Shown here one piece after another: positions 1 through 64,000 of a DNA stretch of 64,000 nucleotides. The notes under the pieces were generated by a model. The model saw nothing but the letters and a program-made list of their open reading frames with translations. It ran no database searches and was not told the DNA's origin. The DNA comes from an uncultured Cytophagales bacterium (GTDB taxonomy: Bacteria > Bacteroidota > Bacteroidia > Cytophagales > Flammeovirgaceae): assembly GCA_963729615.1 (NCBI GenBank), contig CAVSOI010000012.1, positions 457,236-521,235 on the forward strand. Direction: 5' to 3'. Positions within the stretch are counted from its first letter, which is position 1, and each line of letters begins with the position of its first letter. Both the position numbers and the translations under genes were made by a program.

Positions 1-2
1 AG

Positions 3-251
3 GAAGATATTTTGAGCCAAATTACTTTCTCGGAAGTGATGAACGCCATCAAAAAAATACCCGTTGGCTATCGGGAAGTGCTGAATCTTTATGCCATTGA
101 CGGCTACACACATAGGGAAATAAGCAAAATGTTAGATATTTCCGAAGGGAACTCCAAGCAAAGAGTCAGAAGAGCCAGAAATATGCTCAAAGAAATTATT
201 TCAGAAAAATCTAATTCAGAAGGTTCAAAATTGAATGAAACAGCGGCTTAA
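3..251 (+). CDS. RNA polymerase sigma-70 (ECF-type) factor, C-terminal region-4 fragment; 5' end lies outside the window
   Basis: Translation ...VLNLYAIDGYTHREISKMLDISEGNSKQRVRRARNMLKEII has the typical sigma region-4 helix-turn-helix. The open frame runs to the window edge. Confidence 0.7.
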   Translation, partial: EDILSQITFSEVMNAIKKIPVGYREVLNLYAIDGYTHREISKMLDISEGNSKQRVRRARNMLKEIISEKSNSEGSKLNETAA

Positions 252-1566
252 CGATAGCAACTTAGATAGGCAACTGAAAAGAAAGATGGCCGAGGCTGAA
301 TCTATGCCTCCTGCTTTTGGAGAGTTATTTCCTGCCCAACCACGAAATTTCCGCTTCTTAAAATCTAGCAATATTTTCGCTCTGTCATTCTTAATAATGA
401 GCGTGGCCATTTCTCTCTCCAACCAAAATGGATTTTCAACAGAAATATTTGTTTCCAATTCAACCATTCTTGCAGAAATTCAAAACAATAGCGTTAACAA
501 TGATTACGAATATAACGAAGAATATACGTTTTCAGATGCTAAAAAACCTGCCAAACGTTGGGATTATAATGAATTACCACTCATAAATTTCCATGAATTC
601 TCTCCAACCTACAAAGCTGAAGCAGTTAGTTTCGATAAGGAAATCTTGAAATTAGATGTTTCTCAGGAAAATGACACGCCAAAAATGTTGGCTAAGGAAA
701 ACAGCCAATTGGCAATCAGTAAATCAAAAAAGCCATTTGCTGAAAGCATATTTCCTAAAAATGGAGAAAATGAAAAGAACCTATTTTCGCAAGAAATTTC
801 TGCCCAGCTAATCGAAAACAAAGAAAAAAGTCAATTGCCGACTCTTGCTAGCCTTTCTGCTAGGCGAGAATTGGTGGCGAATAATTTGGAGAAATTGGTT
901 GTTCCCGATATTGAATACAATTTCATAAAATCCAAACAAAAAAAGACAGGGAAACGGAACTGGAGAAACAACTTGTTTGTGGGCGTTACTTCATCGGTAG
1001 AAAATACGTGGATATTAAATCAAAATACGTATGACGAATTCGATGGCTACGAGTTTGCCTATAAGGTTGATTGGGGTTATCAATATGGTTTTCGAGTGGG
1101 TTATAATCCGGAAAGAGGAGTGGGATTTGAACTGGGCTATGTTCCGAAATCTACCAAAGGGCAACGCTACGAAGATATAATTCATCTGAAAAACACGAAA
1201 AGGGAAGTGGATTTGGAATACGCCAAAATCCCTTTCAAGCTCAAATGGAGGCATCCACTTTCCCAAAACAATCGTATTTCGCTGAATTGGGAATTGGGCG
1301 GAGCTTACAGCATTTTGCATACAGCTTACCAAAATAACAATGGCAAAGTTGGCGAAATAACTGACCGATTTAGAAAGTATGTTTGGCAAGCAAATACGGG
1401 AATCATGGCAGATTTTGATTTGAACGAGCGAGTGTTTATTTCCGCTGGCTTGCAGGGAAGCATTAGCCAAGATATTAACGCTCCGAAATGGCAGGCAAAT
1501 GACAATTATGGCAAATCGCATACATTCACTTGGGGTTTGCAGTTGGGAATCAGCAGAAGGCTGTGA
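235..1566 (+). CDS. Putative anti-sigma-like membrane protein with a C-terminal outer-membrane beta-barrel-like domain
   Basis: It immediately follows and overlaps the ECF sigma gene. There is one hydrophobic helix (IFALSFLIMSVAISL). The C-terminal approx 200 aa is rich in alternating aromatic/Gly beta-strand-like repeats (GYQYGFRVGY...GLQLGISRRL). Confidence 0.45.
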   Translation: MKQRLNDSNLDRQLKRKMAEAESMPPAFGELFPAQPRNFRFLKSSNIFALSFLIMSVAISLSNQNGFSTEIFVSNSTILAEIQNNSVNNDYEYNEEYTFSDAKKPAKRWDYNELPLINFHEFSPTYKAEAVSFDKEILKLDVSQENDTPKMLAKENSQLAISKSKKPFAESIFPKNGENEKNLFSQEISAQLIENKEKSQLPTLASLSARRELVANNLEKLVVPDIEYNFIKSKQKKTGKRNWRNNLFVGVTSSVENTWILNQNTYDEFDGYEFAYKVDWGYQYGFRVGYNPERGVGFELGYVPKSTKGQRYEDIIHLKNTKREVDLEYAKIPFKLKWRHPLSQNNRISLNWELGGAYSILHTAYQNNNGKVGEITDRFRKYVWQANTGIMADFDLNERVFISAGLQGSISQDINAPKWQANDNYGKSHTFTWGLQLGISRRL

Positions 1567-1638
1567 TTATTTCTACCAAAAGTGTGAATCAAGAAATCTA
1601 ATCAAGCGAATTTCCGTTCCTAACAATCTTGCTTACAT

Positions 1639-2778
1639 TTGCGCCAGCAAAAAATCCTTAGTTTGAAGCAAGCAATCCTTTTCATATTCTTTTTGGTTTC
1701 CAATTTGTGCATTGTGGCGCAATCGCTCAATCTGGTTGAAAGCCTAGATGACCAATGGATTGTGTACGATGACGAGCTGGGAAATTACGTTCCGTATCTG
1801 CCGAATTACCACGGAGATGTGGCAAAAAAACATTTGTTGCTAAGTGTGGAGCAATGGAAAGATTTCTACCTCAATATAGAAGCCTCGGAAGGTACACTCA
1901 TTTTTGTGAACAACACGCTATTCCAAAAAGTGGAGGAAGGCAAAATCAACATTCCTCTGAAAGACCTTTCAGCAGACACCTCCGTTTTGCTGACCGTTTT
2001 TAAACAGCCATTTTTATCTGCGGAATTGAAAGCAAGCATTCTGCAATACGAGGAACTCGTTCCTGGATTTGAGGGAGCGCAGAAGGCAATTGAAAGACGT
2101 GCCGAGAAATCACTTTCAGACAGAAATACCTACACAATTCTTACCATGATTATGCTGGCAGGAATGGCTTTGCTTTCCCAATCTTCAATTCCCATTCTGA
2201 ATTCATCTGGATTATCGAGCTATGTTAGCTATTTCTTCAAGCGAAAAGCACCAGAAACAAGGGTAAATGCCTTGGCATTTTTGACTTTTATTACCTTTTA
2301 TGGATTAGGATTTTCCTACTATTATATCATCATCACAAGTTTACGAGACAGCAATTCGGGACTTCAGGAGTATCTTATTTTCCCCAACTCAATATTAGGT
2401 TCTTTTCTCTCGCTGTTTTTGCTGATGAGTTTGTTTCTGATTGCCCGTTTTATTTTCATGTTGCTTATGAGCGTTCTGTATGATTTCAGGAAAGCCACGA
2501 CCATTCATATTCAGGAGTTTATGAATATCTATCAAATCTATTTGGTCTTTTTAGTGGTTTTGGGTGGAATCTTACATTTCTCTGTTCTGTCAAATCCATC
2601 ACTTATTTATAAAATTGCCCTTGCATTCGTGATTTTCACAAGCATTTTGAATGTTGTTTTAGTGAGTTACAGAATAAATAAGGCATTTCCTTTCAAGAAA
2701 GTATATTTATTTTCGTACCTTTGCGCCACCGAAATTCTACCTACATTATTCTTAATCAACTTTTTGATAGAAAATTAG
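1639..2778 (+). CDS. Membrane protein with an N-terminal signal peptide, a periplasmic domain and about 7 TM helices (7TMR-DISM-like), with no output domain
   Basis: The hydrophobicity pattern of the 379-aa translation shows a signal sequence followed by 7 hydrophobic stretches at the C-terminus. Confidence 0.45.
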   Translation: MRQQKILSLKQAILFIFFLVSNLCIVAQSLNLVESLDDQWIVYDDELGNYVPYLPNYHGDVAKKHLLLSVEQWKDFYLNIEASEGTLIFVNNTLFQKVEEGKINIPLKDLSADTSVLLTVFKQPFLSAELKASILQYEELVPGFEGAQKAIERRAEKSLSDRNTYTILTMIMLAGMALLSQSSIPILNSSGLSSYVSYFFKRKAPETRVNALAFLTFITFYGLGFSYYYIIITSLRDSNSGLQEYLIFPNSILGSFLSLFLLMSLFLIARFIFMLLMSVLYDFRKATTIHIQEFMNIYQIYLVFLVVLGGILHFSVLSNPSLIYKIALAFVIFTSILNVVLVSYRINKAFPFKKVYLFSYLCATEILPTLFLINFLIEN

Positions 2779-2924
2779 TGAGAAACAAGTAGGAAACAAC
2801 TTGCAACAGTTTCTTATTTATTTCTTACCTGTTCCTAAGTCTGAATTAGTTGTTACATAATTAAACTCCATTCTCACTTTTTGGAGTCAGTAGCAATCAG
2901 AAAGAAGTTAAACTCAGAGGCGTT

Positions 2925-3710
2925 ATGACAGCGAATAAAATTCCTAAAAACCGAATCAAACCTGTTAAATCTATTTTGGTTTCCCAGCCAAAACCTTCCA
3001 ACCCGAATTCTCCTTACTTTACCTTGGCAGAAAAATACGGATTGAAAGTAGATTTCATTCCTTTCATTGAAGTCGCTCCCGTAGATTTGAGTGAGTTCAG
3101 GAAACAAAAAGTGAAGATTTTAGATAACACCGCAGTTATTTTTACGAGCAGAAATGCCATTGACCATTTCTTTCGCATCTGTAAAGGCATGAAAGTAGAA
3201 GTTCCTGCAGATATGAAATATTTCTGTATTTCGGAGCAGACCGCTAATTATTTGCAGAAATATATTGTCATCAGAAAGCGGAAAATCTTCTGTGGCACAA
3301 GAACTGCCAAAGATTTGCTCGAAATCATTAAGAAATATCCAAAAGAGAAGTTCCTCTATCCTTGCTCAGACATTCGCAAAGGCGACATTCCCGATTTCAT
3401 GGATGAGAACGATTTCAGCTTTACCGAAGCAGTTCTCTACAAAACCGTAGCCAGCGATTTATCTCATTTAGATGACGTAACCTACGATATTATCGCCTTT
3501 TTCAGTCCTTCGGGAATCAATTCGCTTTACGTAAATTTCCCGAATTTCATGCAGAACACGACTCGTTTGGCAGCTTTTGGACCAACCACAGCTTAAGCCG
3601 TTTTAGACAAAGACTTGTTTTTAGATATTCAAGCCCCTATGCCAAATGCGCCATCTATGACGGGCGCAATTGAGATGTATGTGAAAGAAGCAAACAAATT
3701 GAAAAAATAA
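2925..3710 (+). pseudogene. hemD: Uroporphyrinogen-III synthase (HemD) interrupted by an in-frame TAA at 3594-3596; the frame continues to the stop at 3708-3710
   Basis: The N-terminal 223 aa is HemD-like (ILVSQPKP...VIFTSRNAIDHFF...). After GPTTA* the same frame continues as AVLDKDLFLDIQAPMPNAPSMTGAIEMYVKEANKLKK, the conserved HemD C-terminus, where TAA sits in the position Lys (AAA) would occupy. Confidence 0.6.
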
Positions 3711-3991
3711 TAGATGGTTAGTAAAAGATTATAAATGATTTTTACTTAGCGTTTCCAAAAATGGTTCTTGTTTTTCAAAACAAGAACCATTTTTTGTGTT
3801 AGCTTACTTTGCCACAATGACATCTAAATTTCTCTTCCTAGAGGAATAATTTATCTTTTTATTGCCCAATTGAATTCCACGTTCGATTTTCTGCAAATCA
3901 AACTCTAAAGTTCTTCAAGGAAGAAGAACCTACGGACAATAAATTGGAGATTATCTAGGCATCAAATCCTCCAATGGCAATCAGTACCGCT

Positions 3992-4035
3992 CTATCCATC
4001 TATCCATCTATCCATCTATCCATCTATCCATCTAT
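3992..4035. repeat. Octanucleotide microsatellite (CTATCCAT)n, about 5.5 copies
   Basis: Read directly: ctatccatctatccatctatccatctatccatctatccatctat. Confidence 0.9.
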
Positions 4036-4084
4036 TTTATTCGTTAGCGCAAGCAAGGTTTCATAATAACCTTTTTTTATCATT

Positions 4085-5546
4085 TTAGATTTTAGCCAAG
4101 CATAAAAACTCACCGCTTGCAAATCTTCCTCCTCGAATGGCAGAAACTCTAAGGGAATTATCTACTTTTTCTATGAAGTCGGGCTTGCTTACCAAATTTG
4201 GGTCTTTGAAAAGCAGTTTTATGAGCTGAATGAATTGCCTGACGTTCTGATAATTTGGTTGGGCAAAAATAGCTACATAGTTCCTTTCTATAGTTCTTAA
4301 CTTGTTGATTGCCAAATCGTAATCTCCAAAATCATAGTAGAAAATCATTTCGGACATACTCTTTTTGATAACCCAATCTCGCCCCATTTTCTTCTCGTAA
4401 TATTGGTCAGAGCGGTTGAGTTCACGCAAGTAACCAGATGCCTTCTCATATTTTTCTTGTTGGAAATAATAGAATCCTAAGTTGATAGTTAGCTCAATTT
4501 CCTCTTTGTCTGAAAGCTTGTACTTATTCTCTCTCTTCATCTGCTCCAAAACTGCCGTGGCTTTTTCCAATTGGTTGGAGAACACCAAATTGGCTGCCAA
4601 AAGTAAGCAATATTTTGGGTAGAATATATCGAAATAAGCTTTTTTCCCCTCAGAAAGGTTTTCAAAAAGCAAATCCAAATACTGAATTGATTCCTCAAAC
4701 CGTTTGCTTCGGTAAAGCACATGGCTTACCATGTAAAGCAAATTCAGTTTATAGTAAAGGTTGGATTGGGAAAAACCATGTTGCTGTTCAAATTGCTCAT
4801 ATTGGCTGAGTAGAAATGGCGCAAAAGCATGGTAATCTTTCTTTACCAAAGCGGCACTTCTGGCAATGGACATGAGGTTGAAAAACAAACGAGGCCTTTT
4901 GCTGACTGCTTCCGAAAGTCCGTAGCCCTCCAACACTTTCCGAATAATTTTCTCGAAATCTATATTTCCGCCCGTCAGCTTCACTAAACTGAGCGATTGT
5001 TGAATCAGGCTGTTGGCAACATTTGCCCGTTCGTCCTCATCTGCCAAACGTTTGTTTTCTTCCCATTTCACTACAGTCAGTTGCAAAGCTTCGTCAGGAT
5101 TGTGTGTAGTATATTCTATCTGGAGATTATAAATTGTGTTCAATAAATGAAATTGCTCGCTTTCTTGCGCTTGTTTTTCTCCCTTTTTCAAGAATTGCCA
5201 CGCCAATTTGTGCCTTCCTTTCCCCAATAAATACTGCGACATGGAAATCATTCCCATCACAGAAGAAGCTGGCCGAAGTGTCTTCGTCCATTCTTTTCAG
5301 CACAATGAAATCCAACAAATGACGCATGAGCCGTTTCCGCAACGCATGGTAGGCAACCGTATTCGCTTTTTCCGGATAGAGCTTCCCAACAATCTCTTTC
5401 GCTTTATAGTCTTTTTTCTGTTGCAGGATTTCAAAAAGCTCAAAATCCTTCCGATTCTTAGACTTTTTCTGCCTGCGGATAAACACGGCAAATTCTCGCC
5501 TATCTTCCGCAGAAAATGTTTCTATGATTGTTTTTAGGTTGTCCAA
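4085..5546 (-). CDS. Hypothetical regulatory protein with TPR-like helical repeats, in two overlapping frames (apparent 1-bp indel near 5262-5270)
   Basis: ORFs 5127..5546 and 4085..5260 overlap. Frame 1 ends ...DEDTSASFF and frame 2 continues SSVMGMISMSQYLLGKGRHK... across the run cttcttc. Confidence 0.45.
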
Positions 5547-5886
5547 GGGAAGAAAATTTAGGTTTTATGGTTGAGAGAAATATGATTTTCAATTTATGGA
5601 TCAAGGAGGAAACAACAAAGAAAAGTATTTTTTGAAACCATCCTTTCGCTTATTCCATTTTCTTTTCTCTCTTTTAAGAATAAAAATAAGCAAAACCGCC
5701 ACTTATCAGTTTCAAATCCGTATGATGTGAAAAAATGTTGTTGTCAATCAGAATCGCTTTATTTTTGATATAAATGGTAATACATCATTGACATACATTT
5801 ATGCACGGTATGAAATCTTGAAAGTTGGCAATGCAACTATTTTCTTGATACACGATACTTAAATCTTGCTACTTACCAATTGAACC

Positions 5887-7080
5887 ATGAAAAAAATACT
5901 ATTTATATTATTCGCCTTTTCTTCATTTCCCTCTTTCTCGCAGGTTGATTTGCCCAGTTTGGACAGCGTGAAAATGTTGCTGACCACGCCATCCATAGAA
6001 ATGGCTTTGACCTATGGCGTGAACGAAATGTACAACAACAATTTTGCCGTGGCGGAAAGTCAATTTAATTGGCTGAAAAAGAATTATCCGACTCATCCGA
6101 TGCCTAATTTCTTGCTGGGATTGAGCAACTGGTGGAAAATGATGCCCGACACAGACAACACAAAATACGATTTCATTTTCTTGACTTACATGGATTCTGC
6201 CATTTATTATGCGGAAAAAATGCAGAAGCAAGACAAATCGAACGTAGAAGCCGCCTTTTTTCTTTCTGCCGCTTATGGCTTTAAAGGAAGATTGTATTCG
6301 GAGCGGAAAAAATGGAAAAAAGCGGCAGTCGCTGGGAAACGCTCACTCAGATATTTGGAAGATTGCCATGAAAAAGATTACCTTAGCCCAGAACTCTTGT
6401 TTGGAGACGGACTTTACAATTACTATTCCGTTTGGATTCCTGATAATTACCCAGCTTTGAAACCATTACTGGTTTTTTTCCGAAAAGGAGACCAGAAAAA
6501 GGGAATTGAACAGTTGGAGGAAGTTACCAAAGAAGGCTTTTATACTCGTGTGGAAGCGCAGTTATTTCTGATGCGGATTTATAGCTTGGAGGAAAACCAA
6601 AATCAGAAAGCCTTCAATATCTCACAATATTTGAACAAGACCTTTCCGAACAATCCTTATTTCCACAGATATTATGCGAGAATGCTTTACTCCACGGGCA
6701 AGCATTCGGAAATGAAAGAAGTTTCTGAGCAGATTCTGGAGCGGATTGAAAACAAATGGCTTGGCTACGAAGCAATTAGCGGAAGGTATGCTTCTTACTA
6801 TTTGGCTTACTATTACGATGCTCCTCAAAAAGACAGAACCAAAGCTTACGATTATTACAAAAAAGTAATTGATTTTGCCGAAGAGTCCGAAGATATTGAA
6901 TCTGGTTATTATCATTCTGCCCTTTTTAAACTCGCTCAAAATGCAGAATCCCAGAAAGAGTATAAACTCGCCATGGATTATTATGATAAGATATTAGACA
7001 ATTCCAGCAAGAAGAAAACGGCTTACAAAAAAGCCAAGGAGTTTAAGAAGAAATATAGAAAGAATAAATGGGGGAAATGA
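5887..7080 (+). CDS. Secreted TPR-like repeat protein (hypothetical)
   Basis: Signal peptide MKKILFILFAFSSFPSFSQ. The rest is helical-repeat-rich with a Tyr-rich TPR-like composition and a Lys-rich C-terminal tail. Confidence 0.5.
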   Translation: MKKILFILFAFSSFPSFSQVDLPSLDSVKMLLTTPSIEMALTYGVNEMYNNNFAVAESQFNWLKKNYPTHPMPNFLLGLSNWWKMMPDTDNTKYDFIFLTYMDSAIYYAEKMQKQDKSNVEAAFFLSAAYGFKGRLYSERKKWKKAAVAGKRSLRYLEDCHEKDYLSPELLFGDGLYNYYSVWIPDNYPALKPLLVFFRKGDQKKGIEQLEEVTKEGFYTRVEAQLFLMRIYSLEENQNQKAFNISQYLNKTFPNNPYFHRYYARMLYSTGKHSEMKEVSEQILERIENKWLGYEAISGRYASYYLAYYYDAPQKDRTKAYDYYKKVIDFAEESEDIESGYYHSALFKLAQNAESQKEYKLAMDYYDKILDNSSKKKTAYKKAKEFKKKYRKNKWGK

Positions 7081-7135
7081 TAAAAAGATGTGGAAATGCG
7101 AGAATTTGTAGATGTGGAAATGAAGAAAACCCAAC

Positions 7136-7963
7136 TCAAAAATTACTCGCAAAAGCTCTATATTTCAGCAAGGCAACGAAAACCACTCCGCCAATGGCAT
7201 TCCCCAATGTGGCGACTATTTGGAAACTAAAATAATCTACGAAAGTGATGTCAGCATCGGAAATGAATCCTGCAAAAACCTCAATACTCCCGACAATGCT
7301 ATGATGCAAGCCGCCAATTCCGATGAGTGTGGTAATCAGATAAATTATTAGAATTCGACTGATGGTTTCCTGCGAGGAAGTGACCAGCCAAGAAAGCAAA
7401 CCCATGAGCCAACCCGCCAAAACGGCACTTCCGAAAATGACAAATGGTTTCGGGTTGGAGACATGATGAGCGATTTCCCGTACACTTTCCAACTCAATCA
7501 CTCCCATGGCCGTGCCAATCCAAAGAATTAGGCAGGCAATGGCATAACCTCCCAAAAGATTTCCTAATAGTACAATTCCCCAAATTTTCAGCAACTCCAA
7601 CACGCCCCTTTTCCCATTAAGAACTGGCAAAGTGAGCAAGGAGGTTTGCTCTGTGAAAAGAATAGATTTACCCAAAACCACTAATATGAATCCGATGGGA
7701 TATGCAAAAGCAGTCATCAAATACATTGACTTGCTATTCATTTCCCCAATAAAATGCGTGTGCAGAATGGCAATTAGGAAGAAACTGAATCCAACCTCTA
7801 AGCCTGCTGAAAGGGAACTGATGAACACACTACTTCCGCTAGTTCCGTACATCGCCTCGCCTTCTTCGAGCTGTTCACGCATGATTTGCTCTTTCGACTT
7901 TGGGCCACTGCTGAAGCCTTCTACTTTCAACGCTTTGTCTTCGGGTTTCTTTTTAAGCCACAT
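7136..7963 (-). CDS. Formate/nitrite transporter (FNT) family protein
   Basis: Six-TM protein with an FNT-like LFTEQTSLL loop and GNLLGG motif. The start is placed at MWLKKKPEDK (7963), because the longer ORF to 8053 runs into repeat family A. Confidence 0.65.
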   Translation of the reverse strand: MWLKKKPEDKALKVEGFSSGPKSKEQIMREQLEEGEAMYGTSGSSVFISSLSAGLEVGFSFFLIAILHTHFIGEMNSKSMYLMTAFAYPIGFILVVLGKSILFTEQTSLLTLPVLNGKRGVLELLKIWGIVLLGNLLGGYAIACLILWIGTAMGVIELESVREIAHHVSNPKPFVIFGSAVLAGWLMGLLSWLVTSSQETISRILIIYLITTLIGIGGLHHSIVGSIEVFAGFISDADITFVDYFSFQIVATLGNAIGGVVFVALLKYRAFASNF

Positions 7964-7991
7964 AATCGGTTGGTTTTGATGAAGGTTCCAA

Positions 7992-8130
7992 GGAACGGAA
8001 ATTAAATAAATGCGTGTTTTGTCGCAGATTATTTTTGAGGCTAGTCTAGGCAAAAAACACAGTCATAGCAACGCTATGACGAGTATTTATAATGAAGTAC
8101 AGCGTGTCCCGGACCAAAAAGAAGCAAGAG
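7992..8130 (+). repeat. Repeat family A (MITE-like), copy 1
   Basis: Shares ends GGAACGGAAATTAAATAAATG...TTTATTTTTGAGG and ...GACAGCGTGTCCCGGACCAAAAAGAAGCAAG with the copies at 15040, 22060, 24835 and 48594. Confidence 0.8.
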
Positions 8131-8172
8131 AATTTTAATAAGTTATTTTTTACTTGTTCCTTATCACAACAG

Positions 8173-9510
8173 CTATAAGAAATTTGGCCTTTTTACATCT
8201 TTTGGTAGCTTGCCAAACTTCTTTAGCTCCTCATACATGTATATTATCACCTTGTTTAAATGTTGCATAGCACCTGAAACCTGGTGGTCTCCGAGTTTAT
8301 TTATCTTATAAAGAGATTCGATATGCAAAAAAGCTTTGTGGAACTCTTTTTTGGCCATAGCCAGCTGGGATAACATTATTTGTAAAGAGAAGAACTCGGA
8401 GATATGGAATTCTATTCTATCAGGATAAAATTGCTTGAGTGAACTTTTGCCATCCAGTACACTTTCAGCCTCTTCTAATTTTCTTTTTTTCAACAAAAGC
8501 GATACCAGCGATGTGTATCCAAATAAGTAGTCAGGAAATTTCTCGACAGTAAGTTTGGCATATTTCATGGCCATTGCTTCATCTCTATTTCTTTCGTAAG
8601 CAACAGTTATGAAATTATAAAACGGTTTGTAATTAGGAAATTTTTTAAGCTCTTTTTTAATCCTGCTTATGGCAACATGGGGAATCCCATACAAACATAA
8701 ATGGTGCAACTCTTCAAAATCTGGGTGAACAAAATTGTCTTTGCCAGTGCTAATGGGTTCATCTGTGATTTTATACTGCTCATAATCAGATGGACTTAGG
8801 TTTTCCAGAGTAGGAATCTCCACCCGTTCTATGTTATCAAGGTAGGCCTGATAGATTTTAAGTTCGTTGTTGCTTAGTATTTCCTCTAAACTTTTGCTGA
8901 TGAAATCATCATCGGTATTAGCCATATAATCTGAAAAATAATAGACCCTGAAATTTCCTTCGCCCAATGTTTTCTTCATGGTGGCTATTTCTTTGCTCCC
9001 ATTTTCATTTTCATCTAGAATCAAGGTATGAATTCCGTTATCCCCTACGGGTATATCTTCATACTCAATCTCATCTTCGTCATCTATCAGGTGCTTTACC
9101 AGCGCAAAATCTTTGTGAGGCGCAAACCCAGCCTCTGCGGCCCAATCCAAGGCTTCGTAAATCATATTATATGCCGTATTGGCACTTATCTCTGTAAGCG
9201 GAAAAGGGTTAAAATCATACAACTCCTCAAACTCATGAAGAGGCATGTTGAATTTATAAAAAGTATCTTTTATGCCTAAGCAGTAAAAATCTATGAGAAA
9301 AATGGCTACTGTGATGTTTCCTGAAGTGTGTTGCCTAGCAATGTAGATGCTCGCTTTTCCTATTTCTTCCCAATCCGAGGTGATAGCACATCTATAGATA
9401 GGCAATTTCTTGCCCATTCCGGACCTGATGTATGCCTGAGGAGATTTAGGTGTATTTTTATGAGCCGATGATTTGATTGATTTTTTCTTGAGTTTTTTCA
9501 TAAGTGCCAA
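8173..9510 (-). CDS. Hypothetical protein, TPR-like C-terminal half
   Basis: 445-aa ORF with no recognisable catalytic motif. Coding-like composition. Confidence 0.5.
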   Translation of the reverse strand: MALMKKLKKKSIKSSAHKNTPKSPQAYIRSGMGKKLPIYRCAITSDWEEIGKASIYIARQHTSGNITVAIFLIDFYCLGIKDTFYKFNMPLHEFEELYDFNPFPLTEISANTAYNMIYEALDWAAEAGFAPHKDFALVKHLIDDEDEIEYEDIPVGDNGIHTLILDENENGSKEIATMKKTLGEGNFRVYYFSDYMANTDDDFISKSLEEILSNNELKIYQAYLDNIERVEIPTLENLSPSDYEQYKITDEPISTGKDNFVHPDFEELHHLCLYGIPHVAISRIKKELKKFPNYKPFYNFITVAYERNRDEAMAMKYAKLTVEKFPDYLFGYTSLVSLLLKKRKLEEAESVLDGKSSLKQFYPDRIEFHISEFFSLQIMLSQLAMAKKEFHKAFLHIESLYKINKLGDHQVSGAMQHLNKVIIYMYEELKKFGKLPKDVKRPNFL

Positions 9511-9741
9511 GGACTATTGTACGAATTGTGAACTGATACGATTTAAAACAATTGGCTATCAGGTTTGAGTTTGCCAAGAAGCCATAAAATTAAGCAATTC
9601 ACTTAATTGCCACAATATAAAATGGTATTTTCATCAAAAGCAGGATTCAAGAAACTCATGCGTGTTATTTTTGTTTAGGTTGTAAAGATTACATTTGGTT
9701 CCTTAGTTTTGTGATGCTGTAAATTAGAATTTCTTTTTAGA

Positions 9742-10629
9742 ATGCTTCAATCAATCCGTAAAAAACTCCAGTCGCCTTATCCCGCCAACTTTCATTGGAA
9801 GAACGGTTTAAGAATGGCGCTACTTTTCGGATTTTTCATTGCGTTTTTCCTCTGGTATTTCCGCCCCTATGATTTCAACAATCCCTCAAAAGTAGGTTTG
9901 ATTTCTTGCTGTTTCGGTCTGATTACGTTTTTCTGTGTTGTTTTCAACTCTATTCTTCTACCAAAATTGCTTCCGAAAATTTACGATGAAGAGAGTTGGA
10001 CAATTGGTAGGGAAATAACCGCAATTGTTTACAATACGGCTTTTGTCGGATTGTTCAACGGTTTCTTTGTGCTGTATCTGTCAGCCTTGCCTTCTGGGAA
10101 TTGGCTACAGATTTTGTGGGATTTACAGATAGCCACTTTTTCGGTCGGAGCATTGCCAATCATTGTCTCCACACTCTACAAACAGAATGTTTTGTTGCGG
10201 AGGAATTTGAAGAGGGCGAACTCCATCAGTAAGAAAATACAGAATTCACAATCAGAAAACAAGAGGTTGGATTCAGAAAAGGAAGTCGGAGAAATGATTT
10301 CCATACTAGCAGAAAATGGGAGTTTGGAGTTGGAGATAGCAAGCAGAAACCTGCAATTCGTAAAATCGGAAGGAAACTATTTGGAAGTGCATTTTTCGGG
10401 AAATGGAGAACCCAAAAGGCAAGTGGTTCGGAACACGCTGAAAAGCATGGAGGTTTTGGTATCCAACCAAAAGCAGTTTTTCCGTTGCCACAGAAGCTAT
10501 TTGGTAAATCTGGATTTGGTTTCCTCCATTTCGGGCAATGCCAGAGGTTATGAACTTTCCATCAAACAATCCAGCCAAATTGTGCCTGTCTCCAGAGGAA
10601 AAATTGAGGAGTTGAAGGAAAGGGTTTGA
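9742..10629 (+). CDS. Membrane-anchored LytTR-family DNA-binding protein
   Basis: Four N-terminal hydrophobic helices. The C-terminal LytTR signature is FRCHRSYLVNLDLV...IVPVSR. Confidence 0.7.
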   Translation: MLQSIRKKLQSPYPANFHWKNGLRMALLFGFFIAFFLWYFRPYDFNNPSKVGLISCCFGLITFFCVVFNSILLPKLLPKIYDEESWTIGREITAIVYNTAFVGLFNGFFVLYLSALPSGNWLQILWDLQIATFSVGALPIIVSTLYKQNVLLRRNLKRANSISKKIQNSQSENKRLDSEKEVGEMISILAENGSLELEIASRNLQFVKSEGNYLEVHFSGNGEPKRQVVRNTLKSMEVLVSNQKQFFRCHRSYLVNLDLVSSISGNARGYELSIKQSSQIVPVSRGKIEELKERV

Positions 10630-10753
10630 AAAAGAAAACGGGCTTCGTTTGTTTCCAAACGGGATTCTGGAACATCTTTTTCTTAGACTTCCAACAAAAG
10701 TCTTATTTTTGGAGAACTTATTAAAAACCGAATCATCATAAAACTGAAAAACA

Positions 10754-11836
10754 ATGGAATTCAATAACAATTATGTAATCATAATGGCTGGCGGAATTGG
10801 AAGTAGATTCTGGCCTTTCAGTCGAACTAACCATCCTAAACAGTTTCAAGATATTTTGGGAACTGGCAAAACCCTGATTCAGCAAACGGCAGAAAGGTTT
10901 GCCGAAATTTGCCCAAAGGAAAATATCTATGTAGTTACCAACGAAAGCTACTACGATTTAGTGAAGGAGCAACTTCCTTTTATGGAAAATGACCAAATTT
11001 TGCAAGAGCCAGTAATGCGAAATACAGCCCCGTGCATTGCTTACGCCACCTATAAAATTGCCTCCAAAAACCCAAAGGCAAACATGATTGTAGCTCCAGC
11101 CGACCATATTATTACCAAAGAGGAAGAGTTTGTGAGAGTAGTGAAGTCTGCCATGGCGGTAACTGCCAAAGAAAATATTTTGGTAACACTCGGCATCAAG
11201 CCAAGTCGCCCAGACACAGGTTATGGCTACATTCAGTATATTGAAGGTCAGAAAAAAGGCAGTTTACTCAAAATAAAAACCTTCACAGAGAAACCGGATT
11301 TAGCCTTGGCAAAAAGCTTCATAGAAAGCGGAGATTTCGTTTGGAATGCAGGAATTTTCATCTGGAATGCAGTAGCAATCAAAGAGAAATTTACTAAATA
11401 TTTACCAGATATTGGCGAGGCTTTCAATGACCTTTCAGATGTATATTATACCGAGAAGGAAGGCAAGAAAATGAAGGAAGCCTATTTCCAATGCCGAAAT
11501 ATCTCCATTGATTACGGAATCATGGAGCAAGCCACTAAAGCTTATGTGCTTCCAGCAAATTTCGGCTGGTCAGATTTAGGCACATGGAATTCGCTATTCG
11601 CCATCTCTGAAAAAGATGAAGATAATAATGTATTGCACGGAAATATTATGACTTATGACACAAAAAACTGCGTAATTAAAACGCCAGAAGGAAGGCTTGT
11701 TGTAGTTCAAGGTTTGGAAAACTACATTATTGCCGAGAAAGACAATGTTTTGCTAATCTGCGAAAAAGACCAAGAGCAGAAAATAAAGCAGTTTGTGGCA
11801 GATGTAAAAGATAAGAAAGGAACGGAATTTTGTTAG
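10754..11836 (+). CDS. manC: Mannose-1-phosphate guanylyltransferase (GDP-mannose pyrophosphorylase)
   Basis: N-terminal YVIIMAGGIGSRFWPFSRTNHPKQF nucleotidyltransferase motif, with overall ManC-like length and pattern. Confidence 0.8.
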   Translation: MEFNNNYVIIMAGGIGSRFWPFSRTNHPKQFQDILGTGKTLIQQTAERFAEICPKENIYVVTNESYYDLVKEQLPFMENDQILQEPVMRNTAPCIAYATYKIASKNPKANMIVAPADHIITKEEEFVRVVKSAMAVTAKENILVTLGIKPSRPDTGYGYIQYIEGQKKGSLLKIKTFTEKPDLALAKSFIESGDFVWNAGIFIWNAVAIKEKFTKYLPDIGEAFNDLSDVYYTEKEGKKMKEAYFQCRNISIDYGIMEQATKAYVLPANFGWSDLGTWNSLFAISEKDEDNNVLHGNIMTYDTKNCVIKTPEGRLVVVQGLENYIIAEKDNVLLICEKDQEQKIKQFVADVKDKKGTEFC

Positions 11837-11849
11837 GGAAGTAATGTAA

Positions 11850-11870
11850 AGTCGTTGCAATGCAACGACT
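11850..11870 (+). terminator. Hairpin agtcgttgcaatgcaacgact downstream of manC
   Basis: 9-bp perfect stem and 3-nt loop. It is followed by an A-run rather than a T-run, so the call is weak. Confidence 0.3.
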
Positions 11871-11908
11871 CTTAAAAAAACAACGCTGATACTAAAGCTG
11901 ATAAAGCT

Positions 11909-12964
11909 ATGATTGAATACATAGAAATAAAGAACTTCAAAAGCATTGAGAACCTGAGAATTTCAGGTTTGAAACGTGTGAATTTAATTTCTGGCAGAAA
12001 CAACACAGGGAAATCTAGTGTGTTGGAGGCTTTGGTTTTGTATGGTTATGGAGTTGATATTGGAGGGATTTCCAGAATTGTGGAAAACAGGCTTGAGAAA
12101 AAAAACAAAAAAACTTTTGAAGACATTTCGATACTACTGAACAGAAATTCCGAGTTGTTTGAGACATTCTCTGTTGAAACTGATTTTTTAAGAATCGTAT
12201 ATGGCTTTCATCCAAATGAAACTACTTCATCTCAAAAATCAAAAAAACACTCTCCACAGGGAGTTGAAAACAAAAAATACATAAAAAAGAACGGCATTGG
12301 ATTTTCTTCATATCTCTATGGCAAGTCTGAAGATATTGAAGATAGCTTGGTTTTAGAAAACCAAGAAGATATCAATAATGCTATTGAAAGCAAATGGAAC
12401 AATAGAGATATATTTGTGGAATGGGTGGATACATTCCGTTCAAAAGATGAAGAACTAGCTCTTATTTACGATAAAATCACTCTAACCGATTTAGAAAACT
12501 CCGTAGTTGAAGGTTTGCAAATTATCGAACCCGACATAGAAAGGCTTGCTTTTGTTTCAGGTAAAACTGGAGAAGGTCGTCATGCAGTTGTGAAAATGAA
12601 AGATAATGGAATTTATCCGCTGAGTGAAATGGGCGATGGTATCAACAGAATCCTTCACATTATACTTTCTTTGGTGAATGCAGAAAATGGGTTTTTGCTG
12701 ATTGATGAAATAGAAAATGGATTGCATTATTCAGCATTGGAACAATTATGGAAAGTGATTTTTGTACTCTCTGAAAAGTTAAATGTGCAAGTTTTTGCCA
12801 CTACTCATAGTGTTGACTGCATCCAATCTTTTGCGCTTCACCCTGATGAAGAAAATAAAAACTATTTCAGATTGGATAAAATCAATGGGGAGATTACCGT
12901 AGAGGATTATTCTTCAGAAGAATTGAAAATTGCTGTTCAGAACGATATTGAAACACGAGCATGA
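11909..12964 (+). CDS. AAA/ABC-type ATPase (AAA_21-like), predicted defence-associated ATPase
   Basis: Walker A GRNNTGKSS; Walker B / D-loop LLIDEIENGLH; H-loop TTHS. Confidence 0.7.
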   Translation: MIEYIEIKNFKSIENLRISGLKRVNLISGRNNTGKSSVLEALVLYGYGVDIGGISRIVENRLEKKNKKTFEDISILLNRNSELFETFSVETDFLRIVYGFHPNETTSSQKSKKHSPQGVENKKYIKKNGIGFSSYLYGKSEDIEDSLVLENQEDINNAIESKWNNRDIFVEWVDTFRSKDEELALIYDKITLTDLENSVVEGLQIIEPDIERLAFVSGKTGEGRHAVVKMKDNGIYPLSEMGDGINRILHIILSLVNAENGFLLIDEIENGLHYSALEQLWKVIFVLSEKLNVQVFATTHSVDCIQSFALHPDEENKNYFRLDKINGEITVEDYSSEELKIAVQNDIETRA

Positions 12965-13582
12965 TGAATGGCAAGCAACATTTATTGGTAGAAGGCAAAG
13001 GAGATGAACACGTCATGTATGCACTTTGCCAGAGGTTCGATTTGGCGAAAAGCTTTGATGTGAAATCCCCAGATGGAATAGATAATTTGTTTAAGCAACT
13101 TCCTGTTGTCTTGAAAAACAAACCCAAAACGGTCGGAATCGTAATTGATGCAGACCAAAATATAGAAAAGCGTTGGGAGAGTTTGAAAAGGTTACTTTCG
13201 CCATTGGGCTATGAATTCCCTAAAAGCCCAACAGAATCAGGGACAATTCTAAGAAGCCCAAACAAAACAACTATCGGGGTTTGGATTATGCCAAACAATA
13301 GGCTGAGTGGAATGCTAGAAGACTTTATGAAATACTTGATTCCAGAAAGACGACAAGCTATTGCCAAAAGCGGAATCAATTTTAAAAGAACTCGAAAAGG
13401 AAGGGATTGAAGGATACAAATCCATTCATCATTCAAAAGCACTGATTCACACTTGGCTTGCTTGGCAAGAAAACCCAGGAACTCCTTTTGGATTGGCAAT
13501 TACAAAAAAGTATTTTTCTACTGATGAAGAAAACTGCAACATATTCATCAATTGGCTTAACGATTTGTTCAATCCAATTTGA
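12961..13582 (+). CDS. DUF4276/TOPRIM-like partner of the upstream ATPase, split by a 1-bp indel in an A4 run (about 13363-13366)
   Basis: The N-terminus LLVEGKGDEHVMYAL carries a TOPRIM-like EG motif. ORF 12961..13410 and ORF 13361..13582 join as ...AIAK/AESILKELEKEG... if caaaag is read as caaag. The gene overlaps the ATPase stop (ATGA). Confidence 0.5.
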
Positions 13583-13937
13583 AGACAATACGATAACTTA
13601 TTAACTCAAATCACGAATTCGCTGATTTCCACTTGCTTTCTCACCTCTTGACCACTACTTTAGTAACATTTGTAGATAAAATAGTTGCAATCGTATTTGA
13701 TAAAACTAATTTGGTAGTGATAAACTGGTAAGGCTAACAAAATAAAAACCATAGCGCAAGCGTCCGCTTGTGACGAGTTATCCATAGAGTAACCTTACCT
13801 CTTTCACACTACCGCTCATTTATCTGCTCACTCCACAAAAGCTAAGCACTTTGTGCTATTTACTAGCGAGGGTCGCACCCTTTTATAATTTCCTATAAGT
13901 GAGATTGTTAAGAGCTCAAAACAGGAAAGTATTCAAG

Positions 13938-14132
13938 CTAGTGCATTGAGTTCTAAGTTATGGTTGGTATTTTTTGGAATATTTTTTTCTTCTACAAAGC
14001 AAAATCTGAATGGTTCGGCAATCCGATGGTTCGACATTTCGACATAGCCTAGCTACGGCTAAGAAATTTAATGCAGTAGAAGGAAAAAAGATACATAAAA
14101 TACAATCACGAACTTAGGAATTGATGCACTAG
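13938..14132 (-). repeat. Repeat family C (MITE with ~20-bp TIRs CTAGTGCAT...), copy 1
   Basis: Bounded by ctagtgcattgagttctaag ... cgaacttaggaattgatgcactag. Homologous to the copies at 33356 and 60438. Confidence 0.8.
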
Positions 14133-14152
14133 ACTATTTACAAGCAGGAAAC

Positions 14153-14602
14153 ATGAAAATCGAAGAAGAAATAAAGCAAAAGAAGTTCGACAACGAATAT
14201 CAGAAAGCCACTTTGAATATTATTTTCACGGCAAGTTGGCTTTCTAGCGAGATTCATGGCGTGCTGAAACCTTTCGGACTTTCCCAAGAGCAGTTCAATG
14301 TATTGCGGATTTTGCGAGGGCAAAATCCTAACCCTTGCTCGCTCGGCACAATTACCGAACGCATGATTGACAAAATGTCCAACGCAACTCGTTTGGTGGA
14401 AAAACTTCGTAAAAACGACTTAGTTTCAAGGGAGATATGCCCAACCAATCGCAGAAAGGTAGATATTTGTATTACCGAAGAAGGCTTGAAACTCCTAGAG
14501 CAAATTGACCCTGCATTGCTGAAAAAATTTGAGGAAATTCAACGAGTGGAAGATAAAGATTTGGAGGTTTTGAATGCGATGCTCGACACTATGCGAGGGT
14601 AA
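14153..14602 (+). CDS. MarR-family transcriptional regulator
   Basis: Winged-helix pattern FNVLRIL...LGTITERMIDKMSNATRLVEKLRKNDLVSRE...RRKVDICITEEG. Confidence 0.75.
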   Translation: MKIEEEIKQKKFDNEYQKATLNIIFTASWLSSEIHGVLKPFGLSQEQFNVLRILRGQNPNPCSLGTITERMIDKMSNATRLVEKLRKNDLVSREICPTNRRKVDICITEEGLKLLEQIDPALLKKFEEIQRVEDKDLEVLNAMLDTMRG

Positions 14603-14756
14603 ATAGATGATTGATTGATTAGATAATTTGCTGATGCGATGATTTTAAAGAAACGAAATTCTAATTCAGAGAATTTTTGATTGACAAGATGGCGAATCGA
14701 AGTCTCCTAACTTCAATTTCTGTATTTTCAAGTTCTTTACCTTTATAAGTAACAAC

Positions 14757-15010
14757 CTAAATAATGGGTTTAAAAATTTGATTATCAGCAGGTTAACTGT
14801 GTTTTTTTTAGTATAGTCAAAAATTAAGATTTAATGTATTGCACTATTTTTAGATTTAATTAAAAACTGTATGTCAATATTTTGACTAAATAAAACAATA
14901 TTAAGTTGCTGATTAGCAATTACTTAATTCATTTTTAATTTTTAATTCTTAATTCTTAATTTCCCCAATCAATAATTGTACTTATCAAATATATAACTCA
15001 TAATTGGGGT
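14757..15010 (+). repeat. Repeat family B (AT-rich, ~270-bp MITE-like), copy 1
   Basis: Starts AACCTAAATAATGGGTTTAAAAAT and ends ACTCATAATTGGGGT, with an internal (TTAATTC)n microsatellite. Near-identical copies lie at 15381, 25226, 43391 and 52033 (reverse). Confidence 0.85.
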
Positions 15011-15039
15011 TAACAGTAAAATAATAACCTGCACATCTC

Positions 15040-15205
15040 TCTTGTTTCTTTTTGGTCCGGAACACGCTGTCTATTCTTCGTTAAAAATCTCGCCATAGTG
15101 TCGGACTGGCGTTCCGGTGCTATGACTGCGATTTTTGCTCGGGGCACGTTGCCTAGACTAGCCTCAAAAATAAACTGCGATAGATGCACACTTTATTTTT
15201 TCGTT
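15040..15205 (-). repeat. Repeat family A, copy 2 (reverse)
   Basis: ctcttgtttctttttggtccggaacacgctgtc ... gcctagactagcctcaaaaataaactgcga is the reverse complement of the copy-1 ends. Confidence 0.8.
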
Positions 15206-15380
15206 GTTACTAAGAGTATGTTTGGATTGACTTTTTGGGAATTTTACGAGATTTTCAGAACAGGCTTTCTAGGCATTTTTGAGATGTATAGTCAAAGCTA
15301 TGTGGGGAGAAAATAACGAAGAAAGCATTTTTGAAAAGGCGTAGAAACCAAAATCAAGTCGATTCAAACATACTCTAAGT

Positions 15381-15653
15381 TACCTAAATAATGGGTTTAA
15401 AAATCTGATTACCAGCAGATCAACTGTATTTTTTTTAAGTATAGTCAAAAATTAAGATTTAATGTATTGCACTATTTTTAGACTTAATTAAAAACTGTAT
15501 GTCAATATTTTGACTAAATAAAATAATACTAAGTTGTTGATTAACAATTACTTAATTCATTTTTAATTCTTCATTCTTAATGGCCAGGCCACCCTGTCTT
15601 CATTTCCCCAATCAATAATTGTACTTATCAAATACATAACTCATAATTGGGGT
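15381..15653 (+). repeat. Repeat family B, copy 2
   Basis: Near-identical to 14757-15010. Carries an extra GGCCAGGCCACCCTGTCTT insert. Confidence 0.85.
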
Positions 15654-15730
15654 AAGTTATTGCAGTCTGGACTCTCCAATTTTCCCAACTCTAAAAATCC
15701 CCAAAATTCCCGATACTGATTTAACTTCAT

Positions 15731-15738
15731 TATCTTTG
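15731..15738 (+). promoter_or_regulatory. Candidate Bacteroidota -7 promoter element TATCTTTG upstream of clpX
   Basis: Matches the TAnnTTTG consensus 69 nt upstream of the ATG. No clean -33 TTG was seen. Confidence 0.25.
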
Positions 15739-15806
15739 CAGATTCAAAAAGAAACTTTTTTGCTTTCCAACGCTTTATAGCTTGGAAATTCAATCACAAA
15801 ACATAC

Positions 15807-17037
15807 ATGAAAAAGAGATTTTGCCATTTTTGCGGTGCTGGAGAAAAAGAAGTTGAATTTTTAATTGCGGGCGTTCATGCCGATATCTGCAATGGTTGCG
15901 TTGACCAAGCGCATGCCATTATGGCAAAAGAGCGTGGGGAAGACCAAAAACCATTGCCTGCTTTGAGCCTGAAGAGTCCGATTGTGATTAAACAGCATTT
16001 GGACGAATATATTATTGGACAGACAAAAGCCAAAAAAGTGCTTTCCGTAGCGGTTTACAATCATTACAAACGTCTGATGCAGAAAGTGAAAGACGATGTG
16101 GTGGTGGAAAAATCCAATATTGTGATGGTTGGCGAAACGGGAACTGGAAAAACTTTATTGGCAAAAACACTCGCCAAAGTCCTCCAAGTTCCATTTTGCA
16201 TTGCTGATGCCACCGTAATTACTGAAGCAGGTTATGTGGGCGAAGATGTGGAAACCATCTTGACCAGATTGCTCCAAGCGGCAGATTACAATGTGGCTGC
16301 AGCCGAAAGAGGAATTGTTTACGTGGATGAAATGGACAAAATTGCTCGGAAATCTGACAATCCATCCATTACGAGAGATGTGAGTGGCGAAGGTGTGCAA
16401 CAGGCAATGCTGAAACTCTTGGAAGGAACGATTGTAAATGTGCCACCACAAGGCGGAAGGAAACATCCTGAGCAGAAAATGGTGGCAATCAACACCGAAA
16501 ATATCTTATTTATTTGCGGTGGAGCTTTTGATGGAATCTCCAGAATCATAGCAAAACGACTAAACACCAAGCCATTAGGTTTTGTGAACGATAAAAACCA
16601 AGGCGTTGAGTTGAACGAAGAAAACTTGTTGCAATACGTAACTTCCCAAGACTTGAAATCATTTGGGTTGATTCCCGAACTCATCGGACGTTTGCCAGTT
16701 GTGGCTCATCTGAATCCGCTCGATAGAGAAGCATTGAGGGAGATTCTGACGAGACCAAAAAATGCGCTTGTCAAACAATATCAACGCCTCTTCGAAATGG
16801 AAGGAATTGAGTTGAACTTTACCGAATCTGCACTTCCAATATATTGTAGATAAAGCAATTGAGTTCAAGTTGGGAGCGAGAGGTTTGCGTTCTATCTGCG
16901 AATCAATTATGCTCGAAACAATGTTCGATATCTCAATCCAAAAAGCTGAGGGCGTGAAGGAAATCATTGTAGATGAAAACTTCGCCCATCGCCATTTCGA
17001 GCTTTCTGGCGAAGCATTTAGGTTAAAGGCAGCGTAA
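15807..17037 (+). CDS. clpX: ATP-dependent Clp protease ATP-binding subunit ClpX, with an apparent 1-bp insertion near 16836-16840 splitting the frame
   Basis: N-terminal C4 zinc finger CHFCG...CNGCV and Walker [13 protein letters not shown]. The ORF ends ...ESALPIYCR*, but the +1 frame continues [22 protein letters not shown]..., the conserved ClpX C-terminus. Reading ccaatatattg as ccaataattg restores [12 protein letters not shown]. Confidence 0.85.
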
Positions 17038-17332
17038 GAAAAGTCTGAAGTCTTTAGTAATAAGTCTTTAGTACAAAGTCAGAAGATAGGATTATTAAAA
17101 TTGCTTACGTAGAGTCTATAAATAGAAGAAAAAAATAGCTGCTTTCAAAAAATACCAACCAGAACTGAGAACTCAATGCACTAGTGCATTAAAATTGACC
17201 GAATTACCTACGTTTGTTGGATTCTAAAAACAATGCTTCAAATAATTCTGTTTGAAATCATATACTTTTTTCAAAAATCACAAATTCCAACTTTGGACTT
17301 AAGACATTGGACTTTGTACTAAACATAAAATT

Positions 17333-17668
17333 ATGGACTTTACAAAAATGATGGGGCAAATGAAAGACATGCAAGCCCGCTTGAAGGAAAGCATGGACAA
17401 AGCCCAAGAAAATTTGGTAAATATCACAACTACTTCCGAAGCAGGTGGTGGAGTGGTAAAGGCACAAATGAACGGAAAGCGTGAGTTGATTGGCTTGAGT
17501 ATTGACCCAGATTTGCTGAAAGCCGAAAACAAGAAAATGGTGCAGGATTTAGTGATTTCCGCTGTGAACATGGCACTTGAAAATATTGAACCAAAAATCA
17601 AAGAGGAAATGCAGAAATCTACCGAGGGAATTGTTCCGAACATTCCTGGAATGAATATGGGGTTTTAA
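17333..17668 (+). CDS. ybaB: YbaB/EbfC family nucleoid-associated protein
   Basis: 111 aa: MMGQMKDMQARLKE...GGGVVKAQMNGKRELIGLSIDPDLL... Confidence 0.8.
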   Translation: MDFTKMMGQMKDMQARLKESMDKAQENLVNITTTSEAGGGVVKAQMNGKRELIGLSIDPDLLKAENKKMVQDLVISAVNMALENIEPKIKEEMQKSTEGIVPNIPGMNMGF

Positions 17669-17783
17669 GATAAATGTACGAATTTGGATGTACGATGTAC
17701 GATTTGCATTAGGTATTTAATCTGAATTCATATTGTACATTTGAGCATATAGAAAAACAACCTTTTGTCATCCAAGATTTGTC

Positions 17784-18296
17784 ATGGAAATAGAACTTAT
17801 TAAAGGAGACATTACCAAAATAAAAGCAGATGTAATTGTCAATGCGGCAAATACATCTTTGCTAGGTGGCGGTGGAGTAGATGGAGCAATTCACAGAGCG
17901 GGAGGAAAACAGATTTTAGAAGAATGCGTTGCAATCAGAAATAAGCAAGGAGGTTGCAAAGTGGGAGAAGCTGTAATTACCAATGCAGGAAATCTCAATG
18001 CGAAAAAGGTAATTCATACGGTCGGCCCAAATTGGAATGACGGAAAATCCATGGAAGAGGAGAAACTAAAAAACTGTTATTCAAATGTTTTAAGGTTAGC
18101 AGAAGAAAATAACCTTTCAGTAATTGCCATTCCCAATATAAGCACAGGAATTTACAGGTTTCCTAAAAAGCTTGCGTCAAAAATCGCTATTTCTGCTGTA
18201 AAAGGGCATCAAAGTACAAGTGTCTCAAAAGTGATTTTTGTCTGTTTTGATGAAGAAAACTTTCAACTATACAAACAAAAGATAGAAACAAGCTAA
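17784..18296 (+). CDS. Macro-domain protein (O-acetyl-ADP-ribose deacetylase-like)
   Basis: [36 protein letters not shown] is the macro-domain signature. Confidence 0.8.
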
Positions 18297-18397
18297 TTTA
18301 TAGTTAACTAAGTTAGAGAATGCAAGTAACAAAAGCTACTTGCATTTTTGCTTTTCCGAAAACAACTCATTCTTAATTTTTAATTCTTCATTCTCAA

Positions 18398-19672
18398 TTG
18401 ATGACTCTAGACCGCACCAAAGCACCCGAAGCAAAACCAGTAACGCATTTCAAGCTGAAACCTGCGCAGAATTTCATGCTCGACAATGGGATTCCCGTTT
18501 GCGTGGTAAGTGGCGGAAGTCAGCCGATTGCCAATTTGCAACTGGTTTTCAATGCGGGGAAATGGCACGAGTCGCACGAAGGACAATCTTACTTTACAGG
18601 AAAAATGCTGGGAGAAGGAACGGAAAGCTTCTCGAACCACGAAATCAGCCAAGTATTTGAGCAACATGGCGTGTTTTGGGCAGTAAGTGCGCATTCCGAT
18701 TGGTTGGAAATGAACTTCTATAGCCTAAACAAGCAACTCAAAAATGTGATGCCCATTATTCAGGAAATGCTCACAAAAGCGACCTTCCCCAAAAAGGAGT
18801 TGGAGCAATTAAAAAACACTGCCATTCAAGACAAAAAAGTGGATTTGGAGAAGTCCAGTTATGTGGCAAGCATGAAATTTAAGGAAATGCTTTTCGGCAA
18901 AACGCATCCTTATGGTTATGCTTTGACTACCGAAAGCATAAAAAACACAAAAGTAGATGCGTTGTTGGAGTTTTATAAAAATGCAATCCAAAGAAACGGT
19001 TTCCAAATATTTTTGGCAGGAGAAATCAACGATTCCCATATTCAGGAATTGAATAACTCCATCGGGAAAATTGATTTTGGAGGTTTCAAAGCGGAAAGTC
19101 CACAATATGACATTCCCGAGACCAAAGTGGGAATCCACCACATCAACTGGGACGATGCTTTACAATCTGCCTTACGGATTGGAAGAACTATTTTCGTGAA
19201 AAGCCACGAAGAGCAAGTTCCTTTCAGCGTAATGAACACGATTTTGGGCGGTTATTTCGGCTCAAGATTGATGCAAAATATTCGGGAAGAAAAAGGCCTG
19301 ACTTACGGAATTTACTCCTCGGTTGCATTCATGAAAAATACGGGGATTTGGTTTGTCTCCGCAGATGTTATCAAAGACAAAAAGGAATTGGCTTTGAAGG
19401 AAATTTATGCGGAAATCGGCAGAATGCGAACAGAGTTGGTTTCTGAAAAGGAGCTGGAGCTAGTGAAGAATTACCTGTGTGGGAACTTCGTAAAATCCAT
19501 CAATTCCCCAATTCCCATTCTAAATTGCCACAAAACAATCATCCAACATAATCTCCCCGCAGATTATTACGATAATTACATTCAGAATGTAAGAGCGGTT
19601 ACTGCCGAGCAAGTGCAGGAAATGGCGAAAAAATATTTGGCAGAAGGGATGTTGGAAGTCGTGGTTGGGTAA
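18398..19672 (+). CDS. M16 (insulinase/pitrilysin)-like peptidase family protein, possibly non-catalytic
   Basis: 424 aa with M16-like domain order, but no clean HxxEH motif was seen. Confidence 0.5.
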   Translation: MMTLDRTKAPEAKPVTHFKLKPAQNFMLDNGIPVCVVSGGSQPIANLQLVFNAGKWHESHEGQSYFTGKMLGEGTESFSNHEISQVFEQHGVFWAVSAHSDWLEMNFYSLNKQLKNVMPIIQEMLTKATFPKKELEQLKNTAIQDKKVDLEKSSYVASMKFKEMLFGKTHPYGYALTTESIKNTKVDALLEFYKNAIQRNGFQIFLAGEINDSHIQELNNSIGKIDFGGFKAESPQYDIPETKVGIHHINWDDALQSALRIGRTIFVKSHEEQVPFSVMNTILGGYFGSRLMQNIREEKGLTYGIYSSVAFMKNTGIWFVSADVIKDKKELALKEIYAEIGRMRTELVSEKELELVKNYLCGNFVKSINSPIPILNCHKTIIQHNLPADYYDNYIQNVRAVTAEQVQEMAKKYLAEGMLEVVVG

Positions 19673-19776
19673 TTTGATTTGAAGTTTGTTTACGAAAAAC
19701 AGCTAATTACTTACGTGAAACAGGCTTCAAAGCAAATGCGCAACATAAGAAAAGGTTTGTTCACTTGAACTTTTTG

Positions 19777-20376
19777 TTACGAATCAGCCTGTTTCTGCCC
19801 ATTTTCCACAGAATCGAAAACCACATTCCTATAAATCTCCGAAAGTTTGATTTCCATATCTACAGAGTTTAACGTAATGCTTGCTTCCATTCCTTTTGCA
19901 TCTCGCAATAGCCAGAAGCCAAATTCATTTTTGGAGAAAATCTCAATGAGTGGTTTGTGCTGGGAAATAAGAATATATTCTTCGAGTGATTCGATATTTC
20001 GGTAAGCCTCAAACTTTTCGCCACGGTCATAACTTTCCGTGCTTTTAGAGAGAACTTCTACGATTATTTTTGGGCTTGTTTCTACTAACTCATCATTTAC
20101 CTCAACATCCCCACAAACGACTGTGCAGTCTGGATAGTAAAAACTATTTTTTTTTAAGACAGATACTTTCAATTCGCTAGAAAAAACTTCGCAACCTTTT
20201 CCTAAAAAAGAATTAGTGAATGATGCGTTTATGCTAGAAATAATTCTACTGTGCCGTCTTGTTCCGTCAGGCATAGCCACAATATAGCCATTGTGATACT
20301 CGTATTTTTCCTTGCTGATTTCCTCTAAATCAAAGTATTCCGATGCGGTATAATATAGCTTTTCTGCTACGCTCAT
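19777..20376 (-). CDS. Uma2-family (DUF820) putative PD-(D/E)xK endonuclease
   Basis: The 199-aa size and the pattern YEYHNGYIVAMPDGTRRHSRII...E...K are typical of Uma2. Confidence 0.6.
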   Translation of the reverse strand: MSVAEKLYYTASEYFDLEEISKEKYEYHNGYIVAMPDGTRRHSRIISSINASFTNSFLGKGCEVFSSELKVSVLKKNSFYYPDCTVVCGDVEVNDELVETSPKIIVEVLSKSTESYDRGEKFEAYRNIESLEEYILISQHKPLIEIFSKNEFGFWLLRDAKGMEASITLNSVDMEIKLSEIYRNVVFDSVENGQKQADS

Positions 20377-20553
20377 AATTCATGGTTTAAATATCCCCTT
20401 TACTAAGTTAATAAATAGAGATTATGAACACAATTTTATTATAGAAGTCATAGACTGGCAGGTCTGAAGACACTGCCAGCTATTCAAATTTTATCTATTC
20501 ATAAGCTCTAATATTCTCGAAATAAAACTCAGCTCAGATTCTTTGAATTTCAA

Positions 20554-21879
20554 CTAATCAATCTTCTCCCTACTGATTTTTTCCAAGGGAATTACCTCAA
20601 ATTTTTCGTTTACAATATCATTTATCATGTCAATCATGTTGTTGATTACTTTCAAATCCATTTCGGTTTCCACATATTTATGGCATATTTTCACAATACT
20701 TTCGGTGTATTCCAACAAGGTTTTTTTGTCTTTTTTGGTGTGTTTATCTGCATAAAGCATATTTTTCAAACTCTCCAACACGTTTAGCATTACTTTCATA
20801 TCTGTTTTACCGTATTCTTGAATTGGAGTGAGATTTTCGTAAAGCAGTTGGTCAAGTGTAATCTCCTTAAAATACAGTCGGATTGTACCTTCCGAATCTT
20901 TTTGGAAAAACTCCTCATTCATCTTCATTTTTTTGATGAAAAGTACCGACAGCACATCTATTGATTTTATGGCCGTGGCAGGGTCGTTGATTCCCGGGCT
21001 GAGTGCTTTCACAGCAATTTCGCAGATTTGCTTGAAGCCGAAAGCATAGTGGTCAGTAATATGTTCTTCGGGATAGAAAATGAAGCATTTCGCCAAATCC
21101 TTCTCAATTTCCTCATTCACTTCTCCAAGAACCCTCAAATAAGGATATCCTTCCACAAAAAAGAAACCATTGGGTTTGGAGATAGCTATAATCAGATTGT
21201 TTTCTTTGCAGATTTTCAGCAGTTTCCCCGTCTGAACCTTTTTGAAGTAGCCAGAAGTGCGAACGTAGAGCGTTTGCCAGTCTTCCGTATAAATTTCCAC
21301 TCGCTCATTGGTCGAGAATTCTTCCATCTTTTTAATGGTCTGCTTGTAGATTTTATTCAACACATTATCCACTTGGATAGAACTGCTAATTGAGTCGATG
21401 AAAAAGATGAACATTGCCAAACAAAGCAATCCGAAAGTTGTAGCGAAGAAAATTCCTATTTTCGGAATTTGATATTCTGCATTGGGGTTTTGGATATTGA
21501 TAATCAACACAAGACAGTAAACAATCGTACCGATATAAAATCCTAAGACCGTTTGGTGCGATTTCTCTCCAATCAAACCGGGAATTACTCTGGGAGAAAG
21601 CGAGGAAGATGCACTATTCAGAACCACCATTACCATAGAGAAGCTGAAGACCATCAGCGAGAAAATGCTCCCGACCAAAGTCCCCAAAATCAACCTGCCA
21701 TCTTCTACGTTGTTGATTAACAGAAAGGAAGCCATCTCTTTCAACTCGTAAAGTCCTTCCAAATACTCTACGTACATGATAATCAATGCGAAGAAGAAAA
21801 ATCCAACCGAAATGAGTGCCGGATAAAAGGCTATTGAAGCAGTAACAAAAAGGAAAACTCTATAGATGAAGTTTTTCAT
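20554..21879 (-). CDS. DUF2254-like integral membrane protein
   Basis: N-terminal TM helices, an LSPRV motif and a soluble C-terminal half of about 250 aa. Confidence 0.5.
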   Translation of the reverse strand: MKNFIYRVFLFVTASIAFYPALISVGFFFFALIIMYVEYLEGLYELKEMASFLLINNVEDGRLILGTLVGSIFSLMVFSFSMVMVVLNSASSSLSPRVIPGLIGEKSHQTVLGFYIGTIVYCLVLIINIQNPNAEYQIPKIGIFFATTFGLLCLAMFIFFIDSISSSIQVDNVLNKIYKQTIKKMEEFSTNERVEIYTEDWQTLYVRTSGYFKKVQTGKLLKICKENNLIIAISKPNGFFFVEGYPYLRVLGEVNEEIEKDLAKCFIFYPEEHITDHYAFGFKQICEIAVKALSPGINDPATAIKSIDVLSVLFIKKMKMNEEFFQKDSEGTIRLYFKEITLDQLLYENLTPIQEYGKTDMKVMLNVLESLKNMLYADKHTKKDKKTLLEYTESIVKICHKYVETEMDLKVINNMIDMINDIVNEKFEVIPLEKISREKID

Positions 21880-22059
21880 GGAGTCAGTTAAGTTTGTAAG
21901 GCTAAAACCAGTTTAGTTATGAATAGTTATGTATTGGCTTCCGAATTTATTCGCATTTGTACCCACAACAGTTCATTATTCTTACTTTTGCGAATAAGTA
22001 GAATCTTATCAAATTTAATTTATGTTTGGAAACAATTTAGCTTAGGCAATACTTTCTAA

Positions 22060-22322
22060 GGAACGGGAATTAAATAAGGTGCTATTTTATTGCAGTTTAT
22101 TTTTGAGGTCGGGTCGGGCCACGTTGGCCACGCTGGCTAGTTTAGCCGTTCCCGGCCGGGACAAAAATTGTAGCCGTAGTGGAACTAGCATAGCACTAGA
22201 ACGCCAGTCCGATGGAACGCCAGTCCGATGGAACGTCAGTCCGATGGAACGCCAGTCCGACACTATGGCGAAATTTTTAACGACAAATAGACAGCGTGTC
22301 CCAGACCAAAAATAAGCAATAG
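22060..22322 (+). repeat. Repeat family A, copy 3 (longest), with an internal 16-nt tandem (GAACGCCAGTCCGATG) x about 4 at 22199-22261
   Basis: Same termini as copy 1. The internal tandem copy number differs between copies: 1 at 15100, 2 at 24900, 4 here. Confidence 0.85.
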
Positions 22323-22507
22323 AAAATGTGCATTTATTTATTTTCCGTTCCTAAAATAGTATTCTGGATTTTTAGGCAGATTGTGATTGAATTTGCTCAG
22401 AATAAGTACAAAATAGAAAGTCGGATGGTTGATGTCATAGCAAATTACGCATTGAAAATCAGCACCTTATAAAACATAAGTAGTTACGATAATTTTGTTT
22501 GATTACT

Positions 22508-22515
22508 TAGCTTTG
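22508..22515 (+). promoter_or_regulatory. Candidate -7 element TAGCTTTG upstream of the GH3 gene
   Basis: Matches the TAnnTTTG consensus about 27 nt upstream of the ATG at 22542. Confidence 0.25.
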
Positions 22516-22541
22516 TTGAAATTGTAACTTTTTTTTGGAGA

Positions 22542-24056
22542 ATGGAAGAAATCGTAAACAGCATCGCCACTTGGATTTTCAGCAAGCGGATGAACCAGAT
22601 TGAACAATTCATGCTCAAACCGCATGAAACTCAGGAAACTGTTTTCAAAAAGTTGTTGGAGACAGCAAAACCCACCGAATGGGGAAAAAAATATGGCTAT
22701 GGGCAAATCAAAAACCATGAGCAGTTTAAGCAACAAGTCCCAATTTCCACTTACGAAGATTTATTCCCCTACATTGAGCGCACCATGAAAGGCGAGCAGA
22801 ATTTGCTTTGGCCTACGGAAATAAAATGGTTTTCCAAATCTTCTGGCACCACCAACGCCCGAAGCAAATTCATTCCCATGTCTAAAGAATCCATTGACGA
22901 TTGCCACCTGAAAGGCGGAAAAGACATGGTTTCAGTTTATGTAAATCAGTTCCCCGAAACCAAATTTACCACAGGCAAAAACCTGGGAATTGGTGGGAGT
23001 TACCAAGTCAGCGAGCAGAATCCGCACATGTATTACGGAGATATTTCGGCAGTGCTGATGAAGCATTTGCCATTTTGGGCTGGCTTCAAACGTGCGCCCG
23101 AATTGGATATTGCCCTCATGAGCCAATGGGAAGAGAAAATTGAGAAAATGGCTCGTGCTACCATGAAAGAGAACATCACAACCATCGCAGGTGTGCCGAC
23201 CTGGACAATCGTTTTGCTAGAGCGGATTTTGGAACTGACAGGCAAGAAAAATATCAAAGAGGTTTGGCCCAATTTAGAGCTTTTCACACATGGCGCAGTA
23301 GCTTTTGGTCCTTATCAAGAAACCTTCGATAAGCTGATTGACCCAAATGGAATGCACTACATGGAAATCTACAATGCCTCGGAAGGATTTTTTGGCATGC
23401 AAGACCAAAAGCACAGCAAAGACATGTTGCTGATGCTGGATTATGGCATTTTCTATGAGTTCGTTCCCATGAGCGAATGGGGAAAAGATAACCCGAAAAC
23501 AATTGGTTTGGATGAAGTAGAACTTGATACAAATTATGCACTCATTATTTCCACCAATGGCGGTTTGTGGCGTTATGCCATTGGAGACACAATTAAGTTT
23601 ACCTCTAAATTCCCTTACAGAATTAAGATTTCGGGCAGAACCAAGCACTTCATCAATGCTTTTGGCGAGGAAGTAATTATTGAGAATGCCGAAGCAGGAA
23701 TTGCCAAAGCTTGCGAAACAACAGGTGCGCAAATCATCAACTTCACGGCCGCTCCCATCTACTTGGAAGCTGGCAAAAAAGGCGGACACGAGTGGATTAT
23801 CGAATTCCAAAAAGACCCTGACAGCTTAGAAAGATTCACAGAAGCGCTGGACAAAACCATTCGGGAAATTAACTCTGACTACGATGCCAAACGGGAAAAA
23901 GACATTGCCCTGATTGCTCCAACGGTTCACCATGCACCAAAAGGCACTTTCCATAATTGGATGAAGAAAAGAGGTAAATTGGGCGGACAAAACAAAGTCC
24001 CTCGCTTGGCGAATAACCGAGATTTTGTGGAAGATATTTTGGAGATGATTGGGTAG
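22542..24056 (+). CDS. GH3 (auxin-responsive promoter) family adenylating enzyme
   Basis: 504 aa with the GH3 N-terminal pattern ...LKPHETQETVFKKLLETAKPTEWGKKYGY...STYEDLFPYIERTMKGEQNLLWP...SSGTT. Confidence 0.75.
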   Translation: MEEIVNSIATWIFSKRMNQIEQFMLKPHETQETVFKKLLETAKPTEWGKKYGYGQIKNHEQFKQQVPISTYEDLFPYIERTMKGEQNLLWPTEIKWFSKSSGTTNARSKFIPMSKESIDDCHLKGGKDMVSVYVNQFPETKFTTGKNLGIGGSYQVSEQNPHMYYGDISAVLMKHLPFWAGFKRAPELDIALMSQWEEKIEKMARATMKENITTIAGVPTWTIVLLERILELTGKKNIKEVWPNLELFTHGAVAFGPYQETFDKLIDPNGMHYMEIYNASEGFFGMQDQKHSKDMLLMLDYGIFYEFVPMSEWGKDNPKTIGLDEVELDTNYALIISTNGGLWRYAIGDTIKFTSKFPYRIKISGRTKHFINAFGEEVIIENAEAGIAKACETTGAQIINFTAAPIYLEAGKKGGHEWIIEFQKDPDSLERFTEALDKTIREINSDYDAKREKDIALIAPTVHHAPKGTFHNWMKKRGKLGGQNKVPRLANNRDFVEDILEMIG

Positions 24057-24122
24057 TATCAGGTAGCGAGAATCAAGTATCAAGAAAAATATATTTAGAT
24101 TTTAAAATTCAACCAATTTCTC

Positions 24123-24701
24123 ATGTTTCCCTTATCAAAAAAACTGATTCTTGCTTCAAAATCTCCCCGTAGGCAACAGCTTTTGGCCGATTTAGGTTTT
24201 GAGTTTGAGGTGCGATTGAAAGAAGTGGATGAAATTTTTCCCGACCACATTCCCTTGGAAGACGTTGCCGAATATTTGGCAAAACTCAAAGCAGAGGCCT
24301 TCTCTCCCACCCTAGAAGCAGATGAATGTTGCATTACGGCAGATACAGTTGTGCTATCGGAAGGACGAATTTTCGGAAAGGCATTAGATGTAGCCGAAGC
24401 CACGGAAATGTTGCAACTGCTTTCTGGCAAAACCCACAGAGTAATTACAGGCGTGTGTTTGATAACCCCAGCCGAGTCGCACAGCTTTAGTGTAAGCACA
24501 AAAGTTCATTTCCGAACTTTGGAAGATTCCGAAATTGCCTATTACATAGAGCAGTTCCAGCCATTCGACAAAGCGGGAGCTTACGGAATTCAGGAATGGA
24601 TTGGCATGGTGGGAATCGAAAAAATTGAAGGTTCCTACTTCAATGTAGTCGGTTTGCCTACTGAAAAGTTGTTTTTGGAATTGAAAAATTTTCTAGATTA
24701 G
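24123..24701 (+). CDS. maf: Maf-family nucleoside triphosphate pyrophosphatase
   Basis: LILASKSPRRQQLLADLGFEFEV ... GAYGIQE are the Maf signature motifs. Confidence 0.85.
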   Translation: MFPLSKKLILASKSPRRQQLLADLGFEFEVRLKEVDEIFPDHIPLEDVAEYLAKLKAEAFSPTLEADECCITADTVVLSEGRIFGKALDVAEATEMLQLLSGKTHRVITGVCLITPAESHSFSVSTKVHFRTLEDSEIAYYIEQFQPFDKAGAYGIQEWIGMVGIEKIEGSYFNVVGLPTEKLFLELKNFLD

Positions 24702-24834
24702 ATTTAGACGAGAGCCCAAATAACCCAACAGCTAATCAGGGCAACCTCCTCAAAAAAAGGATTCTATCTCGGATTTTATAAAAAAAATAGCCGTTGTTGG
24801 TCTTAGGCATATTAAAGAAATAAACTAAACATTT

Positions 24835-25045
24835 CTCTTGTTTCTTTTTGGTCCGGGGCACGCTGTCTATTCTTCCAGTTCCACTGCGGGTGTAAAAATA
24901 TTAGCCATAGTGTCGGACTGGCGTTCCATCGGACTGGCGACCCAGTGCTATGCCTAATATTTTTGTCCCGGCTGGGAACAGCTAAACTAGCTAGCGTAGC
25001 CCGACCTCAAAAATAAATCGCAATAAATGTCCATTTTATTTCTTT
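24835..25045 (-). repeat. Repeat family A, copy 4 (reverse)
   Basis: ctcttgtttctttttggtccggggcacgctgtc ... cgacctcaaaaataaatcgcaataaatg. Confidence 0.8.
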
Positions 25046-25225
25046 GATATGCCTTAGCAATAGATATCGCAAGTTTTGGTTTAGCTTGATAAATTTTAGT
25101 ATAAAAAGAACGTGCAAAAATAAATAAATTGCGAGACCAACAACTAATTGTCATTGAATAATGATTCAATTAGATTTCAACGGATAAAAAGTGCTTAAAT
25201 TAGATGTGGTTGCCCCCTAACAGCT

Positions 25226-25496
25226 AACCTGAATAATGGGTTTAAAAATCTGATTATCAGCAGGTTAACTGTATTTTTTTAAGTATAGTCAAAAATTAAG
25301 ATTTAATGTATTGCACTATTTTTAGACTTAATTAAAAACTGTATGTCAATATTTTTACTAAATAAAGCAATACTAAGCTGTTGATTAACAGTTACTTAAT
25401 TCATTTTTAATTCTTCATTCTTCATTCTTCATTCTTAATTCTTCATTTCCCCAATCAATAATTGTACTTATCAAATACATAACTCATAATTGGGGT
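25226..25496 (+). repeat. Repeat family B, copy 3, with an expanded (TTCATTC)n tract
   Basis: Same termini. The internal ttcattcttcattcttcattcttaattcttcatt tract is longer than in the other copies. Confidence 0.85.
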
Positions 25497-25498
25497 AG

Positions 25499-26464
25499 CT
25501 AATAATACTTCCCATCCACCAAATAGCTTTTCACATAATCCTCCACGCCATTTTCCAAGGAACGAAATTCTTTGTCGTAGCCGATTTTGCGTAGTTTGCT
25601 CATGTTGGCTTCTGTGAAATATTGGTATTTATCTCGAATATCTTCGGGAGTGTCAATGAAAGGAAATACTTTCAGGCTTGCCCATAGCTTTGAAAGTGGC
25701 ACGAGTCAAATCTAGGAAAGTGCGAGCATTTCCAGTTCCTAAATTATAAATTCCCGAATTTTTTCGATGATTCATCAAAAAGAAAATCACTTCCACCACA
25801 TCTTTCACATATATAAAATCCCGCTTTTGCTCTCCATCTTTGAATTCAGGATTATGAGAGCGGAATAGTTTCATCGCTTCCGTTTTGCCAATTTGATTGA
25901 ACGCATGGAAAATTACGGAAGCCATTCTGCTTTTGTGATATTCATTCGGACCATAAACGTTGAAAAATTTCAATCCGATCCAGAAAAAAGGCTTTTCTTC
26001 TTGTTCCAAAGCCCATTTGTCAAAAATGTTCTTCGATTCTCCGTAAGGGTTTAGCGGTTGGAGTTTGGAAATTGTTTCCTCGGAATCGTCATAGCCAAAT
26101 TCGCCCAAACCGTAAGTGGCTGCTGAAGACGCATAAATCAAAGGAATATGATAGGCGCAACAGGCTTTCCAAATCTGCTTGGAGTAATCCACATTGAGTT
26201 CCTCCAAAAGTTCCCAATCAAATTCGGCAGTATCTGTTCTCGCTCCAATGTGGAAAATGAATTCCACCTCCTTATTGTTTCGCTCCAACCAAGTGAAAAA
26301 CATTTTTCTATCTACAAACTCTTGTATTTTCTTTCCTTCGAGGTTTTTCTGCTTTTGCTCGTTCCGAAATCATCTACGGCAACAATATAATTGAAACCGC
26401 TTTGGTTGAGCCTGCTGATAAGGCAACTGCCAATGAAGCCAGCTGCACCCGTAACTATCATCAT
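25499..26464 (-). CDS. hldD: ADP-L-glycero-D-manno-heptose 6-epimerase (HldD/RfaD), interrupted by two apparent 1-bp indels (about 25690 and about 26350)
   Basis: N-terminus MMIVTGAAGFIGS, central ASSAATYG motif and C-terminus IPFIDTPEDIRDKYQYFTEANMSKLRKIGYD lie in three different frames. At 25690 a T-run (agtatttcc) breaks KPESI/PFIDTPED. Confidence 0.8.
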
Positions 26465-26581
26465 AATTTAGAAAATTTTTCTGTTTGGATTTTGCATCTC
26501 AAAATCATTTCTCTTTCTTCTATCCTTTTTATCATCAAAAGTCCATCTGCGAAAAACAGCATTTCCAAAACGTAGCTTCTG

Positions 26582-26971
26582 TCATCTACTTTTACTAAAA
26601 TGGATTCCCCTTTCTCCTTCCAACTCCCAAGTCCCTTTGGCTTCGGTGGGAATATCTGTCGGCCCTGGGAAAACCTCCCAGAAGTTTCCTTCATTGTCTA
26701 ACCTGAAACCATATCTGCCACGAGCAGGCGGGAATTTGGCGGTGGAAACTTGATATGCTTTTGCTTCATCAGTATCTTTTTCGTACAAATTCAACCAAGT
26801 TTCGCCATAAGCATGTTCCATCAAATCAACCGCCTCCTCGGTGGAATTATCCACCATTTCCATTTTAGAATCGTTGTCGGATTTCATGTCTTCGGCAGTT
26901 TCTTTCTTGCACTTATTTGCCAAAAGTGGCAAAACTAAAAAGAGTATAAATGCTATTTTGGTAATTTTCAT
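26582..26971 (-). CDS. Small lipoprotein (hypothetical)
   Basis: Signal peptide plus lipobox-like MKITKIAFILFLVLPLLANKC. Confidence 0.5.
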   Translation of the reverse strand: MKITKIAFILFLVLPLLANKCKKETAEDMKSDNDSKMEMVDNSTEEAVDLMEHAYGETWLNLYEKDTDEAKAYQVSTAKFPPARGRYGFRLDNEGNFWEVFPGPTDIPTEAKGTWELEGERGIHFSKSR

Positions 26972-27113
26972 AGTATTTGTTTATAATCTTATTTTCTCAA
27001 GCAGTCTTTTTAATATAATTTCAAAGGCAAATAGAGTTTAATCTCTCTATATTTCAATATGAATTGCGCAGAGATTCTCTTAAATCTCATGTCTCATATC
27101 TTACATCTAATTT

Positions 27114-27858
27114 CTAATCTCTCTCAAAAATGGCTTCCATCAATTCTTCAAAGCCAAGTGCCTCCGTGTAGAGTCTATCAGAATAAATACTCGCCATAAA
27201 TTTGAGGTAACTCGGTTTGTTGTCAATCAAAACCTGCTCAACCATAATGTTTCCAAACCGTTGGTTAAACAATTCATTGGTATTTTCTGCATTGATAATT
27301 GGCTTCAAATAATATCTTTCCTTTGTTTCCACATATTTATCTTTGTCGAACAGGCTTCGGTCGGCAGTTGACGAGTTTGTAGCCAAGGTTGAGCGTTTTA
27401 TCTTTCAGCAAATCGAACAGATGCTGAAACTGCCTTTCTCCAATCGCATTCTGATAAGTTAGCGCAAATCCATTCGCAGCGGGCATTTGCAATAAATGAA
27501 CTTGCCATTCCGAGGGCTGTTTGGATTTTTTGAGTTCGTAAGCCTGATAAGTTTTCCCCAGCAGAATTTTATAATCGCCTTTATTCTGCCAAGCGAAATA
27601 GGTTTTCCGCTCATTCTCGCTCCTTTCAATTGGCTCAGTAACAAGCGGTTGGTTGGAGTTGGTGGAACTCTTATTAAAAAGTTGGTCGTATATTTTATCG
27701 AAGAAAGACAAGTGGATTTTTGTGATTTTGGTTCTCTGTAAAAGTAAGCAGTAGAATAATATGAACGAAAAGTGAGTTTTGAAAAACTTGCAAATTCTTT
27801 GAAAATCGAATATTGGCTTACAATCTATATCAAGCTGATTTCGTAAATATCTGCTCAA
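27114..27858 (-). CDS. Hypothetical protein in two overlapping frames (possible indel about 27340-27385); the true N-terminus is uncertain
   Basis: ORFs 27337..27858 and 27114..27386 overlap by 50 nt on the same strand. Both halves have coding-like composition. Confidence 0.3.
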
Positions 27859-28103
27859 AAATATATGTATTCAGTATACGTAAGTAGTCAGGCGAAATTA
27901 TTGCAACATCTTATCTTTTTTAAGATGCTGATTATCAATACGTGATTTACTATGGCATCGGTCATCCGACTTTCTATTAGAGTTTATGAATAGAAGAAAT
28001 AAATTCCCTCGGAGTGGTAAGGTTCTATAATAAATTAGTGTTCATAATCTCTATTTCGTACTTGACTTAGTCAGTCTTTTTTATTATCTCAACCCTCCTT
28101 TCT

Positions 28104-28904
28104 CTAGCCATCAAAATTTCCACTATTCAATAACTCTAAAATCTCTTTATGAATTTGAGCGTTTGTGGATGCCACAATCACTTCGCCTTTTTTGCATTCG
28201 TAAAATTTCCCTCCTTTGAGATTGGTAACTAAACCTCCTGCGCTTTCCACCAAGTGGATTCCCGCACCCAGATCCCACATCTGAGAGTCTTTTGTACCTT
28301 TCGAAATGCAAACATGGTGAATTCCCTCCGCCACACGGGCGAAAGCGTAGGCAATTGAACCTCCTTGACTTATCAATTTCGAGAATTTATCTTCTGTCCA
28401 CCAATCATAAAGTTGCTTGACGAACGGGCTGTAAACTGAGGCAATATGAAAATTGACCAAAGAAAGTGAAAGATTTTTTACCATTCTTCTTGGCAAAGGA
28501 TATTCGTTCATCACAGGCTTTTTCCCCTCGCAGGCCGAATAAAGTTCGCCAGTATATATATTATACACAACACTCACTTTCGGAACTCCTTTTTGGAAAA
28601 GGCTCAGAATGAGTGAGCAAGTTTTCTCTCCATTCAAGTAACTCCAAGTGCCATCAATTGGGTCGCAATACCAAACTAAATCTGCTTCTGGATTGACCGA
28701 ATCGAACTCTTCTCCCACGAAACCACATTCAGGAAACTTGGGAATAATGACTTCCCGAATAGTTTGCTCCACCAATTTGTCTGCTTCAGTTACAGGGCTT
28801 TTGTCTGGCTTCAGTTCAAAACCGTCTAAAGTATGCGCCTGCAATACTTTATGTCCTGCTTTTACAGCTTGCATGCCAACTCTAAGATATTTTTCCCAAT
28901 CCAT
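28104..28904 (-). CDS. Inositol monophosphatase / 3'(2'),5'-bisphosphate nucleotidase family protein
   Basis: Metal-binding motifs EE...DPIDGT...WD...GG are IMPase-family signatures. Confidence 0.8.
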   Translation of the reverse strand: MDWEKYLRVGMQAVKAGHKVLQAHTLDGFELKPDKSPVTEADKLVEQTIREVIIPKFPECGFVGEEFDSVNPEADLVWYCDPIDGTWSYLNGEKTCSLILSLFQKGVPKVSVVYNIYTGELYSACEGKKPVMNEYPLPRRMVKNLSLSLVNFHIASVYSPFVKQLYDWWTEDKFSKLISQGGSIAYAFARVAEGIHHVCISKGTKDSQMWDLGAGIHLVESAGGLVTNLKGGKFYECKKGEVIVASTNAQIHKEILELLNSGNFDG

Positions 28905-29519
28905 TATTGTACTTTTCTGATTCTACCAATAGCAAACTCCAACCAAACAGGTTTTGTGAGTTAAAGCTAGGAAATATTCGCAACAATTTCTGTATTTGAG
29001 AAGGAAAGCCGATAAATCCAATCCTAAAAAAAGTAGGAAAAATAAAAGTTGATTACTCTAAGTTGCTGATAATCAGCAATAATTTGTTTGTTCATAACTT
29101 TAATAGCCCAACGTTCTATATCGAATTTCGGTATAATTGTATATACGAAACGGCAAAACAAGCCCCGCAAAACACTAACAAACTTCTACCCAAACTTATA
29201 AAACTATGACTGTCTTAATCGCACTGATTATTATTCTTAGCCTTTCGCTCCTCAAATTATTAGCTACAATCCATAAAATGGATTCGGTTACGGAAATCAC
29301 ACATCAAACCAATGAATCAGAACAATTCAAAAATTTCCACGCTTGTGGAGATTTGAATTTGAGACAATAGCTTTTCCAATCACACACGCAACAGACCGAA
29401 GTCGTAAATCTGGGGTCTAAAGCAATTATCAATCAACGAAATACTTACTAACAACTCATTTCAAACTCCCCAGTCAGGATTTCACACTTCCCGACTGGGA
29501 ATTATCAAAATCCAAAACC

Positions 29520-29765
29520 ATGAAATTCGCAAACGAATATATTAAGGTAGGCATCATCGGAATTGCCATTAACTCGGCAATAAATGTATTTGTCTATTTG
29601 GCAAAAGGTGTTGAGTTTGGAGATTTCTTCCCGTGCTATCTTATTTGGATTTGTTTTCTGCTGATTGGTTTGGCAGAGAAATTTGGGGGAATGAGCGTTT
29701 TGACGGAAAACCAAGCTTTATCATTAAATCAAATTACCGTTCCACACAAACAAATTAAATCGTAA
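29520..29765 (+). CDS. Small hydrophobic protein (hypothetical)
   Basis: 81 aa with two hydrophobic helices. Sits upstream of the nfeD-like gene. Confidence 0.3.
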   Translation: MKFANEYIKVGIIGIAINSAINVFVYLAKGVEFGDFFPCYLIWICFLLIGLAEKFGGMSVLTENQALSLNQITVPHKQIKS

Positions 29766-29799
29766 TTCGTACCTCTAAAATCGTAACTATTCCCTATTA

Positions 29800-30468
29800 T
29801 TGTTAGAAACAAACCTCATAACCATGTTAGAATTTCTGGAAGCCTCACTTTTGCCCGTCAACCTGCCCTACACCATTCTGATGTTGGTAGTTCTGATTTA
29901 TTGGGTTTCCGTAATTCTAGGCGTGTTGGATTTCGATTTCCTCGATTTCGATGTGGATGTTGACGTGGATTTGGACGTAGATGCCGACATGGATGTTGAC
30001 GCAGGCGGAGGATTTGGATTCTCGCAAGTGCTTTATTTCTTCAACATTGGCTCGTTGCCCTTCATGATTATCCTGAGTTTCTTGGCTTTTTTCATGTGGT
30101 CGGCTTCGGTTTTGGCAAATCATTATGTCGGAAACAGTTCTTGGCTCATTGCCTTAGGCTTATTTGTGCCGATTCTAATAGGAAGTTTGTTCCTAACCAA
30201 ATTCGCCACAATTCCCTTCGTGAAAATGTTTGCCGCCATGGAGCGAGATACAGATATTGAAGTTATTGGCAAAGAATGCGTCCTGATGGAAAGTGCCGAT
30301 TCAGTTCATTTGGCGCACGGAAAAGTTGTGACAGGAAGCGGATTGGTGCAAATGATAAATGTCAGAACCATTGATGAAGGAAAAACAATTCCCAAAGGAA
30401 GCACAGCAATTATTGTGGAGTATGATGAGAAAAGGAAATGTTATTTAATTACGGAAGGAGCTAATTAG
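29800..30468 (+). CDS. NfeD-like membrane protein (flotillin-associated OB-fold protein) with an acidic DFDFLDFDVDVDVDLDVDADMDVD tract
   Basis: N-terminal TM helices, and a C-terminal beta-rich domain ...IEVIGKECVLMESADSVHLAHGKVVTGSGLVQMINVRTIDEGKTIPKGSTAIIVEYD like short NfeD (YuaF-type) proteins. Located immediately upstream of flotillin. Confidence 0.65.
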   Translation: MLETNLITMLEFLEASLLPVNLPYTILMLVVLIYWVSVILGVLDFDFLDFDVDVDVDLDVDADMDVDAGGGFGFSQVLYFFNIGSLPFMIILSFLAFFMWSASVLANHYVGNSSWLIALGLFVPILIGSLFLTKFATIPFVKMFAAMERDTDIEVIGKECVLMESADSVHLAHGKVVTGSGLVQMINVRTIDEGKTIPKGSTAIIVEYDEKRKCYLITEGAN

Positions 30469-30908
30469 TATCAAGTATTTAGGAGCAAGTAGCAAGATAG
30501 AGAAACCCTTACGCCCTTGTTGGTCTTAGCACTTGACATCATACAGGTTTGGTAAAATTTGGAGTTAGCGAAACAGAATAAAAGAACAGTAATCGTAAAA
30601 TTGCGAGACCAACAAGCATTATGGAAATTAAGGTTGTTGGTCTCGCTCAGGAAAGTGGTTTTACAACAAACAATTTTTCAGAAATAAAAGAGTGCTAGGA
30701 ATCTGAAAGCTTTATGAACGGCTAAGCCTCCTTCTAACAACGGCTTTTGGAGAAGAAGAATTCAGGTGTGGATTTAGCAATTCCGAAAATCACTTTAATT
30801 GAACAAAAATAATGTAGATTTGAATGCAGAATTAAGTGCAAGAAATAAAAACAAAATCTATAAATAAAAACAAAATCTAATCATCATTTAAATTAAACTA
30901 TACAAACT

Positions 30909-33092
30909 ATGCTAGAAGGATTTGGAGGAATATTAGCTATTGCTATAGCAATACTGCTTGTCGGTATAATAGTGTTCATAGCAAGAACCTATAAAAAAGT
31001 GCCCCAGGGAATGGCTCTGGTCAGGAACGGAGTTGGCGGAACGAAAGTGATTTTCGATGGAGGTTTTGTGCTTCCCGTCATTCATCAGTATGAAATGATG
31101 GATGTTTCGGTTCGGAGTATTGAAATCCAAAGGGAAGGGAAAAATGGACTGATTTGTAAAGACAATTTACGGGCGGACATTAAAGTGGCCTTTTTCGTTC
31201 GGGTAAATCCGAATGATGTGGCGGAAGTTGCCCAATCAATCGGCTGTTCCCGTGCTTCCGATGAACAATTGCTGGAGACTTTGTTTGAAGCCAAATTCTC
31301 GGAAGGATTGAAAACAGTCGGAAAGCAGTTCGATTTTGTGGAACTTTATACTTCTCGGGAGCAACTCAATACTCGGGTTCGTCATGCCATTGGCACAAAC
31401 CTGAATGGCTATGTTTTGGAGGATATGGCAATTGATTATCTGGAGCAAACGCCACTCGAATTTTTGGATGCAGACAATATCCTTGATTCGGAAGGTATCA
31501 AGAAAATTACCAGCTTGACCGCCAACCAGAAAGTACAATCCAACTTGATTCGCAACGATGAAATCAAGCAAATCAAACAGCAGGATGTCGAGCGTTTAGA
31601 GGCAGTTTACGAGTTGGAAAGACAACAAGCTGAGGCAGAAGCCAAGCAAAAAAGGGAGATTTCCATCGTCCAATCTCGTGAAGAAGCAGAGGCTGAAAAA
31701 GTTACTCAAGAAGAAAGACTGAAAGGAGAGCGAGCAAGAATTACTGCCGATGAAGAAATAGGGATTGCCGAGGAGAACAAAACCCGTCAGATAATTGTAG
31801 CGCAGAAAAGCCGTGAGACAACCGATGCGGTAGAGACTGAAAAAGTAGAAAGAGAAAGGGCGTTGGAAATCAATGAGCGAGAAAGAGTGGTGGAGTTGGC
31901 AAGAATCTCGAAAGAGAAAGCCGTTGAAGAAGAGCGTAGAAACATTCAGGATGTGATTCGGGAGCGAGTGGAAGTGGAGCGTGCAGTAGTGGAAGAGGAA
32001 GAGAAAATTAAGGATACGAAAGCATTCTCAGCAGTAGAAAGAGAGAAAACGGTAGCTATCAAACTCGCTGAAAAAGATGCGGAAGAGTCATTAGTAAAAG
32101 AACTGAAAGCAGCCGAAGCGGCAAAAGATGCGGCTAAATTCAAAGCCGAGCAGAGTGTAATCCAAGCGGAGGCGGAAATGAAATCTTCTGAAAGCTTAGG
32201 AATTGCCAAGAAAACGATGGCAGATGCAAATGCTGCGGAAATTGCTGCACAAGGTTTGGCAGAAGCACAAGTTTTGGAAGCATTGGCAGAAGCTGAAGCC
32301 AAAAAGGGAGAAGCGGAAGCAACTGTAATTGAAGCAAAAGCCGAAGCAGAAGCGAAAGGAATTGAGATGCGTGGCGATGCACAATCTAAATCTAACGAGA
32401 AAATTGGTTTGGTAGATGCGGATTTGATAATCAAAAAAGGTTTGGCAGAAGCCGATGTAAGAGAGCGGAGCATGTTGGCAGAAGCCGTGGGAATGACTGC
32501 CCAAGCCGATGCACAAGAGAAATACGGCTTGGCAGAAGCAAAAGTGATGGAGAAAAAGGCGTTGGTGGAAGCTGGACGAATCCGAGCGGAAGCACTCGCT
32601 ATGAAAGAGGCAAGCGAAGCCACTACGGAAATGGAGAAATTCCGACTGAACTTGTCGGCTCGCAAAGAAATAGAACTCTCGCAAATCAGCGTGCAGAAAG
32701 ATTTGGCAGAAGCACAGGCGAAAGTCTTGGCAGAAGCTCTCAAATCAGCAAACATCGACATTATTGGTGGCGAAACCATGATTTTCGAGAATATCATGAA
32801 TGCAGTTGCCAAAGGCAAAACGATTGATGGTTACGTGAAAGGAAGTACAGTGCTTTCAGATTTGAAAGATAATTTGCTTGGAGACGGCTCTGAGCCATTG
32901 GCTGAAAAAATCGCTGGCTTTATTAAGCAATTCGGTTTAACAACTGAAGATGTGAAAAACCTCACAGTTGCCAACTTGCTCATAAAACTCTCTGACCAAG
33001 CAGACGACAAGCAGAAAAGCATGCTCGGAAGCCTGATGGAAACCGTAAAATCTGCGGGAATTGGCGGAGTGAAGGTTGATAAGTTTTTATAA
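30909..33092 (+). CDS. Flotillin-like SPFH/band-7 protein with a very long Ala/Glu-rich coiled-coil region
   Basis: N-terminal TM, then SPFH core ...VPQGMALVRNGVGG...IEIQREGKNGLICKDNLRADIKVAFFVRVNPNDV... About 350 aa of EAEAK-type heptads follow. Confidence 0.8.
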   Translation: MLEGFGGILAIAIAILLVGIIVFIARTYKKVPQGMALVRNGVGGTKVIFDGGFVLPVIHQYEMMDVSVRSIEIQREGKNGLICKDNLRADIKVAFFVRVNPNDVAEVAQSIGCSRASDEQLLETLFEAKFSEGLKTVGKQFDFVELYTSREQLNTRVRHAIGTNLNGYVLEDMAIDYLEQTPLEFLDADNILDSEGIKKITSLTANQKVQSNLIRNDEIKQIKQQDVERLEAVYELERQQAEAEAKQKREISIVQSREEAEAEKVTQEERLKGERARITADEEIGIAEENKTRQIIVAQKSRETTDAVETEKVERERALEINERERVVELARISKEKAVEEERRNIQDVIRERVEVERAVVEEEEKIKDTKAFSAVEREKTVAIKLAEKDAEESLVKELKAAEAAKDAAKFKAEQSVIQAEAEMKSSESLGIAKKTMADANAAEIAAQGLAEAQVLEALAEAEAKKGEAEATVIEAKAEAEAKGIEMRGDAQSKSNEKIGLVDADLIIKKGLAEADVRERSMLAEAVGMTAQADAQEKYGLAEAKVMEKKALVEAGRIRAEALAMKEASEATTEMEKFRLNLSARKEIELSQISVQKDLAEAQAKVLAEALKSANIDIIGGETMIFENIMNAVAKGKTIDGYVKGSTVLSDLKDNLLGDGSEPLAEKIAGFIKQFGLTTEDVKNLTVANLLIKLSDQADDKQKSMLGSLMETVKSAGIGGVKVDKFL

Positions 33093-33130
33093 AAAACAGT
33101 AGTGAGTAATGAGTAGTTGGTATTGAGATT

Positions 33131-33172
33131 AACAAGAAAAGGCAAAGCTGAAGTGCTTTGCCTTTTCTTGTT
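33131..33172 (+). terminator. Strong hairpin downstream of the flotillin gene
   Basis: aacaagaaaaggcaaagc-tgaagt-gctttgccttttcttgtt: 18-bp perfect stem with the T-rich 3' arm. Confidence 0.6.
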
Positions 33173-33355
33173 ATATACACGAAGTGAAATGGTTTTGAGA
33201 TTTATCTTGATTTAAATTCAATTGCCAATTGCTTTAGCCCGCAATGGAATTGAGTGGTTTTTGAGAAATAAGAATCCCAAAATCAACTTCATCTGAATAT
33301 AGAAATGAAAGTTAAGGAACTTTCAACAGACACAATTGAGGTTCAGAAACCTCGA

Positions 33356-33535
33356 CTAGTGCATCAAATCCTAAGTTCGTGTTGCTATTTTTGTTTCTTA
33401 TTTCCTTCTACTGCATTAAAATTCTTAGCCGTAGCTATGGCTATGTCGGAATGTCGAACCACTTAAATTTTGCTTTGCAGAAGAAAATAATATTCCAAAA
33501 AATTACAGACACTAACTTAGAACTCAATGCACTAG
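33356..33535 (+). repeat. Repeat family C, copy 2; its terminal CTAG supplies the stop codon of speE on the opposite strand
   Basis: ctagtgcatcaaatcctaagttcg ... cttagaactcaatgcactag. The gene stop (reverse complement of 33532-33534) lies inside the terminal inverted repeat. Confidence 0.8.
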
Positions 33536-34708
33536 CATTTTTCTTTCCTACAATAAGCCAACATCCACGAACCTGTTGGGAAACTTGGCAAATGGATTTC
33601 CTTGGTTTGCACATTCAACTTTCCAAATACACTCTCCAGAATACTTTTACGATTGGCTACTTCATCTTTCTCCATCCAAACTGAACCGAGCGGAATGGTG
33701 GCAATTCCGTTTGGAGCTAGTTTTTCACGAATCAAATTTGCCAACGCTAAAGTCATTTCACTTTTCTCAATTTGAGTAGAGTCAATGGAATCCAAAATGA
33801 TTAAGTCAATGGAATTCGATTCCAAATTTCTAAGTAATTCGTAGCCATTTTCGTACTGAATATCAACCTTCGAGTTGCTCAATCCAACCGAAACTTTTGG
33901 AAAAAACTGTATGGAGATTTCTACTACTTTCGAGTCAATTTCAGCAAGAATAATCTGCTCGACCGAATCAAATTTCAATAATTCTCGCACAGTTCCGCCA
34001 TCTCCACCGCCAATTACCAAAGCAGTTTTTACAGTCGGATTTTGCTCTAAGGGCGGGAATTACCAAGTTCTCATGCAGAATATGTTCATCGGCATCGGTT
34101 ACGGCAATCGTGCCATCCAACACGAGCATTCTGCCAAAAGTCTTGGTTTCCAAAACCTGAATTTTCTGAAACTCGCTTTCTCCATCGAACAGCAAATTGC
34201 CTTCGTGCTTTACGGAGAGGGCAATTTCCCCCGCTCGTTCGGTAAACCAAAGCTCTCTAGAGATTTTTCGCCTATGTTTTTTGATGGTTTCAGATTCAGC
34301 AAAGTGTGCTGGTTGGATTTTATTTATTTCAGTTGATGAGTTGGCTTCCAACATCTGAGTTTGCCCACGCTTCATTTCGATTGCGGAAATGTGAGAGGCT
34401 TTGAGAGCAGTTTTTAGATATTCAAGTGCTTCCCAAGGGTTCACGGTTTCCCCGCAAGTGAAAATATCTACTGAGGCAAATCCATATTCTGGCCAAGTAT
34501 GAATTGCCAAATGGCTTTCTTGAATGACCACCACGCCAGAAACCCCAATTGGCGCAAAATGATGGAAAGTGGAGTTCAGAACCGTAGCATTTGCTTTCTG
34601 GGCAGAATCCACCATGGCATTCTCCAAAAAAGTTACTTCATTCAGCAACTTTTCTGAGCATCCGTAGATTTCCGCCAGAACATGTCTGCCCAAAGATTGA
34701 TTTTCCAT
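33532..34708 (-). CDS. speE: Fused S-adenosylmethionine decarboxylase (SpeH-like) / spermidine synthase (SpeE), split by an apparent 1-bp insertion in a C-run about 34035-34045
   Basis: N-terminal ...[16 protein letters not shown] (AdoMetDC) then ...WFTE...[20 protein letters not shown]...HENLVIPA. The other frame continues [25 protein letters not shown]...DSID (the spermidine synthase motifs). Confidence 0.75.
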
Positions 34709-34779
34709 AGTTATTAAAATAGAAAACCACGACTCATTCAGAATGAATCGTGGTTTTTGAATCTCTTAAATATAAGTTT

Positions 34780-35378
34780 CTAGAAGAAGAAACCTGCTTC
34801 AATCGCAAAGAAATGGAGTTTCAAATCTACTGCATCAGCATCTGATACATCAGTAAGTCCTCTATTGTAAGAAAGCCCTAAAGTAACCGTGCCAAAATCG
34901 AATTCTTTTTCTCCTGCCACTCCAAATTTCATAGTGCTCCCAATAGAATTATAGGCATCTTTCGCATCCACATTATCGTCATTTGTTTTGCTTCTGGCAG
35001 AAACATATAAATCTAGCGTGGGTCCAACAAAGCCACTTATGAATAATCCATCGCTGATTTCGTTGGTACGCAAAGAAACTCCGATAGGAATTTCGACAGC
35101 AGAAAGAACTCCTTTTCCACCATCATCTTTGTCGCCAAAGGCTTTCGTAGTAAGTGCAATCCCAGTTTGGATTCCGTAATTCTCGCTGAACCCTTGTCTA
35201 GAGGTTTATGGCAATTCGAGTGCCGACTCCGTTTTCTCCATCTGACTTTCTGCCACCAACCTCGCCAACAGCAGAATTGAAAGTAGGACCGAAACTAACA
35301 CCTACTCTTGTACCTTCTTGTGCAAAAAGTTCTTGTCCGAAAGTGAAAAACAAGGCAACTAATAGTAATTTTTTCATC
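34780..35378 (-). CDS. Small outer-membrane beta-barrel protein (OmpW/OMP_b-brl-like), split by an indel about 35195-35205
   Basis: Signal peptide MKKLLLVALFFTFGQELFAQ in one frame. The other frame gives ...SENYGIQTGIALTTKAFG... and ends LHFFAIEAGFFF, a terminal aromatic typical of OM barrels. Confidence 0.55.
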
Positions 35379-35553
35379 TTAGATTTCTTTAGTAATTATA
35401 ATGTACAAATTTTTAACTCAACAATTATCTTAAATTAGGTTCTGCAAACTTATAGCTATCAAACCTATTTCTTAACGAAAGGTTGCATAATTTGCAATTT
35501 AGACATGAAAAAAGGGAGCAAGCTGCTCCCTTAAATTCTTTTTAAGCTAAGTT

Positions 35554-35988
35554 CTATCTTCTAAAACCTAAAACAGCTGCACCACAATAACTTTTCGAGT
35601 CTTTGAAAGTGAAAGTAAGGTAATAAATACCAGTTGCCCTACATTTATAGGTTACTTCTTCGTAGAATTTGTTGTTGTAGTAAGTACTTGCTTTTCTATT
35701 TCTTTTGGAATCGTAAAGTGTTCCGATGATGCCAACAGCTGCGCCATCTTTACTTTGCACTTGCAATTGGTAGTTTGTGTCTTTACTTAAAACACAAGTG
35801 TATTCAATTTTCTTTCGTGCGCCATTCTTTCCGTCAATCCTGTAACTCTTCACGAAGGTGTAGCCACCTTGAAGTTTTTGGAGACATTTGTTGTTATAAA
35901 GTTCTGCATTACATTGAGCAGAAGCACTTTCAGTCGACAATAGGGCGAATGCTGCCATCAAACACCCGATAATAAATAATTTTTTCAT
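35554..35988 (-). CDS. Secreted 4-Cys protein (hypothetical)
   Basis: Signal peptide MKKLFIIGCLMAAFALLSTESASA, then a 120-aa beta-rich domain. Confidence 0.5.
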   Translation of the reverse strand: MKKLFIIGCLMAAFALLSTESASAQCNAELYNNKCLQKLQGGYTFVKSYRIDGKNGARKKIEYTCVLSKDTNYQLQVQSKDGAAVGIIGTLYDSKRNRKASTYYNNKFYEEVTYKCRATGIYYLTFTFKDSKSYCGAAVLGFRR

Positions 35989-36164
35989 AAGCTTTTTTGT
36001 AATCTATTATCTTTAAAAAGGGATATTTAAGTTATTGGAAAGCACGGATGCAAAGTATAATTTTCATAGGAAATATCCTAATGAGACTATTATTTTTGCA
36101 ATTCTATGCTATAAATTATTATTGAATAATGTTACTTCTGATGTCTTTCAGAATATTTGTAATT

Positions 36165-37004
36165 TTAGTTACTTGTGCCGAAGATAATTTTCACTGTACT
36201 AGTTTCATCACTTACGAATTCAATCGTTCCGTCAGGGTTTTCTATTACTTTCATATCACCACTACCAGATGTCGTAATTTCCACATCGTCATAAATGTCT
36301 TGGAGTTTCTCCATAGAGTTAAGCAACTCAGGAACTTGTGGCTTGCTACTATAAATATCTAGCAAAAGCATCAATCTCTCTAATACAAACTTCTGCTCAG
36401 CAATTTTCTCTTTCAAAACAGACTGAATATCTGATCTTCCAGAGCTTTTGCTGTAAATCAAGGTAGTCAAATGAGTGGACTCAATCCAACCGCCAGTCAA
36501 GAGCAATGCACTAATTACATCTCTATTCTGCTCGTGCAAATGATTGTTTATTTTTTCAAAATTACGAGTTGTTGATTGAATCAATTCATCTAAGTTATCT
36601 TTTTCAGCTAATGCTTTCAAGGTAGAATACTCAAAAAACTGGTCGATTGCCAAGCCTTCAGCCAAATCTTGCACAGCATCTAAGTAATGGATTGCATCTT
36701 GCGTTTTCCCGTAGATATTTGAAAAACCTAGATTTGTTGAGTAAATCCCCAAGTTCAAGGCTTTCTTATAATTTGTAGTGTATTTGTCGGAGTTATTGTA
36801 ATCATTCAGCATACTCCTGTCATAAGTAACTCCAGACTCTTTCATGAGCATGGTCATTTCAATTGGACTTGGAATAGATTGGATAATCTGCTCAATCAAA
36901 TCGGCATCGGCCGGATTGATTTTGTTAGCTCCTTTTGCCAACACCATGCCACTTGTACCTAGCAAGGTGAAAATGGCAATTACTCCTACATATAGCTTTC
37001 TCAT
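36165..37004 (-). CDS. Lipoprotein/secreted protein, paralogue 1 of a tandem pair (hypothetical)
   Basis: Signal MRKLYVGVIAIFTLLGTSGMVLA. Shares blocks (IIQSIPSPIEMT, NLGIYSTNLG, LLLTGGWIE, TTLIYSK) with the downstream gene. Confidence 0.55.
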   Translation of the reverse strand: MRKLYVGVIAIFTLLGTSGMVLAKGANKINPADADLIEQIIQSIPSPIEMTMLMKESGVTYDRSMLNDYNNSDKYTTNYKKALNLGIYSTNLGFSNIYGKTQDAIHYLDAVQDLAEGLAIDQFFEYSTLKALAEKDNLDELIQSTTRNFEKINNHLHEQNRDVISALLLTGGWIESTHLTTLIYSKSSGRSDIQSVLKEKIAEQKFVLERLMLLLDIYSSKPQVPELLNSMEKLQDIYDDVEITTSGSGDMKVIENPDGTIEFVSDETSTVKIIFGTSN

Positions 37005-37293
37005 AGTGATTTGTCGAAAAGTTTAATACTGATTTTCTTTCAATGTTTTTAACGCAGTTGCTTGCTCAATGTTATTCCAAAACTGTGCAATTTATACAAT
37101 AGTGGAGTTTTTTAACGTAGCATTAACTTAACAGGTACAGTGTTAAAATATCATTTGTTTTCATCTACAATTTCAACGAAGTTTTAACCAAAAACTTATA
37201 TCAATCTATTCCTTATCAAAAATAAACTCAAATAACACTGAAAAATATAGATGAAGCAGAGGAGACAAAAACCCCTCTGCTTCTTTTAAAAAA

Positions 37294-38202
37294 TTATTCT
37301 ATAATTCTATCTCTAATGGAATTGACCAGACTGGTAATCTGTTTGATATGCTCTTCGGTAATATTAATTTCACTAATGCTCTTATCTATGAAAATAAGTT
37401 CTCCGTTTTTCTCCACCATTTCTGGCTCCACAAATTTAGTTTCGATTTCTATATTGTCATATACTTTTTGCAATTCACGCAAATCATCAATCAATTCGGG
37501 GAATCCAGGCTTATTTCTGTAAACGTCCAGTACAAGTAAAATCTGACCCAAAACAATTTTCTGCTCACCAATCTTATCTTTCAGTGCACTATTAGGCTTC
37601 TTATTATAAACCAAAGTAGTTAGATAAGTAGCCTCAACCCAGCCTCCTGTCAATAAAAGAATACTTAGACTCTCTCTCTTCTGCTCTCTCAGGTGGAAGT
37701 TGATTTTCTCGAAATTCTGAGTGGTTGTCAGAATAAGTGAATCTAAATTATCAGCACTTTCGGCTAATCTTTTTAGTGTTTTATAATCGAAAAATTGCTC
37801 AATTGCCAACCCTTTGCCAAAGTTTGTACGGAGTTCAAATAACTAATAGCATCCTGATTCTTTGCCATAAATATTCGCATAACCCAAATCTGTACCATAA
37901 ATCCCTAAATTTACGGCTTTTTTGAAATTTGTAGCATATTGCGAGACATTATCATCGTCATTCATTTCATCTCTATTATAGATCGCCCCGCCTTCCTGAA
38001 TAAGCGTGGTAATTTCTAAAGGAGAAGGAATTGACTGAATAATGTCATTGATGATTTCATCCGACATCACAATTGGGACTTCTGCCTCTTCCTCGCCACC
38101 ATCTTTGCCATCTCCGTCAACCTTTTCGCCCCCATTTCCAGCGCAACTAGTTAAAATGAAGATAAATACAATTACCAATATGCTTAGATAGCTTTTTCTC
38201 AT
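37294..38202 (-). CDS. Lipoprotein paralogue 2 with an acidic linker, with a local frame disturbance at about 37810-37850 (two compensating indels and/or an in-frame TAG at 37843-37845)
   Basis: Lipobox FILTSC. ORFs 37843..38202 and 37294..37809 are in the same frame, separated by TAG. The +1 reading of the 45 nt between them (QDAISYLNSVQTLAKG) matches the paralogue (QDAIHYLDAVQDLAEG) at 11 of 16 positions. Confidence 0.5.
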
Positions 38203-38501
38203 GATATTTTTTTAAAAAGAATTGAGTACCTCTGTACTGTTTTATTTCTATAAACCTTTCATTGCCAGCAAATTAGAACTAGCGACAATCATTTTTCTTA
38301 CTCTGAATCTGCTTATTACTACTATTCTTTGTTGAAAATAATAATTTCAAACAGAAAAATGACAATAGAGATATGAATAATTCCATTGCCAATGTAATTG
38401 ATACACGCAAAATAAGGAAAATTGTTTGACTATAAAAGAATGGGACGAAGATGAATGCCACATTATTCTTTGTTTACAATTTAAGGTTAATTTATTTGTG
38501 G

Positions 38502-38533
38502 TCGAAATCAAAAAAACTCGCCATTTCAGGCGA
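38502..38533. terminator. Bidirectional intrinsic terminator below the ABC gene
   Basis: aaaaaaactcgcc-atttca-ggcgagttttttt: perfect stem flanked by an A-run on one side and a T-run on the other. Confidence 0.7.
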
Positions 38534-38573
38534 GTTTTTTTGATTTCTCATTATCAAGTGTAATGTATGCTGT

Positions 38574-41261
38574 CTAATCTTTATCTCCACCCAAATTGCT
38601 GAGGAAGTTTATTATGTTTTTGAGCCATTCAAAATATAAGGCAACATATAAAAGCAGCGTCATTGTCCAAATTAGCAATACATTGAACCAGAAAGTATCA
38701 ATGAGTTTGCCTAAAAAGAACTTTTTTGGTGCATAAAAATGCGCTCTATAATTCAGTAAATTACCTTTCGATAATGGAATTTGCAAGCCTGGGTCTGTTA
38801 CTTGAATCAACATTCCTCTGTCCATAACAAACTTGTCGACCGAAGATTCATTTTGCATCACATCGTTTAGTTGCTCACTAAAATACTGATCTTTATATTC
38901 TGATAGGCTTACATCTTTAGGCAATTCTTTTTGGATAACCATTCGGATTGAATCCATAGAGTCGGAAGCCTTAATTAATTGAGCGGTATAAGCCTTTTTT
39001 ACCTCTGCCAAAGCCTCCCTCAATTCATCAGCTTTCTTTTCATTGAAGGTTTTAGGATTGAAATACTCCTCCCATTTCCCTTCAAACCTCGGAGCTAAAA
39101 ATTTATCGGTCGCAAAAGCATGTTGCAAAACTGGCATAGACAACTGGAGATTCGCAATGGCGGTTGAATCATTCCCTTCATTGGAATCCTTCAAATCATT
39201 GGATGCCAATTGTGACATGCCAATTAAGCTTTCCAATTCTGGTCGCCAATAAATATTCTTATATTTTGCCTCACTTTCCAATACTGCAAATGGGAAAATA
39301 TCTTCGTAGAATGGATTTCCCTTGTATTGTTCCACTGTCAGAGCTTCATAGGACCATCGGGATGCCATAATATCGGCAATCAAAGGAACAGTACCTCGCT
39401 CACTTACAGACTGGTTCAATTTATCGAACTTGAAGATTGCGCCACTCAAAATCATTTGCGGAATCAGCAACAGCGGAATGATAATGTAAACGGTTACTGC
39501 TGAATTGAAAGCAGAGGAGATATTCAATCCGAGTACATTGGCATGGCAGGAGACCGTAAACAAAACGCCCCAATACATCATGTTTACGCCTTTGATTTCC
39601 AAAATAAAATTTCCAATCAGCACCAAAGTTAAGGTCTGGATTGCAGATAAACTGAAGAGTATCAACAACTTGGAAACTAAATATCCACTTCTACTCAAAT
39701 TGAGGAAAGATTCCCTCTTTTTAATTTTCTTATCTCGAATAATTTCCTCCGCACTTACCGTCAAACCCATGAAAAGTGCCACGATAATACATATTAGTAT
39801 GTAGGCAGGAATGTTCTCATTGTGTCGGTAAATGTATTCGCCATCATTGATGCTTTTGTAGCGAATCACTAATGAAAGCAACAAAGCCAAAAACGGAGCC
39901 TCCAAAAGGTTGATAAGCATATATTGCTTATTGCTTACTTTGGAAAGGAAATCTCGGATAGTAAATATCTTGGTTTGGCTGAACCAAGAAGGGATTTTCA
40001 AAGTCTGAGGTGGCGCTTCGCTCACGTGGGGAATGCGATCTACCTGAATATTTTTCTTATAAAGTTCATGCCATTCTGTAGGCTGAACTTTTCTTTTGCT
40101 CGTGAATTCTCCGTATTCATTTACAACCCTTGCTTCAATGATATTGAAAACCTGCTCAGGATTCACATTACCACAAGTTTGGCACTGACCTTGGTCGCTA
40201 CCAACCTGACTTGCTGCCGTTTTGAAATAAATAACTGCTTCGACTGGATTTCCGTAAAAAATAGGATAACCGCCTGTATCCATCATAAACATCTTGTCGA
40301 ACATCTTATAGATGTCGGAAGAAGGCTGGTGGATAACCACAAATATAAGTTTGCCTTTGAGGGAAAGTTCCTTCAGAAGGTCAATTACGTTTTCAGAATC
40401 TCTTGAGGAAAGTCCGGAAGTTGGTTCATCTACGAACATTACAGCAGGTTCTCGAATAAGTTCGAGCGCAATATTCAGACGCTTTCTTTGCCCTCCACTA
40501 ATTTTTTTGTTGAGGACATTTCCAACCACCAAATGTTTGATATGCAAAAGGCCTAGGCTTTCCAGAACAGAATCTACCTTTTTGCCAATTTCTTCGTTCG
40601 TTAAATCTTTGAAGCAAAGTTTAGCATTGTAGTAAAGATTTTGGTAAACGGTTAGCTCCTCAATCAGCAAATCATCTTGCGCCACATAACCGATTACACC
40701 TTCAATCTCTTCTTTCTCCTTCGCATCGTGAATATTGTAGCCATTGATTTTGACTGTTCCAGAGTATGGAGTTTCCAATCCGGCCAACACATTCAGCAAA
40801 GTTGTTTTTCCTGCTCCACTTGCGCCCATAATTCCGAGCAAGTTTCCTGGCCCTTCGGAAATGGTTACTTCTCTTAATCCAACATGCCCGTTCGGGAAAC
40901 GGAACTCAATATCCTCTGCAAGGAAAGATAGGTTTTTGACTTGCGTGTCGCTATTGAAAGTACTTACTAAATCGGAGTAGTAAAGAGGTTCTCCTTTTGG
41001 AGTTTTAATTACACTACCTGGCGCAAATTGTTGAATTCCGCCCTTCACTTGCCTTCCATTCAGGAAGATTTCGTCTTTTCCGTTGTATTTGCAGAAATAC
41101 TGACCCACACTATTCACTCGAACGAAAATAATTTCCCCATCCAAATCTCCTGAGTTGATGAATTGGGTTTTGCTACCTTCTGCAGGCATAGATTCATCAA
41201 AAACAAGATAATCTTCATGGTCGAGATTATCTGAAGGTAGGCTCAACAATGAACTTTTCAA
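38574..41261 (-). CDS. ABC-2/ABCG-type exporter: N-terminal FHA-like domain, ABC ATPase, C-terminal 6-TM permease
   Basis: Walker A GASGAGKTTLLN, signature LSGGQRKRLNIA, Walker B VMFVDEPTSGLS, C-terminal hydrophobic half. The first ~100 aa carry the FHA-like segment NGRQVKGGIQQFAPGSVIKT. Confidence 0.75.
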   Translation of the reverse strand: MKSSLLSLPSDNLDHEDYLVFDESMPAEGSKTQFINSGDLDGEIIFVRVNSVGQYFCKYNGKDEIFLNGRQVKGGIQQFAPGSVIKTPKGEPLYYSDLVSTFNSDTQVKNLSFLAEDIEFRFPNGHVGLREVTISEGPGNLLGIMGASGAGKTTLLNVLAGLETPYSGTVKINGYNIHDAKEKEEIEGVIGYVAQDDLLIEELTVYQNLYYNAKLCFKDLTNEEIGKKVDSVLESLGLLHIKHLVVGNVLNKKISGGQRKRLNIALELIREPAVMFVDEPTSGLSSRDSENVIDLLKELSLKGKLIFVVIHQPSSDIYKMFDKMFMMDTGGYPIFYGNPVEAVIYFKTAASQVGSDQGQCQTCGNVNPEQVFNIIEARVVNEYGEFTSKRKVQPTEWHELYKKNIQVDRIPHVSEAPPQTLKIPSWFSQTKIFTIRDFLSKVSNKQYMLINLLEAPFLALLLSLVIRYKSINDGEYIYRHNENIPAYILICIIVALFMGLTVSAEEIIRDKKIKKRESFLNLSRSGYLVSKLLILFSLSAIQTLTLVLIGNFILEIKGVNMMYWGVLFTVSCHANVLGLNISSAFNSAVTVYIIIPLLLIPQMILSGAIFKFDKLNQSVSERGTVPLIADIMASRWSYEALTVEQYKGNPFYEDIFPFAVLESEAKYKNIYWRPELESLIGMSQLASNDLKDSNEGNDSTAIANLQLSMPVLQHAFATDKFLAPRFEGKWEEYFNPKTFNEKKADELREALAEVKKAYTAQLIKASDSMDSIRMVIQKELPKDVSLSEYKDQYFSEQLNDVMQNESSVDKFVMDRGMLIQVTDPGLQIPLSKGNLLNYRAHFYAPKKFFLGKLIDTFWFNVLLIWTMTLLLYVALYFEWLKNIINFLSNLGGDKD

Positions 41262-41652
41262 TTTCCTTATATTCTCCCTTTTCGATATTGAAAACCTCGG
41301 CTACAGTAGCTATAATCTCCATCCTTTGTTCTGTGAAAGAACGGTCAGACTCTAGCATCTCCAGCAACTTCACTAATACAATTACCTTCTGTTGCTGATT
41401 AAGAACCTTATTGATTTTCCTACACAGGGAAAGCACCTTTACGGAACTTACCATACTTACCAAGCCACTTTTCCTTTTTTTAGGGGTGCTAGCTTCATCG
41501 TAAAGTGCGGTATATTCAGCAACCGTTTTGTTGTCCAACTCTTGTTTAAAGAATCGGATTACAAAATTTCTTTCAGCATCTGTTGCCCCTCCGTCCTGCA
41601 TGGAAATAATTCCAAACAGTTTGGTCATGGCTACTAGTATATCTTCACTCAT
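41227..41652 (-). CDS. TerB-like small protein (hypothetical)
   Basis: ISMQDGGATDAERNFV resembles the TerB / DjlA N-terminal Asp-Gly-x-x-x-x-Glu motif. Overlaps the ABC start. Confidence 0.35.
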   Translation of the reverse strand: MSEDILVAMTKLFGIISMQDGGATDAERNFVIRFFKQELDNKTVAEYTALYDEASTPKKRKSGLVSMVSSVKVLSLCRKINKVLNQQQKVIVLVKLLEMLESDRSFTEQRMEIIATVAEVFNIEKGEYKEIEKFIVEPTFR

Positions 41653-42029
41653 AGGTTAGTTAGCTACTAAATTTCTTAAAGGTTCGGAAAGCATATTACT
41701 TCACTAGCTTTGAACGATAGGAGAGCGGATTTATTTTCTATTCAAAACCCTTGGGAACGGAAAACAAATAAGACGCTACTTTTTCTCTCGCTTCTTAGGA
41801 TTTACTCAAGTTGGCAATTTCTCTCCGTTTTGGAAAGGTTTGGCATGAAACACGCCAATTAAGAACTACTCTTTGATGCGCAACTATTGCATATTTTGAT
41901 TAAACCAAGACGTATCCTAATTCTTATAAACAAGAAAGGACTGTACCCAAAAAAAATGATTTGGATACAGCCTTTTGTGAATTTACTTGTTGCAAAAATT
42001 GGGAGTAACCGAAATCAATATTTTGCTTC

Positions 42030-42395
42030 TTAGTAGGTTTTGAATTCAAATTCAACATCTTCTACTAAGTCGTCAAATTCTTCGCCAGCCTCTTCCATGT
42101 CTTCATCATCTTCGTGGAAGTACCAAATTACTTTTGCGCCATCAATATCTTCTAGCTTTGTCAATACATCCAAGATTTTTTTGGAAGATGCCGTGTTGAA
42201 ATACTCCAACTTGAACATGAATTCTGTTTCATCGTTCAAATCTTCCGTATATTCATCTAGCCAATCCAAAATTGGTCTATAAAACTCCTCTGCATCTTCA
42301 GGAAGTGACCTGCCCGAGATTTCAAAAGTGTTGTTTGATTTGTCCAATACTACTTTTGGAGTATCTTCTGTTGATTCTAAGTTAAGTACGTTCAT
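42030..42395 (-). CDS. DUF1987 (SiaC-like) partner-switch protein
   Basis: 121 aa: LESTEDTPKVVLDKSNNTFEISGRSLPEDAEEFYRPILDWLDEY..., with an acidic C-terminus. Confidence 0.7.
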   Translation of the reverse strand: MNVLNLESTEDTPKVVLDKSNNTFEISGRSLPEDAEEFYRPILDWLDEYTEDLNDETEFMFKLEYFNTASSKKILDVLTKLEDIDGAKVIWYFHEDDEDMEEAGEEFDDLVEDVEFEFKTY

Positions 42396-42404
42396 CTTGT
42401 ATTG

Positions 42405-42953
42405 TTATATAGTTCTTGGAATAGTAGCTTTAAATGAGAAAAATGTAAGCGTATCATCAATCGGTTCGAAGTCGAAAATCAACTTTCTGCCAGATTTACG
42501 AGCCATATCTACAAAGCCCAATCCAGCTCCACCTTTTACGGGGTCAATTTTACCGTTTTTGATTATATCTTTATAAAGTTGTTTCAGTTCATCCAGATTC
42601 ATGCTATTGATTCGCTCCAACTTATTGCCCATTTCTTGGACTTGGTCGTTGGCAATGGCGTTTCCGGAAGTTACGTAATATTCTTTTTCATGCTTGCCAA
42701 TCATAAAGACTGCATTGTTTCTCACATTTCTTTCAGGCTCAAAATTGTCGGCATGTCTCACAATATTTTGGAGGCATTCCATCATGACATTGAAAACCTT
42801 ACGTTTTACTTTTCCTTCTTCGTTATAAGAATCCATGTTTCGCTCTGCCATAGCCAAAACTGATTTGGTTACGTCTTGGGTAAATTCCCCTTCGTAAATC
42901 AAAATCAGCTCTTTCTTGAGCATGGTTCTGTGCAAATCATAGATAAATTTCAT
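42405..42953 (-). CDS. SiaB-like GHKL Ser/Thr kinase (anti-sigma-factor-like ATPase)
   Basis: Resembles RsbW/SiaB: 182 aa with G2-box GGAGLGFVDMARKSG. It is 10 nt upstream of the DUF1987 gene. Confidence 0.65.
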   Translation of the reverse strand: MKFIYDLHRTMLKKELILIYEGEFTQDVTKSVLAMAERNMDSYNEEGKVKRKVFNVMMECLQNIVRHADNFEPERNVRNNAVFMIGKHEKEYYVTSGNAIANDQVQEMGNKLERINSMNLDELKQLYKDIIKNGKIDPVKGGAGLGFVDMARKSGRKLIFDFEPIDDTLTFFSFKATIPRTI

Positions 42954-43390
42954 AGATAGTGAGCTTTTTGGCTTTAATCGAATTTGTGTAATGAATGCTA
43001 TTTACTAAGCAAATGAAGCAATTTTGAGACTACTCCACAACAGAAGCAATAGTTGATTACTCTAAAATTTCGTGTTAAGATATGATATTTTTGAAATAGT
43101 AGCAATTTGAATAACAATTTTATTCAAATTTATAGTATTTGTAACTTACTGAGCGATTTCCAAAACAAGAATGTTTGCGCTATTATCTCATTTTGCGCAA
43201 TACGAAAACAGTTTTGGTTGGATTTCATATTGCCCATTGATGAGAAGAAATCAGCATTATAGAAAACCCCAAGATGAATAATGAGAGTCAACCCAGACCA
43301 TTGCATGCCGCCAATTTTGGGGAATTGCTTCCCAATGAATTCCTTTCGCAATAAATCCAACCATTTTAAATATTGGCCCAAATTCTATTT

Positions 43391-43661
43391 AACCCGAATA
43401 ATGAGTTTAAAAAATTGATTATCAGTAGGTTAACTATAATTTTTTTAGTGTGGTCAAAAATTAAGATTTAATATATTGCACTATTTTTTGATTTAATTAA
43501 AAACCGTATGTCAATAGTTTGGCTAAATAAAATAACATAATTTACTGATTAACAATTACTTAAGTCATTTTTAATTCTTCATTCTTAATGGCCAGGCCAC
43601 CCTGTCTTAATTTCCCCAATCAATAATTGTACTTATCAAATACACAACTCATAATTGGGGT
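43391..43661 (+). repeat. Repeat family B, copy 4
   Basis: aacccgaataatgagtttaaaaaattg ... ctcataattggggt. Contains the GGCCAGGCCACCCTGTCTT insert. Confidence 0.85.
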
Positions 43662-43714
43662 ATTTAGGTTTCCCCAAAATTAAATGCGGATGAGGCAGTT
43701 GCTGTACTCGCAAC

Positions 43715-46700
43715 CTAAAATCCAATTCCAATCAACAGCACATCATCGGTTTGTTTCTGCTCGCCTTTCCATTTGCTGAACACATCGGAAATTAGTGCGT
43801 GGAAATCTTGCATAGATTCAAATTCTTGGGAGTTTACCAATTCCCTGAATTTGCGCAATCCGTATTTCTTGTTTTCCACTCCGCCAAATTGGTCGGTCAA
43901 TCCATCGGAGAAAAAGAAAATCTGGTCTCCCTCTTCCAAACTGATATAATGTGTGGTAAAATCTGTTCGGATTTTGTAATCCACTCCGCCAATCGGAAAT
44001 CTATTTCCTTTGATTTGCGTGAGTCCTTTCTCTTTTGAAAAGTGCAGAAGTGGGCGATGCGCTCCCGAATATTCCATCTCCATTTTCTTCAGATTGATAT
44101 GGCACAGTGCAATGTCCATTCCGTCTCTTGTTTGGATTGATTTGTCGCCATTTCCTTGTCGCAAAGTTCTTTTTACGCCTTCGTGCAATAAATCGAGAAT
44201 TTCGCCCACGCTCGATGCCTGATTTGTGCTCAGAATATCGTTCAGCAAGAAATAGCCAATCAGGGAAATAAGTGCGCCAGGAACTCCGTGTCCCGTACAA
44301 TCGACTGCGGCCACGTAAATTTCGTCTCCTTTTTTGAAATACCAAGGGAAATCGCCACTAACCACATCTCTTGGTCTGTAGAAGATGAATGAGTCTTTTA
44401 AATCTTTCTGGATTAACTCATAACTCGGCAGAATGGCACTTTGAATTCTGTTGGCATAATTGATACTTTCCGTGATTTTCCTATTCGTAGTGCGGATTTC
44501 TCGTTCAATTTGCTTGCTTTCGGTAATGTCATGCACCACAAACAGCACAGATTCCACTTCCTTATCCTCATTGAATTCGGGAATGGCGTTAAGCAACATA
44601 ATTCTGTCTCCAACCACCGAAGGGAAATCCATTTCCAAGTCTATTTTGGATTTCGTTTCGAGGATTTCCTCAAAAGTTTCTGTCCAAGTTTTGGTTATGC
44701 TCGGGTGGAGCTTGGCATCATAAAGCGTTCTCGATAAAAAATATTCCTGCTTTCTGCCCGTCCAATCCTTAATGACTGGATTGACGTAGAAGAATTTCCC
44801 TTCGCTGTTCATTCGCATAATCAAATCTGGCGAATTCTCTGAAAGGGCCTGCATCTGACTTCGCATCCGCTGTTCGGTCTCTGCCCTTCTGCGTTCGGTA
44901 ATATCTCGTGTGTTTACCAATATTCCGCCAATTGCAGGGTCAGAAAGGAGGTTGGTAGCTCTGGATTCCACCCAAATTGCCTCTCCATTTTTCTTGTAGT
45001 AAGCATATTGAGTCGTAACACCTTTATTAGGTTCTCTCAAAACTTCCTCAAACATATTTTCATAAGTGGGAACGCTGTCAGGATGCACGTGGTCAACCTG
45101 CAGCCTCAATCAATTCTTCTTGCAAGTAGCCCAAAATAGATTCTACCGATGGACTCACATATCGAACTTTGCCATTTTTCTCGTGGATTGTGATTACTTC
45201 CGAAGCATTTTCGAGCAATAATTGCAGTCTTTTTTGCGAGTTGTTGACTTCGGCAATCTGGTTTTCTAGCTGGAGGTTGGTGCGCTTCAATTGCTCTTGC
45301 GTCATTTCCATTTCCTCCGCATTTTGTCGCAGAATCTCTTGCTGATATTGCAGTTCCTCGCCAAGTTGCTGGGAATCTTGAAGCATCAGCTCTGTGCGTT
45401 CATTTACCTTGATGTTGAAAATAGTTCGGGCAATAATAATACTGATTTCCTCCACAAATTTGATTTCCGTATTTGTAAATCGCTCAAAACCAGCAAACTC
45501 CAACACGCCATAAACTTGTTCGTTGTTTGTGATGAGTGGCACAAAAAGCAAGGATTTAGGCTTTCTGTCTCCAAGCAGGCCAGAGGAAATGGTCATATAA
45601 TCATCTGGAATCTCCAAACGTAGAATAGTATCTTTTTCAATGGCGCATTGCCCCACCAAGCCTTCTGCCAACTTGAATTCCTTCTGTAAATATTTTTTCT
45701 TTTGATAAGCGTAACTGGATTTCATGACCAGCCTGCTGATTTTGTCTTCCTCGTTCTCTTCTAAAGTGTAGAAAGCACCTTGAACTGCCCCGATTTTCTC
45801 AATCACAAACTCCAATACATCGCTTCCCAAATCTTCCAAGTTATTTCTGAATCGGAGAATTTGCGAGATTTCGGCAATGCCAGATACAATCCAATTCCGT
45901 GCTTTGTCTTTCGTTTCGGCTTCCTGAATGCTATCTCGCATGGAAAGGAGCGCATTCCCGAGCGTGTCTTGCTTACTCATGGGCGTGAACTCGGCATCGT
46001 AGTTCCCGTCTCCAATCTGCTTGGAAAAGTTGGCGGTTCGTTGCAATGAAGAAACCAAATCTTTTACTGCCGAAGCCATTTCGCCAATCTCATCATTGCT
46101 GTCTCCAATCACATTTTCGGGCAAAATACCTTGGGCAACCATTTTTAATCGCTCCTTAATAATGGTGATTGGGTTGGTAATGAGTGTGAGAATAAAATAG
46201 GAGGCAAAGGCGGAAACAAACAAAATGATAATTCCAAAAATGACAAACTGCTTTTTTAGTTCATATAAGTTGGCATACACTTCCTCTAAAGGAACGTAAA
46301 CGGTCATTCCCCATTTTGGCGTGGGTAAATGTTGCCAATAGGCCAGCACTTCATTTTTTTCCTTAGAGTAATCTGTATCAAAAATATAGTCGGCTTCTTT
46401 GGCCAAAACCGCATTTTGAAGTCCTCGCATTGCCAAGCCGTTTGTGGTATGCTTGATGAGTTCTGCATCATTTGCGCCCTTTATCGGAGTGATTGCCTGA
46501 AAACCAATGGCAGAGGTTGGTTGAGCCAAAATTATTTCTCCTGTTTCCCCCAATCCTGTGCTATCCAAAACGATTGGTAAAATATTTTCTGAAATATCGT
46601 ATCTGAAAATCAAAGTCGCTTTATGCTCAGTTCCAACCACAATTGCCCGAGCAAGGTGCAGGTAAATTCTACTTTGTGACTTAAAAAGATTCCCGTAAAC

Positions 46701-47198
46701 CACGCTTTTCTGGTTGTAGGCAATGGAATCTTTCAAATTGATGAAAACACTGGAATAATTCTCATTGAGTGGCAAGCCAATGCTCAATCCGTCTTGGTCT
46801 TTGAGATTGTAAATGGATTTCTCGGAGAGGTTCGTAATCAGTACATCATCATAATTATAAGTCTCTTTCTTGGCAAGAAAAAGTGTGTCTAAGGAATTTC
46901 CAATACTATCGAAAATTGGGTAGGAAATGGTTGGGTCGTAGAATTCGAGCGCACTCACAGCTTGTAGCAAAATAGGATTTTCCGCCACCTGATTGATGTG
47001 CCGTTCCAAGTCTTGAAACATATTCTCAATCTGATTCGCCTTAAGGGAACTGACCAGCTCCAAACTCGAAGTATATCTATCTCGAATGAGTTCCTTGCTT
47101 TGGTTATAAGACAAATAGCTGATGGCGACTACCGATAGCAGAATAACTATCAGTAACCGAAGGGTTATTTTCCGACTTATTTTGACGTTCTTAAACAT
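43715..47198 (-). CDS. Multidomain sensor PP2C phosphatase (SiaA/SpoIIE-like): TM, periplasmic domain, TM, HAMP, GAF, coiled coil, PAS, PPM phosphatase; an apparent 1-bp insertion about 45095-45105 splits it into 701-aa and 464-aa ORFs
   Basis: C-terminal PPM motifs GDFPWYFKK...VAAVDCTGHGVPGALIS...FFFSDGLTDQFG. PAS ...LQVDHVHPDSVPTYENMFEEVL. The upstream ORF ends ...YLQEELIEAAG* and the next frame continues RLQVDHVHPD. Confidence 0.7.
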
Positions 47199-47266
47199 CT
47201 GTTTGCTCTATCTCTCTAAATTATTGACTCGAAATAGTAAATTCACTAAAACACGTTTAGTTCATC

Positions 47267-48187
47267 CTACATGCTTTTCCCGATCAGTTTACTAATCTTT
47301 TTCAAATGTTGGTAATCGACTTCCGATATTTTCTCCAAAAAAGCGAGTTCCATTACGCCCATTACTTCTTTATCTTTCAAAAGAGGTAGAATGGCCAAAT
47401 AATTCGGGGAAGATTCTCCCAACCCAGAAAAAACCTCGACATAGCCTTTGGGAATGGAATTGAAGAGTTTTCCTGTGCCTGTTTTTGCGACCTGACCAGC
47501 CAAGCCTTCTCCAAACTCATAACTCAAAGTCTCGCTGTCGGAAACAATAAAGGCATAACCTGCAATCAATTCTATTTTCCTGATTTCCTGATTTCTCCTG
47601 ACCTGATAAATTGCTCCAGCACCTACATTCAGCTTGCTGGCAATCTGGCTCAATAAATTTTCAAGGCTCTCTTTGGAGATAGTTATTGATTCTGGGTTTA
47701 AATTCAAATCATTCAGCAAGCCCGCTAGTTTCCCATTATCTTTTTCAGATGATTGCATTTGGTTTGAATCGTAATCTTCCTCCTGTCTTTCTATATAAAC
47801 AATTGCTTCGGCAGAAGTTCGATAACTACTCGCCAAAAGCAAAAACATCAATGACACTCCAACTATCAGGGTCAAACCGAATGCTTTGTAAGTTGGCGTT
47901 GCCAAGTCCTGGGCAATTTTGAGCTTTTCACTCTCTTTACCTTTTACTTCTCTTATCAACTCTTTCCTTATTGCCTTCAGCAGGTCTTTATCGTTCAGGT
48001 TTTTCCCTCTTTTATCTTTATTGTCCAAAACGAGCATTCGTATTTCACGAACTCTGGCATCTTTCTCTTGTCTGAGATTTTCTGCAATTGAAATCGGGAG
48101 CTGGTAGAGTTCATAGCCTGCATACCCAGCCAAGCCTATAAATAGGAAGGTAAGTAATATTCCCCAATTTCTGGTGCTTTTCTTCAT
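47267..48187 (-). CDS. Membrane-anchored GAF-domain protein
   Basis: N-terminal TM, a second TM (LIVGVSLMFLLLA), and C-terminal GAF-like ...YAFIVSDSETLSYEFGEGLAGQVAKTG...VMGVMELAFLEK. Confidence 0.55.
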   Translation of the reverse strand: MKKSTRNWGILLTFLFIGLAGYAGYELYQLPISIAENLRQEKDARVREIRMLVLDNKDKRGKNLNDKDLLKAIRKELIREVKGKESEKLKIAQDLATPTYKAFGLTLIVGVSLMFLLLASSYRTSAEAIVYIERQEEDYDSNQMQSSEKDNGKLAGLLNDLNLNPESITISKESLENLLSQIASKLNVGAGAIYQVRRNQEIRKIELIAGYAFIVSDSETLSYEFGEGLAGQVAKTGTGKLFNSIPKGYVEVFSGLGESSPNYLAILPLLKDKEVMGVMELAFLEKISEVDYQHLKKISKLIGKSM

Positions 48188-48274
48188 TCTCTATATATGA
48201 GTATTTAGTAGTGAGTATCAGGTATCAAGATTATCTCTAAATAATCGTGTTTATGAATACAAGAAAGAATAAAC

Positions 48275-48345
48275 GCTGGCGGAGGTGTCAATGGCGACTC
48301 CCAACAGACTCTGCCGAGGGTCGGACTCCAGATGTTGGTCTCATA
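48275..48345 (+). repeat. Repeat family D (GC-rich, core GTC[A/G]ATGGCGAC...CTGCCGA[A/G]GGTCGGAC), short copy
   Basis: ggtgtcaatggcgactcccaacagactctgccgagggtcggactcc. Compare 52447-52637 and 60018-60395. Confidence 0.6.
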
Positions 48346-48593
48346 ACAAATTACTGTTCACAATCTCCAACCGTATTCTTCACAAAAAATTAAATTCCTA
48401 TTTAGGTATATGACGATTTTGAAGTTTACAAAATGAATTTGCTTCCCTCCAAAGTTAGAGTATGTTTGAATCGACTTAATTTTTGGTTTCTACGGCTTTT
48501 CAAAAATACCTGCTTCGTTGTTTTCTCCCCGAATAGCTTTGTGTTTTGAAAATCTCGTAAGATTCCCAAAAAATCAATCCAAATATACTCTTA

Positions 48594-48764
48594 GGAATGA
48601 GGATTAAATAAATGCGTGTTTTGTCTCAGTTTATTTTTGAGGTCGGGTCGAGCCAGATTGGCTACGCTAGCTAGTCAAGGCAAAATTTGCAGTCATAGCA
48701 CCGCTATGCGAGATTTTTAACGAAGAATAGACAGCGTGTCCCGAACCAAAAAGAAACAAGGGGC
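48594..48764 (+). repeat. Repeat family A, copy 5
   Basis: ggaatgaggattaaataaatgcgtgttttgtctcagtttatttttgaggtcgggtcgagcc ... gacagcgtgtcccgaaccaaaaagaaacaagg. Confidence 0.8.
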
Positions 48765-48805
48765 AGTCCCACTGAGAAAACAGCATCTTATTTATTTTCC
48801 ATTCC

Positions 48806-49411
48806 TTAAGCATTTTGCATTTTGTAAGATTCCCCCAATTCGATTAGGAAATCTATAATTCCATCTGCAGTCAATACAAAATCAATTTCTGTGGCATTCA
48901 AGGCAGAATTTGGCATGGTGTTAATCATGCTGTCTTCTGGGTCTTGCACAACGGTTAATCCATTATGTTTTTTTACGTGCATCATTCCTTCCGCTCCATC
49001 TTTATTTGCGCCAGAAAGCAGAATCCCAACCAACTTGTCTCTATAAGCATAGGCAGCCGAGGAAAGTAGAATATCTATAGAAGGCCTAGAATTATTGACC
49101 AATCCTTCGGAAGATAGAAAGAATGCGTTGCCCAGTTCTAGACCTAAATGATAATTGGCTGGAGCTAAATAAACATTCCCCTTTTTTACTGGCTGCTTGT
49201 CGAATGGCTCGGAAATCGGCTTCGTACTTTTAATCGAGAGAGCTTCCACAAAGCCATGTTTTACGTGTTTCAAGCGATGGAGACACAGGAAAATTGGCAA
49301 GGGGAAATCTTCGGGAAGTTTGGCCAGCAAATTGGTAATTGGCTGAAAACTTCCCGCAGAGCCTCCAATGGCTATTGCTCGATATTTTGGACTAAGGTTA
49401 TATTTACCCAT
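48806..49411 (-). CDS. cheB: CheB-type protein-glutamate methylesterase, catalytic domain only (no receiver domain)
   Basis: 201 aa: AIAIGGSAGSFQ...H...D, the methylesterase pattern. Confidence 0.7.
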   Translation of the reverse strand: MGKYNLSPKYRAIAIGGSAGSFQPITNLLAKLPEDFPLPIFLCLHRLKHVKHGFVEALSIKSTKPISEPFDKQPVKKGNVYLAPANYHLGLELGNAFFLSSEGLVNNSRPSIDILLSSAAYAYRDKLVGILLSGANKDGAEGMMHVKKHNGLTVVQDPEDSMINTMPNSALNATEIDFVLTADGIIDFLIELGESYKMQNA

Positions 49412-49660
49412 TTTTGGGCTAGTTCTTGGTTATGTAAGTAGAATGACACAAGTATCATGTATCAAGAAAGAAAATACTGATATTTAGCATTTTACATAGT
49501 TTGAAGCTAATAATTTCCCAATCAGCTTCGTATTCTTTGCAAGCTTACCAATGTCAGATAATAATGGGCAACCTTCCCATTAAATAGTATAAAATGCTTG
49601 TTGCAGAATAAGGTTGGATTGAGCGATTTCCATTCCCGTTTGGAGCGGAAACCACCATGT

Positions 49661-50497
49661 TTAATCCTTTATTTTCTTATAGATTTTCTCCTCATTGTTC
49701 ACTACAATAAACTTGTTGGCAATGTCGCACCAAATCAAAGATTCTTTGGAACCAATTGCCAAATAGCCATATTTGAAAAGGCTTTCGTGGAGTTTGTAGA
49801 GGACGGTATTCTGCAAAGTCTGATTGAAATAAATCATCACGTTTCGGCAAAGCACCAAATCGAACTTTGAGAAACCTTCGCCCAGCACCAAATCATGCTT
49901 GCGGAACCTGACTTCACGCAGGAGTTTTGGGTCAATCGTTGCCAAATTGTCTTTGACAGTAAAATAGTCCCAAATGCTAGATTTCCCCTCTGCTCTCATA
50001 TAGTTTTGAGAGTTGAGTTCCATATTCTTGGCATTTATCTGTCCACTTTTGGCTCTGCTGATAATTGCCGTATCAATATCGGTGGCGGTAATTCTTGCTT
50101 TGTCTAGCAAACCCATTTCCGAAAGTAATATACTCAGCGAATAAACCTCTTCGCCCGAAGAACAGCCAGCGTGCCATATATTGATTTTATCGTGATTCAA
50201 CATCACATTTGGCAAAATATGGTCTCTCAACGCCACCCAGAAACTTGGATCTCTGAACATTTCAGTTACGTTCACTGTAATTTCCGACACGAATTCCTCA
50301 AAGAAGGAAGGCGTTCTTTCCAGTTTTTCTATCAGCGCACTTACCGATTTGAATTTATACAGTTCAATAATACGTTTAATTCGCCTTCGGAAAGAAGACA
50401 TTGCATATTCTCTGAAATCGTAATCGAACTTCTCTTTCACAAAAGCAGTCAATCTACGCAGTTCGGCTATTTCTATTTCTTGAACATCCATGTTCAT
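49661..50497 (-). CDS. cheR: CheR-type protein-glutamate O-methyltransferase
   Basis: ...FFRDPSFW...INIWHAGCSSGEEVYSLSILL... are CheR SAM-MTase motifs. Confidence 0.75.
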   Translation of the reverse strand: MNMDVQEIEIAELRRLTAFVKEKFDYDFREYAMSSFRRRIKRIIELYKFKSVSALIEKLERTPSFFEEFVSEITVNVTEMFRDPSFWVALRDHILPNVMLNHDKINIWHAGCSSGEEVYSLSILLSEMGLLDKARITATDIDTAIISRAKSGQINAKNMELNSQNYMRAEGKSSIWDYFTVKDNLATIDPKLLREVRFRKHDLVLGEGFSKFDLVLCRNVMIYFNQTLQNTVLYKLHESLFKYGYLAIGSKESLIWCDIANKFIVVNNEEKIYKKIKD

Positions 50498-51335
50498 TTA
50501 TTATTCAGGTTGAGAGAAAGCAAAAATGGAAATTTCCACAATTCTTGCTTGAGATTTTGTGGATTATTCACACATTGCCCACAATCTACAATTATATATA
50601 TATTTTCCGAACAAATGAAACATTGTCGTTTGAAAATTGAGAATTAGGAAATAAGACTTAAAGTACTGATAGTCATATATTTACCTAAAAAATCGGGTAG
50701 TATGTAAGATGTAAGGCTACTTTTGGATATTTCGATACAAGCGAACGCTTGCGCTATGATTTTCTATTTGTTAGCCTTACCATTTTATCACTACCAAAAA
50801 GTGATTCAGTTGTCAATTTAGGGAAAACATTGTGTTATTCTAATAAACCTTCGGCTGTTTGTTTTGCAAGCTAGGAAGCTTTGACTAGCGAATGGAATAC
50901 ATAATAGTTCTTTGTTGAACCAGTAAGGAATTAACTAAGTAGTGTTCGCTAAATATTTTCCTATTATAAGGACATCAAGTGTGTAACCCTATTCTTGGTT
51001 ATCAAAGGCACAAGCGGACGCTTGCGCTATAGTTTTTTGTTGTTTTTGACGCTACTTACTTGCCACCATTCAAAATAGGAAATTATTTAAGTACACCTAC
51101 TTAATAATAGAATACTGACAAGTAATAAAAAACACAAATTGGACTCAATTCTTAGGAATATGTTTGAATCGACTTATTTTTGGATAATATTTTGAATTGT
51201 AAACATTACATCGCTTTGAGAGACTTTTTTTTTAGGATTGCCATCAGCATAATTCTGAAAGATACGTTATGTATAATCCGTATTGAGAGTATTATACTTT
51301 TCTGTTCTGCTATTTTCTAACTTTACTATCTGGCC

Positions 51336-51662
51336 TCAATCGTCTTCAATTTCAAATAAAAAGTTCTGATAAGCATTTTTTAGTTCCCTTAGCGTAAAAT
51401 CATTCTCTTGCTTTTTTGCGAGTTCAATTCCTGCCAAATAAGTTTTTTTTGCCAAATCATCTTTCTGCAAGTCGAAATAGAGTTGTGCGAGCTGATAGTA
51501 GGTTGGCAAATAATCTGAATGTTTGATAAGTAGCGTTTCAAAATACGCTTTTGCTTTCTGAACATCTGTTTTCTGATATTCTGTAGCTATCGCATAAAGT
51601 AGAAAAGCATCTTCTGGCTCTTCCAACAGGAATTTCTGTAACTGCTCTAGTCTCGTGTTCAT
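51336..51662 (-). CDS. Small TPR-repeat protein
   Basis: 108 aa with two or three TPR-like helical pairs (AFLLYAIATEY..., YYQLAQLYFDLQKDDLAKKTYLAGIEL). Confidence 0.5.
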   Translation of the reverse strand: MNTRLEQLQKFLLEEPEDAFLLYAIATEYQKTDVQKAKAYFETLLIKHSDYLPTYYQLAQLYFDLQKDDLAKKTYLAGIELAKKQENDFTLRELKNAYQNFLFEIEDD

Positions 51663-52032
51663 GGTTGGATTTAGTTATTCATAGCTTATGGCTCACGCAG
51701 AACCTGCCGATATTTGCCAAAATAGCACATTTGCGAGTCTGAAAACAGACACAGTCAAACGCATTTTATCTTAATTTTGCGTGGACTTTATCCTTATCAA
51801 AATTAAAAAATATTATATTCAAATGGCAAATTACATATCATAGCTTAGATTTGGTACTTTTGCAGAATCATTAAAGAAAAGTGATAGCAGTTGGATTTCA
51901 AATTCCCTAGTTTTTGAAAAGTTCTGGACTCTACTGTCTCCAACCAAAAAGCAAGTTTGAGAAAGAATAAGTACAAGTACAAAATAGAAAGTTGGATGGC
52001 CGATGCCATATTAAAATAGAAAGTTGAATATT

Positions 52033-52301
52033 ACCCCAATTATGCGTTATGTATTTGATAAGTACAATTATGGATTGAGGAAATTAAAACAGGGTGGCCT
52101 GGCCATTAAAAATGAAGAATTAAGAATGATTTAAGTATTTGGTAATCAGTATTTTGATTTTATGAGTTCCGTTAAATTATTGTCATATAATTTTTGATTA
52201 AATCTAAAAAAAGTACAATATAGCAAATCTTAATTTTTGACTACTCTAAAATAACACGGTTAAATATCTGAAAAACAAAGTTTTAAACTCATTATTCGGG
52301 T
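52033..52301 (-). repeat. Repeat family B, copy 5 (reverse orientation)
   Basis: accccaattatgcgttatgtatttgataagtacaattat ... aaactcattattcgggt is the reverse complement of the family B ends. Confidence 0.85.
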
Positions 52302-52446
52302 ATATTGATAATCAAGATGTCATGCTAAATATAATTACAAGCTAATTCCGTCCACTTACTTACGAGGAAGGTTTTATTTGATAGTAAGTAATAGTTGTTA
52401 AAATACTGAAAATCAATATTTTAAATGCACTTACAGAGAAATAAAC

Positions 52447-52637
52447 ATACTACTGGACATTTCCATAAATCAAGACCTCTACAGAGGTGTCGATGGCGAC
52501 AGCATCGGCTGTCCGATTCCAAAAAACCCTGCCGAAGGGCGATTTAATCCGAACCACGATGGCCGTTCAATGTCTGGCCGGGCCACGCTGGCGAGACCTG
52601 CGGATTCCGCCAGCGATTCACTCATGTCCAGTAGTAT
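52447..52637. repeat. Repeat family D element bounded by 14-bp TIRs (ATACTACTGGACAT / ATGTCCAGTAGTAT)
   Basis: The TIRs were read directly. The interior is GC-rich: gtcgatggcgacagcatcggctgtccg...gccgggccacgctggcgagacctgcgg. Confidence 0.7.
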
Positions 52638-52831
52638 GAGAAATAAATAATATCAATTAAATAGTTCTTGGTAAGTGCTTAGACTGAATTAATCAATACT
52701 TATATTTCACATAACTAATTGATTTTGAGATTTTAACTTGCCATTTTACTATCTTTCTATTTTGAACTTACTTATTCTGATTATCAACTAATAAAAAAAA
52801 GAATTGGCAAGTTTTGCCTAATTATAATTAG

Positions 52832-54058
52832 ATGAGAATACTCGTTTTATCACAAGTTTATTGGCCAGATACGGTAGCGGTGGCGCAACATTTAGCTGAC
52901 TTGTGCGGTAAGCTTGCCAAAGATGGACACGATGTAGAAGTGTGGACAAGTCAATATCACTACGAAAATGTGAACATCAAGTATCCGATTTCAGAAATGA
53001 ACGAAGGAGTGAAGATTAGACGCTTGAAGAACACGGGTTTTGGCAAAAAAAGTGTTTGGAGGCGATTGGTTGATTTCTTTACATTCAATTTCCTCATTGG
53101 TTTCAACCTGCTTTTCCTCAAATCTGGCAAGTTCGATGTAGTTCTCGGGTTAACCTCGCCCCCACTCTTGTCTTTTTTGGCGGCTTATTTCGCCAAAGTC
53201 AAAAAGTACAAGTTCTGTTACTGGACAATGGATTTGCAACCAGAACTTTCCATCCAATCAGGGCTGATTAAGCGAGAGTCTATGATTGCCAAAGTGCTCA
53301 CTTTTTTGGGAGATTACACTTTCAAAAAAGCAGACAAAATTATTGCCCTCGATAAATACATGAAAAATTATAGCGTCAGCCGAGGAGCGGAAGCCAACAA
53401 AGTTTCGGTAATTCCCGTTTGGCCAGTGATGGCGCAGGTTTATGAAGGCGAAAGAAGGGCAAATCCTTTCAGAAAAGAACAAGGTTTTGGAGATAAAATC
53501 GTAATAATGTATTCCGGAAACCACTCTTTCGTCCACCCGATTGACACAGTTTTGAAGGTCGCCAAAGATTTGGAGCAAGACAGCCGTTTCCTGTTCGTGT
53601 TCATTGGCGGAGGTGTGCGTAAAGAAGATGTAACCAAATTCAAGAAAAAATACTGTTTGGAGAATATTATCCAACTTCCTTATCAGCCAAGGGAAAATAT
53701 TCATAATTCGCTCGGCTCGTCTGATTACCAAATAGTGATTTTGGGCGATGGACAAGTGGGTTTCACGCATCCAAACAAGGTTTATGGAGCGATGTTTATT
53801 GGCAAACCCATTCTATATGTGGGGCCAACGCCAAGCCACGTTACCGATATTTTGGAGAAAACAGATGGAAACATTGCCGTTCCGCACGGTTCAGCCGACC
53901 GAGTCAGAGAGGAATTACTGAAATCAGCCGAAAATGTTGCTTCCTTGGAGTCAGTTGGTAAAAAGAATAGAGAACTGGCAAACCAAAATTTCCACCCAAA
54001 AGTTTTGCTGGAGAAAATGACGAAATCACTAGAAGGCATAATTCAGATAGTAAATTAG
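52832..54058 (+). CDS. Glycosyltransferase family 4 (WcaI-like)
   Basis: 408 aa with N-terminal MRILVLSQVYWPDTVAVAQHLADL and a C-terminal GT-B EX7E-like region. Confidence 0.7.
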   Translation: MRILVLSQVYWPDTVAVAQHLADLCGKLAKDGHDVEVWTSQYHYENVNIKYPISEMNEGVKIRRLKNTGFGKKSVWRRLVDFFTFNFLIGFNLLFLKSGKFDVVLGLTSPPLLSFLAAYFAKVKKYKFCYWTMDLQPELSIQSGLIKRESMIAKVLTFLGDYTFKKADKIIALDKYMKNYSVSRGAEANKVSVIPVWPVMAQVYEGERRANPFRKEQGFGDKIVIMYSGNHSFVHPIDTVLKVAKDLEQDSRFLFVFIGGGVRKEDVTKFKKKYCLENIIQLPYQPRENIHNSLGSSDYQIVILGDGQVGFTHPNKVYGAMFIGKPILYVGPTPSHVTDILEKTDGNIAVPHGSADRVREELLKSAENVASLESVGKKNRELANQNFHPKVLLEKMTKSLEGIIQIVN

Positions 54059-54311
54059 TAAAATGGCAAGATAGAAAAGTTATAGAACAGCAACATTGCG
54101 ATAAGTATTCTGACTAATTCTACTTTAGGACTCTTAAAAGTATAATTCCATTCTCCATTAGCTGAAGCTAGTGGAGAATGGAATCAAAACTATAGATGTC
54201 GAGTTTGCCATTCAATTGCATCCATTTGAAGATGGATGTTTGTTTTCGCAACTTCAATAGCTTATATAAAGTAAGTTGAGGAACGGTTAACTTAATTCAA
54301 AATGAATTGAT

Positions 54312-54692
54312 ATGGGAAATCACAAAGCAGGTTCGACTGAACTAAAGGTGGATTTGGTGGCAGGTTTTGCATCGTTCAAATTTCTTCCTCCTCCGTTTTC
54401 TGTCGGGCATAACAACCTGAATCCCAAGCTTATTCTGAAAGAAAATGGACTAGAGTTTCGTGGCGCATTCTTCACAAATCATAAAAAGTACGGAGACATT
54501 GAAAAAGTAGATTGCTCAGTTTCAAGTATTGGTCTGTTTGGAAAGAATATGATTCGGCTTTCTTTCACTGATACTATTTTCACATTCTCTGGAAATATAA
54601 GAACACTGGAAGGATTGAAAGAAGTGCTGGCTTTTTTGGATGGCAAAGGTTGCTTGCTTTCGGAAAAGGCGAAAAATCTTTTAGAAAACTAA
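54312..54692 (+). CDS. Hypothetical protein
   Basis: 126-aa ORF with coding-like composition and no recognisable motif. Confidence 0.35.
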   Translation: MGNHKAGSTELKVDLVAGFASFKFLPPPFSVGHNNLNPKLILKENGLEFRGAFFTNHKKYGDIEKVDCSVSSIGLFGKNMIRLSFTDTIFTFSGNIRTLEGLKEVLAFLDGKGCLLSEKAKNLLEN

Positions 54693-55315
54693 TTTGAATC
54701 TTCCAAGCTGTTATAATACTCTACTACCAAAGCCATATCAACTCTGTTTTCCACCCGAAGTCGATTGGTTTTTATATATCGTTTTACTTTCTCGAAGTGG
54801 TTGGAGAATGATAATTCTATCATGTCTTTTGGCGACTCGAAACCTTCAATTCTGGCATCGCTTCCCATTAGGAAATAATTCTCTTCCTGTTGCAAAGTTG
54901 TGTAGGCAGGACTAGAACCCATCCAAAAAGGGTCATAATAGTAACGGGTTTCCTGCACTATTTCCTCACGAGTCAGCAAATTCTTTTTTCCTTCCACCAA
55001 AAGTTCAAAAAAGTAATTCCGCTTATAATTATTTTCAAAAGCATACGGTAGAGAGAAAAAATAGCGTGTTCTAGCTGTCAGCGCATCTGTAAACTAAGCT
55101 GATTCCACTTGGTTCGGGTTGAGCGAAAGAACTTGACTACCTGTGTTGAGCAAAATGACATCGGACTCCAAATTATATTTTAGCTTTCCTTTCAAGGTTT
55201 CTCCCTCCCGCAAATCTACCACTCCTTCATGCCACATTTCGGAAGAAAACCGCTGTGAATAAGCCGAAAACATAATAATATTCAGCAAAAATGTGAGTTG
55301 AAGTATTTTTTTCAT
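54689..55315 (-). CDS. Secreted hypothetical protein with an in-frame TAG at 55091-55093
   Basis: ORFs 55094..55315 (with signal peptide MKKILQLTFLLNIIMFSAYSQ) and 54689..55000 are in the same frame. The open reading continues straight through a single TAG. Confidence 0.4.
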
Positions 55316-55452
55316 GGCTATGCTTTTGATTGGATTCTACCTTATTATACATCAATACAGTCAAAATGGTTTTCCATTTTAGCTTTCTTATGAACACTTT
55401 CTGTAAATGTTAATTATCATTTCATCAAATTTCTACTCTCTCAGAAAAACGC

Positions 55453-55460
55453 TAGATTTG
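55453..55460 (+). promoter_or_regulatory. Candidate -7 element TAGATTTG upstream of the epimerase gene
   Basis: Matches the TAnnTTTG consensus 31 nt upstream of the ATG at 55491. Confidence 0.25.
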
Positions 55461-55490
55461 CCCTAACCTTACCAATAAACAACGACATAA

Positions 55491-56444
55491 ATGGACAAAA
55501 TATTAGTGATTGGCGCTTGCGGGCAACTCGGCTCAGAGCTTACCTATTCTTTAAGAACTATTTTTGGAGAGCAGAATGTAGTGGCTTCCGACCTTTTCCA
55601 ACCAAAAAATGAGCTTGCCGAAGGACTTTTTGAGCAGTTGGATGTAACAGATGGGAAAAGATTGGATGAAATAGTTCGGAAACATAAAATTACCCAAATC
55701 TATCATTTGGCGGCCATTCTTTCTGCCAAGGGCGAGCAGAACCCACTTTGGGCTTGGCAAATTAATATGGATGGCTTACTGAACGTGTTGGAAATTGCCA
55801 AAGCTCAGAAAATGGATAAGGTCTATTGGCCGAGTTCCATTGCTGCTTTCGGGCAAAGCACCCCAAAATCGAACACCCCACAAACCACGGTAATGGAACC
55901 AAGTACGGTTTACGGAATCAGTAAGTTGACGGGCGAACTTTGGTGCCAATATTATTTCGATAAATACGGGTTAGATACGAGGAGTCTGCGTTATCCAGGC
56001 TTGATTGGCTACAAATCTTTGCCAGGAGGTGGAACTACGGATTATGCGGTGGACATTTACCACAAGGCACTTGAAGGCGAGAAATTTGAGTGTTTCCTCT
56101 CCGAAAATACTTATTTGCCCATGATGTATATGCCCGATGCGCTGAAGGCAACCATAGATATTATGCAAGCAGAAGCGAGTGAAATCCAACTGCATACCTC
56201 TTACAATGTGTCTGGAATGAGTTTTTCGCCAAAGGAAATGGCAGATTCAATCCGAAAGGAGATTCCAAATTTTGAGATAAGCTACCAGCCAGATTTCCGT
56301 CAAGCCATTGCCAACAGCTGGCCAAGCAGTTTGGATGATTCAAAGGCGAGAACTGATTGGGGTTGGCAACCGAAATTTGACCTCGAAGCGATGACGAAAG
56401 ATATGCTAGAGAACTTGAGGACAATGAAGGCGATTTCGGCTTAA
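55491..56444 (+). CDS. NAD-dependent epimerase/dehydratase family protein, L-threonine 3-dehydrogenase-like
   Basis: ILVIGACGQLGSEL (Rossmann) ... YGISK (catalytic YxxxK). Size 317 aa. Confidence 0.65.
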   Translation: MDKILVIGACGQLGSELTYSLRTIFGEQNVVASDLFQPKNELAEGLFEQLDVTDGKRLDEIVRKHKITQIYHLAAILSAKGEQNPLWAWQINMDGLLNVLEIAKAQKMDKVYWPSSIAAFGQSTPKSNTPQTTVMEPSTVYGISKLTGELWCQYYFDKYGLDTRSLRYPGLIGYKSLPGGGTTDYAVDIYHKALEGEKFECFLSENTYLPMMYMPDALKATIDIMQAEASEIQLHTSYNVSGMSFSPKEMADSIRKEIPNFEISYQPDFRQAIANSWPSSLDDSKARTDWGWQPKFDLEAMTKDMLENLRTMKAISA

Positions 56445-56466
56445 AGTAAATGGAAACAGTAAATAG

Positions 56467-56498
56467 AAATGCTAGGCAAATAAGTTTGCCTAGCATTT
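56467..56498. terminator. Bidirectional hairpin between convergent genes
   Basis: aaatgctaggcaaa-taagt-ttgcctagcattt, with a 13-14-bp perfect stem. Confidence 0.6.
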
Positions 56499-56535
56499 CG
56501 CTATCATTATAGGTAGTTGTCTAATCTATTATTTC

Positions 56536-57036
56536 TTAATTAGCATAGACTGCCAATTTCTTTTGCAATATTTTCCTTGCCGTGTGGATTCTGTTTTTCA
56601 CAGTTCCGATTGGCACATTGAATTCCTCTGCAATTTCTCTGTACTTGAATCCTTTCACATACATTTGGAAATAGTTCCTTGCATCTTCATCAACACAATC
56701 CATTCCTTTGTTGATATCATCCATTATTGCATTTCCAACTCCGTCATTTTCGGCAGTTTTCGTATTGAGGTGGTAAAGGTTTTCAGTTGTATCGCAAGTA
56801 GTTTTTCTTCTCTTCTTTTTTTGGTAAGCAGAAAAAAATGTATTCCTCAAAATTGTATGCAACCAAGCGTTCAAACTCGTTCCTTCCTGAAACTTAGATT
56901 TGTTGGAGATTGCCTTCAATAAGGTCTCTTGCACCAAATCGTTTGCATCCTGAATGTCTTGAGTCAGTTTCAAGGCGTGAGGCATCAATTTAGTTGTCTT
57001 AGTTACGATTTCGGAGTTGAAGCTTAAATTTCCCAT
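56536..57036 (-). CDS. RNA polymerase sigma-70 family (ECF-type) sigma factor
   Basis: Region 2: DLVQETLLKAISNKSKF...AWLHTILRNTFFSAYQKK. Region 4: YREIAEEFNVPIGTVKNRIHTARKIL. Confidence 0.75.
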   Translation of the reverse strand: MGNLSFNSEIVTKTTKLMPHALKLTQDIQDANDLVQETLLKAISNKSKFQEGTSLNAWLHTILRNTFFSAYQKKKRRKTTCDTTENLYHLNTKTAENDGVGNAIMDDINKGMDCVDEDARNYFQMYVKGFKYREIAEEFNVPIGTVKNRIHTARKILQKKLAVYAN

Positions 57037-57481
57037 TTTCTTAGATGTTTGAGGTAAAGGACTATAAATATTTTTATAAAATTTCTTTTTTGATTCTCGA
57101 CCGTATTTCCCAATTGCCGAGCATGATTACAGTAAGCCAAAAAGAATACCCCAAAACACCATATTGATTTATTTAACTGATAATCAGTATTTTACATAAA
57201 ATATCTACTATGCCAAAAAACAAAAAAGCCTTCGGATTCCGAAAGAGGTTTCGGTATCCGAAGGCTAGCGCATCAACTCCTAAGTTTCTACTGTTATACA
57301 AGCTTCAGTCAGCGTGACCCAATCAAAGACTGATTTCCATTGTTCGGCACAGGTTGGCGATTGCGCCCCCAGAAAAAACCTGCGCCAGCGTTTTACGCTG
57401 GTTCGAGCGTCCACGCTCGAACCAAATTCACACTAACTTAATGGCATTGAGCGGACGCTTGCGCTATGGGTAGTTACCCAA

Positions 57482-57560
57482 ATTAATGATTGAACTATTT
57501 TTAATTCTTAATCTCTCAATCTACAATTGTATTTATCAAACATATAACTCATAATTGGGA
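57482..57560 (+). repeat. Repeat family B, 3'-terminal fragment
   Basis: ...tttttaattcttaatctctcaatctacaattgtatttatcaaacatataactcataattggga. Confidence 0.6.
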
Positions 57561-57575
57561 TTGATACTAACAAAT

Positions 57576-58043
57576 TTACTCCTGCACTCTATATTTCAAT
57601 TGCATTCCGTGAAGGAAATTCCTCAAAAATTGGTCTTTGCAAGGGCGAAATTGGCTTTGAGTAGGCTTTCGGAAAAAAGCACTCAATTCATGTTTTCCAA
57701 CCTGAATGCCTGTGAGGCTCATGATATCCAACATATCTTCCGATTTCAGATTGAGGGCAATTTTCAATTTCTTCAAAATCAAGTTATTGTCAGTCTTGCT
57801 TTCGGCTTTCGGAGTTTCCTTTCCTTCTTGCTTTCCCCTTTTGTCAATAATCAACCCGTTCAGGAAAGAACTTAATTCTTTGTCTCGCAACTGAACGAGT
57901 TCTGGGTCATCATCTTTTTTGAGCCATTGGCTTACTCGCGCTCGGTCGGCTTCCAAATCTCCCAATCCAAATAGCTGAATCATTTTTGAATCGCTGAAAT
58001 CGAAAGCGTAACGGACTCTGCGCAAAACATCATTATTATTCAT
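57576..58043 (-). CDS. DUF1456 (YehS-like) family protein
   Basis: 155 aa: MNNNDVLRRVRYAFDFSDSKMIQLF..., with two repeated DUF1456-like halves. Confidence 0.55.
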   Translation of the reverse strand: MNNNDVLRRVRYAFDFSDSKMIQLFGLGDLEADRARVSQWLKKDDDPELVQLRDKELSSFLNGLIIDKRGKQEGKETPKAESKTDNNLILKKLKIALNLKSEDMLDIMSLTGIQVGKHELSAFFRKPTQSQFRPCKDQFLRNFLHGMQLKYRVQE

Positions 58044-58266
58044 GGTAAAGGAGGGTTTTTTCTGTATTTAATGGGAACGCTGTGTTTCAAAAGTAAAATT
58101 CTGAGTTTTGGTTTTCACTTTCTTTGGTTCTTTTCAAAGTTATCAAGAATGTGTGCAAATTTTCAAAAGTGGGCGAAAATAGAAGAATCTGGGTGTATGA
58201 CAAATTCGCATAAAACTTCAGAAATGCCTTATATTAAGTTGTAGAGATTAAAATTGCCATACAATA

Positions 58267-59676
58267 TTGATAATCAATATCATATGGCAAATATATTTTG
58301 CAAAAGCCTTATATTTGTTTCGATTAAAAAAACATTTACTCGGTTTTCGTAAAATACACTGCAATGATAAAAAAAACTTTAGGCAAAAGATAGTTTCCCT
58401 GACGAAGAAATACCTGGAAAACGACTATTTCGATATTTCCAAACAGCTAGATTCAGTATTTTCGGCATCTGATATTTCAAAGTTCGAGGAGTCCGACCTG
58501 GATTTTTTCGAGAAAATGAATGCTCTGCTGTTCCTGGGTCAATTGGTGGGACTGCCCACGCTGAAAAGTATTCTGACCAAGTTCGGCATTGCCAGCAACA
58601 GGTTGCAGAAAAACTACACGAAGCTATACAAGAAGCTGACTGTAAGCAAGTTGCGTATTATTTTCGAGTTCATATTTGAACAGCAGGCAGTCGGCATTTT
58701 GAGGGAAATGGCTCTGAAAGACTCTTCCATCTGGTCGAAAAAAAGAGTGACTGCCGTTCTGGATGACAGTATTTTCCGCCAATGGCTTTCTGGGTCGGCA
58801 AGGGACGGGGCGCATTATGGCAAGTTCTTCAGCGGGCAATACCACTGCTCGGTCTTCGGCTTCAAAGTAGTGTGTTTTGGACTCTATATTGACGGTATTT
58901 TCTACCCCCTGTTTTTTGATTTCGTCAAGAAGAAAACAGGGGAGCAGGGCAATCAGGCGATTGAGGTGGCAAAAAAGCTGGTCTCCCGCTGGGGCAGGCT
59001 CAAGGGCAGACTTGCCAGGGAAGGCGTCATGTTGCCGAACATCCATTTCAGCTGCGACAATGGATACAATGACGTCTCGCTGAGCGGGCATTGCGAGAGG
59101 CAGGAAAATGGGCTGGTCTATATCAGCGTGCCGAGGAGAAACAATATTTTTACCATCGATGAAAAAAGAGGGAGCCTGACTGAATTCATCGATTCGGAAT
59201 TTATGACGGAGGAACTGGCACATCGGCAGAACGAGAGACACTTGAAAGAAGAGAGTAAAACGCCCTTCTGCCTACGGAAAAAGGCGTTTTACCACAGCCA
59301 GCAAAGGTATGTGACCCTGCTGTTTTTCAGGCTGAATGGCTCGGGGAGGGTAAGCGTCATCTATTCGCCAAGCGAAACGATCTTTGCAAAGACGCTGCGC
59401 AGGCATTGGTTCAGCCGAACCTACATAGAGCAGTTTTTCAAGACCCTCAAGCATGTGCTGAGAATTACCGAGGCCAGAACGAAAGACAGGCACGAGCTGG
59501 AATTCAAGATTCTGCGATTCGCCTTCATGGCTGTGGAGGCACAAAGGATAGTCAAGTTCCTGAGAAGGAAATTCAGTGCATTCAAAGGAAAAGGTTTCAT
59601 CGCCCTGCAGAGAATACTCTGTTTTGAACAGGAAATAATAGACCTTTTGCAAAGCAAAACACATGTAAAATACTGA
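58267..59676 (+). mobile_element. IS4/IS5-superfamily DDE transposase gene in a locally GC-rich island; element ends not resolved
   Basis: Motifs LDDSIF...DNGYND...RRHWFSRTYIEQFFKTLKH (the Y-R-W-IE-FK pattern of IS4-family transposases). The 58.8-59.5 kb stretch is visibly GC-richer than its flanks. A 17-nt palindrome ATATTGATAATCAATAT lies at the 5' edge. Confidence 0.65.
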
Positions 59677-60017
59677 AAATCAAACCCTTATAAAGGAGTT
59701 AAACTCTACAAATTAAGGCAAAGAAAACGGCTATGACTCTGAGAAAAGAAGATTTTTTAGCACTAATTGGTTGTTGGTCTCGCAGTAAATATTTTTATGT
59801 ACGTTTTTTTTGATTTATTATTCTTGCTCTAAATATAATGCTGAAGGATTTTATTGCTAATTCTACCATGCTACATGATAATTTTTCTCAATAGCTTAAA
59901 TTTCAGCCTTTCTACCTCCCCTAACCCCTCCAAAAGGAGGGGATTTAGCTCCTTCCCCTTTTAGGGCAGGGGTGGGGTAAAATATTGGCTCTCAAAAATT
60001 GTCATGTAGTATGTAAT

Positions 60018-60395
60018 TCTACTCGACATTTCCCACCCTTTTTTTTAGAGAAATTGTATTTTTTAGATACAATTTTATTGGCGGATTGAGAACTCGGCAG
60101 TGTGCTGTCGATGGCGACCCCCGTTTGCACCTGCCGAAGGTCGGACCCGAAGGTCGGGACCCGATGTTCGGGAATTGTTGAAAAGCTTTTGGGTTCGTTG
60201 TTTTCTCGCTTACTAGACTGGCGGGAGCGAAAATGCACACCGCCAGCTAGTCGCTTTGCGAAATGAGTTTCAGTAGTTCAGGATATTCGGAAAAAGCACT
60301 TAGTATTTGAATAGTTATGTTTTTTAGCAATTAAGTGTAATTACACAATAAATACCAAAAGTCAATTTTAAGGGTGGGAAATGTCGGTTCTACTT
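60018..60395. repeat. Composite MITE-like element with ~23-bp TIRs (TCTACTCGACATTTCCCACCCTT / AAGGGTGGGAAATGTCGGTTCTA) enclosing a family-D GC-rich core
   Basis: TIRs read directly. Interior gtgctgtcgatggcgacccccgtttgcacctgccgaaggtcggacccgaaggtcgggacccg... Confidence 0.65.
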
Positions 60396-60437
60396 TAAGA
60401 CTCTGAAAATACAGAACTCGTTTACCACTAGCTGAAG

Positions 60438-60633
60438 CTAGTGCATCAACTCCTAAGTTCGCATTCGTATTTTATGTTTCTTGTTTCCTTCTACTGCATT
60501 AAAATTCTTAGCCGTAGCTATGGCTATGTCGAAATGTCGAACCATCGGATTGCCGAACCATTCAGATTTTGCTTTGTAGAAGAAAACAATATTCCAAAAA
60601 ATACTGAAAGGAACTTAGAATTCAATGCACTAG
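60438..60633 (+). repeat. Repeat family C, copy 3
   Basis: ctagtgcatcaactcctaagttcg ... cttagaattcaatgcactag. Confidence 0.8.
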
Positions 60634-60754
60634 TGGCAATTGAATCAGCACTCAGAAAGCTTATTCATTGCATCCACCTTCAGATAGATATTTAGAATAA
60701 CAACCCAAAAATGACACTTGAAATGCGATTCCGGCTAGAGTCTTAAAGTAGAAC

Positions 60755-60815
60755 TAAACTAGCCTCAAAAATAAACTGAGGCAAAACACACATTTATTTA
60801 ATTCCCATTCCTTAG
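60755..60815 (-). repeat. Repeat family A, terminal fragment (reverse)
   Basis: gcctcaaaaataaactgaggcaaaacacacatttatttaattcccattcc is the reverse complement of the family A 5' end. Confidence 0.6.
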
Positions 60816-60981
60816 TATGATTATTGCCTATTTGTAATTTTAAAATTGCACCAAGCAAAGATATTGTTTAGAATATTCTAAGAATTGACGGTTGAATTAG
60901 GCTAAATACGCTTCATAATGTTTTTTTCCAATTTTTGCTTTTCTATTTTACTATTTCGCTAACTTACTATCCGAACTGGGT

Positions 60982-63900
60982 TTGGGAAGAATCAAACAAC
61001 ATATTTACCTAATTACCGCAATCATTTTCATTATGTTGATGATTGGGCTTAGGCAGTTTTTTTTTAGTGAAACAAACGTTAGCTCTTACGTTGAGCAAAT
61101 CAAGGAAAATCTGAAAATAGTCTCTGAAGATGCTGACAATGACATTTTCTATGTAAAAAAGAAACTGAAAGAAGCGAATACAATTCATTTTGGCGATTTT
61201 TTGGAGGAAAATAAATATCCAATCTTCATTTTCAAGAATAAGAAATTGGTCTATTGGTCAGACCATACTTATTACCTGAACTATTACGATTTAATTGGTT
61301 ATTATGATGAACGTAGCATAGAAACGAAGCGAGGGATATTCATTGCGAAAAAATCTATGATTATGCTCGATAATCAAGATTATGAAATCGTGGCGCTCAT
61401 TCCCATCAGAAGAAGATATCAGGTTGACAATGAGTTTCTTAGGCCTACATTAAATCCCGATATTTTCCCTGGACAAAGAGTGCGAGTTAGCACCAGCAAG
61501 GGAAACCTGATTGACATTTACAACAACTACAAAACTTACCTTTTCTCGGTAACTTTCCCTGAAGATTTCAGCTACCATTCCGAGCAAAGATGGATTATGG
61601 TGGTTCTGATGGGAATTGTAGTCTTACTTTTATTGCTGCAATTACAGAAATACTTGCAAAAACTTTTGCGAAAAGGGCAAACACTCCGAGCCACGCTTTT
61701 ACTTGCATTCGGTTTGGTTTCCGTTCGGGCAATTATGCTCTACTACCAAATTCCGTATGATTATTTGGAGTACGAACTATTTGAGCCTCAAGTATTTGCA
61801 TCATCTCTGATGAATCCTTCTTTGGGAGATTTATTCATCAATTCGCTTTGCATTCTGGTCATCATTTTGTTTTTCTATGCGAATTACCCGAAAATAATTC
61901 GCTACAAAAAAATCCTTTCCTTTCCGAATTGGGCAAAAGCATTGATTTCGGTAACTGCGGTGGTGCTTTCCTATTTCGTGGTTTTCGGGATTTACCAAGT
62001 GCTGAAAACAATTTACGATAACTCACTGATTTCCTTGGACATTACGCAGGGAATTGCCTTTCCTGTTATCAAAATCGCCTGTCTTTTGGTGTTTGTCTGT
62101 TTGGCAATTGGCTACTTTTTCACAGCACACATTTTCGCTAAACTGCTCATTAAGCTATCAAATAACTCTTACGATTTGCCAATACGCTTCGTAATGGGCA
62201 GTTTGGTTTTTTACCTGATTTCTTTATTGTTCGGATTTGAAAACATCACGCTTTTCAATGTAAATGCCATCTATATTCTCTTCGTTTCCTTTTTGGATTT
62301 ACCAATTTCGCTGAAACGTTCAGATTACAGCACTTATATTTATCTTTTCGTTTGTGCCGTAGTAGTCTCTACGGTTGGAGCATATTCTATCTACAAATTT
62401 GAGGAGGAAAGAACCATTGGCAACAAATACAAATATGCCAATACGCTACTGATTGAAAATGACTTATTGGGAGAATATTACTTAAATGAAATGACCAAAA
62501 AGGCTCAAAAAGATGTTTCCATCCAAAATAAATTCAAAGATGGCTCCACAGCCTCCATCGAATGGATGGAACAGAAAATACGGAGAATGTACTTTAATCG
62601 CTACTTCGACAAATACAACATCAATATTTTATTTTTCGATAAAGACCAAAAACCCTACAACTCCAGAAGGTATTATAATATAGAATTTGCTTCAAAAAAC
62701 AGGGCGCAATACAGAACTGAATACGAAAATATTTACTTCATCAACGATTTGACAGGAGGAACGAAAAGTTACGAAGTCTTCATTCCCATCTCAAAAGATT
62801 TCAACAGATTGGGTTTCATTCTGATGAAATTAGATCTTCGGAAAGTCATCCCGAATAGCATCCACCCTAACTTTTTTGTGGATAAAAAGTACCAAGTCTC
62901 CGATGAAGCGAGCAATTACAGTTATGGAATTTACTCCAAAAATAGTCTGCTTTTCAGTTCGGGCGAGTTTGCTTATGGCAATAATCTGCTGAAAGAGTTT
63001 GAACACAACATGGGTTTTCTGAAAGATGAAGTGGAGACAGAAGGTTTTCATCATTTACGAGTCGCAAATGACAATGACCAACAGATTGTGATTTCCTCTC
63101 CAATTTACCCAAACAATCAAATCCTTACTAATTTCTCCTTTTTATTTCTACTTCTCGTCTTTGTGCTTCTGCTGATAATTTCCGGATATAATTTCTGGGT
63201 CAGGCAGAACAAAGCCACTTCGCAAGCCAAAAAATTGAATTTCAATACAAAAATTCAGCTTTATTTGAACTTCGCCTTCTTTGTGCCACTCATTGTCGTC
63301 AGTATAATTGTGGTAAGCATTCTGAATTCTTCCAATATTCAAGAAACCAAAACCTACTATTTGGAGAAAGCAGAAAGTATTGCCAATGACCTCATGAGTC
63401 ATGTGCAAGAGTTTTACAATGGTTCCTTAGAAAAATCCCAACTCCAAAACTACATTTCCGAAATTGCCAATATTACGCAATCAGACATTAACCTATTCGA
63501 TAAAAACGGGCAGTTGATTGTTCCTAGCCAAAATTATATCTATGAAAATGAACTGATGAACAGCGTGGTCAACCCTCATGCCTATGCGCAACTTATTGAG
63601 GAGAACCAAAGCAAAGCCATGTTCGATGAGTCAATAGGAATGCTCAATTTCAACTCTGCTTATGTGAGTGTGAAATCATTGGAAAATGGAGAGGTTTTGG
63701 GGATTGTGGGCATTCCCTTTTTTGGTTCAAAACAAAGATATGAGAAGCAAGTAATTGATGTACTTTCCAAAATCATGCAAGCGTTTGCCTTTATTCTGAT
63801 AGGCTTGCTTGCCATTTCCTATTTCTCTGCCCGAACTTTGACCGCTCCACTAAGGCTGATTCGCCAAAAAATCCGAAAGGTAAGTTTTCAGGAGAACAAT

Positions 63901-64000
63901 GAGCCGTTAGATTATGTTTCTGACGATGAAATTGGCCTTTTAGTGAGTGAGTACAATAAAATGCTAGTGAAGTTGGAAGAAAGTAAGCGAGCGCTTTCCA
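60982..64000 (+). CDS. Large membrane sensor (probable histidine kinase): signal-anchor, extracellular domain, ~7 TM block, second extracytoplasmic domain, TM, HAMP; 3' end outside the window
   Basis: Open frame from the TTG at 60982 (first ATG at 61033) to the window end; it was not listed in the ORF track because it has no stop. Multiple hydrophobic helices, then a HAMP-like ...LRLIRQKIRKVSFQENNEPLDYVSDDEIGLLVSEYNKMLVKLEESKRAL at the end. Confidence 0.6.
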   Translation, partial: MGRIKQHIYLITAIIFIMLMIGLRQFFFSETNVSSYVEQIKENLKIVSEDADNDIFYVKKKLKEANTIHFGDFLEENKYPIFIFKNKKLVYWSDHTYYLNYYDLIGYYDERSIETKRGIFIAKKSMIMLDNQDYEIVALIPIRRRYQVDNEFLRPTLNPDIFPGQRVRVSTSKGNLIDIYNNYKTYLFSVTFPEDFSYHSEQRWIMVVLMGIVVLLLLLQLQKYLQKLLRKGQTLRATLLLAFGLVSVRAIMLYYQIPYDYLEYELFEPQVFASSLMNPSLGDLFINSLCILVIILFFYANYPKIIRYKKILSFPNWAKALISVTAVVLSYFVVFGIYQVLKTIYDNSLISLDITQGIAFPVIKIACLLVFVCLAIGYFFTAHIFAKLLIKLSNNSYDLPIRFVMGSLVFYLISLLFGFENITLFNVNAIYILFVSFLDLPISLKRSDYSTYIYLFVCAVVVSTVGAYSIYKFEEERTIGNKYKYANTLLIENDLLGEYYLNEMTKKAQKDVSIQNKFKDGSTASIEWMEQKIRRMYFNRYFDKYNINILFFDKDQKPYNSRRYYNIEFASKNRAQYRTEYENIYFINDLTGGTKSYEVFIPISKDFNRLGFILMKLDLRKVIPNSIHPNFFVDKKYQVSDEASNYSYGIYSKNSLLFSSGEFAYGNNLLKEFEHNMGFLKDEVETEGFHHLRVANDNDQQIVISSPIYPNNQILTNFSFLFLLLVFVLLLIISGYNFWVRQNKATSQAKKLNFNTKIQLYLNFAFFVPLIVVSIIVVSILNSSNIQETKTYYLEKAESIANDLMSHVQEFYNGSLEKSQLQNYISEIANITQSDINLFDKNGQLIVPSQNYIYENELMNSVVNPHAYAQLIEENQSKAMFDESIGMLNFNSAYVSVKSLENGEVLGIVGIPFFGSKQRYEKQVIDVLSKIMQAFAFILIGLLAISYFSARTLTAPLRLIRQKIRKVSFQENNEPLDYVSDDEIGLLVSEYNKMLVKLEESKRALS

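Follow-up and report, generated by a model that had tools for sequence, protein, structure and literature searches.

The window, that is, the whole 64,000-nucleotide stretch of an uncultured, marine-type Cytophagales bacterium (Bacteroidota, Flammeovirgaceae-like) that was analysed, contains about 49 genes, 14 of which carry a total of 17 lesions: 15 one-base indels and two in-frame stop codons. The density is approximately one lesion per 2.9 kb of coding DNA, with 29% of the genes disrupted and 0.027% of the bases affected. The ORF-free stretches of the window correspond to MITE-like repeats, and no rRNA, tRNA or other RNA genes were found in these stretches. The final 3 kb is occupied by one long ORF that continues past the window edge. 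Frame continuity was assessed by tblastn with intact orthologues from sister genomes and by the continuity of Pfam profiles. The disrupted genes and their lesions are as follows:

2925-3710, + strand: hemD; in-frame TAA at 3594-3596, cutting the protein at 223 of 261 aa
~4008-5546, - strand: TPR-like gene of 512 aa; +1 insertion at 4147-4150, near codon 466, and +1 insertion (T on the + strand) at 5270, near codon 92, with a tblastn frame switch
12961-13582, + strand: DUF3226 gene; +G at 13349, Pfam profile split over two frames
15807-17035, + strand: clpX; +C at 16833, called gene of 348 aa rather than 409 aa
25500-26466, - strand: hldD; +G (on the + strand) at 25658, near codon 269, and one-base deletion at 26364-26365, near codon 33-56, one base short relative to L083
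26524-26971, - strand: 154-aa gene; +A at 26622, window-only base
27117-27711, - strand: 198-aa gene; +G at 27367, aligned as GGCA-TTT versus GGCAGTTG in the window
33541-34708, - strand: speH-speE fusion gene; +G (GG to GGG) at 34051, window-only relative to two sister species
34783-35416, - strand: 211-aa outer-membrane beta-barrel gene; +1 at 35203, window-only base
36120-37004, - strand: lipoprotein paralogue 1; +T at 36185, 20 codons before the end, window-only base
37294-38202, - strand: lipoprotein paralogue 2; -1 (C4 to C3) at 37809 and +G at 37864, both window-only in the three-way alignment
38574-41652, - strand: TerB-ABC transporter gene of 1025 aa; +G (G to GG) at 41236, window-only base
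43715-47198, - strand: SiaA-like sensor/PP2C phosphatase gene of 1163 aa; +G at 45100, CCT-CAG versus CCTGCAG in the window
54689-55315, - strand: 208-aa secreted-protein gene; in-frame TAG at 55094-55096, Gln in homologues

Gene-by-gene evidence of disruption

At every indel site, orthologue alignments pick up in the adjacent frame, both by tblastn and in DNA alignment. An intact 512-aa orthologue used as the tblastn query reveals a frame change in the TPR-like gene at 4148-4155, where pairwise and three-way alignments identify the extra base at 4147-4150 as present only in the window; at 5270, both sister species have CC-GCTTC and the window has CCAGCTTC. The DUF3226 gene, gene B in a candidate defence pair resembling PDC-M38/AbiL, encodes profile positions 2-139 and 133-208 in two frames, with the junction between LIPE and xDKLLPK in the protein alignment and GAAA-ATGAC in the sister sequence L097 aligned against GAAAGACGAC in the window. 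In clpX, coverage of the ClpX NCBIfam profile stops at position 351 of 418 and the C-terminal part lies in the next frame; the extra C is window-only relative to L081 and L097, and its removal at 16833 yields a 409-aa protein with no deviation at the 154 columns that are invariant in 59 homologues.

HldD, whose orthologue exceeds the curated cut-off of TIGR02197 (heptose epimerase), changes frame at 25659/25660 with the 321-aa orthologue as query, the DNA alignment being CAAT-AAAGG versus CAATGAAAGG in the window, and its N-terminal 56 aa are encoded in a different frame. Orthologues of the neighbouring 154-aa gene (L083) and of the 198-aa gene are likewise divided over two frames by tblastn, at 26624-26664 and 27364-27404, respectively. 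The AdoMet_dc, Spermine_synt_N and Spermine_synth domains of the speH-speE fusion are distributed over two frames with a change at 34049-34056, while the beta-barrel gene changes frame at 35199-35204 and its Pfam OMP_b-brl_2 match begins only at profile position 47.

For lipoprotein paralogue 1, the orthologue aligns over residues 1-273 of 294 only, and the conserved C-terminus SSAQVT.ITNILKDIR is found in the next frame. In paralogue 2, a 302-aa orthologue aligns end to end, and the 55-nt out-of-frame segment between the two indels holds a stop at 37843-37845. The TerB-ABC orthologue aligns with residues 1-139 in one frame and 143-1025 in another, with the TerB domain in the upstream fragment, and the PAS domain of the sensor/PP2C protein, for which an intact 1163-aa orthologue was found, is divided between two ORFs. 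The two stops lie in otherwise continuous genes. The hemD stop reads GCT TAA in the window versus GCC CAA in both sister species, the 38 codons 3' of it are conserved in frame, and hemD orthologues are intact at 261 or 262 aa; the stop in the 208-aa gene reads GCT TAG versus TTC CAG and TTC CAA in the sisters, and five homologues have Gln there and run on uninterrupted.

An initial annotation of this DNA had listed at least 11 disrupted genes and stated that the conserved protein resumes in the adjacent frame in every indel case. Both statements are upheld by tblastn and Pfam profiles, with disruption confirmed for all 11 listed genes, although the count was too low: 14 genes are disrupted, and four frameshifts (the second in the TPR-like gene and those in the 154-aa gene, lipoprotein paralogue 1 and the TerB-ABC transporter) were absent from that list. 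Some of its details require correction. The gene termed DUF4276-like matches Pfam DUF3226, and its lesion maps to 13349 instead of the A4 run near 13366; the 3' lesion of hldD, assigned to a T-run at 25690, is a G inserted at 25658. The placement of several indels in homopolymers was largely wrong, as only those at 34051, 37809, 41236 and 26622 (three to four cases) touch runs of 2-4 nt and none of the 15 falls in a run of 5 nt or longer. The argument drawn from clpX, hemD, hldD and speE as essential genes is weak, since none of them is strictly essential.

Spectrum, selection and sister species

The indels have a narrow spectrum. All 15 are 1 bp in size, 13 being insertions and two deletions, and the inserted bases are mostly non-templated G/C (8-9 non-templated), with G on the + strand accounting for 7 of the 11-12 resolved insertions (P ~0.003). 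Real bacterial pseudogenes contain 300 insertions to 396 deletions, a ratio of 0.76, and 131 of the 396 deletions are 1 bp (PMC6054270); under this spectrum, the 13:2 insertion bias has P ~7e-4, and an outcome in which every indel is 1 bp has P <=5e-4 even if 60% of natural indels were of that size. The deletion bias, size range and templated insertions of natural indels are not reproduced in the window. Under natural decay at a substitution-to-indel ratio of 10:1, approximately eight nonsense codons would be expected alongside 15 frameshifts, and two were observed. None of the 547 homopolymers of at least 5 nt in the window contains any of the 15 indels, and such runs are where replication slippage would concentrate lesions.

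Random placement in proportion to gene length predicts 13.6 +/- 1.4 affected genes and 2.8 double-hit genes, compared with 14 and 3 observed, so there is no excess of multiple hits; positional clustering is likewise absent (KS p = 0.25), and no gene class is spared, in contrast to the over-dispersion expected of decaying genomes. Across six disrupted genes, dN/dS on the window branch is 0.038 (264 synonymous and 37 non-synonymous changes), compared with 0.056 and 0.053 in two lineages with intact copies, a test that is blind to inactivation more recent than ~3% of the terminal branch. The raised dN/dS expected of genuine pseudogenes is not seen, and strong purifying selection has acted on the disrupted genes until now.

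Members of the protein clusters comprise only the window's own proteins and those of two sister species at 82-90% nucleotide identity. Sister species B is represented by long contigs with Flye-style names (contig_1274 and contig_9447) from ENA assembly ERZ25039505, for which no paper mentioning the accession was found in the literature, and sister species C by JGI short-read contigs occurring in many samples. In the ~20 kb of genes common to the three species, 10 lesions are found in the window, two in species B and none in species C (P = 0.001 under equal lesion rates in the window and species C). Comparison with a close relative had been suggested by the initial annotation, and it shows a short-read sister species free of the window's lesions. 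The lesions of species B (+G at window-equivalent positions 49116, 49984, 50127 and 50230, and +C at 34356) differ from those of the window yet show the same +G signature. The lesions are real features of, and specific to, this assembly. Conspecific sequence was sought as well: a degenerate DNA pattern spanning the clpX lesion had no match in metagenome_contigs, a protein-guided scan of the same collection yielded nothing closer than 62%, and a scan of genome_contigs returned the sister MAG only and no conspecific.

Candidate origins of the lesions

Residual consensus errors in a long-read (meta)genome assembly that was polished too little or had low coverage most probably account for the 15 one-base indels, judging from the sequence evidence described above. 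Under this explanation, the organism's genes would be intact, and a spurious base would have been inserted or dropped at the consensus stage; such a base shifts the frame, so that a gene is called as two fragments or as a truncated protein. The lesion pattern points to a sequencing or consensus step as the cause, and a long-read assembly as the probable source is suggested by the 618,830-bp contig and by the Flye-style records of sister species B with their matching lesion signature. Uncorrected long-read assemblies show 23.3% pseudogenes arising from <0.05% erroneous bases (PMC12007338), and Nanopore bins below ~40x require polishing (Sereika et al. 2022, PMC9262707). Among the points against this explanation, the signature differs from the homopolymer deletions that textbooks give as the typical long-read error, and stop substitutions are rare in indel-dominated error, with ~0.7 expected if mismatch errors equalled indel errors. 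The view of the initial annotation that consensus errors rather than decay are involved is nevertheless the best-supported reading, even though two of the arguments offered for it were weak.

Genuine decay is the main biological alternative, in which a lineage that has only recently come under relaxed selection, for example through host restriction, would be accumulating pseudogenes in roughly one gene out of four while IS and MITE elements proliferate. This is improbable. It could draw on a multi-copy DDE transposase (at least 14 near-identical proteins on at least eight long contigs, some sharing frameshifts), an inserted IS and a 445-aa ORF that the sister species lack, three dispersed MITE-like repeat families, a coding density of ~76%, two true nonsense substitutions at Gln codons, and the powerlessness of dN/dS against inactivation in the last ~3% of the branch. 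However, the IS, the MITE-like families and the coding density, although seen in real erosion, would equally fit a large Cytophagales genome of a free-living organism, and the identical frameshifts shared by several IS copies mean that inheritance and context-specific error are inseparable from protein sequences alone. Against decay stand the indels themselves, unlike natural spectra in being single-base, mostly insertions, non-templated and outside long A/T runs, as well as the shortage of nonsense codons relative to frameshifts, the absence of multi-bp deletions and a number of lesions per gene not above chance. The odd +G signature, moreover, recurs in a different species from a long-read assembly and is missing from the short-read sister, whose one natural-looking lesion differs in type, being a 10-bp tandem duplication in the DUF3226 gene of L097. 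Were the indels nonetheless real, erosion would have just begun in a Flammeovirgaceae lineage rich in IS and MITE elements and, separately, in its sister species; an unusual mutational process adding single non-templated G/C bases, possibly favouring contexts like CAGCTT, would have inactivated about a quarter of the genes in the final few per cent of the branch to this species, a combination that is very improbable. Programmed frameshifting, with ribosomal +1/-1 shifts or transcriptional slippage restoring the frame of genes that are functional as encoded, is exceedingly improbable: the otherwise perfect conservation of the genes is its sole support, and the sites share no slippery or shifty motif, lie outside poly-A/T tracts, include both +1 and -1 events and are conserved in neither sister species, where the orthologues are single ORFs.

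The two stops, CAA>TAA in hemD and CAG>TAG in the 55-kb gene, could be substitution errors with the same origin as the indels, or else true mutations at the strain level. A mixed case, in which the 1-bp indels are assembly errors and one or both stops (3594 and 55094) are genuine, is possible but rather doubtful. Both are simple changes at Gln codons, stops would be a minority product of an indel-dominated consensus error, and some 1-2 real pseudogenes per 49 genes would be ordinary background; free-living bacteria normally carry a few per cent of pseudogenes. A short-read assembly, for instance, had 4.4% pseudogenes (PMC12007338). On the other side, a CAGCTT/AAGCTG hexamer contains both stops, the 5270 insertion and one species B lesion (permutation p = 0.01), which hints at a context-dependent artefact, and at the 55-kb stop the window departs from both sisters at four bases in a row (TTCC to GCTT), which is more suggestive of a local miscall than of a single point mutation, though the gene is fast-evolving.

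Several further candidates were rejected. Methylation-motif C>T miscalling at CAGCT was considered, and a C was found in the sister at only 1 of 20 aligned sites with T after CAGCT in the window, that one being the hemD stop; C>T changes are not generally over-represented in this context, so the link to the motif is tentative. Stop-codon reassignment is contradicted by the presence of just two in-frame stops of two kinds (TAA and TAG) and the normal ends of other genes. An editing-like, sense-strand-specific insertion of C is contradicted by the opposite direction at 13349 and 4147 in the window and at 56350 and 34356 in species B, and tandem or multi-nucleotide substitutions as an error signature are not enriched, with 66 runs in the window versus 69 and 174 in the sister lineages.

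Consequences and comparison with known systems

A break pattern that points to single-base assembly mistakes constitutes a data-quality warning and no biological discovery, and its importance accordingly lies in data hygiene rather than biology. The over-calling of pseudogenes foreseen by the initial annotation is already visible, as fragments are stored as separate proteins in a public collection, including a 348-aa ClpX, a 216-aa HldD piece, sensor halves of 464 aa and 701 aa, and a 223-aa HemD. About 29% of the genes here would be annotated as pseudogenes or as two proteins; such fragments inflate protein-family counts, depress completeness estimates and are open to misreading as genome reduction in a symbiont-like lineage. 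Given the non-homopolymer G-insertion signature, homopolymer-aware polishers and filters would miss most of the errors. Should the lesions be real after all, the window would record a marine Cytophagales lineage at the very onset of genome erosion.

Transcriptional slippage at poly(A) tracts reportedly rescues frameshifts in insect endosymbionts, as Tamas et al. are said to have described in 2008. The window's genes resemble those slippage genes in being frameshifted and otherwise conserved; however, long A/T homopolymers are required there, and 0 of the 15 window sites lies in such a tract. Host-restricted genomes such as those of Sodalis glossinidius and the Candidatus Burkholderia leaf-nodule symbionts share with the window many disrupted genes, IS and repeats, and a lowered coding density. 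Their indels are biased towards deletion and follow a power law in size, their pseudogenes carry several lesions and their dN/dS is relaxed (PMC7067036, PMC6054270), whereas the window has only +/-1 events, Poisson placement and a dN/dS of 0.04.

The resemblance to long-read-only assemblies extends to IDEEL-type truncation, in which one-base indels at ~0.03% of positions split or truncate 20-30% of genes, to conserved sequence that resumes in the adjacent frame and lesions absent from short-read relatives, and to the position of the window on a long contig (618 kb). Indel errors that fragment genes in long-read assemblies were reportedly described by Watson and Warr in 2019. The published long-read profile is dominated by homopolymer length errors, mostly deletions, unlike the window with its 13 of 15 insertions, mostly of non-templated G/C. 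Kastor, for its part, reports a class of insertion errors untied to homopolymers (PMC12007338).

Lesions and comparison genomes

Seventeen lesions (15 indels and two nonsense codons) interrupt 14 of the approximately 49 genes in the window, a density of roughly one lesion for every 2.9 kb of coding sequence. Judged from sequence comparison, these disruptions are very probably artefacts of the assembly and represent no real biological feature. Alignment to orthologues and profiles confirmed that every gene listed in the initial annotation is disrupted; sites marked "new" below were missing from it.

Lesions in the window (plus-strand coordinates)
3594-3596: TAA in hemD; CAA in both sister species
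4147-4150: second frameshift in the TPR-like 512-aa gene (new)
5270: extra base in the same TPR-like gene
13349: inserted G in the DUF3226 gene; profile match split between two frames (positions 2-139 and 133-208)
16833: inserted C in clpX
25658 and 26364: inserted G and one base lost, respectively, in hldD
26622: inserted A in a 154-aa gene (new)
27367: inserted G in a 198-aa gene (27117-27711)
34051: GG to GGG in the speH-speE fusion
35203: extra base in the OMP barrel gene
36185: inserted T in lipoprotein paralogue 1; final 20 residues replaced (new)
37809 and 37864: one base lost and inserted G, respectively, in lipoprotein paralogue 2
41236: inserted G in the 1025-aa TerB-ABC transporter gene; TerB domain cut off from the transporter body (new)
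45100: inserted G in the SiaA-like sensor/PP2C gene
55094-55096: TAG in the 54689-55315 gene; Gln in five homologues

Two sister species, B and C, are largely syntenic with the window and thus usable as frame references. Species B derives from ENA assembly ERZ25039505, contig_1274 (365,117 bp) and contig_9447 (190,294 bp), which bear Flye-style names; its loci (L082, L083 and L090-L092) share 82-90% nucleotide identity with the window, and its alpha-amylase in L091 is split over three ORFs. Species C is represented by contigs from JGI short-read metagenomes, found in many samples (loci L049, L061, L081, L084-L089 and L093-L097; 75-87% identity). The window has a G+C content of 38%, its proteins place it within Bacteroidota/Cytophagales, near Flammeovirgaceae, and neither rRNA or tRNA genes nor any Rfam match were detected in it. 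No conspecific sequence was found in the collections searched.

Several details of the earlier description required revision. Several indels had been assigned to homopolymers, but none falls within the 547 runs of at least 5 nt (4.7% of the window), and short runs are touched only at 34051, 41236 (G to GG), 26622 (A to AA) and 37809 (C4 to C3). The 3' lesion of hldD, previously put in a T-run at 25690, lies at 25658, while the gene described as DUF4276-like matches DUF3226 in Pfam and is broken at 13349 instead of in an A4 run. The intact hldD orthologue exceeds the curated cut-off of TIGR02197. HemD is reduced to 223 aa, compared with 261/262 aa in its orthologues, and its last 38 codons are conserved in frame. 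The stop at 37843-37845 in lipoprotein paralogue 2 lies within the 55-nt out-of-frame segment between its two indels. For the two nonsense codons at 3594 and 55094, either substitution errors from the process behind the indels or true mutations at strain level may be responsible.

Selection, indel spectrum and cross-assembly comparison

In the proposed mechanism, the consensus of a modestly covered long-read (meta)genome assembly would have retained spurious single-base changes, mainly insertions; each would move the reading frame, and gene callers would then output truncated or split products. The initial annotation likewise favored consensus errors over decay, a reading now supported by selection, indel spectrum, placement and cross-assembly comparison.

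A three-way codon comparison of the window, B and C covered nine genes, six of them disrupted. On the window branch, these six genes accumulated 264 synonymous and 37 non-synonymous changes (dN/dS 0.038), compared with dN/dS values of 0.056 in C and 0.053 in B, where they are intact; the low window-branch value implies that any inactivation is younger than approximately 3% of that branch. With the inserted C deleted, ClpX has a length of 409 aa and agrees at every one of the 154 columns invariant among 59 homologues, including those downstream of the lesion.

Each of the 15 indels involves exactly one base, and insertions outnumber deletions by 13 to two. The inserted base could be resolved in 11-12 of the insertions (seven G on the plus strand, one or two C, two T and one A) and differs from both neighbours in 8-9. 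Burkholderia pseudogenes, from reductive and free-living lineages, instead contain 300 insertions and 396 deletions, with sizes following a power law, 1-bp events making up 131 of the 396 deletions and about half of the insertions being direct repeats (PMC6054270). Against this spectrum the insertion excess is significant (P ~7e-4), as is the all-1-bp pattern even under a generous assumption (P <=5e-4); the G bias of the inserted bases has P ~0.003. Natural mutation yields substitutions and indels at a ratio near 10:1. At this ratio, 15 frameshifts would be accompanied by approximately eight nonsense codons, compared with the two observed (P ~0.01).

Comparison with close relatives, proposed as a check in the initial annotation, showed that the lesions are absent from short-read species C on shared genes. 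Across approximately 20 kb of genes common to all three species, the window carries 10 lesions, B two and C none (window versus C, P = 0.001). B has lesions of its own in genes intact in the window, with one base too many at window-equivalent 56350 and a C inserted at 34356. Its GAF-CheB-CheR genes (L082 6929-9932; window-equivalent 47.7-50.3 kb) additionally contain eight clustered small indels, including four non-templated G insertions; this segment is probably a low-quality patch of contig_1274. Divergence of the lesion-bearing B genes is ordinary (82-89% nucleotide identity). Because the B lesions are of the same type, this unusual signature is common to two organisms from long-contig assemblies and missing from the short-read one, in which the one frame-breaking lesion characterized is of a different type that looks natural: the DUF3226 gene of L097 contains a 10-bp tandem duplication.

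Three window lesions (3594, 5270 and 55096) and the B lesion at 56350 (L091, ~10860) lie within the hexamer CAGCTT/AAGCTG as read in the sequence with the lesion (p = 0.01 for the window alone, by permutation over all hexamers). This clustering hints at an error of basecalling or polishing that depends on context, or may be chance; as C>T changes after CAGCT show no general excess, the context serves as a lead only.

Mobile elements and neighbouring genes

Mobile and repeated elements
58267-59676, + strand (flanks 58050-60900): DDE transposase, 469 aa; weak DDE_Tnp_1 match, below the Pfam cut-off
14754-15028, 15382-15671, 25226-25514, 43391-43679, 52031-52254, 57517-57579: MITE-like repeat family 1
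7990-8130, 15017-15115, 22048-22320, 24803-25060, 48582-48760, 60752-60815: MITE-like repeat family 2
13935-14134, 17143-17186, 33353-33537, 60435-60635: MITE-like repeat family 3
8173-9510, - strand: 445-aa ORF adjoining a copy of repeat family 2

The transposase gene, located between a DUF1456 gene and a HAMP sensor gene, is an insertion relative to species B. In all, 14 near-identical copies (88-99% identity) are spread over at least eight long NCBI/ENA contigs; the window's own contig holds two, and several copies have frameshifts in common, one following codon ~302 and another at codon ~398. The three repeat families are dispersed, intergenic, 60-280 nt long and found in both orientations; they explain most ORF-free stretches of the window, whose coding density is ~76%, as well as insertions relative to species C (such as 33096-33530 and 43137-43715). 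The 445-aa ORF is missing from species B at this site, has no Pfam, NCBIfam or PADLOC match, and may be mobile element cargo.

Other genes of interest
11909-13582, + strand: AAA_15 ATPase and DUF3226 pair, PADLOC candidate defence system PDC-M38 (A and B)
33541-34708, - strand: speH (SAM decarboxylase)-speE (aminopropyltransferase) fusion, 396 aa
38574-41652, - strand: fusion of an N-terminal TerB domain with an ABC-2 type transporter, 1025 aa
42030-47198, - strand: SiaA-like sensor/PP2C phosphatase region, followed by DUF6272 and SiaC-family genes

The PDC-M38 A gene also has an AbiLi match, and the B gene bears the inserted G. In species C, the 10-bp tandem duplication falls in the B gene, and gene calling splits the A gene into two ORFs. 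When repaired, the SiaA-like sensor is a 1163-aa protein with Cache-HAMP-GAF-PAS-PAS-SpoIIE domains, and its region resembles a signalling module of the partner-switch or biofilm type; a GAF protein and CheB/CheR-like genes are situated upstream. Both fusions are conserved and common to the window, B and C.

Genome decay, recoding and published long-read errors

Very recent decay of the genome, in which the lesions would be real, appears highly improbable, despite the multi-copy transposase, MITE-like repeats, extra 445-aa ORF and ~76% coding density that also accord with erosion, and despite indels that lack the classical homopolymer-deletion error signature. Three of four hallmarks of pseudogenization (relaxed selection, a natural indel spectrum and over-dispersion) are lacking. 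The fourth, proliferation of repeats, is seen here but would equally suit a large Cytophagales genome of a free-living organism. Decay would spare some genes and heap lesions on dead ones, whereas placement here is random: simulated placement on coding bases hits 13.6 +/- 1.4 genes, 2.8 of them twice, compared with 14 and three observed, and no positional clustering of lesions was detected in the window (KS p = 0.25). The initial argument that this combination of disrupted genes is biologically implausible is moderately strong only, since clpX, hemD, hldD and speE are indeed housekeeping genes but not strictly essential. Programmed frameshifting of the disrupted genes is excluded, as the sites carry no motif and the orthologues are intact.

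The anticipated over-calling of pseudogenes is already visible: window proteins are exact entries of a public protein collection (sources NCBI and ENA), all on one 618,830-bp contig, and truncated fragments appear there as separate entries. Pseudogenes are over-called on this contig, and probably throughout the assembly and in the sister MAG.

Polishing is needed for Nanopore bins below ~40x, in which indels fragment gene calls (PMC9262707). In uncorrected long-read assemblies, <0.05% erroneous bases led to 23.3% annotated pseudogenes, falling to 5.6% once corrected, and insertion errors without a homopolymer link are among the reported classes (PMC12007338). By comparison, lesions amount to 0.027% per base in the window and disrupt 29% of its genes. 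The disruptions behave like the known artefact of gene-fragmenting consensus errors and very probably represent it, but without homopolymer association, a signature that departs from the classical homopolymer-deletion error.

Follow-up and report, generated by a model that had tools for sequence, protein, structure and literature searches.

The window, by which is meant the whole 64-kb stretch of DNA analysed, contains in its intergenic DNA at least 12 families of short repeats (A-L), which we interpret, at a probability of roughly 0.9, as MITEs, non-autonomous DNA transposons, forming a swarm of at least four mechanistic classes, as judged by the stagger of the inserting cut. The elements are 100-370 bp in length, below the limit of roughly 600 bp for MITEs, and contain no transposase gene; TIRs are present in A, B, C, D, E, G, H, I and K, none having been resolved for families F and L; and TSDs have lengths specific to the family (TA, TWA, 5 bp or 8-9 bp). 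The first-pass annotation had read the repeats as MITEs of at least four unrelated families. The MITE reading is upheld by the TIRs, the family-specific TSDs, the non-coding nature of the elements and the lack of any Rfam family, and the families are indeed unrelated, in that their TSDs imply at least four transposase classes; their number is at least 12 rather than four. Each element would be a stretch of DNA that has retained just the TIRs of some insertion sequence; a transposase from elsewhere in the genome would bind these TIRs, excise or copy the element, and insert it at a staggered cut, the repair of which would leave the flanking duplication. The elements, presumably mobilised in trans within this genome, have built up in intergenic DNA and within one another, and the open reading frames (ORFs) running through them are by-products. 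The elements are of a known kind, in new families, and their density and diversity are unusually high. The genome is that of a Cytophagales/Flammeovirgaceae-like member of the Bacteroidota, of marine type.

Self-blastn of the window, together with a repeat search, recovered the repeats at E-values of 1e-14 to 1e-105, at the positions first annotated, in both orientations, and with the same numbers of copies for A (five full copies and one fragment), B (five copies and one fragment) and C (three copies and one fragment); the families have 2-6 copies each within the 64 kb. MITE-like DNA amounts to 5.66 kb; it accounts for 8.8% of the whole window and for 31% of the 18.0 kb that is non-coding. 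Of the 32 gaps that are 150 bp or longer, 15 contain some. These figures are lower bounds; the original description of nearly all intergenic DNA as filled with repeats was too strong. The window has about 30 elements, which corresponds to about 470 per Mb. Genes are overlapped by MITE copies over some 23 bases in total, the remainder lying outside genes, and 14 TIR-bounded pairs were found in the gaps, against about 1.4 in shuffled sequence. Pairwise identity inside the window, by self-blastn, is 69-86% for A, 75-91% for B and 82-91% for C, rather than the >90% first supposed, and at only 69-91% identity many of the copies may be old and immobile. The ORFs previously flagged as spurious (15098-15316, 22079-22315, 33379-33684 and 60441-60695, and the apparent N-terminal extension at 7964-8053 of an FNT-transporter ORF, which is overlapped by A1) do lie on MITE copies. 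A Pfam search of the ORFs that cross MITEs gave no family matches, and their reading frames are not the same from copy to copy.

Repeat elements and the resident insertion sequence of the window (positions are those of the 64-kb stretch)
Feature	Position	Strand	Description
A1	7992-8160	+	169 bp; termini GGAACGG.../...CTTGTTCC; flanks CAA/TTA
A2	14749-15210	-	flanks TAA/TAA; terminus holds inserted B1 (G[TAACA]G)
A3	22060-22351	+	292 bp; TSD TAA/TAA
A4	24806-25053	-	248 bp; TSD TTA/TTA; variant GGCATAT at both termini
A5	48594-48805	+	212 bp; TSD TTA/TTA; termini GGAATG
A fragment	60758-60811	-	single arm; cut off by element G
B1	14755-15010	+	256 bp; perfect 5-bp TSD TAACA; nested in A2
B2	15382-15653	+	272 bp; TSD AAGTT
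B3	25227-25496	+	270 bp; TSD AGCTA; internal 7-nt repeat expanded to 6.9 units
B4	43392-43661	+	270 bp; TSD ATTTA
B5	52033-52301	-	269 bp; TSD AATAT
B fragment	57497-57561	+	right end only
C1	13938-14132	+	195 bp; ~22-nt TIR CTAGTGCATYRANTYCTAAGTT
C2	33356-33535	-	180 bp
C3	60438-60633	-	196 bp; nested in element G
C fragment	17123-17186	-	abuts second CTAGTGCAT... end at 17183
D1	13713-13813	+	101 bp; TIR GGTAGTG...; decayed 8-9-bp TSD
D2	50696-50795	-	100 bp
E1	15214-15375	-	162 bp; TIR GAGTATGTTTGRATYGACTT; TSD TAA; exactly at TWA flanking A2
E2	48458-48590	+	133 bp; TSD TTA; exactly at TWA flanking A5
F copy	22412-22509	+	repeat; partner copy 27881-27978
F copy	27881-27978	-	repeat; partner copy 22412-22509
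F partial copy	51970-52018		partial repeat
G	60387-60754	+	368 bp including nested C3; perfect 18-nt TIR GTTCTACTTTAAGACTCT
H1	52446-52638	+	193 bp; TIR CATACTAC...; perfect 9-bp TSD AGAAATAAA; GC-rich core
H2	59867-60013	+	147 bp; perfect 9-bp TSD TAATTCTAC
I	60024-60386	+	363 bp; perfect 17-nt TIR CGACATTTCCCACCCTT; 8-bp TSD matching 7/8
J	57264-57470	+	GC-rich core; C-like left end (CTAGCGCATCAACTCCTAAGTT)
K	50936-51103	+	168 bp; TIR TAAGTAGKGT; TA-flanked
L	43201-43371		related copies in other loci
Autonomous IS	58234-59716	+	1,483 bp; TIR TTAAGTTGTAGAGATTAA; TTAA at both ends

Comparison of the insertion sites, a check that the first-pass annotation had proposed, did reveal target-site duplications. 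Copies of A and E are flanked by TWA in seven cases out of eight (A2-A5, the copy in locus L021, E1 and E2; the exception is A1), and 3-bp TAA/TTA duplications of this sort are typical of enzymes of the IS5 family (IS1031/ISL2-like) or of Harbinger-like ones. Family B, which has a 16-nt TIR and a terminal motif found 11 times where chance would give 0.15, appears to represent a class of its own with 5-bp duplications at varied sites: its TSDs are perfect, and all different, in 6/6 copies, namely the five in the window and one in locus L023 (CTTTA). D, H and I would form a further class, with duplications of 8-9 bp. The H duplications are perfect, at 9 bp, in all three copies, and so is that of the D copy in locus L012, while the TSDs of D1 and D2 are imperfect (6/8). 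The GC-rich 'family D' of the earlier description proved to be a composite of D, H, I and J, with differing ends and TSD lengths. The transposase classes suggested for A/E, B and D/H/I are read from TSD length and end sequence, since neither the window nor any of the related sequences searched yielded an autonomous partner for A, B, D, E, H or I.

Families C and K are assigned to the IS630/Tc1-mariner type, with apparent insertion at TA, and J and G are probably of this type too. Family C is always found within CTAG, which is the classical IS630 target, as distinct from bare TA: CTAG, with variable sequence beyond it, precedes 33 of 33 C-type ends (the search pattern itself included CTAG for most loci), and this context fits an arrangement C-TA/element/TA-G, in which the TA duplication is inseparable from the inverted repeat because CTAG is palindromic. 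A metagenome contig (L005) contains a 1,348-bp element, with CTAGTGCATTAAATTCTAAGTT on both sides, whose ORFs are of the HTH_23 and DDE_3 types. The DDE ORF scores 106.3 bits on the NCBIfam IS630 model (NF033545, cut-off 100); the TIRs of the element are 85-89% identical to the C ends across 37-41 nt. In a second locus (L022) a C copy adjoins an IS630-like element starting CTAGTGCATC. Both of these elements come from other samples than the window. The match of the C ends to those of an IS630-family element gives C a candidate partner type, the IS630 family, where the first-pass annotation had named no mobilising enzyme. RUP of Streptococcus pneumoniae is likewise an IS630-family-derived MITE, attributed to IS630-Spn1. 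Family C resembles RUP and other bacterial MITEs of this derivation (reviewed in PMC2229807), as K, J and G probably do, in its short length, TIRs of about 20 nt, apparent insertion at TA, and ends in common with an element encoding an HTH + DDE_3 transposase. The differences are that the sequences are unrelated to described families, that the host is a Cytophagales-like member of the Bacteroidota, that the context of C is strictly CTAG and not a bare TA, and that the partner comes from a metagenome contig and not from this genome.

The window has a single autonomous IS, of which the ORF at 58267-59676 encodes an IS4/IS701-like DDE transposase of 469 aa (maximal ORF). As had been remarked at the outset, the ends of this IS have nothing in common with those of any family in the window, and none of the families has its partner in this IS.

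Several elements lie within or against one another. B1 splits a terminus of A2, duplicating TAACA; G contains C3 and has H2 and I at its end; and G, whose flanks are ambiguous between TA and TWA, interrupts the A fragment. In MAG locus L012, too, a G copy adjoins an A copy.

The repeats are not unique to this region, most families having copies in independent related assemblies. Locus L023 contains copies of H2 (92% identical), element I (97.8%) and family K (97.6%), as well as family F; relatives of element J occur there and in L019; and copies related to family L are found in the MarR-ClpX spacer of the relative L001 and at a site in MAG locus L014. The C fragment of the window is missing from the orthologous spacer of L001. 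Families A, C and D and J-type copies are present in a Flammeovirgaceae MAG, often at the ends of contigs; in a related ENA assembly, sequences of families A, B, D, F, H, I and K, up to 94-98% identical to those of the window, recur, and one 21-kb locus there has them together with the IS, at 92-99% identity; and a second locus in a related genome consists of about 8% MITE-like DNA. C-derived ORFs were located on five large contigs of 618,830 (two ORFs), 289,619, 657,880, 867,460 and 393,614 bp, which share their sources with the ClpX of the window and apparently belong to the same assembly as the window. Searches of Rfam, plasmids and phage contigs gave no match to the families.

We consider it unlikely that some of the families, especially A, are MITE-derived sequences now selected as hairpins, serving as terminators, mRNA stabilisers or protein-binding sites. 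Such selection would explain the matched arms within each A copy, both termini of which carry one variant (GGAACGG, GTAACA, GGCATAT, GGAATG or GTGAAAG): over the first 12 columns there are 64 within-copy matches, against 48.2 +/- 3.4 for mismatched pairings, and 0 of 1,854 derangements reach 64. C1, for its part, folds as a hairpin over its full length (z = -6.9), but A1 folds no better than shuffled sequence (z = -0.7) and B2 only weakly better (z = -2.0). The matching of the A arms weakens past about 30 nt; inspection of the gene layout placed copies in gaps of every kind, tandem, divergent and convergent; and matched termini are equally to be expected from subfamilies whose ends have co-evolved with the transposase. 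It is far less probable that the repeats are not mobile DNA at all but duplicated small structured RNA genes or riboswitch-like leaders. Their intergenic position, and the GC-rich cores with local hairpins seen in some of them, would suit such RNAs; however, a search of the whole window with the Rfam 15 covariance models gave no match reaching the gathering score, and under relaxed thresholds the repeat-rich stretches yielded chance-level matches alone (E >=0.14). Perfect direct duplications specific to each copy at the flanks, nesting of elements in one another, and occurrence in either orientation relative to neighbouring genes also speak against RNA genes.

Next to no weight can be given to REP/BIME-type palindromes mobilised by a RAYT transposase (IS200/IS605-like, tyrosine/HUH), which would also be short, abundant, intergenic and inverted-repeat-bearing: the sizes here are 100-370 bp, against 20-40 bp for REP/BIME palindromes with their conserved GTAG/CGTC head; of the window ORFs that were scanned, none was RAYT-like; the match of family C is to a DDE element of the IS630 family; and family-specific TSDs are present, whereas HUH-type single-strand transposition (IS200/IS605) makes none. 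Artefacts of assembly or segmental duplication are just as improbable a source of the repeats. Single-base frameshifts in conserved genes, as in the ClpX of the window, indicate that the assembly is not error-free; yet the families recur in independent JGI, ENA and GenBank assemblies, and copies are 9-31% divergent and differ in their flanks and TSDs.

As MITEs, the elements of the window can be set beside a census of 183,232 genomes, in which MITEs were mostly intergenic and enriched in genomes of lower coding density, with maxima of 468 MITEs per genome (Prochlorothrix) and, in Wolbachia, of 123 per Mb and 1.23% of genomic sequence (bioRxiv 10.1101/2024.01.18.576219). The window, at about 470 per Mb and 8.8% of bases, lies above these maxima, a comparison that is only indicative because the methods differ. 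It is possible, if doubtful, that the MITEs of this Flammeovirgaceae-like lineage are denser and more diverse than any observed so far in prokaryotes, genome-wide and not as a hotspot, with about 9% of DNA, several hundred elements per Mb, at least 12 families, at least four transposase classes and a coding density of about 72%. The co-variation of the A termini would point to co-evolving pairs of transposase and end, or to correction of the arms through a hairpin.

The Cardinium endosymbiont cOegib has a single dominant MITE family, MITECca01, of about 240 bp, with 169 copies making up 3.5% of the chromosome, which stems from an IS982-family element resident in that genome (PMC9769881). The elements described here resemble it in having a Cytophagales host, in occurring chiefly between genes and within other mobile elements, and in being very abundant; they differ in comprising at least 12 families and at least four TSD classes in 64 kb, with no resident parent visible in the window, whose gene content (chemotaxis-type CheB/CheR, many sensors) is, in contrast to that of cOegib, not like that of a reduced endosymbiont. 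BrickBuilt of Porphyromonas gingivalis is a MITE containing a minisatellite (PMC4596501); families A and B are similar to it as Bacteroidota MITEs with an internal tandem repeat of varying unit number, and differ from it in sequence, host order and ends. The 16-nt unit of family A is present about 4, 2, 1 or 0 times, the minisatellite of A3 comprising 3.9 units (22199-22260), and the 7-nt unit of family B is repeated 3.3 to 6.9 times across the copies.

Repeat searching, together with blastn comparison of the window against itself, delimited 26 repeated intervals totalling 4.2 kb, with pairwise E-values of 1e-14 to 1e-105. The first-pass annotation, made from the sequence alone, had proposed at least four MITE-like families, and its counts for three of them were reproduced by the self-comparison: five full copies and one fragment of family A, five copies and one fragment of B, and three copies and one fragment of C. 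Its estimate of more than 90% identity between copies was too high, since within the window the copies of B are 75-91% identical, those of C 82-91% and those of A 69-86%. The GC-rich sequences that it had grouped as family D are indeed repeats, but they do not form a single family, and split into D, H, I and J, which have different ends. Families E, F, G, K and L were found beyond that original set, and elements occurring singly in the window also proved to belong to families, through copies in L023, a 21-kb locus of a related ENA assembly that comes from elsewhere in the genome.

The repeats are mobile elements, as judged from their terminal inverted repeats (TIRs), target-site duplications and nesting. 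Target-site duplications, a check suggested with the first-pass annotation, are clear in B and H, and take the form TWA in A and E. Family B has a 16-nt TIR (ACCYRAATAATGRGTT / ACCCCAATTATGAGTT) whose terminal motif was counted 11 times where 0.15 would be expected, and all five copies in the window are flanked by perfect 5-bp duplications, every one different (TAACA, AAGTT, AGCTA, ATTTA and AATAT); a sixth copy, in another genome, is flanked by CTTTA. Perfect 9-bp duplications border family H (AGAAATAAA and TAATTCTAC, with GTTTTAAAT at the L023 copy), and TAA/TAA or TTA/TTA flanks seven of eight copies of A and E. The 9-bp duplication of family D is perfect in one copy from a metagenome-assembled genome (MAG) and has decayed in the window copies, while that of family I matches at seven of eight positions over 8 bp. 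A CTAG context was found at all 33 C-type ends examined, with unrelated sequence further out. Nesting gives the relative order of insertions: B1 sits within the terminus of A2, with TAACA duplicated at that point; C3 is nested within G, with H2 and I at the end of G; and a copy of A is interrupted by G. A search to the left of the G/H/I/C nest for the rest of the A fragment found similarity no higher than in shuffled controls, and the idea that it lies there was dropped. In intergenic gaps 14 TIR-bounded pairs were found, against about 1.4 in shuffled sequence.

Ends and positions of the elements, motifs and neighbouring features (window coordinates unless stated)
Feature	Position	Length	Ends or remarks
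Family A			GGAAYGG..AATTAAATAAATG
Family C			CTAGTGCAT
Family D			GGTAGTG
Family E			GAGTATGTTTG
Family H			CATRCTAC
Family I			CGACATTTCCCACCCTT
E beside A, two loci	15211-15378; 48455-48593
GC-rich hairpin motif ATAGCGCAAGCGTCCGC	13760-13790; 51009-51044; 57445-57465; L023 3453-3753
Window IS	58234-59716	1,483 bp	bounds set by the L023 copy, 98.9% identical across precisely this span
Perfect tandem array	3991-4035		8-nt unit TCTATCCA, 5.6 units
Self-complementary stretches	3757-3794; 33130-33173; 38504-38547; 54145-54184	38-44 bp	outside all families
Two-gene candidate anti-phage system	11909-13410
ClpX gene	15807-17038		one extra base near 16834
Macro-domain gene	17784-18296		in segment 17669-18318
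Uma2-family gene	19777-20376
ADP-heptose epimerase ORF	25653-26303
speD/speE-type gene	33532-34708		two overlapping ORFs

Structured RNAs and genuine small genes were considered as alternatives to mobile DNA. No Rfam family reached its gathering score in the window, and relaxed searches of the repeat-rich stretches gave no meaningful match. Folding ranged from a full-length hairpin in C1 (z = -6.9), through a marginal result for B2 (z = -2.0), to A1, which folds no better than shuffled sequence (z = -0.7), a pattern that fits inverted repeats at the DNA level, decayed to differing degrees, and not RNA structures kept by conservation. The ORFs already flagged as spurious at first pass are located on MITE copies and lack any Pfam match, and, because the reading frame differs among database proteins that derive from family C, such ORFs are by-products of the elements. 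A cyanobacterial origin, with MITEs of the Nostocales type, was also considered and is ruled out: HIP1 sites (GCGATCGC) are absent from the window, and the homologues of its ClpX place the host in Cytophagales/Flammeovirgaceae, the best named relatives (about 73% identity) being Cytophagales of Flammeovirgaceae/Cyclobacteriaceae type. The reading of the window repeats as genuine MITEs, working in the ordinary way, is well supported.

When proteins were searched with an ORF derived from family C, six further distinct copies came to light, on contigs of 618,830 (twice), 289,619, 657,880, 867,460 and 393,614 bp that share sources with the window's own ClpX record. Because its copies lie on several large contigs, family C is probably dispersed rather than local, and the possibility, allowed for at the outset, that the repeats are unique to this region probably does not hold for it. 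Among the listed matches to the TIR of C in species-representative genomes, eight of ten contigs belong to one Flammeovirgaceae MAG, whose C-bearing loci also hold A, D and J-type copies. Many of these listed MAG matches lie at contig ends, so the MITEs probably break assemblies. L023 houses copies of B (94%), I (97.8%), K (97.6%) and H (92%), together with F, a piece of A, the window-type insertion sequence, and a D copy interrupted by a J-type element. On L001, a syntenic contig of a relative with 87% nucleotide identity, the MarR-ClpX spacer lacks B1, A2, E1 and B2 and contains instead a copy of family L, which indicates turnover of repeats between species; a clean empty site was not obtained there, the orthologous spacer being too diverged. 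Comparison of B and C with plasmids by blastn gave no matches, a 26-nt family B pattern had none in 185,579 species-representative genomes or in viral contigs, and the C and A patterns had none in viral contigs.

The first-pass observation that the transposase in the window does not share obvious ends with any family was borne out. The ends of the only autonomous insertion sequence (window IS) are unlike those of every family, which rules it out as the partner of the MITEs. Its TIR is TTAAGTTGTAGAGATTAA, with TTAA at both ends in the window and L023 copies alike. The transposase is only distantly IS4/IS701-like (best match IS4, at 17 bits, far under every curated cut-off) and has no PDB relative by sequence; homologues of it occur widely in Bernardetia, Microscilla and Trichodesmium, where most sit on contigs about 1.5 kb long, and the element looks like a member of an uncurated IS4/IS701-related clade. 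For family C, metagenome contigs scanned with its TIR yielded a contig (L005) bearing a 1,348-bp element with CTAGTGCATTAAATTCTAAGTT at each side, encoding two ORFs, one with HTH_23 and one with DDE_3, of which the second scores 106 bits on the NCBIfam IS630 model (cut-off 100). At a further locus, L022, a C copy adjoins another IS630-like element, which starts CTAGTGCATC. Because of the ends shared with the former element and this adjacency to the latter, family C is assigned, on sequence grounds, as an IS630-type MITE. The classical IS630 target is CTAG, of which the central TA is duplicated. L024, a more distant relative in which IS630 copies are present, has no MITE family in common with the window. 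For the other families, with duplication length as the sole guide to enzyme class, the TWA of A and E would suggest that an IS5-family or Harbinger-like enzyme moved them, B would have been moved by an enzyme making 5-bp staggered cuts, and D, H and I by one making 8-9-bp cuts.

Certain regularities within and between families are less readily accounted for. When the window copies of A were compared with those at 3484-3656 of L012 (a locus of the Flammeovirgaceae MAG) and 2273-2430 of L021 (a further locus), both termini of each copy were found to carry the same variant heptamer (GGAACGG, GTAACA, GGCATAT, GGAATG or GTGAAAG). Matches within copies over the first 12 positions number 64, against a mean of 48.2 (sd 3.4) for mismatched pairings, none of 1,854 reaching 64. 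The simplest explanation is that A comprises discrete subfamilies with co-evolved ends; correction between the arms, or selection for the hairpin, is a possible alternative source of the same matching. At two loci the TWA that borders A is the exact position of E, whose orientation relative to A is the same at both, and this suggests either a site preference or joint movement of the pair; the A copies of these loci differ more than the E copies do. Also, the GC-rich hairpin motif is common to D, K and J despite their different ends, and in L023 a J-type element is inserted in it.

A conservative gene set leaves 28% of the window non-coding (about 72% coding). MITE-like DNA amounts to 5.66 kb, or 8.8% of the window (11.2% with the window IS). 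The initial description of these repeats as filling nearly all intergenic DNA was an overstatement: they make up 31% of non-coding DNA, a lower bound, and of the 32 gaps that are 150 bp or longer 15 contain them. Neither repeats nor genes were detected in several long gaps, such as 28905-29799, 34709-35553 and 5261-5886. About 30 elements in 64 kb corresponds to about 470 per Mb; in L023, MITE-like DNA is about 8% and coding sequence about 71%. The highest figures given in a census of 183,232 genomes are a density of 123 MITEs per Mb with 1.23% of the genome (Wolbachia) and a total of 468 MITEs in one genome (Prochlorothrix) (bioRxiv 10.1101/2024.01.18.576219), while a single dominant MITE accounts for 3.5% of the chromosome of Cardinium cOegib (PMC9769881). 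The excess of the window, at about 470 per Mb and 8.8%, over the census maxima is indicative only, as the methods differ.

These are new MITE families, of unusually high density and diversity, in an under-studied lineage of Bacteroidota; searches of Rfam, of plasmid and viral collections and of the searchable literature gave no earlier description of them. As MITEs are a familiar class, the understanding of transposition is unchanged; the value of the families is practical and comparative. Spurious ORFs from them have already been deposited as proteins, and a catalogue would tidy the annotation of this poorly studied Cytophagales lineage. If the whole genome had the density of the two independent loci (8-9% of bases, with about 72% coding), non-autonomous transposons would be the main factor shaping the intergenic DNA of a bacterium that is not an endosymbiont, and it would be a useful system in which to study the coexistence, nesting and turnover of transposable element families.

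A single extra base splits the ClpX gene, whose two halves share 91-94% identity with the 409-aa ClpX of L001, which is intact; the split is either a frameshift that arose very recently or an error of assembly. The speD/speE-type gene in two ORFs, and the ADP-heptose epimerase ORF, which covers only positions 55-268 of a 316-position model, are apparently further frameshifts or truncations. Genome decay through pseudogenisation is not established by these three cases; the ClpX defect could be an assembly error. The candidate anti-phage system includes an ATPase with matches to PADLOC PDC-M38A (E = 9e-80) and AbiLi; its second gene matches PDC-M38B (DUF3226) but, with 149 aa where the profile has 220, seems short. 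The Uma2-family putative endonuclease matches PADLOC candidate PDC-S03 (E = 6e-33). The macro-domain gene lies in a segment of about 650 bp between YbaB and an M16 peptidase, where the spacer in L001 is just 63 bp, and this amounts to a gene-sized insertion or deletion difference. The isolated self-complementary stretches are possibly terminators, and the perfect tandem array lies in an intergenic gap.

Follow-up and report, generated by a model that had tools for sequence, protein, structure and literature searches.

Palindromic repeats that are tolerated in frame inside protein-coding genes are known from Rickettsia as Rickettsia palindromic elements (RPEs). The Coxiella burnetii elements QMITE1 and QMITE2 extend 1 to 50 bp into the 3′ ends of functional genes; in one case a 2-bp overlap supplies the stop codon of ubiB, and insertions in frame within open reading frames (ORFs) occur as well (PMC5896051). 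Insertion at CTAG has been described for MITEPsy1 of Pseudomonas syringae, which is derived from the IS5 family, inserts at CTAG or YTAA, and duplicates 4 nt (PMC3189936); IS630 is described, in the passage of PMC2170065 that cites Tenzen & Ohtsubo 1991, as preferring TA within CTAG, with duplication of the TA. Here, we report a MITE family (family C) of an uncultured Cytophagales bacterium, one copy of which holds within its terminal CTAG the stop codon of a speH-speE fusion gene (speHE), and consider the origin of that stop codon. Unless another locus is named, coordinates refer to the window, the whole stretch of 64,000 nucleotides that was analyzed (contig CAVSOI010000012.1, positions 457,236 to 521,235 of the forward strand).

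Family C resembles the Stowaway-like MITEs derived from IS630/Tc1-mariner elements, which are described as inserting at TA with a strong preference for CTAG; CTAG stands at both junctions, and an asymmetric copy at locus L048 (CTAG...CTAA) fits TA duplication in a CTAA target. It differs in that no IS630-type transposase with family C TIRs was found in the window or in the other loci examined. MITEPsy1, a 100-bp element from another phylum, has TIRs (GGAAGGTCTGAAAAAGCC) unrelated to those of family C. The QMITEs are unrelated in sequence and host, and several of them add C-terminal residues, whereas the copy at speHE adds none. Two in-frame insertions of family C, at L060 (54 aa) and L061 (69 aa), recall the RPEs; unlike an RPE, the speHE copy lies outside the ORF, and the L060 copy, in an acetyltransferase gene, more likely marks a null allele than an insertion that the gene tolerates.

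The copy at speHE is a 180-bp MITE at positions 33356 to 33535 (plus strand), delimited by BLAST, inverted arms, and TIR recurrence, with TIRs CTAGTGCAT...ATGCACTAG; the family C TIR is also written (C)TAGTGCATCAA. The left TIR, CTAGTGCATCAAATCCTAAGTT, spans 33356 to 33377 (plus strand; repeat search and inverted-arm comparison), and the right TIR, AACTTAGAACTCAATGCACTAG, spans 33514 to 33535 (plus strand; inverted-arm comparison). The inverted arms are imperfect and 60 nt long, with 22-nt termini that are ∼86% complementary; the terminal 22-mer occurs five times in the window (≤3 mismatches), compared with no occurrence in 100 shuffles. BLAST with the 180 bp recovered two further full copies, both 84% identical over their whole length, at 13938 to 14132 (minus strand; intergenic, 21 nt upstream of a MarR-family gene) and at 60438 to 60633 (plus strand; in a repeat-rich intergenic stretch). 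The copy at speHE is shorter than these, lacking 16 bp internally. When the three were aligned with their flanks, similarity began and ended exactly at CTAG...CTAG, with noise beyond. The preliminary description of the element as a MITE is borne out.

BLAST also returned two partial copies in the window, a truncated right half at 17125 to 17184 (plus strand), in which the terminal CTAG is followed directly by TGCATTAAA, resembling the TIR start, and a solo, decayed left TIR at 57265 to 57286 (plus strand). Over 17125 to 17196, the sequence immediately after the CTAG, TGCATTAAAATT, is similar to the internal motif CTACTGCATTAAAATT or to the beginning of a left TIR; this may reflect an internal rearrangement or a single CTAG shared by two element ends. 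At least two further dispersed repeat families, probably families A and B of the preliminary description, make the window unusually repeat dense. One has copies at 14754-15028, 15382-15671, 25226-25514, 43391-43679, and 57517-57579, and another at 7991-8127, 22048-22319, and 48582-48759. A family B copy was said to end 2 nt before the hldD stop; this was not reproduced at the only epimerase-type (hldD-like) ORF identified (55491 to 56444), which ends in TAA, is followed by a unique hairpin (56466 to 56499), and has no repeat copy within 2 nt of its stop.

Copies outside the window were sought in several ways. A scan of a genome collection with a 17-mer of the MITE core gave 53 matches, mostly by chance, and one true copy (L048). 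A metagenome scan with a 29-mer of the core gave no matches, and one with a TIR-gap-TIR pattern gave one diverged copy (L059). [quoted passage not shown] In total, nine distinct copies of 165 to 211 bp were collected, three full copies in the window (besides the two partial ones) and six elsewhere (L048, L059, L060, two in L061, and L062). All nine start with CTAG and eight end with it, L048 ending in CTAA; no duplication outside the CTAG was seen in any of them. Only the copy at 33356 to 33535 lies on a stop codon. Those at L048 and L059 lie 10 and 33 nt downstream of stops, and the remainder are divided equally between ORF interiors (three of nine) and intergenic sequence (three of nine). 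A survey of copies for overlap with stop codons, as the preliminary description proposed, therefore finds such overlap to be rare, at one in nine.

Small size (under ∼300 bp), absence of a transposase gene, TIRs, dispersed copies with unrelated flanks, and a target duplication seen between filled and empty sites identify family C as a MITE. ORFs within the element are all short and frame dependent, and the read-through peptides in P0121 and P0123 have no Pfam match. Elements of this kind are well known, but family C itself is undescribed. No transposase flanked by a pair of family C TIRs was found in the window or in the small set of other loci examined. The sole DDE_Tnp_1/IS4-like transposase of the window (58267 to 59676) was rejected as a parent, having different inverted repeats of its own. 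It belongs to an IS4-like element (58234 to 59716) with a 469-aa ORF (weak DDE_Tnp_1 and IS4 matches) and flanking 18-nt inverted repeats (TTAAGTTGTAGAGATTAA and TTAAACTCTACAAATTAA).

The target rule comes from a family C copy that is polymorphic inside a GNAT (RimJ/RimL-type) acetyltransferase gene of a related uncultured Cytophagales population. [quoted passage not shown] The empty site reads ...gcagaaCTAGgttgc..., with one CTAG, and the filled site consists of CTAG, 158 bp, and CTAG, a net insertion of 162 bp (54 aa in frame). Removal of the element in silico, with one CTAG kept, yielded a 178-aa GNAT protein, and this empty allele was predicted before the database search found P0124, a real protein encoded on several contigs that is 100% identical to the prediction over its full length. 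The excised protein aligns without gaps to PDB entry 1nsl across the junction (KAELGCYV versus KAEIGYWI) and matches Acetyltransf_3 in one contiguous stretch at 74.6 bits, compared with 59.5 bits in two pieces with the insert. Removal of both CTAGs, as read from the junction sequence, would shift the frame into a stop.

This filled/empty pair shows that family C inserts in a pre-existing CTAG, which is regenerated on both sides. The polymorphism also points to family C being, or having recently been, mobile in natural populations. Because it splits a conserved core motif and is the minority allele, the GNAT insertion is more probably null than tolerated. At L061 (10391 to 10601), a 270-aa hypothetical protein includes 69 aa translated in frame from a 211-bp copy; no empty allele of this insertion was found. 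The P0121 and P0123 host proteins, with the element excised in silico, had no exact match in the protein collection.

Whether the duplication spans 2 or 4 bp cannot be distinguished, because CTAG is palindromic and no autonomous element was recovered. The ends of L048, being unequal, incline us slightly, as a single case, toward TA duplication in a CTAA target; a 4-bp CTAG/YTAR duplication of the IS5 type would require a later mutation to account for them.

At speHE, both junctions of the 33356-33535 copy are CTAG. By analogy with the GNAT pair, the gene-distal CTAG (33356 to 33359) and the gene-proximal CTAG (33532 to 33535) would be the two copies of the duplicated target. As first described, the speHE reading frame on the minus strand ends ...AYCRKEKC-TAG, and its TAG is physically inside the terminal CTAG, being the reverse complement of CTA at 33532 to 33534; the final Cys codon has G33535 at its third position. 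Given the duplication rule and a CTAG at both junctions, the TAG stop would have pre-existed. The MITE thus very probably landed in a native CTAG, made up of the end of the final TGC codon and the TAG stop of speHE, and duplicated it, leaving stop and protein unchanged. The rule is carried over to speHE from one documented insertion, of the same family and in a related organism. In principle, one of the two CTAGs that bound the element could have arisen later, by point mutation.

The proposed course of events is as follows. Family C would be a non-autonomous DNA transposon whose transposase, not found here, inserts it into CTAG, with duplication either of all four bases, as in IS5, or of the central TA, as in IS630/Tc1-mariner elements; in the TA model, the element's own terminal G and C would restore the CTAG. 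The copy at speHE would have hit a CTAG formed by the last base of the TGC Cys codon and the native TAG. The sequence before insertion would have been ...GAA AAA TGC TAG TCGAGG..., ending ...EKC-TAG, and the expected MITE-free allele is ...AAATGCTAGTCGAGG.... The window's own lineage yielded no such allele of the speHE site, and exact look-ups of window proteins for near-identical strains returned no match. The sole change would be the net addition of ∼176 bp of strongly hairpin-forming sequence to the speHE 3′ untranslated region (UTR), separating the stop from the hairpins that lie downstream.

Folded as gene-strand RNA, the element forms one long hairpin (−66.3 kcal/mol; z = −9.8), and the UAG stands at the foot of its stem; an effect on mRNA stability or termination might be inferred from this. 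Beyond it, 2 bases past the gene-distal CTAG, lies a small hairpin, GAGGTT-tctg-AACCTC (33338 to 33353, minus strand), which before the insertion would have been 2 nt downstream of the speHE stop. Farther on, between the convergent speHE and Band_7 genes, sequence reading and a self-inverted BLAST hit located a GC-rich hairpin with T-tails on both strands (33131 to 33162); it is probably a terminator shared by both genes, and a consensus terminator scan made no call there. The spacer at 33093 to 33355 was considered as a further repeat and rejected, its sequence being unique.

The speHE gene (33532 to 34708, minus strand; AdoMet decarboxylase plus spermidine synthase) was defined by Pfam, orthologues, alignment, and dN/dS. 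Its three domains, AdoMet_dc, Spermine_synt_N, and Spermine_synth, are collinear here, and P0001 and more than 100 orthologues have them in one polypeptide. The gene is not a single ORF in the assembly, in which the AdoMet_dc and Spermine_synt_N part (33968 to 34708) and the Spermine_synth part (33532 to 34020; a minus-strand ORF ending ...LAYCRKEKC) lie in different frames; alignment places the splitting frameshift in a C-run at 34051 to 34053 (minus strand), with one extra C relative to L001 and L005. The term "speH-speE fusion gene" holds for the domain order and for the orthologues, but not for an uninterrupted frame in this contig.

This frameshift raises the possibility that speHE was already a pseudogene, in which case the MITE would have been tolerated in a dead gene and preservation of the stop would be irrelevant. 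The adjacent OMP gene also has one extra base, and the deposited assembly's protein calls for speHE are the two fragments. We consider this unlikely, though deserving of some weight. Removal of the one C in silico restores an intact 391-aa ORF, and pairwise dN/dS is ∼0.06, the window branch being estimated at 0.028/0.488 (∼0.057). Insertion of one base is a typical assembly error, and L005, from a different assembly, has the same kind of lesion at other positions. In any case, a dead gene would bear on tolerance only and not on the origin of the stop codon. In the OMP_b-brl_2 gene next to speHE (34780 to 35377), the additional base lies at ∼35198 to 35205 relative to L001 and L005 and splits a conserved ORF; the single-base insertions in the two genes are either assembly errors or very recent pseudogenization. 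An exact look-up of the repaired 391-aa SpeHE in the protein collection gave no match.

The preliminary description had the original 3′ end of the gene replaced or created by the insertion, a reading in which both CTAGs belong to the element, no target is duplicated, and the stop is new. The location of the stop inside the terminal CTAG would fit this, as would the differences in the last residues among three close lineages (EKC, Q, and RIENG). We regard it as highly improbable. The filled/empty pair assigns one of the CTAGs to the host, and the GNAT gene loses its frame when both CTAGs are removed and gives a real protein exactly with one kept; stop and C-terminus would thus have been the same before the insertion. 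The differing tails and the unalignable 3′ ends are what is expected at a dS of ∼1; the window, L001, and L005 cannot be aligned beyond a conserved Cys-x-Lys, nor can their 3′ flanks (dS, 0.8 to 1.1). It had also been argued that the CTAG palindrome guarantees a stop in either orientation, which does not hold, as only one phase out of three puts the TAG in frame, and the target sets that phase. In the phase CTA|G, at L060 and L061 (P0122 and P0121), the host ORF continues through the entire element (CTA-GTG; Leu-Val-His-Gln...), and in the phase CT|AG (P0123) it reads Ser-Ala-Ser.... Since the target CTAG pre-exists in a fixed phase, the terminus of the element can only preserve a stop and cannot create one. 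The related claim that an insertion of this sort is harmless to the coding sequence is upheld, the target being regenerated on both sides.

Relatives that lack the MITE bear on the C-terminus directly. The closest proteins are P0001 (88% identical; 389 aa; ending LAYCQKQ) and P0002 (90% identical; ending LAYCRKRIENG). Loci L001 to L004 and L005 have the gene order of the window (OMP, speHE, convergent Band_7), and no MITE follows speHE in any of them. Their speHE genes stop within 2 to 5 codons of the window stop position (CQKQ* and CRKRIENG*), with TAA in L001 and TGA in L005 and no CTAG there, and speHE and Band_7 are separated by 60 bp (L001) or 122 bp (L005), compared with 439 bp in the window. 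Distant orthologues (41 to 49% identity; 417 to 459 aa) carry ∼35 to 40 extra residues (...YYN..H.AAF.LP...), a tail that is absent from all three close lineages. The comparison of C-termini proposed in the preliminary description therefore came out against truncation of the gene by the MITE: judged by these alignments, the clade as a whole has the short SpeE C-terminus, which the insertion did not produce. That the MITE inserted in coding sequence and cut off this tail, as the continuation of the distant orthologues past the window stop could suggest, can be set aside almost entirely, given that the MITE-free L001 to L004 and L005 stop at nearly the same position, that the L001 stop is just 60 bp from the convergent Band_7 gene, and that tblastn with ten orthologue tails found no remnant downstream of the MITE (best E value, 0.14 or worse).

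The segment YYN..H.AAF.LP, present in other Cytophagales SpeH-SpeE proteins, is missing clade-wide (window 33532 to 33600; L001 4140 to 4170; L005 3790 to 3828), and speHE is under strong purifying selection (dN/dS, ∼0.06) despite its absence. The NCBI metagenome-assembled genome with the closest relatives (P0001 and P0124) is labeled "Arenicella sp.," a gammaproteobacterium; this bin is probably mislabeled, its gene content and nearest named homologues (Flexithrix, Fulvitalea, and Flammeovirgaceae) pointing to Cytophagales.

With the stop of speHE read as a native TAG in a duplicated CTAG, the insertion is an ordinary, neutral one in the 3′ UTR, and the ORF is unaffected by it. Stop codons account for ∼3 of roughly 90 CTAG sites (counted by eye from CTAG and ORF lists). 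The survival of the insertion would be explained by its site, a CTAG at a stop codon being among the few that can be hit without damage to a gene. A more far-reaching proposal is that family C is currently active and CTAG specific in uncultured, marine-type Cytophagales, that TAG stops preceded by C serve as its neutral landing sites, that its one fully open phase lets it persist as RPE-like in-frame peptide insertions in a free-living lineage, and that the UAG at the base of the −66 kcal/mol stem modulates termination or mRNA decay of the polyamine operon; taken jointly, these points seem to us rather improbable. For elements with palindromic targets, such as CTAG or TA, target duplication restores the prior sequence, and a stop codon that overlaps the terminus of a repeat is not in itself evidence that the repeat remodeled the gene.

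Follow-up and report, generated by a model that had tools for sequence, protein, structure and literature searches.

The locus described here raises the question of which protein a SiaABC-type partner switch acts on in a neighborhood that lacks a gene for a diguanylate cyclase. It lies in a 64-kb stretch of DNA (the window) from an uncultured member of the Cytophagales, an order of gliding bacteria.

Layout and conservation of the locus

All minus-strand coding regions of the original prediction were present in the order given there, and profile searches confirmed their domains. The count of eight genes has to be corrected, since the TerB-like protein and the FHA-ABC exporter are encoded by a single gene. 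The predicted extent (38574–50497) contains the genes as described, but the conserved unit continues to position 36165 and takes in one or two genes for secreted proteins. The features are as follows.

36165–37004, minus strand: paralogue 2 of a secreted helical family, 279 aa (family absent from Pfam and NCBIfam)
37294–38202, minus strand: paralogue 1 of this family, secreted or lipoprotein-like (signal at the N-terminus, with Cys as its last residue)
38574–41652, minus strand: one exporter gene, ~1,030 aa (homologues are single proteins; a 1-nt insertion splits the window copy)
40965–41210, minus strand: FHA-fold regulatory domain of the exporter (fold-level support)
41939–41972, minus strand: terminator-like hairpin just past the siaC stop codon (13-bp stem, then a T-rich tail)
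42030–42395, minus strand: siaC-family phosphoprotein, 121 aa (PF09345, 7.2e-39; Thr68 codon at 42192–42194)
42405–42953, minus strand: siaB-family GHKL-type protein kinase, 182 aa (NF038262; DUF6272)
43391–43679, no strand assigned: dispersed intergenic repeat of family A, filling the sensor/siaB spacer
43715–47198, minus strand: sensor phosphatase, ~1,160 aa (Pfam domains; split by a frameshift here)
45195–45416, minus strand: coiled coil between the GAF and PAS domains of the sensor, residues 595–668 (55-orthologue alignment)
45300–45317, minus strand: candidate methylation site EEMEMT-QEQL in this coiled coil (position of EExxA[ST] in orthologues)
47267–48187, minus strand: small membrane protein with a C-terminal GAF domain, 306 aa (GAF_2, 2.4e-07)
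48481–48760, no strand assigned: dispersed intergenic repeat of family B, filling the cheB/GAF spacer
48806–49411, minus strand: cheB, methylesterase domain alone, 201 aa (CheB_methylest, 1.1e-46, residues 13–187)
49661–50497, minus strand: cheR, stand-alone protein-glutamate methyltransferase, 278 aa (Pfam CheR, 1e-41; CheR_N, 3e-09)

The FHA-fold domain of the exporter is encoded by 403 GTDB species representatives. The order cheR-cheB-(GAF)-sensor-siaB-siaC-ABC on one strand recurred at 46 of the 63 Cytophagales loci with full upstream coverage; the neighborhood is thus conserved in relatives. This arrangement is far beyond chance, because order and strand recur in several Cytophagales families. 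The flanking genes vary among genomes and the unit is therefore self-contained. At most related loci the gene of the GAF membrane protein, which has a single strong hydrophobic segment (residues 102–120), is located between cheB and the sensor gene.

Both repeats have further copies in the window: family A at 14754–15028, 15382–15671, 25226–25514 and 52031–52254 (inverted), family B at 7990–8127, 22048–22319, 15041–15353 (inverted) and 60752–60815. About 420 nt of the sensor/siaB spacer are without counterpart in a sibling contig (L001, ~88% nucleotide identity).

A member of the secreted family directly follows the ABC gene at 63 of 69 loci. The family comprises 1,025 homologues, every one of them annotated as hypothetical, and the AlphaFold model of paralogue 2 (pLDDT 82) consists of a helical bundle and a small β-domain. 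Judged by this linkage, the conserved secreted protein is a probable extracytoplasmic partner of the exporter.

The partner switch, its sensor and the exporter

The SiaA/SiaB/SiaC-type triad proposed for this locus was upheld. The kinase scored 172.4 bits against NF038262 (cut-off 85) and 1.3e-42 against Pfam DUF6272, and its motifs E59-x3-N63 and GGAGLGF are conserved among 63 orthologues. The SiaC protein reached 132.6 bits against PF09345 (cut-off 24.5). The sequence LEYFNTAS, which holds Thr68, was found in 67 of 74 orthologues and matches the mapped site in the phosphopeptide LLYLNT68SSIK of P. aeruginosa SiaC (PMC7647112). The third component is the SiaA-like PP2C domain of the sensor, which scored 165 bits against NF038263 (SiaA), far under the equivalog cut-off of 700.

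The sensor is built up from a transmembrane segment, dCache_1, a second transmembrane segment, HAMP, GAF, a coiled coil, two PAS domains and SpoIIE/PP2C (Pfam). The domains of the giant sensor were thus recognized correctly; in the window, however, a 1-nt frameshift at ~45093–45109 leaves two separate ORFs (701 and 464 aa), whereas relatives contain a single protein (1,163 aa in the sibling contig, 1,145 aa in Rhodocytophaga rosea, L082).

The exporter comprises a TerB domain (28.5 bits, cut-off 24.4), the FHA-fold domain, an ABC ATPase (ABC_tran, PF00005), an ABC-2 membrane domain (ABC2_membrane, PF01061), a C-terminal extension of ~250 aa and a last transmembrane segment. It scored 252 bits with the ABCG/White-type model TIGR00955; homologues also match PF05099 (TerB). 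The "TerB-like" (41227–41652) and "FHA-ABC" (38574–41261) reading frames, predicted as two genes, are one gene in all close homologues, which are single proteins of 1,016–1,100 aa with the TerB domain first; one of them (P0001, 1,025 aa) is 96% identical. TerB, FHA-fold and ABC domains are joined in a single protein in ~120 homologues. In the window copy an additional T is present around position 41240 ("cctaccTTcag").

A gene for SiaC or a SiaC-like protein is located directly upstream of the ABC gene at 70 of 75 loci, a strongly conserved linkage. This adjacency persists at loci without the sensor (L016, L023, L029, L041 and L013) and in a clade without a nearby siaB (L056–L081). A general role of DUF1987 proteins in the modulation of adjacent proteins was proposed in the study on the SiaC-SiaD structure (PMC8457831). 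The predicted absence of a GGDEF gene was borne out: no ORF with a GG[DE]EF motif was found within ±10 kb at 81 related loci, and tblastn yielded no GGDEF match in the window or at these loci.

The original prediction also described a CheR/CheB pair without an MCP in the window and a CheB without a receiver domain, and both statements were confirmed. The SAM-binding block IWHAGCSSGEE of CheR is invariant (48 orthologues), as are Ser18, His45 and Asp138 of CheB (49 orthologues), which align with the catalytic triad of E. coli CheB. The cheRB genes are present at 46 of 49 loci with the sensor and at one of 14 loci without it. Employing the MCP methylation consensus (PMC1079850), we observed EExxA[ST] at one position of the highly conserved sensor coiled coil in 36 of 55 orthologues (44 with a relaxed pattern); shuffled sensors gave 0.057 matches per protein. 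No other positionally conserved match was present in any protein of the cluster. The motif of the window's own sensor is imperfect (EEMEMT, with Met for Ala). From these sequence patterns the large sensor, already suggested as a possible target, appears to be the most plausible substrate of CheR and CheB.

Alternative explanations

According to the original prediction, an FHA-like domain at the N-terminus of the ABC protein reads the phosphorylated SiaC. The fold of this domain stands, but sequence models do not recognize it: Pfam gave no FHA match on the exporter N-terminus even at E<=10, a profile search of PDB sequences gave none either, and hhalign produced a weak alignment of the C-terminal half of the domain only. 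In an alignment of 25 sequences neither Arg nor His was invariant at any site, and a conserved signature of Arg, Ser-x-x-His or Asn was not evident; where the phosphate-binding Arg would be expected, the residue varies between D, L, Y and K (manual alignment). The conserved residues (G35, S44, V45, K79, T80, P81 and G83) nevertheless map to loops on the canonical peptide-binding face in our secondary-structure-guided mapping. This, the fold itself and the binding of a small phosphoprotein, Rv2623 pT237, by FHA-I of Rv1747 (PMC5549992) would be in line with SiaB-phosphorylated SiaC (pThr68) being recognized as a phosphothreonine ligand and gating export. However, pThr68 is located at the helix N-terminus of a folded STAS-like domain and not in an extended peptide (PMC7647112), which makes it an atypical FHA ligand. 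Moreover, SiaC of the characterized system binds its output in the unphosphorylated form, and phosphorylation abolishes partner binding (PMC8457831). For these reasons, together with the failure of FHA models and signature, we regard recognition of phospho-SiaC by this domain as possible but not favored, and distinctly unlikely. Whether SiaC acts on the exporter at all is a separate matter. The exporter and the secreted protein could be functionally linked to the switch while the true partner of SiaC is encoded elsewhere; the exporter would then be part of the input, with dCache sensing its product or its activity (cf. Bce-type flux sensing), or be merely co-regulated. The periplasmic ligand-binding domain of the sensor fits this explanation. 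So does the hairpin between siaC and the exporter gene, conserved in the close relatives L001 and L002, due to which the exporter may be a separate transcription unit, and so do four to five loci with exporter genes that lack siaC, these copies also lacking the secreted protein. On the other hand, siaC stays beside the exporter gene even at loci devoid of sensor, siaB and cheRB genes, which fits a partner pair and not a sensor-transporter pair, and no other candidate output was found within ±10 kb at the 81 loci. In a mutual information analysis of ~70 gene pairs, SiaC/exporter could not be told apart from the controls. On balance, we consider a SiaC partner encoded elsewhere unlikely.

It is also conceivable that CheR and CheB serve ordinary MCPs encoded elsewhere and that their place beside the sensor is a historical accident. 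At one related locus (L004, Rapidithrix) MCP, CheW and CheY genes do lie ~7.7 kb downstream, and in a library of 1.8 billion proteins this CheR has its closest relatives among ordinary CheRs of the stand-alone type. The motif is imperfectly correlated with cheRB as well: it is missing in some orthologues that keep these genes (L010, L022, L024 and L027) and kept in two without them (L043 and L047). We nevertheless judge this explanation improbable, as cheR-cheB is directly upstream of the sensor at 46 of the 49 sensor loci, in several families, MCP, CheW and CheY genes are absent from the window and from 80 of the 81 loci, and CheB has no receiver domain as a link to CheA. A similarly small probability applies to the module being a decaying pseudogene cluster in this genome, with its frameshifts as true mutations and not errors of assembly. 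Sensor, exporter and secreted paralogue 1 (119-aa and 171-aa ORFs in the window, split at ~37820) carry three frameshifts within ~9 kb, and the gene caller of the source record also called a TerB fragment of 141 aa, unique to this contig. In the sibling contig, however, all three genes are intact (paralogue 1 with 302 aa), whereas cheR and cheB have different frameshifts of their own. Indel errors in metagenomes assembled from long reads typically look like this, and the reading frames are intact throughout except for the single indels.

Proposed mechanism and relation to known systems

Based on these results we propose a self-contained signaling-to-export module of the Cytophagales, with sensor, SiaABC-type switch, gain control by CheR/CheB and docking of SiaC on the exporter; we put the probability of this model at about even. 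A membrane sensor with a periplasmic dCache domain and cytoplasmic HAMP, GAF, coiled coil, two PAS and SiaA-like PP2C domains would receive the input. By analogy with the chemistry of P. aeruginosa SiaABC, the SiaB-family kinase would phosphorylate Thr68 of SiaC and the sensor PP2C would remove the phosphate. CheR and the receiver-less CheB may add and remove methyl groups on sensor glutamates, most likely at the MCP-like EExxA(S/T) site of the near-invariant coiled coil, yielding adaptation without MCP, CheA or CheW. The phosphorylation state of SiaC would thus be set by a methylation-tunable phosphatase. The output would be the neighbor-encoded ABCG-type half-transporter and not a diguanylate cyclase. 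As with SiaC-SiaD, unphosphorylated SiaC would dock on the TerB/degenerate FHA-fold module and change export activity, and SiaB-dependent phosphorylation would release it. The FHA-fold domain would then be a protein-docking surface and not a canonical phosphothreonine reader.

To our knowledge, the FHA domains of EssC are without phosphopeptide-binding residues. The FHA-like domains of EssC/YukB in type VII secretion (PDB-entries 5fwh, 1wv3 and 9qks) are among the closest known systems, but these ATPases are of the FtsK/SpoIIIE class and no partner switch is involved. P. aeruginosa SiaABCD shares the membrane HAMP-PP2C sensor phosphatase, the SiaB-family kinase, the DUF1987/SiaC protein with its Thr68 motif and the gene order sensor, kinase, SiaC, output (PMC7647112, PMC8457831). 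It differs in its SiaD/GGDEF output, where a TerB/FHA-fold ABC exporter gene is adjacent here, in its much smaller sensor (dCache, GAF and two PAS domains here) and in the lack of CheR, CheB and the GAF membrane protein. In HsbA-HsbD and BgrV-BgrR (cited in PMC8457831) a phosphorylatable STAS-like protein likewise switches partners and controls an enzyme, not a sigma factor; the outputs are diguanylate cyclases there and, by our proposal, a transporter here. Compared with chemoreceptor adaptation, the methyltransferase, a methylesterase with intact triad and a candidate substrate helix with heptad-spaced Glu pairs and a site of the EExxA(S/T) type are common to both, but MCP, CheA and CheW are absent from the neighborhood here, CheB is without a receiver domain, and methylation would fall on a coiled coil in a PP2C sensor and not on an MCP signaling domain.

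The undescribed output claimed by the original prediction needs qualification, since a phospho-regulated FHA-ABC exporter has a precedent in M. tuberculosis Rv1747, which is controlled by Thr phosphorylation and by Rv2623 binding to FHA-I (PMC3138270, PMC5549992). Rv1747 is likewise an ABCG-like exporter (ABC_tran and ABC2_membrane) with N-terminal FHA-fold regulation, and its gene adjoins that of its kinase. The Rv1747/PknF/Rv2623 system, however, combines a Hanks-type kinase with a pair of canonical FHA domains, in contrast to one degenerate FHA-fold domain following TerB, a SiaB kinase of the GHKL type and, as intermediary, a STAS-like SiaC here. What stands is the combination: a SiaABC-type switch with CheR/CheB beside an exporter, in place of the usual c-di-GMP enzyme, would be a wiring that has not been described before.

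Gene content of the cluster and its reading frames

An ORF listing combined with family searches placed every coding region of the original prediction on the minus strand, in the order stated there.

Features of the cluster (window positions)
49661-50497 (-), cheR, CheR_N and CheR domains
48806-49411 (-), cheB, methylesterase domain alone, 201 aa
between cheB and sensor (-), membrane GAF protein
43715-47198 (-), large sensor with dCache_1, HAMP, GAF, PAS, PAS and PP2C domains
42405-42953 (-), siaB, kinase
42030-42395 (-), siaC, DUF1987 protein
38574-41652 (-), exporter, called in the window as a TerB ORF followed by an ABC_tran/ABC2_membrane ORF
36165-38202 (-), secreted-protein genes

The TerB-like and FHA-ABC proteins had been taken for the products of two genes, and this division had to be given up. 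Every close homologue of the ABC protein is a single chain of 1,016-1,100 aa with TerB first. The homologue P0001 (96% identical) runs uninterrupted through '...EKFIVEPTSENLDHEDY...' at the TerB/ABC junction. In the window, one extra T at this junction (~41240) results in a stop codon and an apparent TTG start. The separate TerB and ABC gene boundaries are sequence artefacts. The 141-aa TerB fragment was also called as a protein by the gene caller of the source record. Its TerB domain matches PF05099 over residues 8-131 (28.5 bits, cut-off 24.4), a family that is precomputed on many full-length exporter homologues.

The sensor ORF is broken within the first PAS domain by a single-base frameshift near 45100 (~45093-45109). 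Intact sensors comprise 1,163 aa in L001, a sibling contig with ~88% DNA identity to the window, and 1,145 aa in Rhodocytophaga rosea. A third frameshift (~37810-37843) splits the first downstream gene (37294-38202). The window contains, in total, three single-base frameshifts within a span of ~9 kb, in genes that are intact among relatives. In L001 the three split genes are whole and cheR and cheB are broken differently, which suggests assembly indels rather than decay, with indel errors in both assemblies. The nearest named relatives of the source contig are Flammeovirgaceae MAGs.

The predicted SiaA/SiaB/SiaC-type triad was recovered, with the SiaB and SiaC family matches above their cut-offs and the PP2C domain nearest to SiaA but far below the equivalog cut-off. 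The siaC product scores 132.6 bits against PF09345 (DUF1987; ~1e-39, cut-off 24.5). Because it reaches only 70.9 bits against the equivalog model NF038265 (cut-off 150), we regard it as a family member and not as an orthologue-level equivalog. Thr68 is retained in the motif LEYFNT68ASSK, and the motif is found in 67 of 74 orthologues; the mapped phosphopeptide of Pseudomonas aeruginosa SiaC, to which it corresponds as a sequence match only, is LLYLNT68SSIK (PMC7647112). The siaB product, located 9 nt from siaC, matches NF038262 with 172.4 bits (cut-off 85; Pfam name DUF6272) and retains the motifs E-x3-N and GGAGLGF. The SpoIIE/PP2C domain of the sensor scores 72 bits (Pfam). This region is most similar to SiaA (NF038263, 165 bits), but the equivalog cut-off is 700. 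Compared with SiaA of the SiaABCD system, the catalytic domain is the same and the sensory architecture is different.

The absence of a GGDEF gene was also borne out and extends to the relatives: tblastn detected none in the window or in related loci, and no ORF with a GG[DE]EF motif occurs in any of 81 loci (±10 kb each). In SiaABCD, by contrast, the diguanylate cyclase SiaD is co-encoded as the output. SiaC/DUF1987 proteins are widespread, and to our knowledge SiaD is the only output characterised for them. SiaD of P. aeruginosa is bound and activated by SiaC in its unphosphorylated form, an effect that phosphorylation blocks; the authors suggested DUF1987 proteins as general modulators of adjacent proteins (PMC8457831).

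Directly 3' of the siaC stop codon lies a terminator-like hairpin (41939-41972, minus strand), its stem 13 bp long, that is kept in L001 and in the related locus L002. Since it is conserved in these closest relatives, exporter and secreted protein may form a second transcription unit, and the exporter may possess its own promoter or attenuator. A conserved block, CCTTTAGAAAATTTAGTAGCTAACTAACCT, is found immediately 5' of the exporter start codon. Scanning for sigma-70 promoters has no meaning in Bacteroidota. The long spacers between sensor and siaB (43391-43679) and between cheB and the GAF gene (48481-48760) are filled by dispersed intergenic repeats of two families (~200-300 nt, both orientations), which look like MITE- or REP-type elements. 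Other copies are located at 7990-8127, 14754-15671, 22048-22319, 25226-25514, 52031-52254, 57517-57579 and 60752-60815. In L001, ~420 nt of the sensor/siaB spacer has no counterpart. Rfam gave no match on 35000-53000, and PADLOC defence models gave only generic ABC ATPase matches.

Behind the ABC-2 membrane domain, the exporter carries an extension of ~250 aa (38574-39330, residues ~760-1025) without a Pfam match at E<=10, followed by a hydrophobic helix at the extreme C-terminus. The model of the secreted protein shows a helical bundle and a small β-domain, and none of its structural neighbours was informative.

Conservation of the neighbourhood in Cytophagales

A scan with the FHA-fold alignment, using one genome per GTDB species, found this domain encoded in 403 species. 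The best 80 loci all belong to the Cytophagales (Flammeovirgaceae, Bernardetiaceae, Cyclobacteriaceae, Roseivirgaceae, Rhodocytophaga, Fulvivirga and Marivirga). Upstream of the ABC gene, 63 loci are fully covered, and their gene content was determined by tblastn with the window proteins.

Genes upstream of the ABC gene (63 loci)
cheR-cheB-(GAF)-sensor-siaB-siaC: 46
sensor-siaB-siaC without cheRB: 3
cheRB-siaB-siaC without sensor: 1 (L013)
siaB-siaC alone: 4
divergent SiaC-like gene alone: 5
none of these genes: 4 (one with an unrelated PP2C gene)

The neighbourhood is conserved in relatives, a check set by the original prediction, with the full order in 46 of these 63 Cytophagales loci. A siaC or SiaC-like gene stands directly 5' of the exporter gene in 70/75 loci (all those with enough sequence), and in 63/69 the gene after the exporter encodes a secreted protein of an unnamed family. 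The genes flanking the cluster vary from genome to genome, so the conserved unit runs from cheR to the secreted-protein gene.

In four loci (L020, L021, L025 and L028) the exporter lacks both the upstream siaC and the downstream secreted-protein gene, which points to a subfamily of its own for these stand-alone TerB/FHA-fold ABC proteins. A Cyclobacteriaceae clade (L056, L058, L062, L067, L072, L074 and L081) has a divergent SiaC-like gene beside the exporter and no siaB or sensor gene nearby. This gene (~40-44% identity, motif RFEY[VI]NTATQRELL) lies ~830 nt 5' of the FHA-fold coding sequence. Compared by eye with an ordinary Cyclobacteriaceae copy, the FHA-fold loops of L058, L072 and L081 are changed from DGEI to QGHL and from G-x-DEI to GADAN. 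The changed loops are a possible lead to the interface, taken from a by-eye comparison of a single evolutionary event.

CheR, CheB and the coiled coil of the sensor

Across 48-49 orthologues, neither the Ser-His-Asp triad of CheB nor the SAM-binding block of CheR shows any variation, and the two proteins are therefore probably active enzymes. The original prediction had described this pair as lacking a methyl-accepting chemotaxis protein (MCP) in the window, and tblastn queries with the Tsr signalling domain, CheW and CheY indeed gave no match in the 64 kb. Chemosensory adaptation is built on MCPs and a CheA/CheW core, whereas the present cluster combines a CheR/CheB pair retaining its catalytic residues with no MCP, CheW or CheY match in the window. 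The same searches found no MCP, CheW or CheY gene in 80 of the 81 loci. The one locus with conventional chemosensory genes, L004 from Rapidithrix thailandica, served as positive control; its MCP-CheW-CheY gene set (17671-19191) lies ~7.7 kb downstream of the module. A placement of CheR in a clade of CheB-CheR-PAS-kinase fusions was dropped, because in a search of 1.8 billion representative proteins, which did not support it, the nearest relatives were ordinary stand-alone CheRs and a few CheR-CheB fusions.

The sensor is the best candidate substrate of CheR and CheB on circumstantial grounds. Its coiled coil between GAF and PAS (consensus LRQNAEEMEATQEELKRTN) is among its most conserved segments. 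Of 55 orthologues, 36 carry a candidate methylation motif of MCP type, EExxA[ST], at one and the same coiled-coil position (44 under the relaxed pattern), against 0.057 matches per protein in shuffled sequences, and the motif shows no positional conservation in the other cluster proteins. The window's own copy reads EEMEMT. The first Glu pair is lost in some orthologues whose loci carry cheRB and kept in two without cheRB. The cheRB genes are present in 46/49 loci with the sensor versus 1/14 without it, a difference confounded by operon position. In this single exception, L013, cheR-cheB directly precedes siaB-siaC-exporter (~3400 to 500 nt 5' of the FHA-fold coding sequence) and no sensor gene lies within 10 kb. 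L013 does not fit the simple picture of CheRB acting solely on the adjacent sensor. CheR and CheB, acquired by this SiaABC variant, probably act on the sensor.

The FHA-fold module of the exporter and the proposed output of the switch

The predicted FHA-like domain in the N-terminal region of the exporter stood at the level of the fold, an eleven-stranded β-sandwich, but not at the level of FHA sequence models. The stretch of ~100 residues that links TerB to the ATPase has no Pfam match even at E<=10, PF00498 included, and a profile of 25 homologues had no match among PDB sequences. Against GarA or a hand-entered eight-member FHA alignment (GarA sequence confirmed as exact), hhalign gave probabilities of <=3.5%. 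The match to canonical FHA sequences is weak, local and confined to the C-terminal half, and does not resolve the binding loops residue by residue. Residues G35, S44, G54, N61, G75, S76 and P81 are invariant among the 25 homologues, with no invariant Arg or His. A manual alignment guided by secondary structure suggests that the site of the phosphate-binding Arg is variable. The phosphothreonine-reader signature (Gly-Arg, Ser-x-x-His, Asn) is not evident from the sequences.

The original prediction proposed that this domain binds phosphorylated SiaC, which is possible and has a real precedent. The FHA-ABC exporter Rv1747 of Mycobacterium tuberculosis is regulated by the kinase PknF and by the phosphoprotein Rv2623, which binds FHA-I (PMC3138270, PMC5549992). 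Exporters of the Rv1747 type consist of FHA, ABC_tran and ABC2_membrane domains; the present exporter does likewise, at fold level only, with TerB placed ahead. Their operon encodes a Hanks-type Ser/Thr kinase, whereas no protein of the present cluster contains a Pkinase domain and its only kinase is the GHKL-type SiaB. Besides the degenerate FHA signature, the location of the phosphorylatable residue argues against a phospho-dependent interaction. FHA domains bind extended peptides. Unlike such ligands, pThr68 of SiaC is located at the N-terminus of a helix in a folded domain (PMC7647112). For both reasons, and by analogy with SiaC-SiaD, we favour unphosphorylated SiaC as the form that would bind the exporter module.

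That SiaC would act on the N-terminal TerB/FHA-fold module at all is something we infer from gene linkage: siaC-exporter is the most persistent pairing and is kept where sensor, kinase and cheRB are gone from the locus. When SiaC was paired with SiaB, with the FHA-fold domain, with TerB or with the nucleotide-binding domain (64-74 pairs), APC-corrected mutual information gave similar top scores throughout and was uninformative. Of ~70 homologues read, nearly all have a cluster rich in Lys/Arg (for example KKRK, KKKKKK or KKRRRKRRRKR) in a variable insert of TerB (window ~41450-41500). SiaC contains an invariant acidic stretch, HEDDEDMEEAGEEF, at residues 94-107. These two elements could be electrostatic partners.

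The locus is best regarded as a form of the SiaABC partner switch that is found throughout the Cytophagales, has no diguanylate cyclase and is tightly and persistently linked to a TerB/FHA-fold ABCG exporter. Domain identities and gene linkage are shown; every mechanistic step that goes further is inferred. The components all belong to known families, and phospho-regulated FHA-ABC exporters have precedents. The searchable literature on DUF1987/DUF6272, on TerB with FHA and ABC, and on orphan CheR/CheB in Bacteroidetes or Cytophaga contained no description of the module. With low confidence for the pathway as a whole, CheR and CheB would methylate and demethylate the coiled coil of a non-MCP sensor phosphatase, the phosphatase would feed the SiaB/SiaC switch, and SiaC would directly gate the ABCG exporter via its TerB and degenerate-FHA module. 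If true, it would provide a SiaC-type switch with a transporter as its output and a protein phosphatase adapted by CheR/CheB, each for the first time.

A conserved pairing of SiaC with an ABC exporter would make the switch a general-purpose regulator of neighbouring proteins and provide a second defined test case. The cluster also ties a stand-alone CheR and a receiver-less CheB to a PP2C sensor in gliding, non-flagellated bacteria. Methylation-based adaptation outside chemoreceptor arrays, a long-suspected idea, now becomes directly testable at a specific candidate site. Hundreds of Cytophagales species carry the module, which makes it probable that an important process in the envelope or in secretion is under its control.
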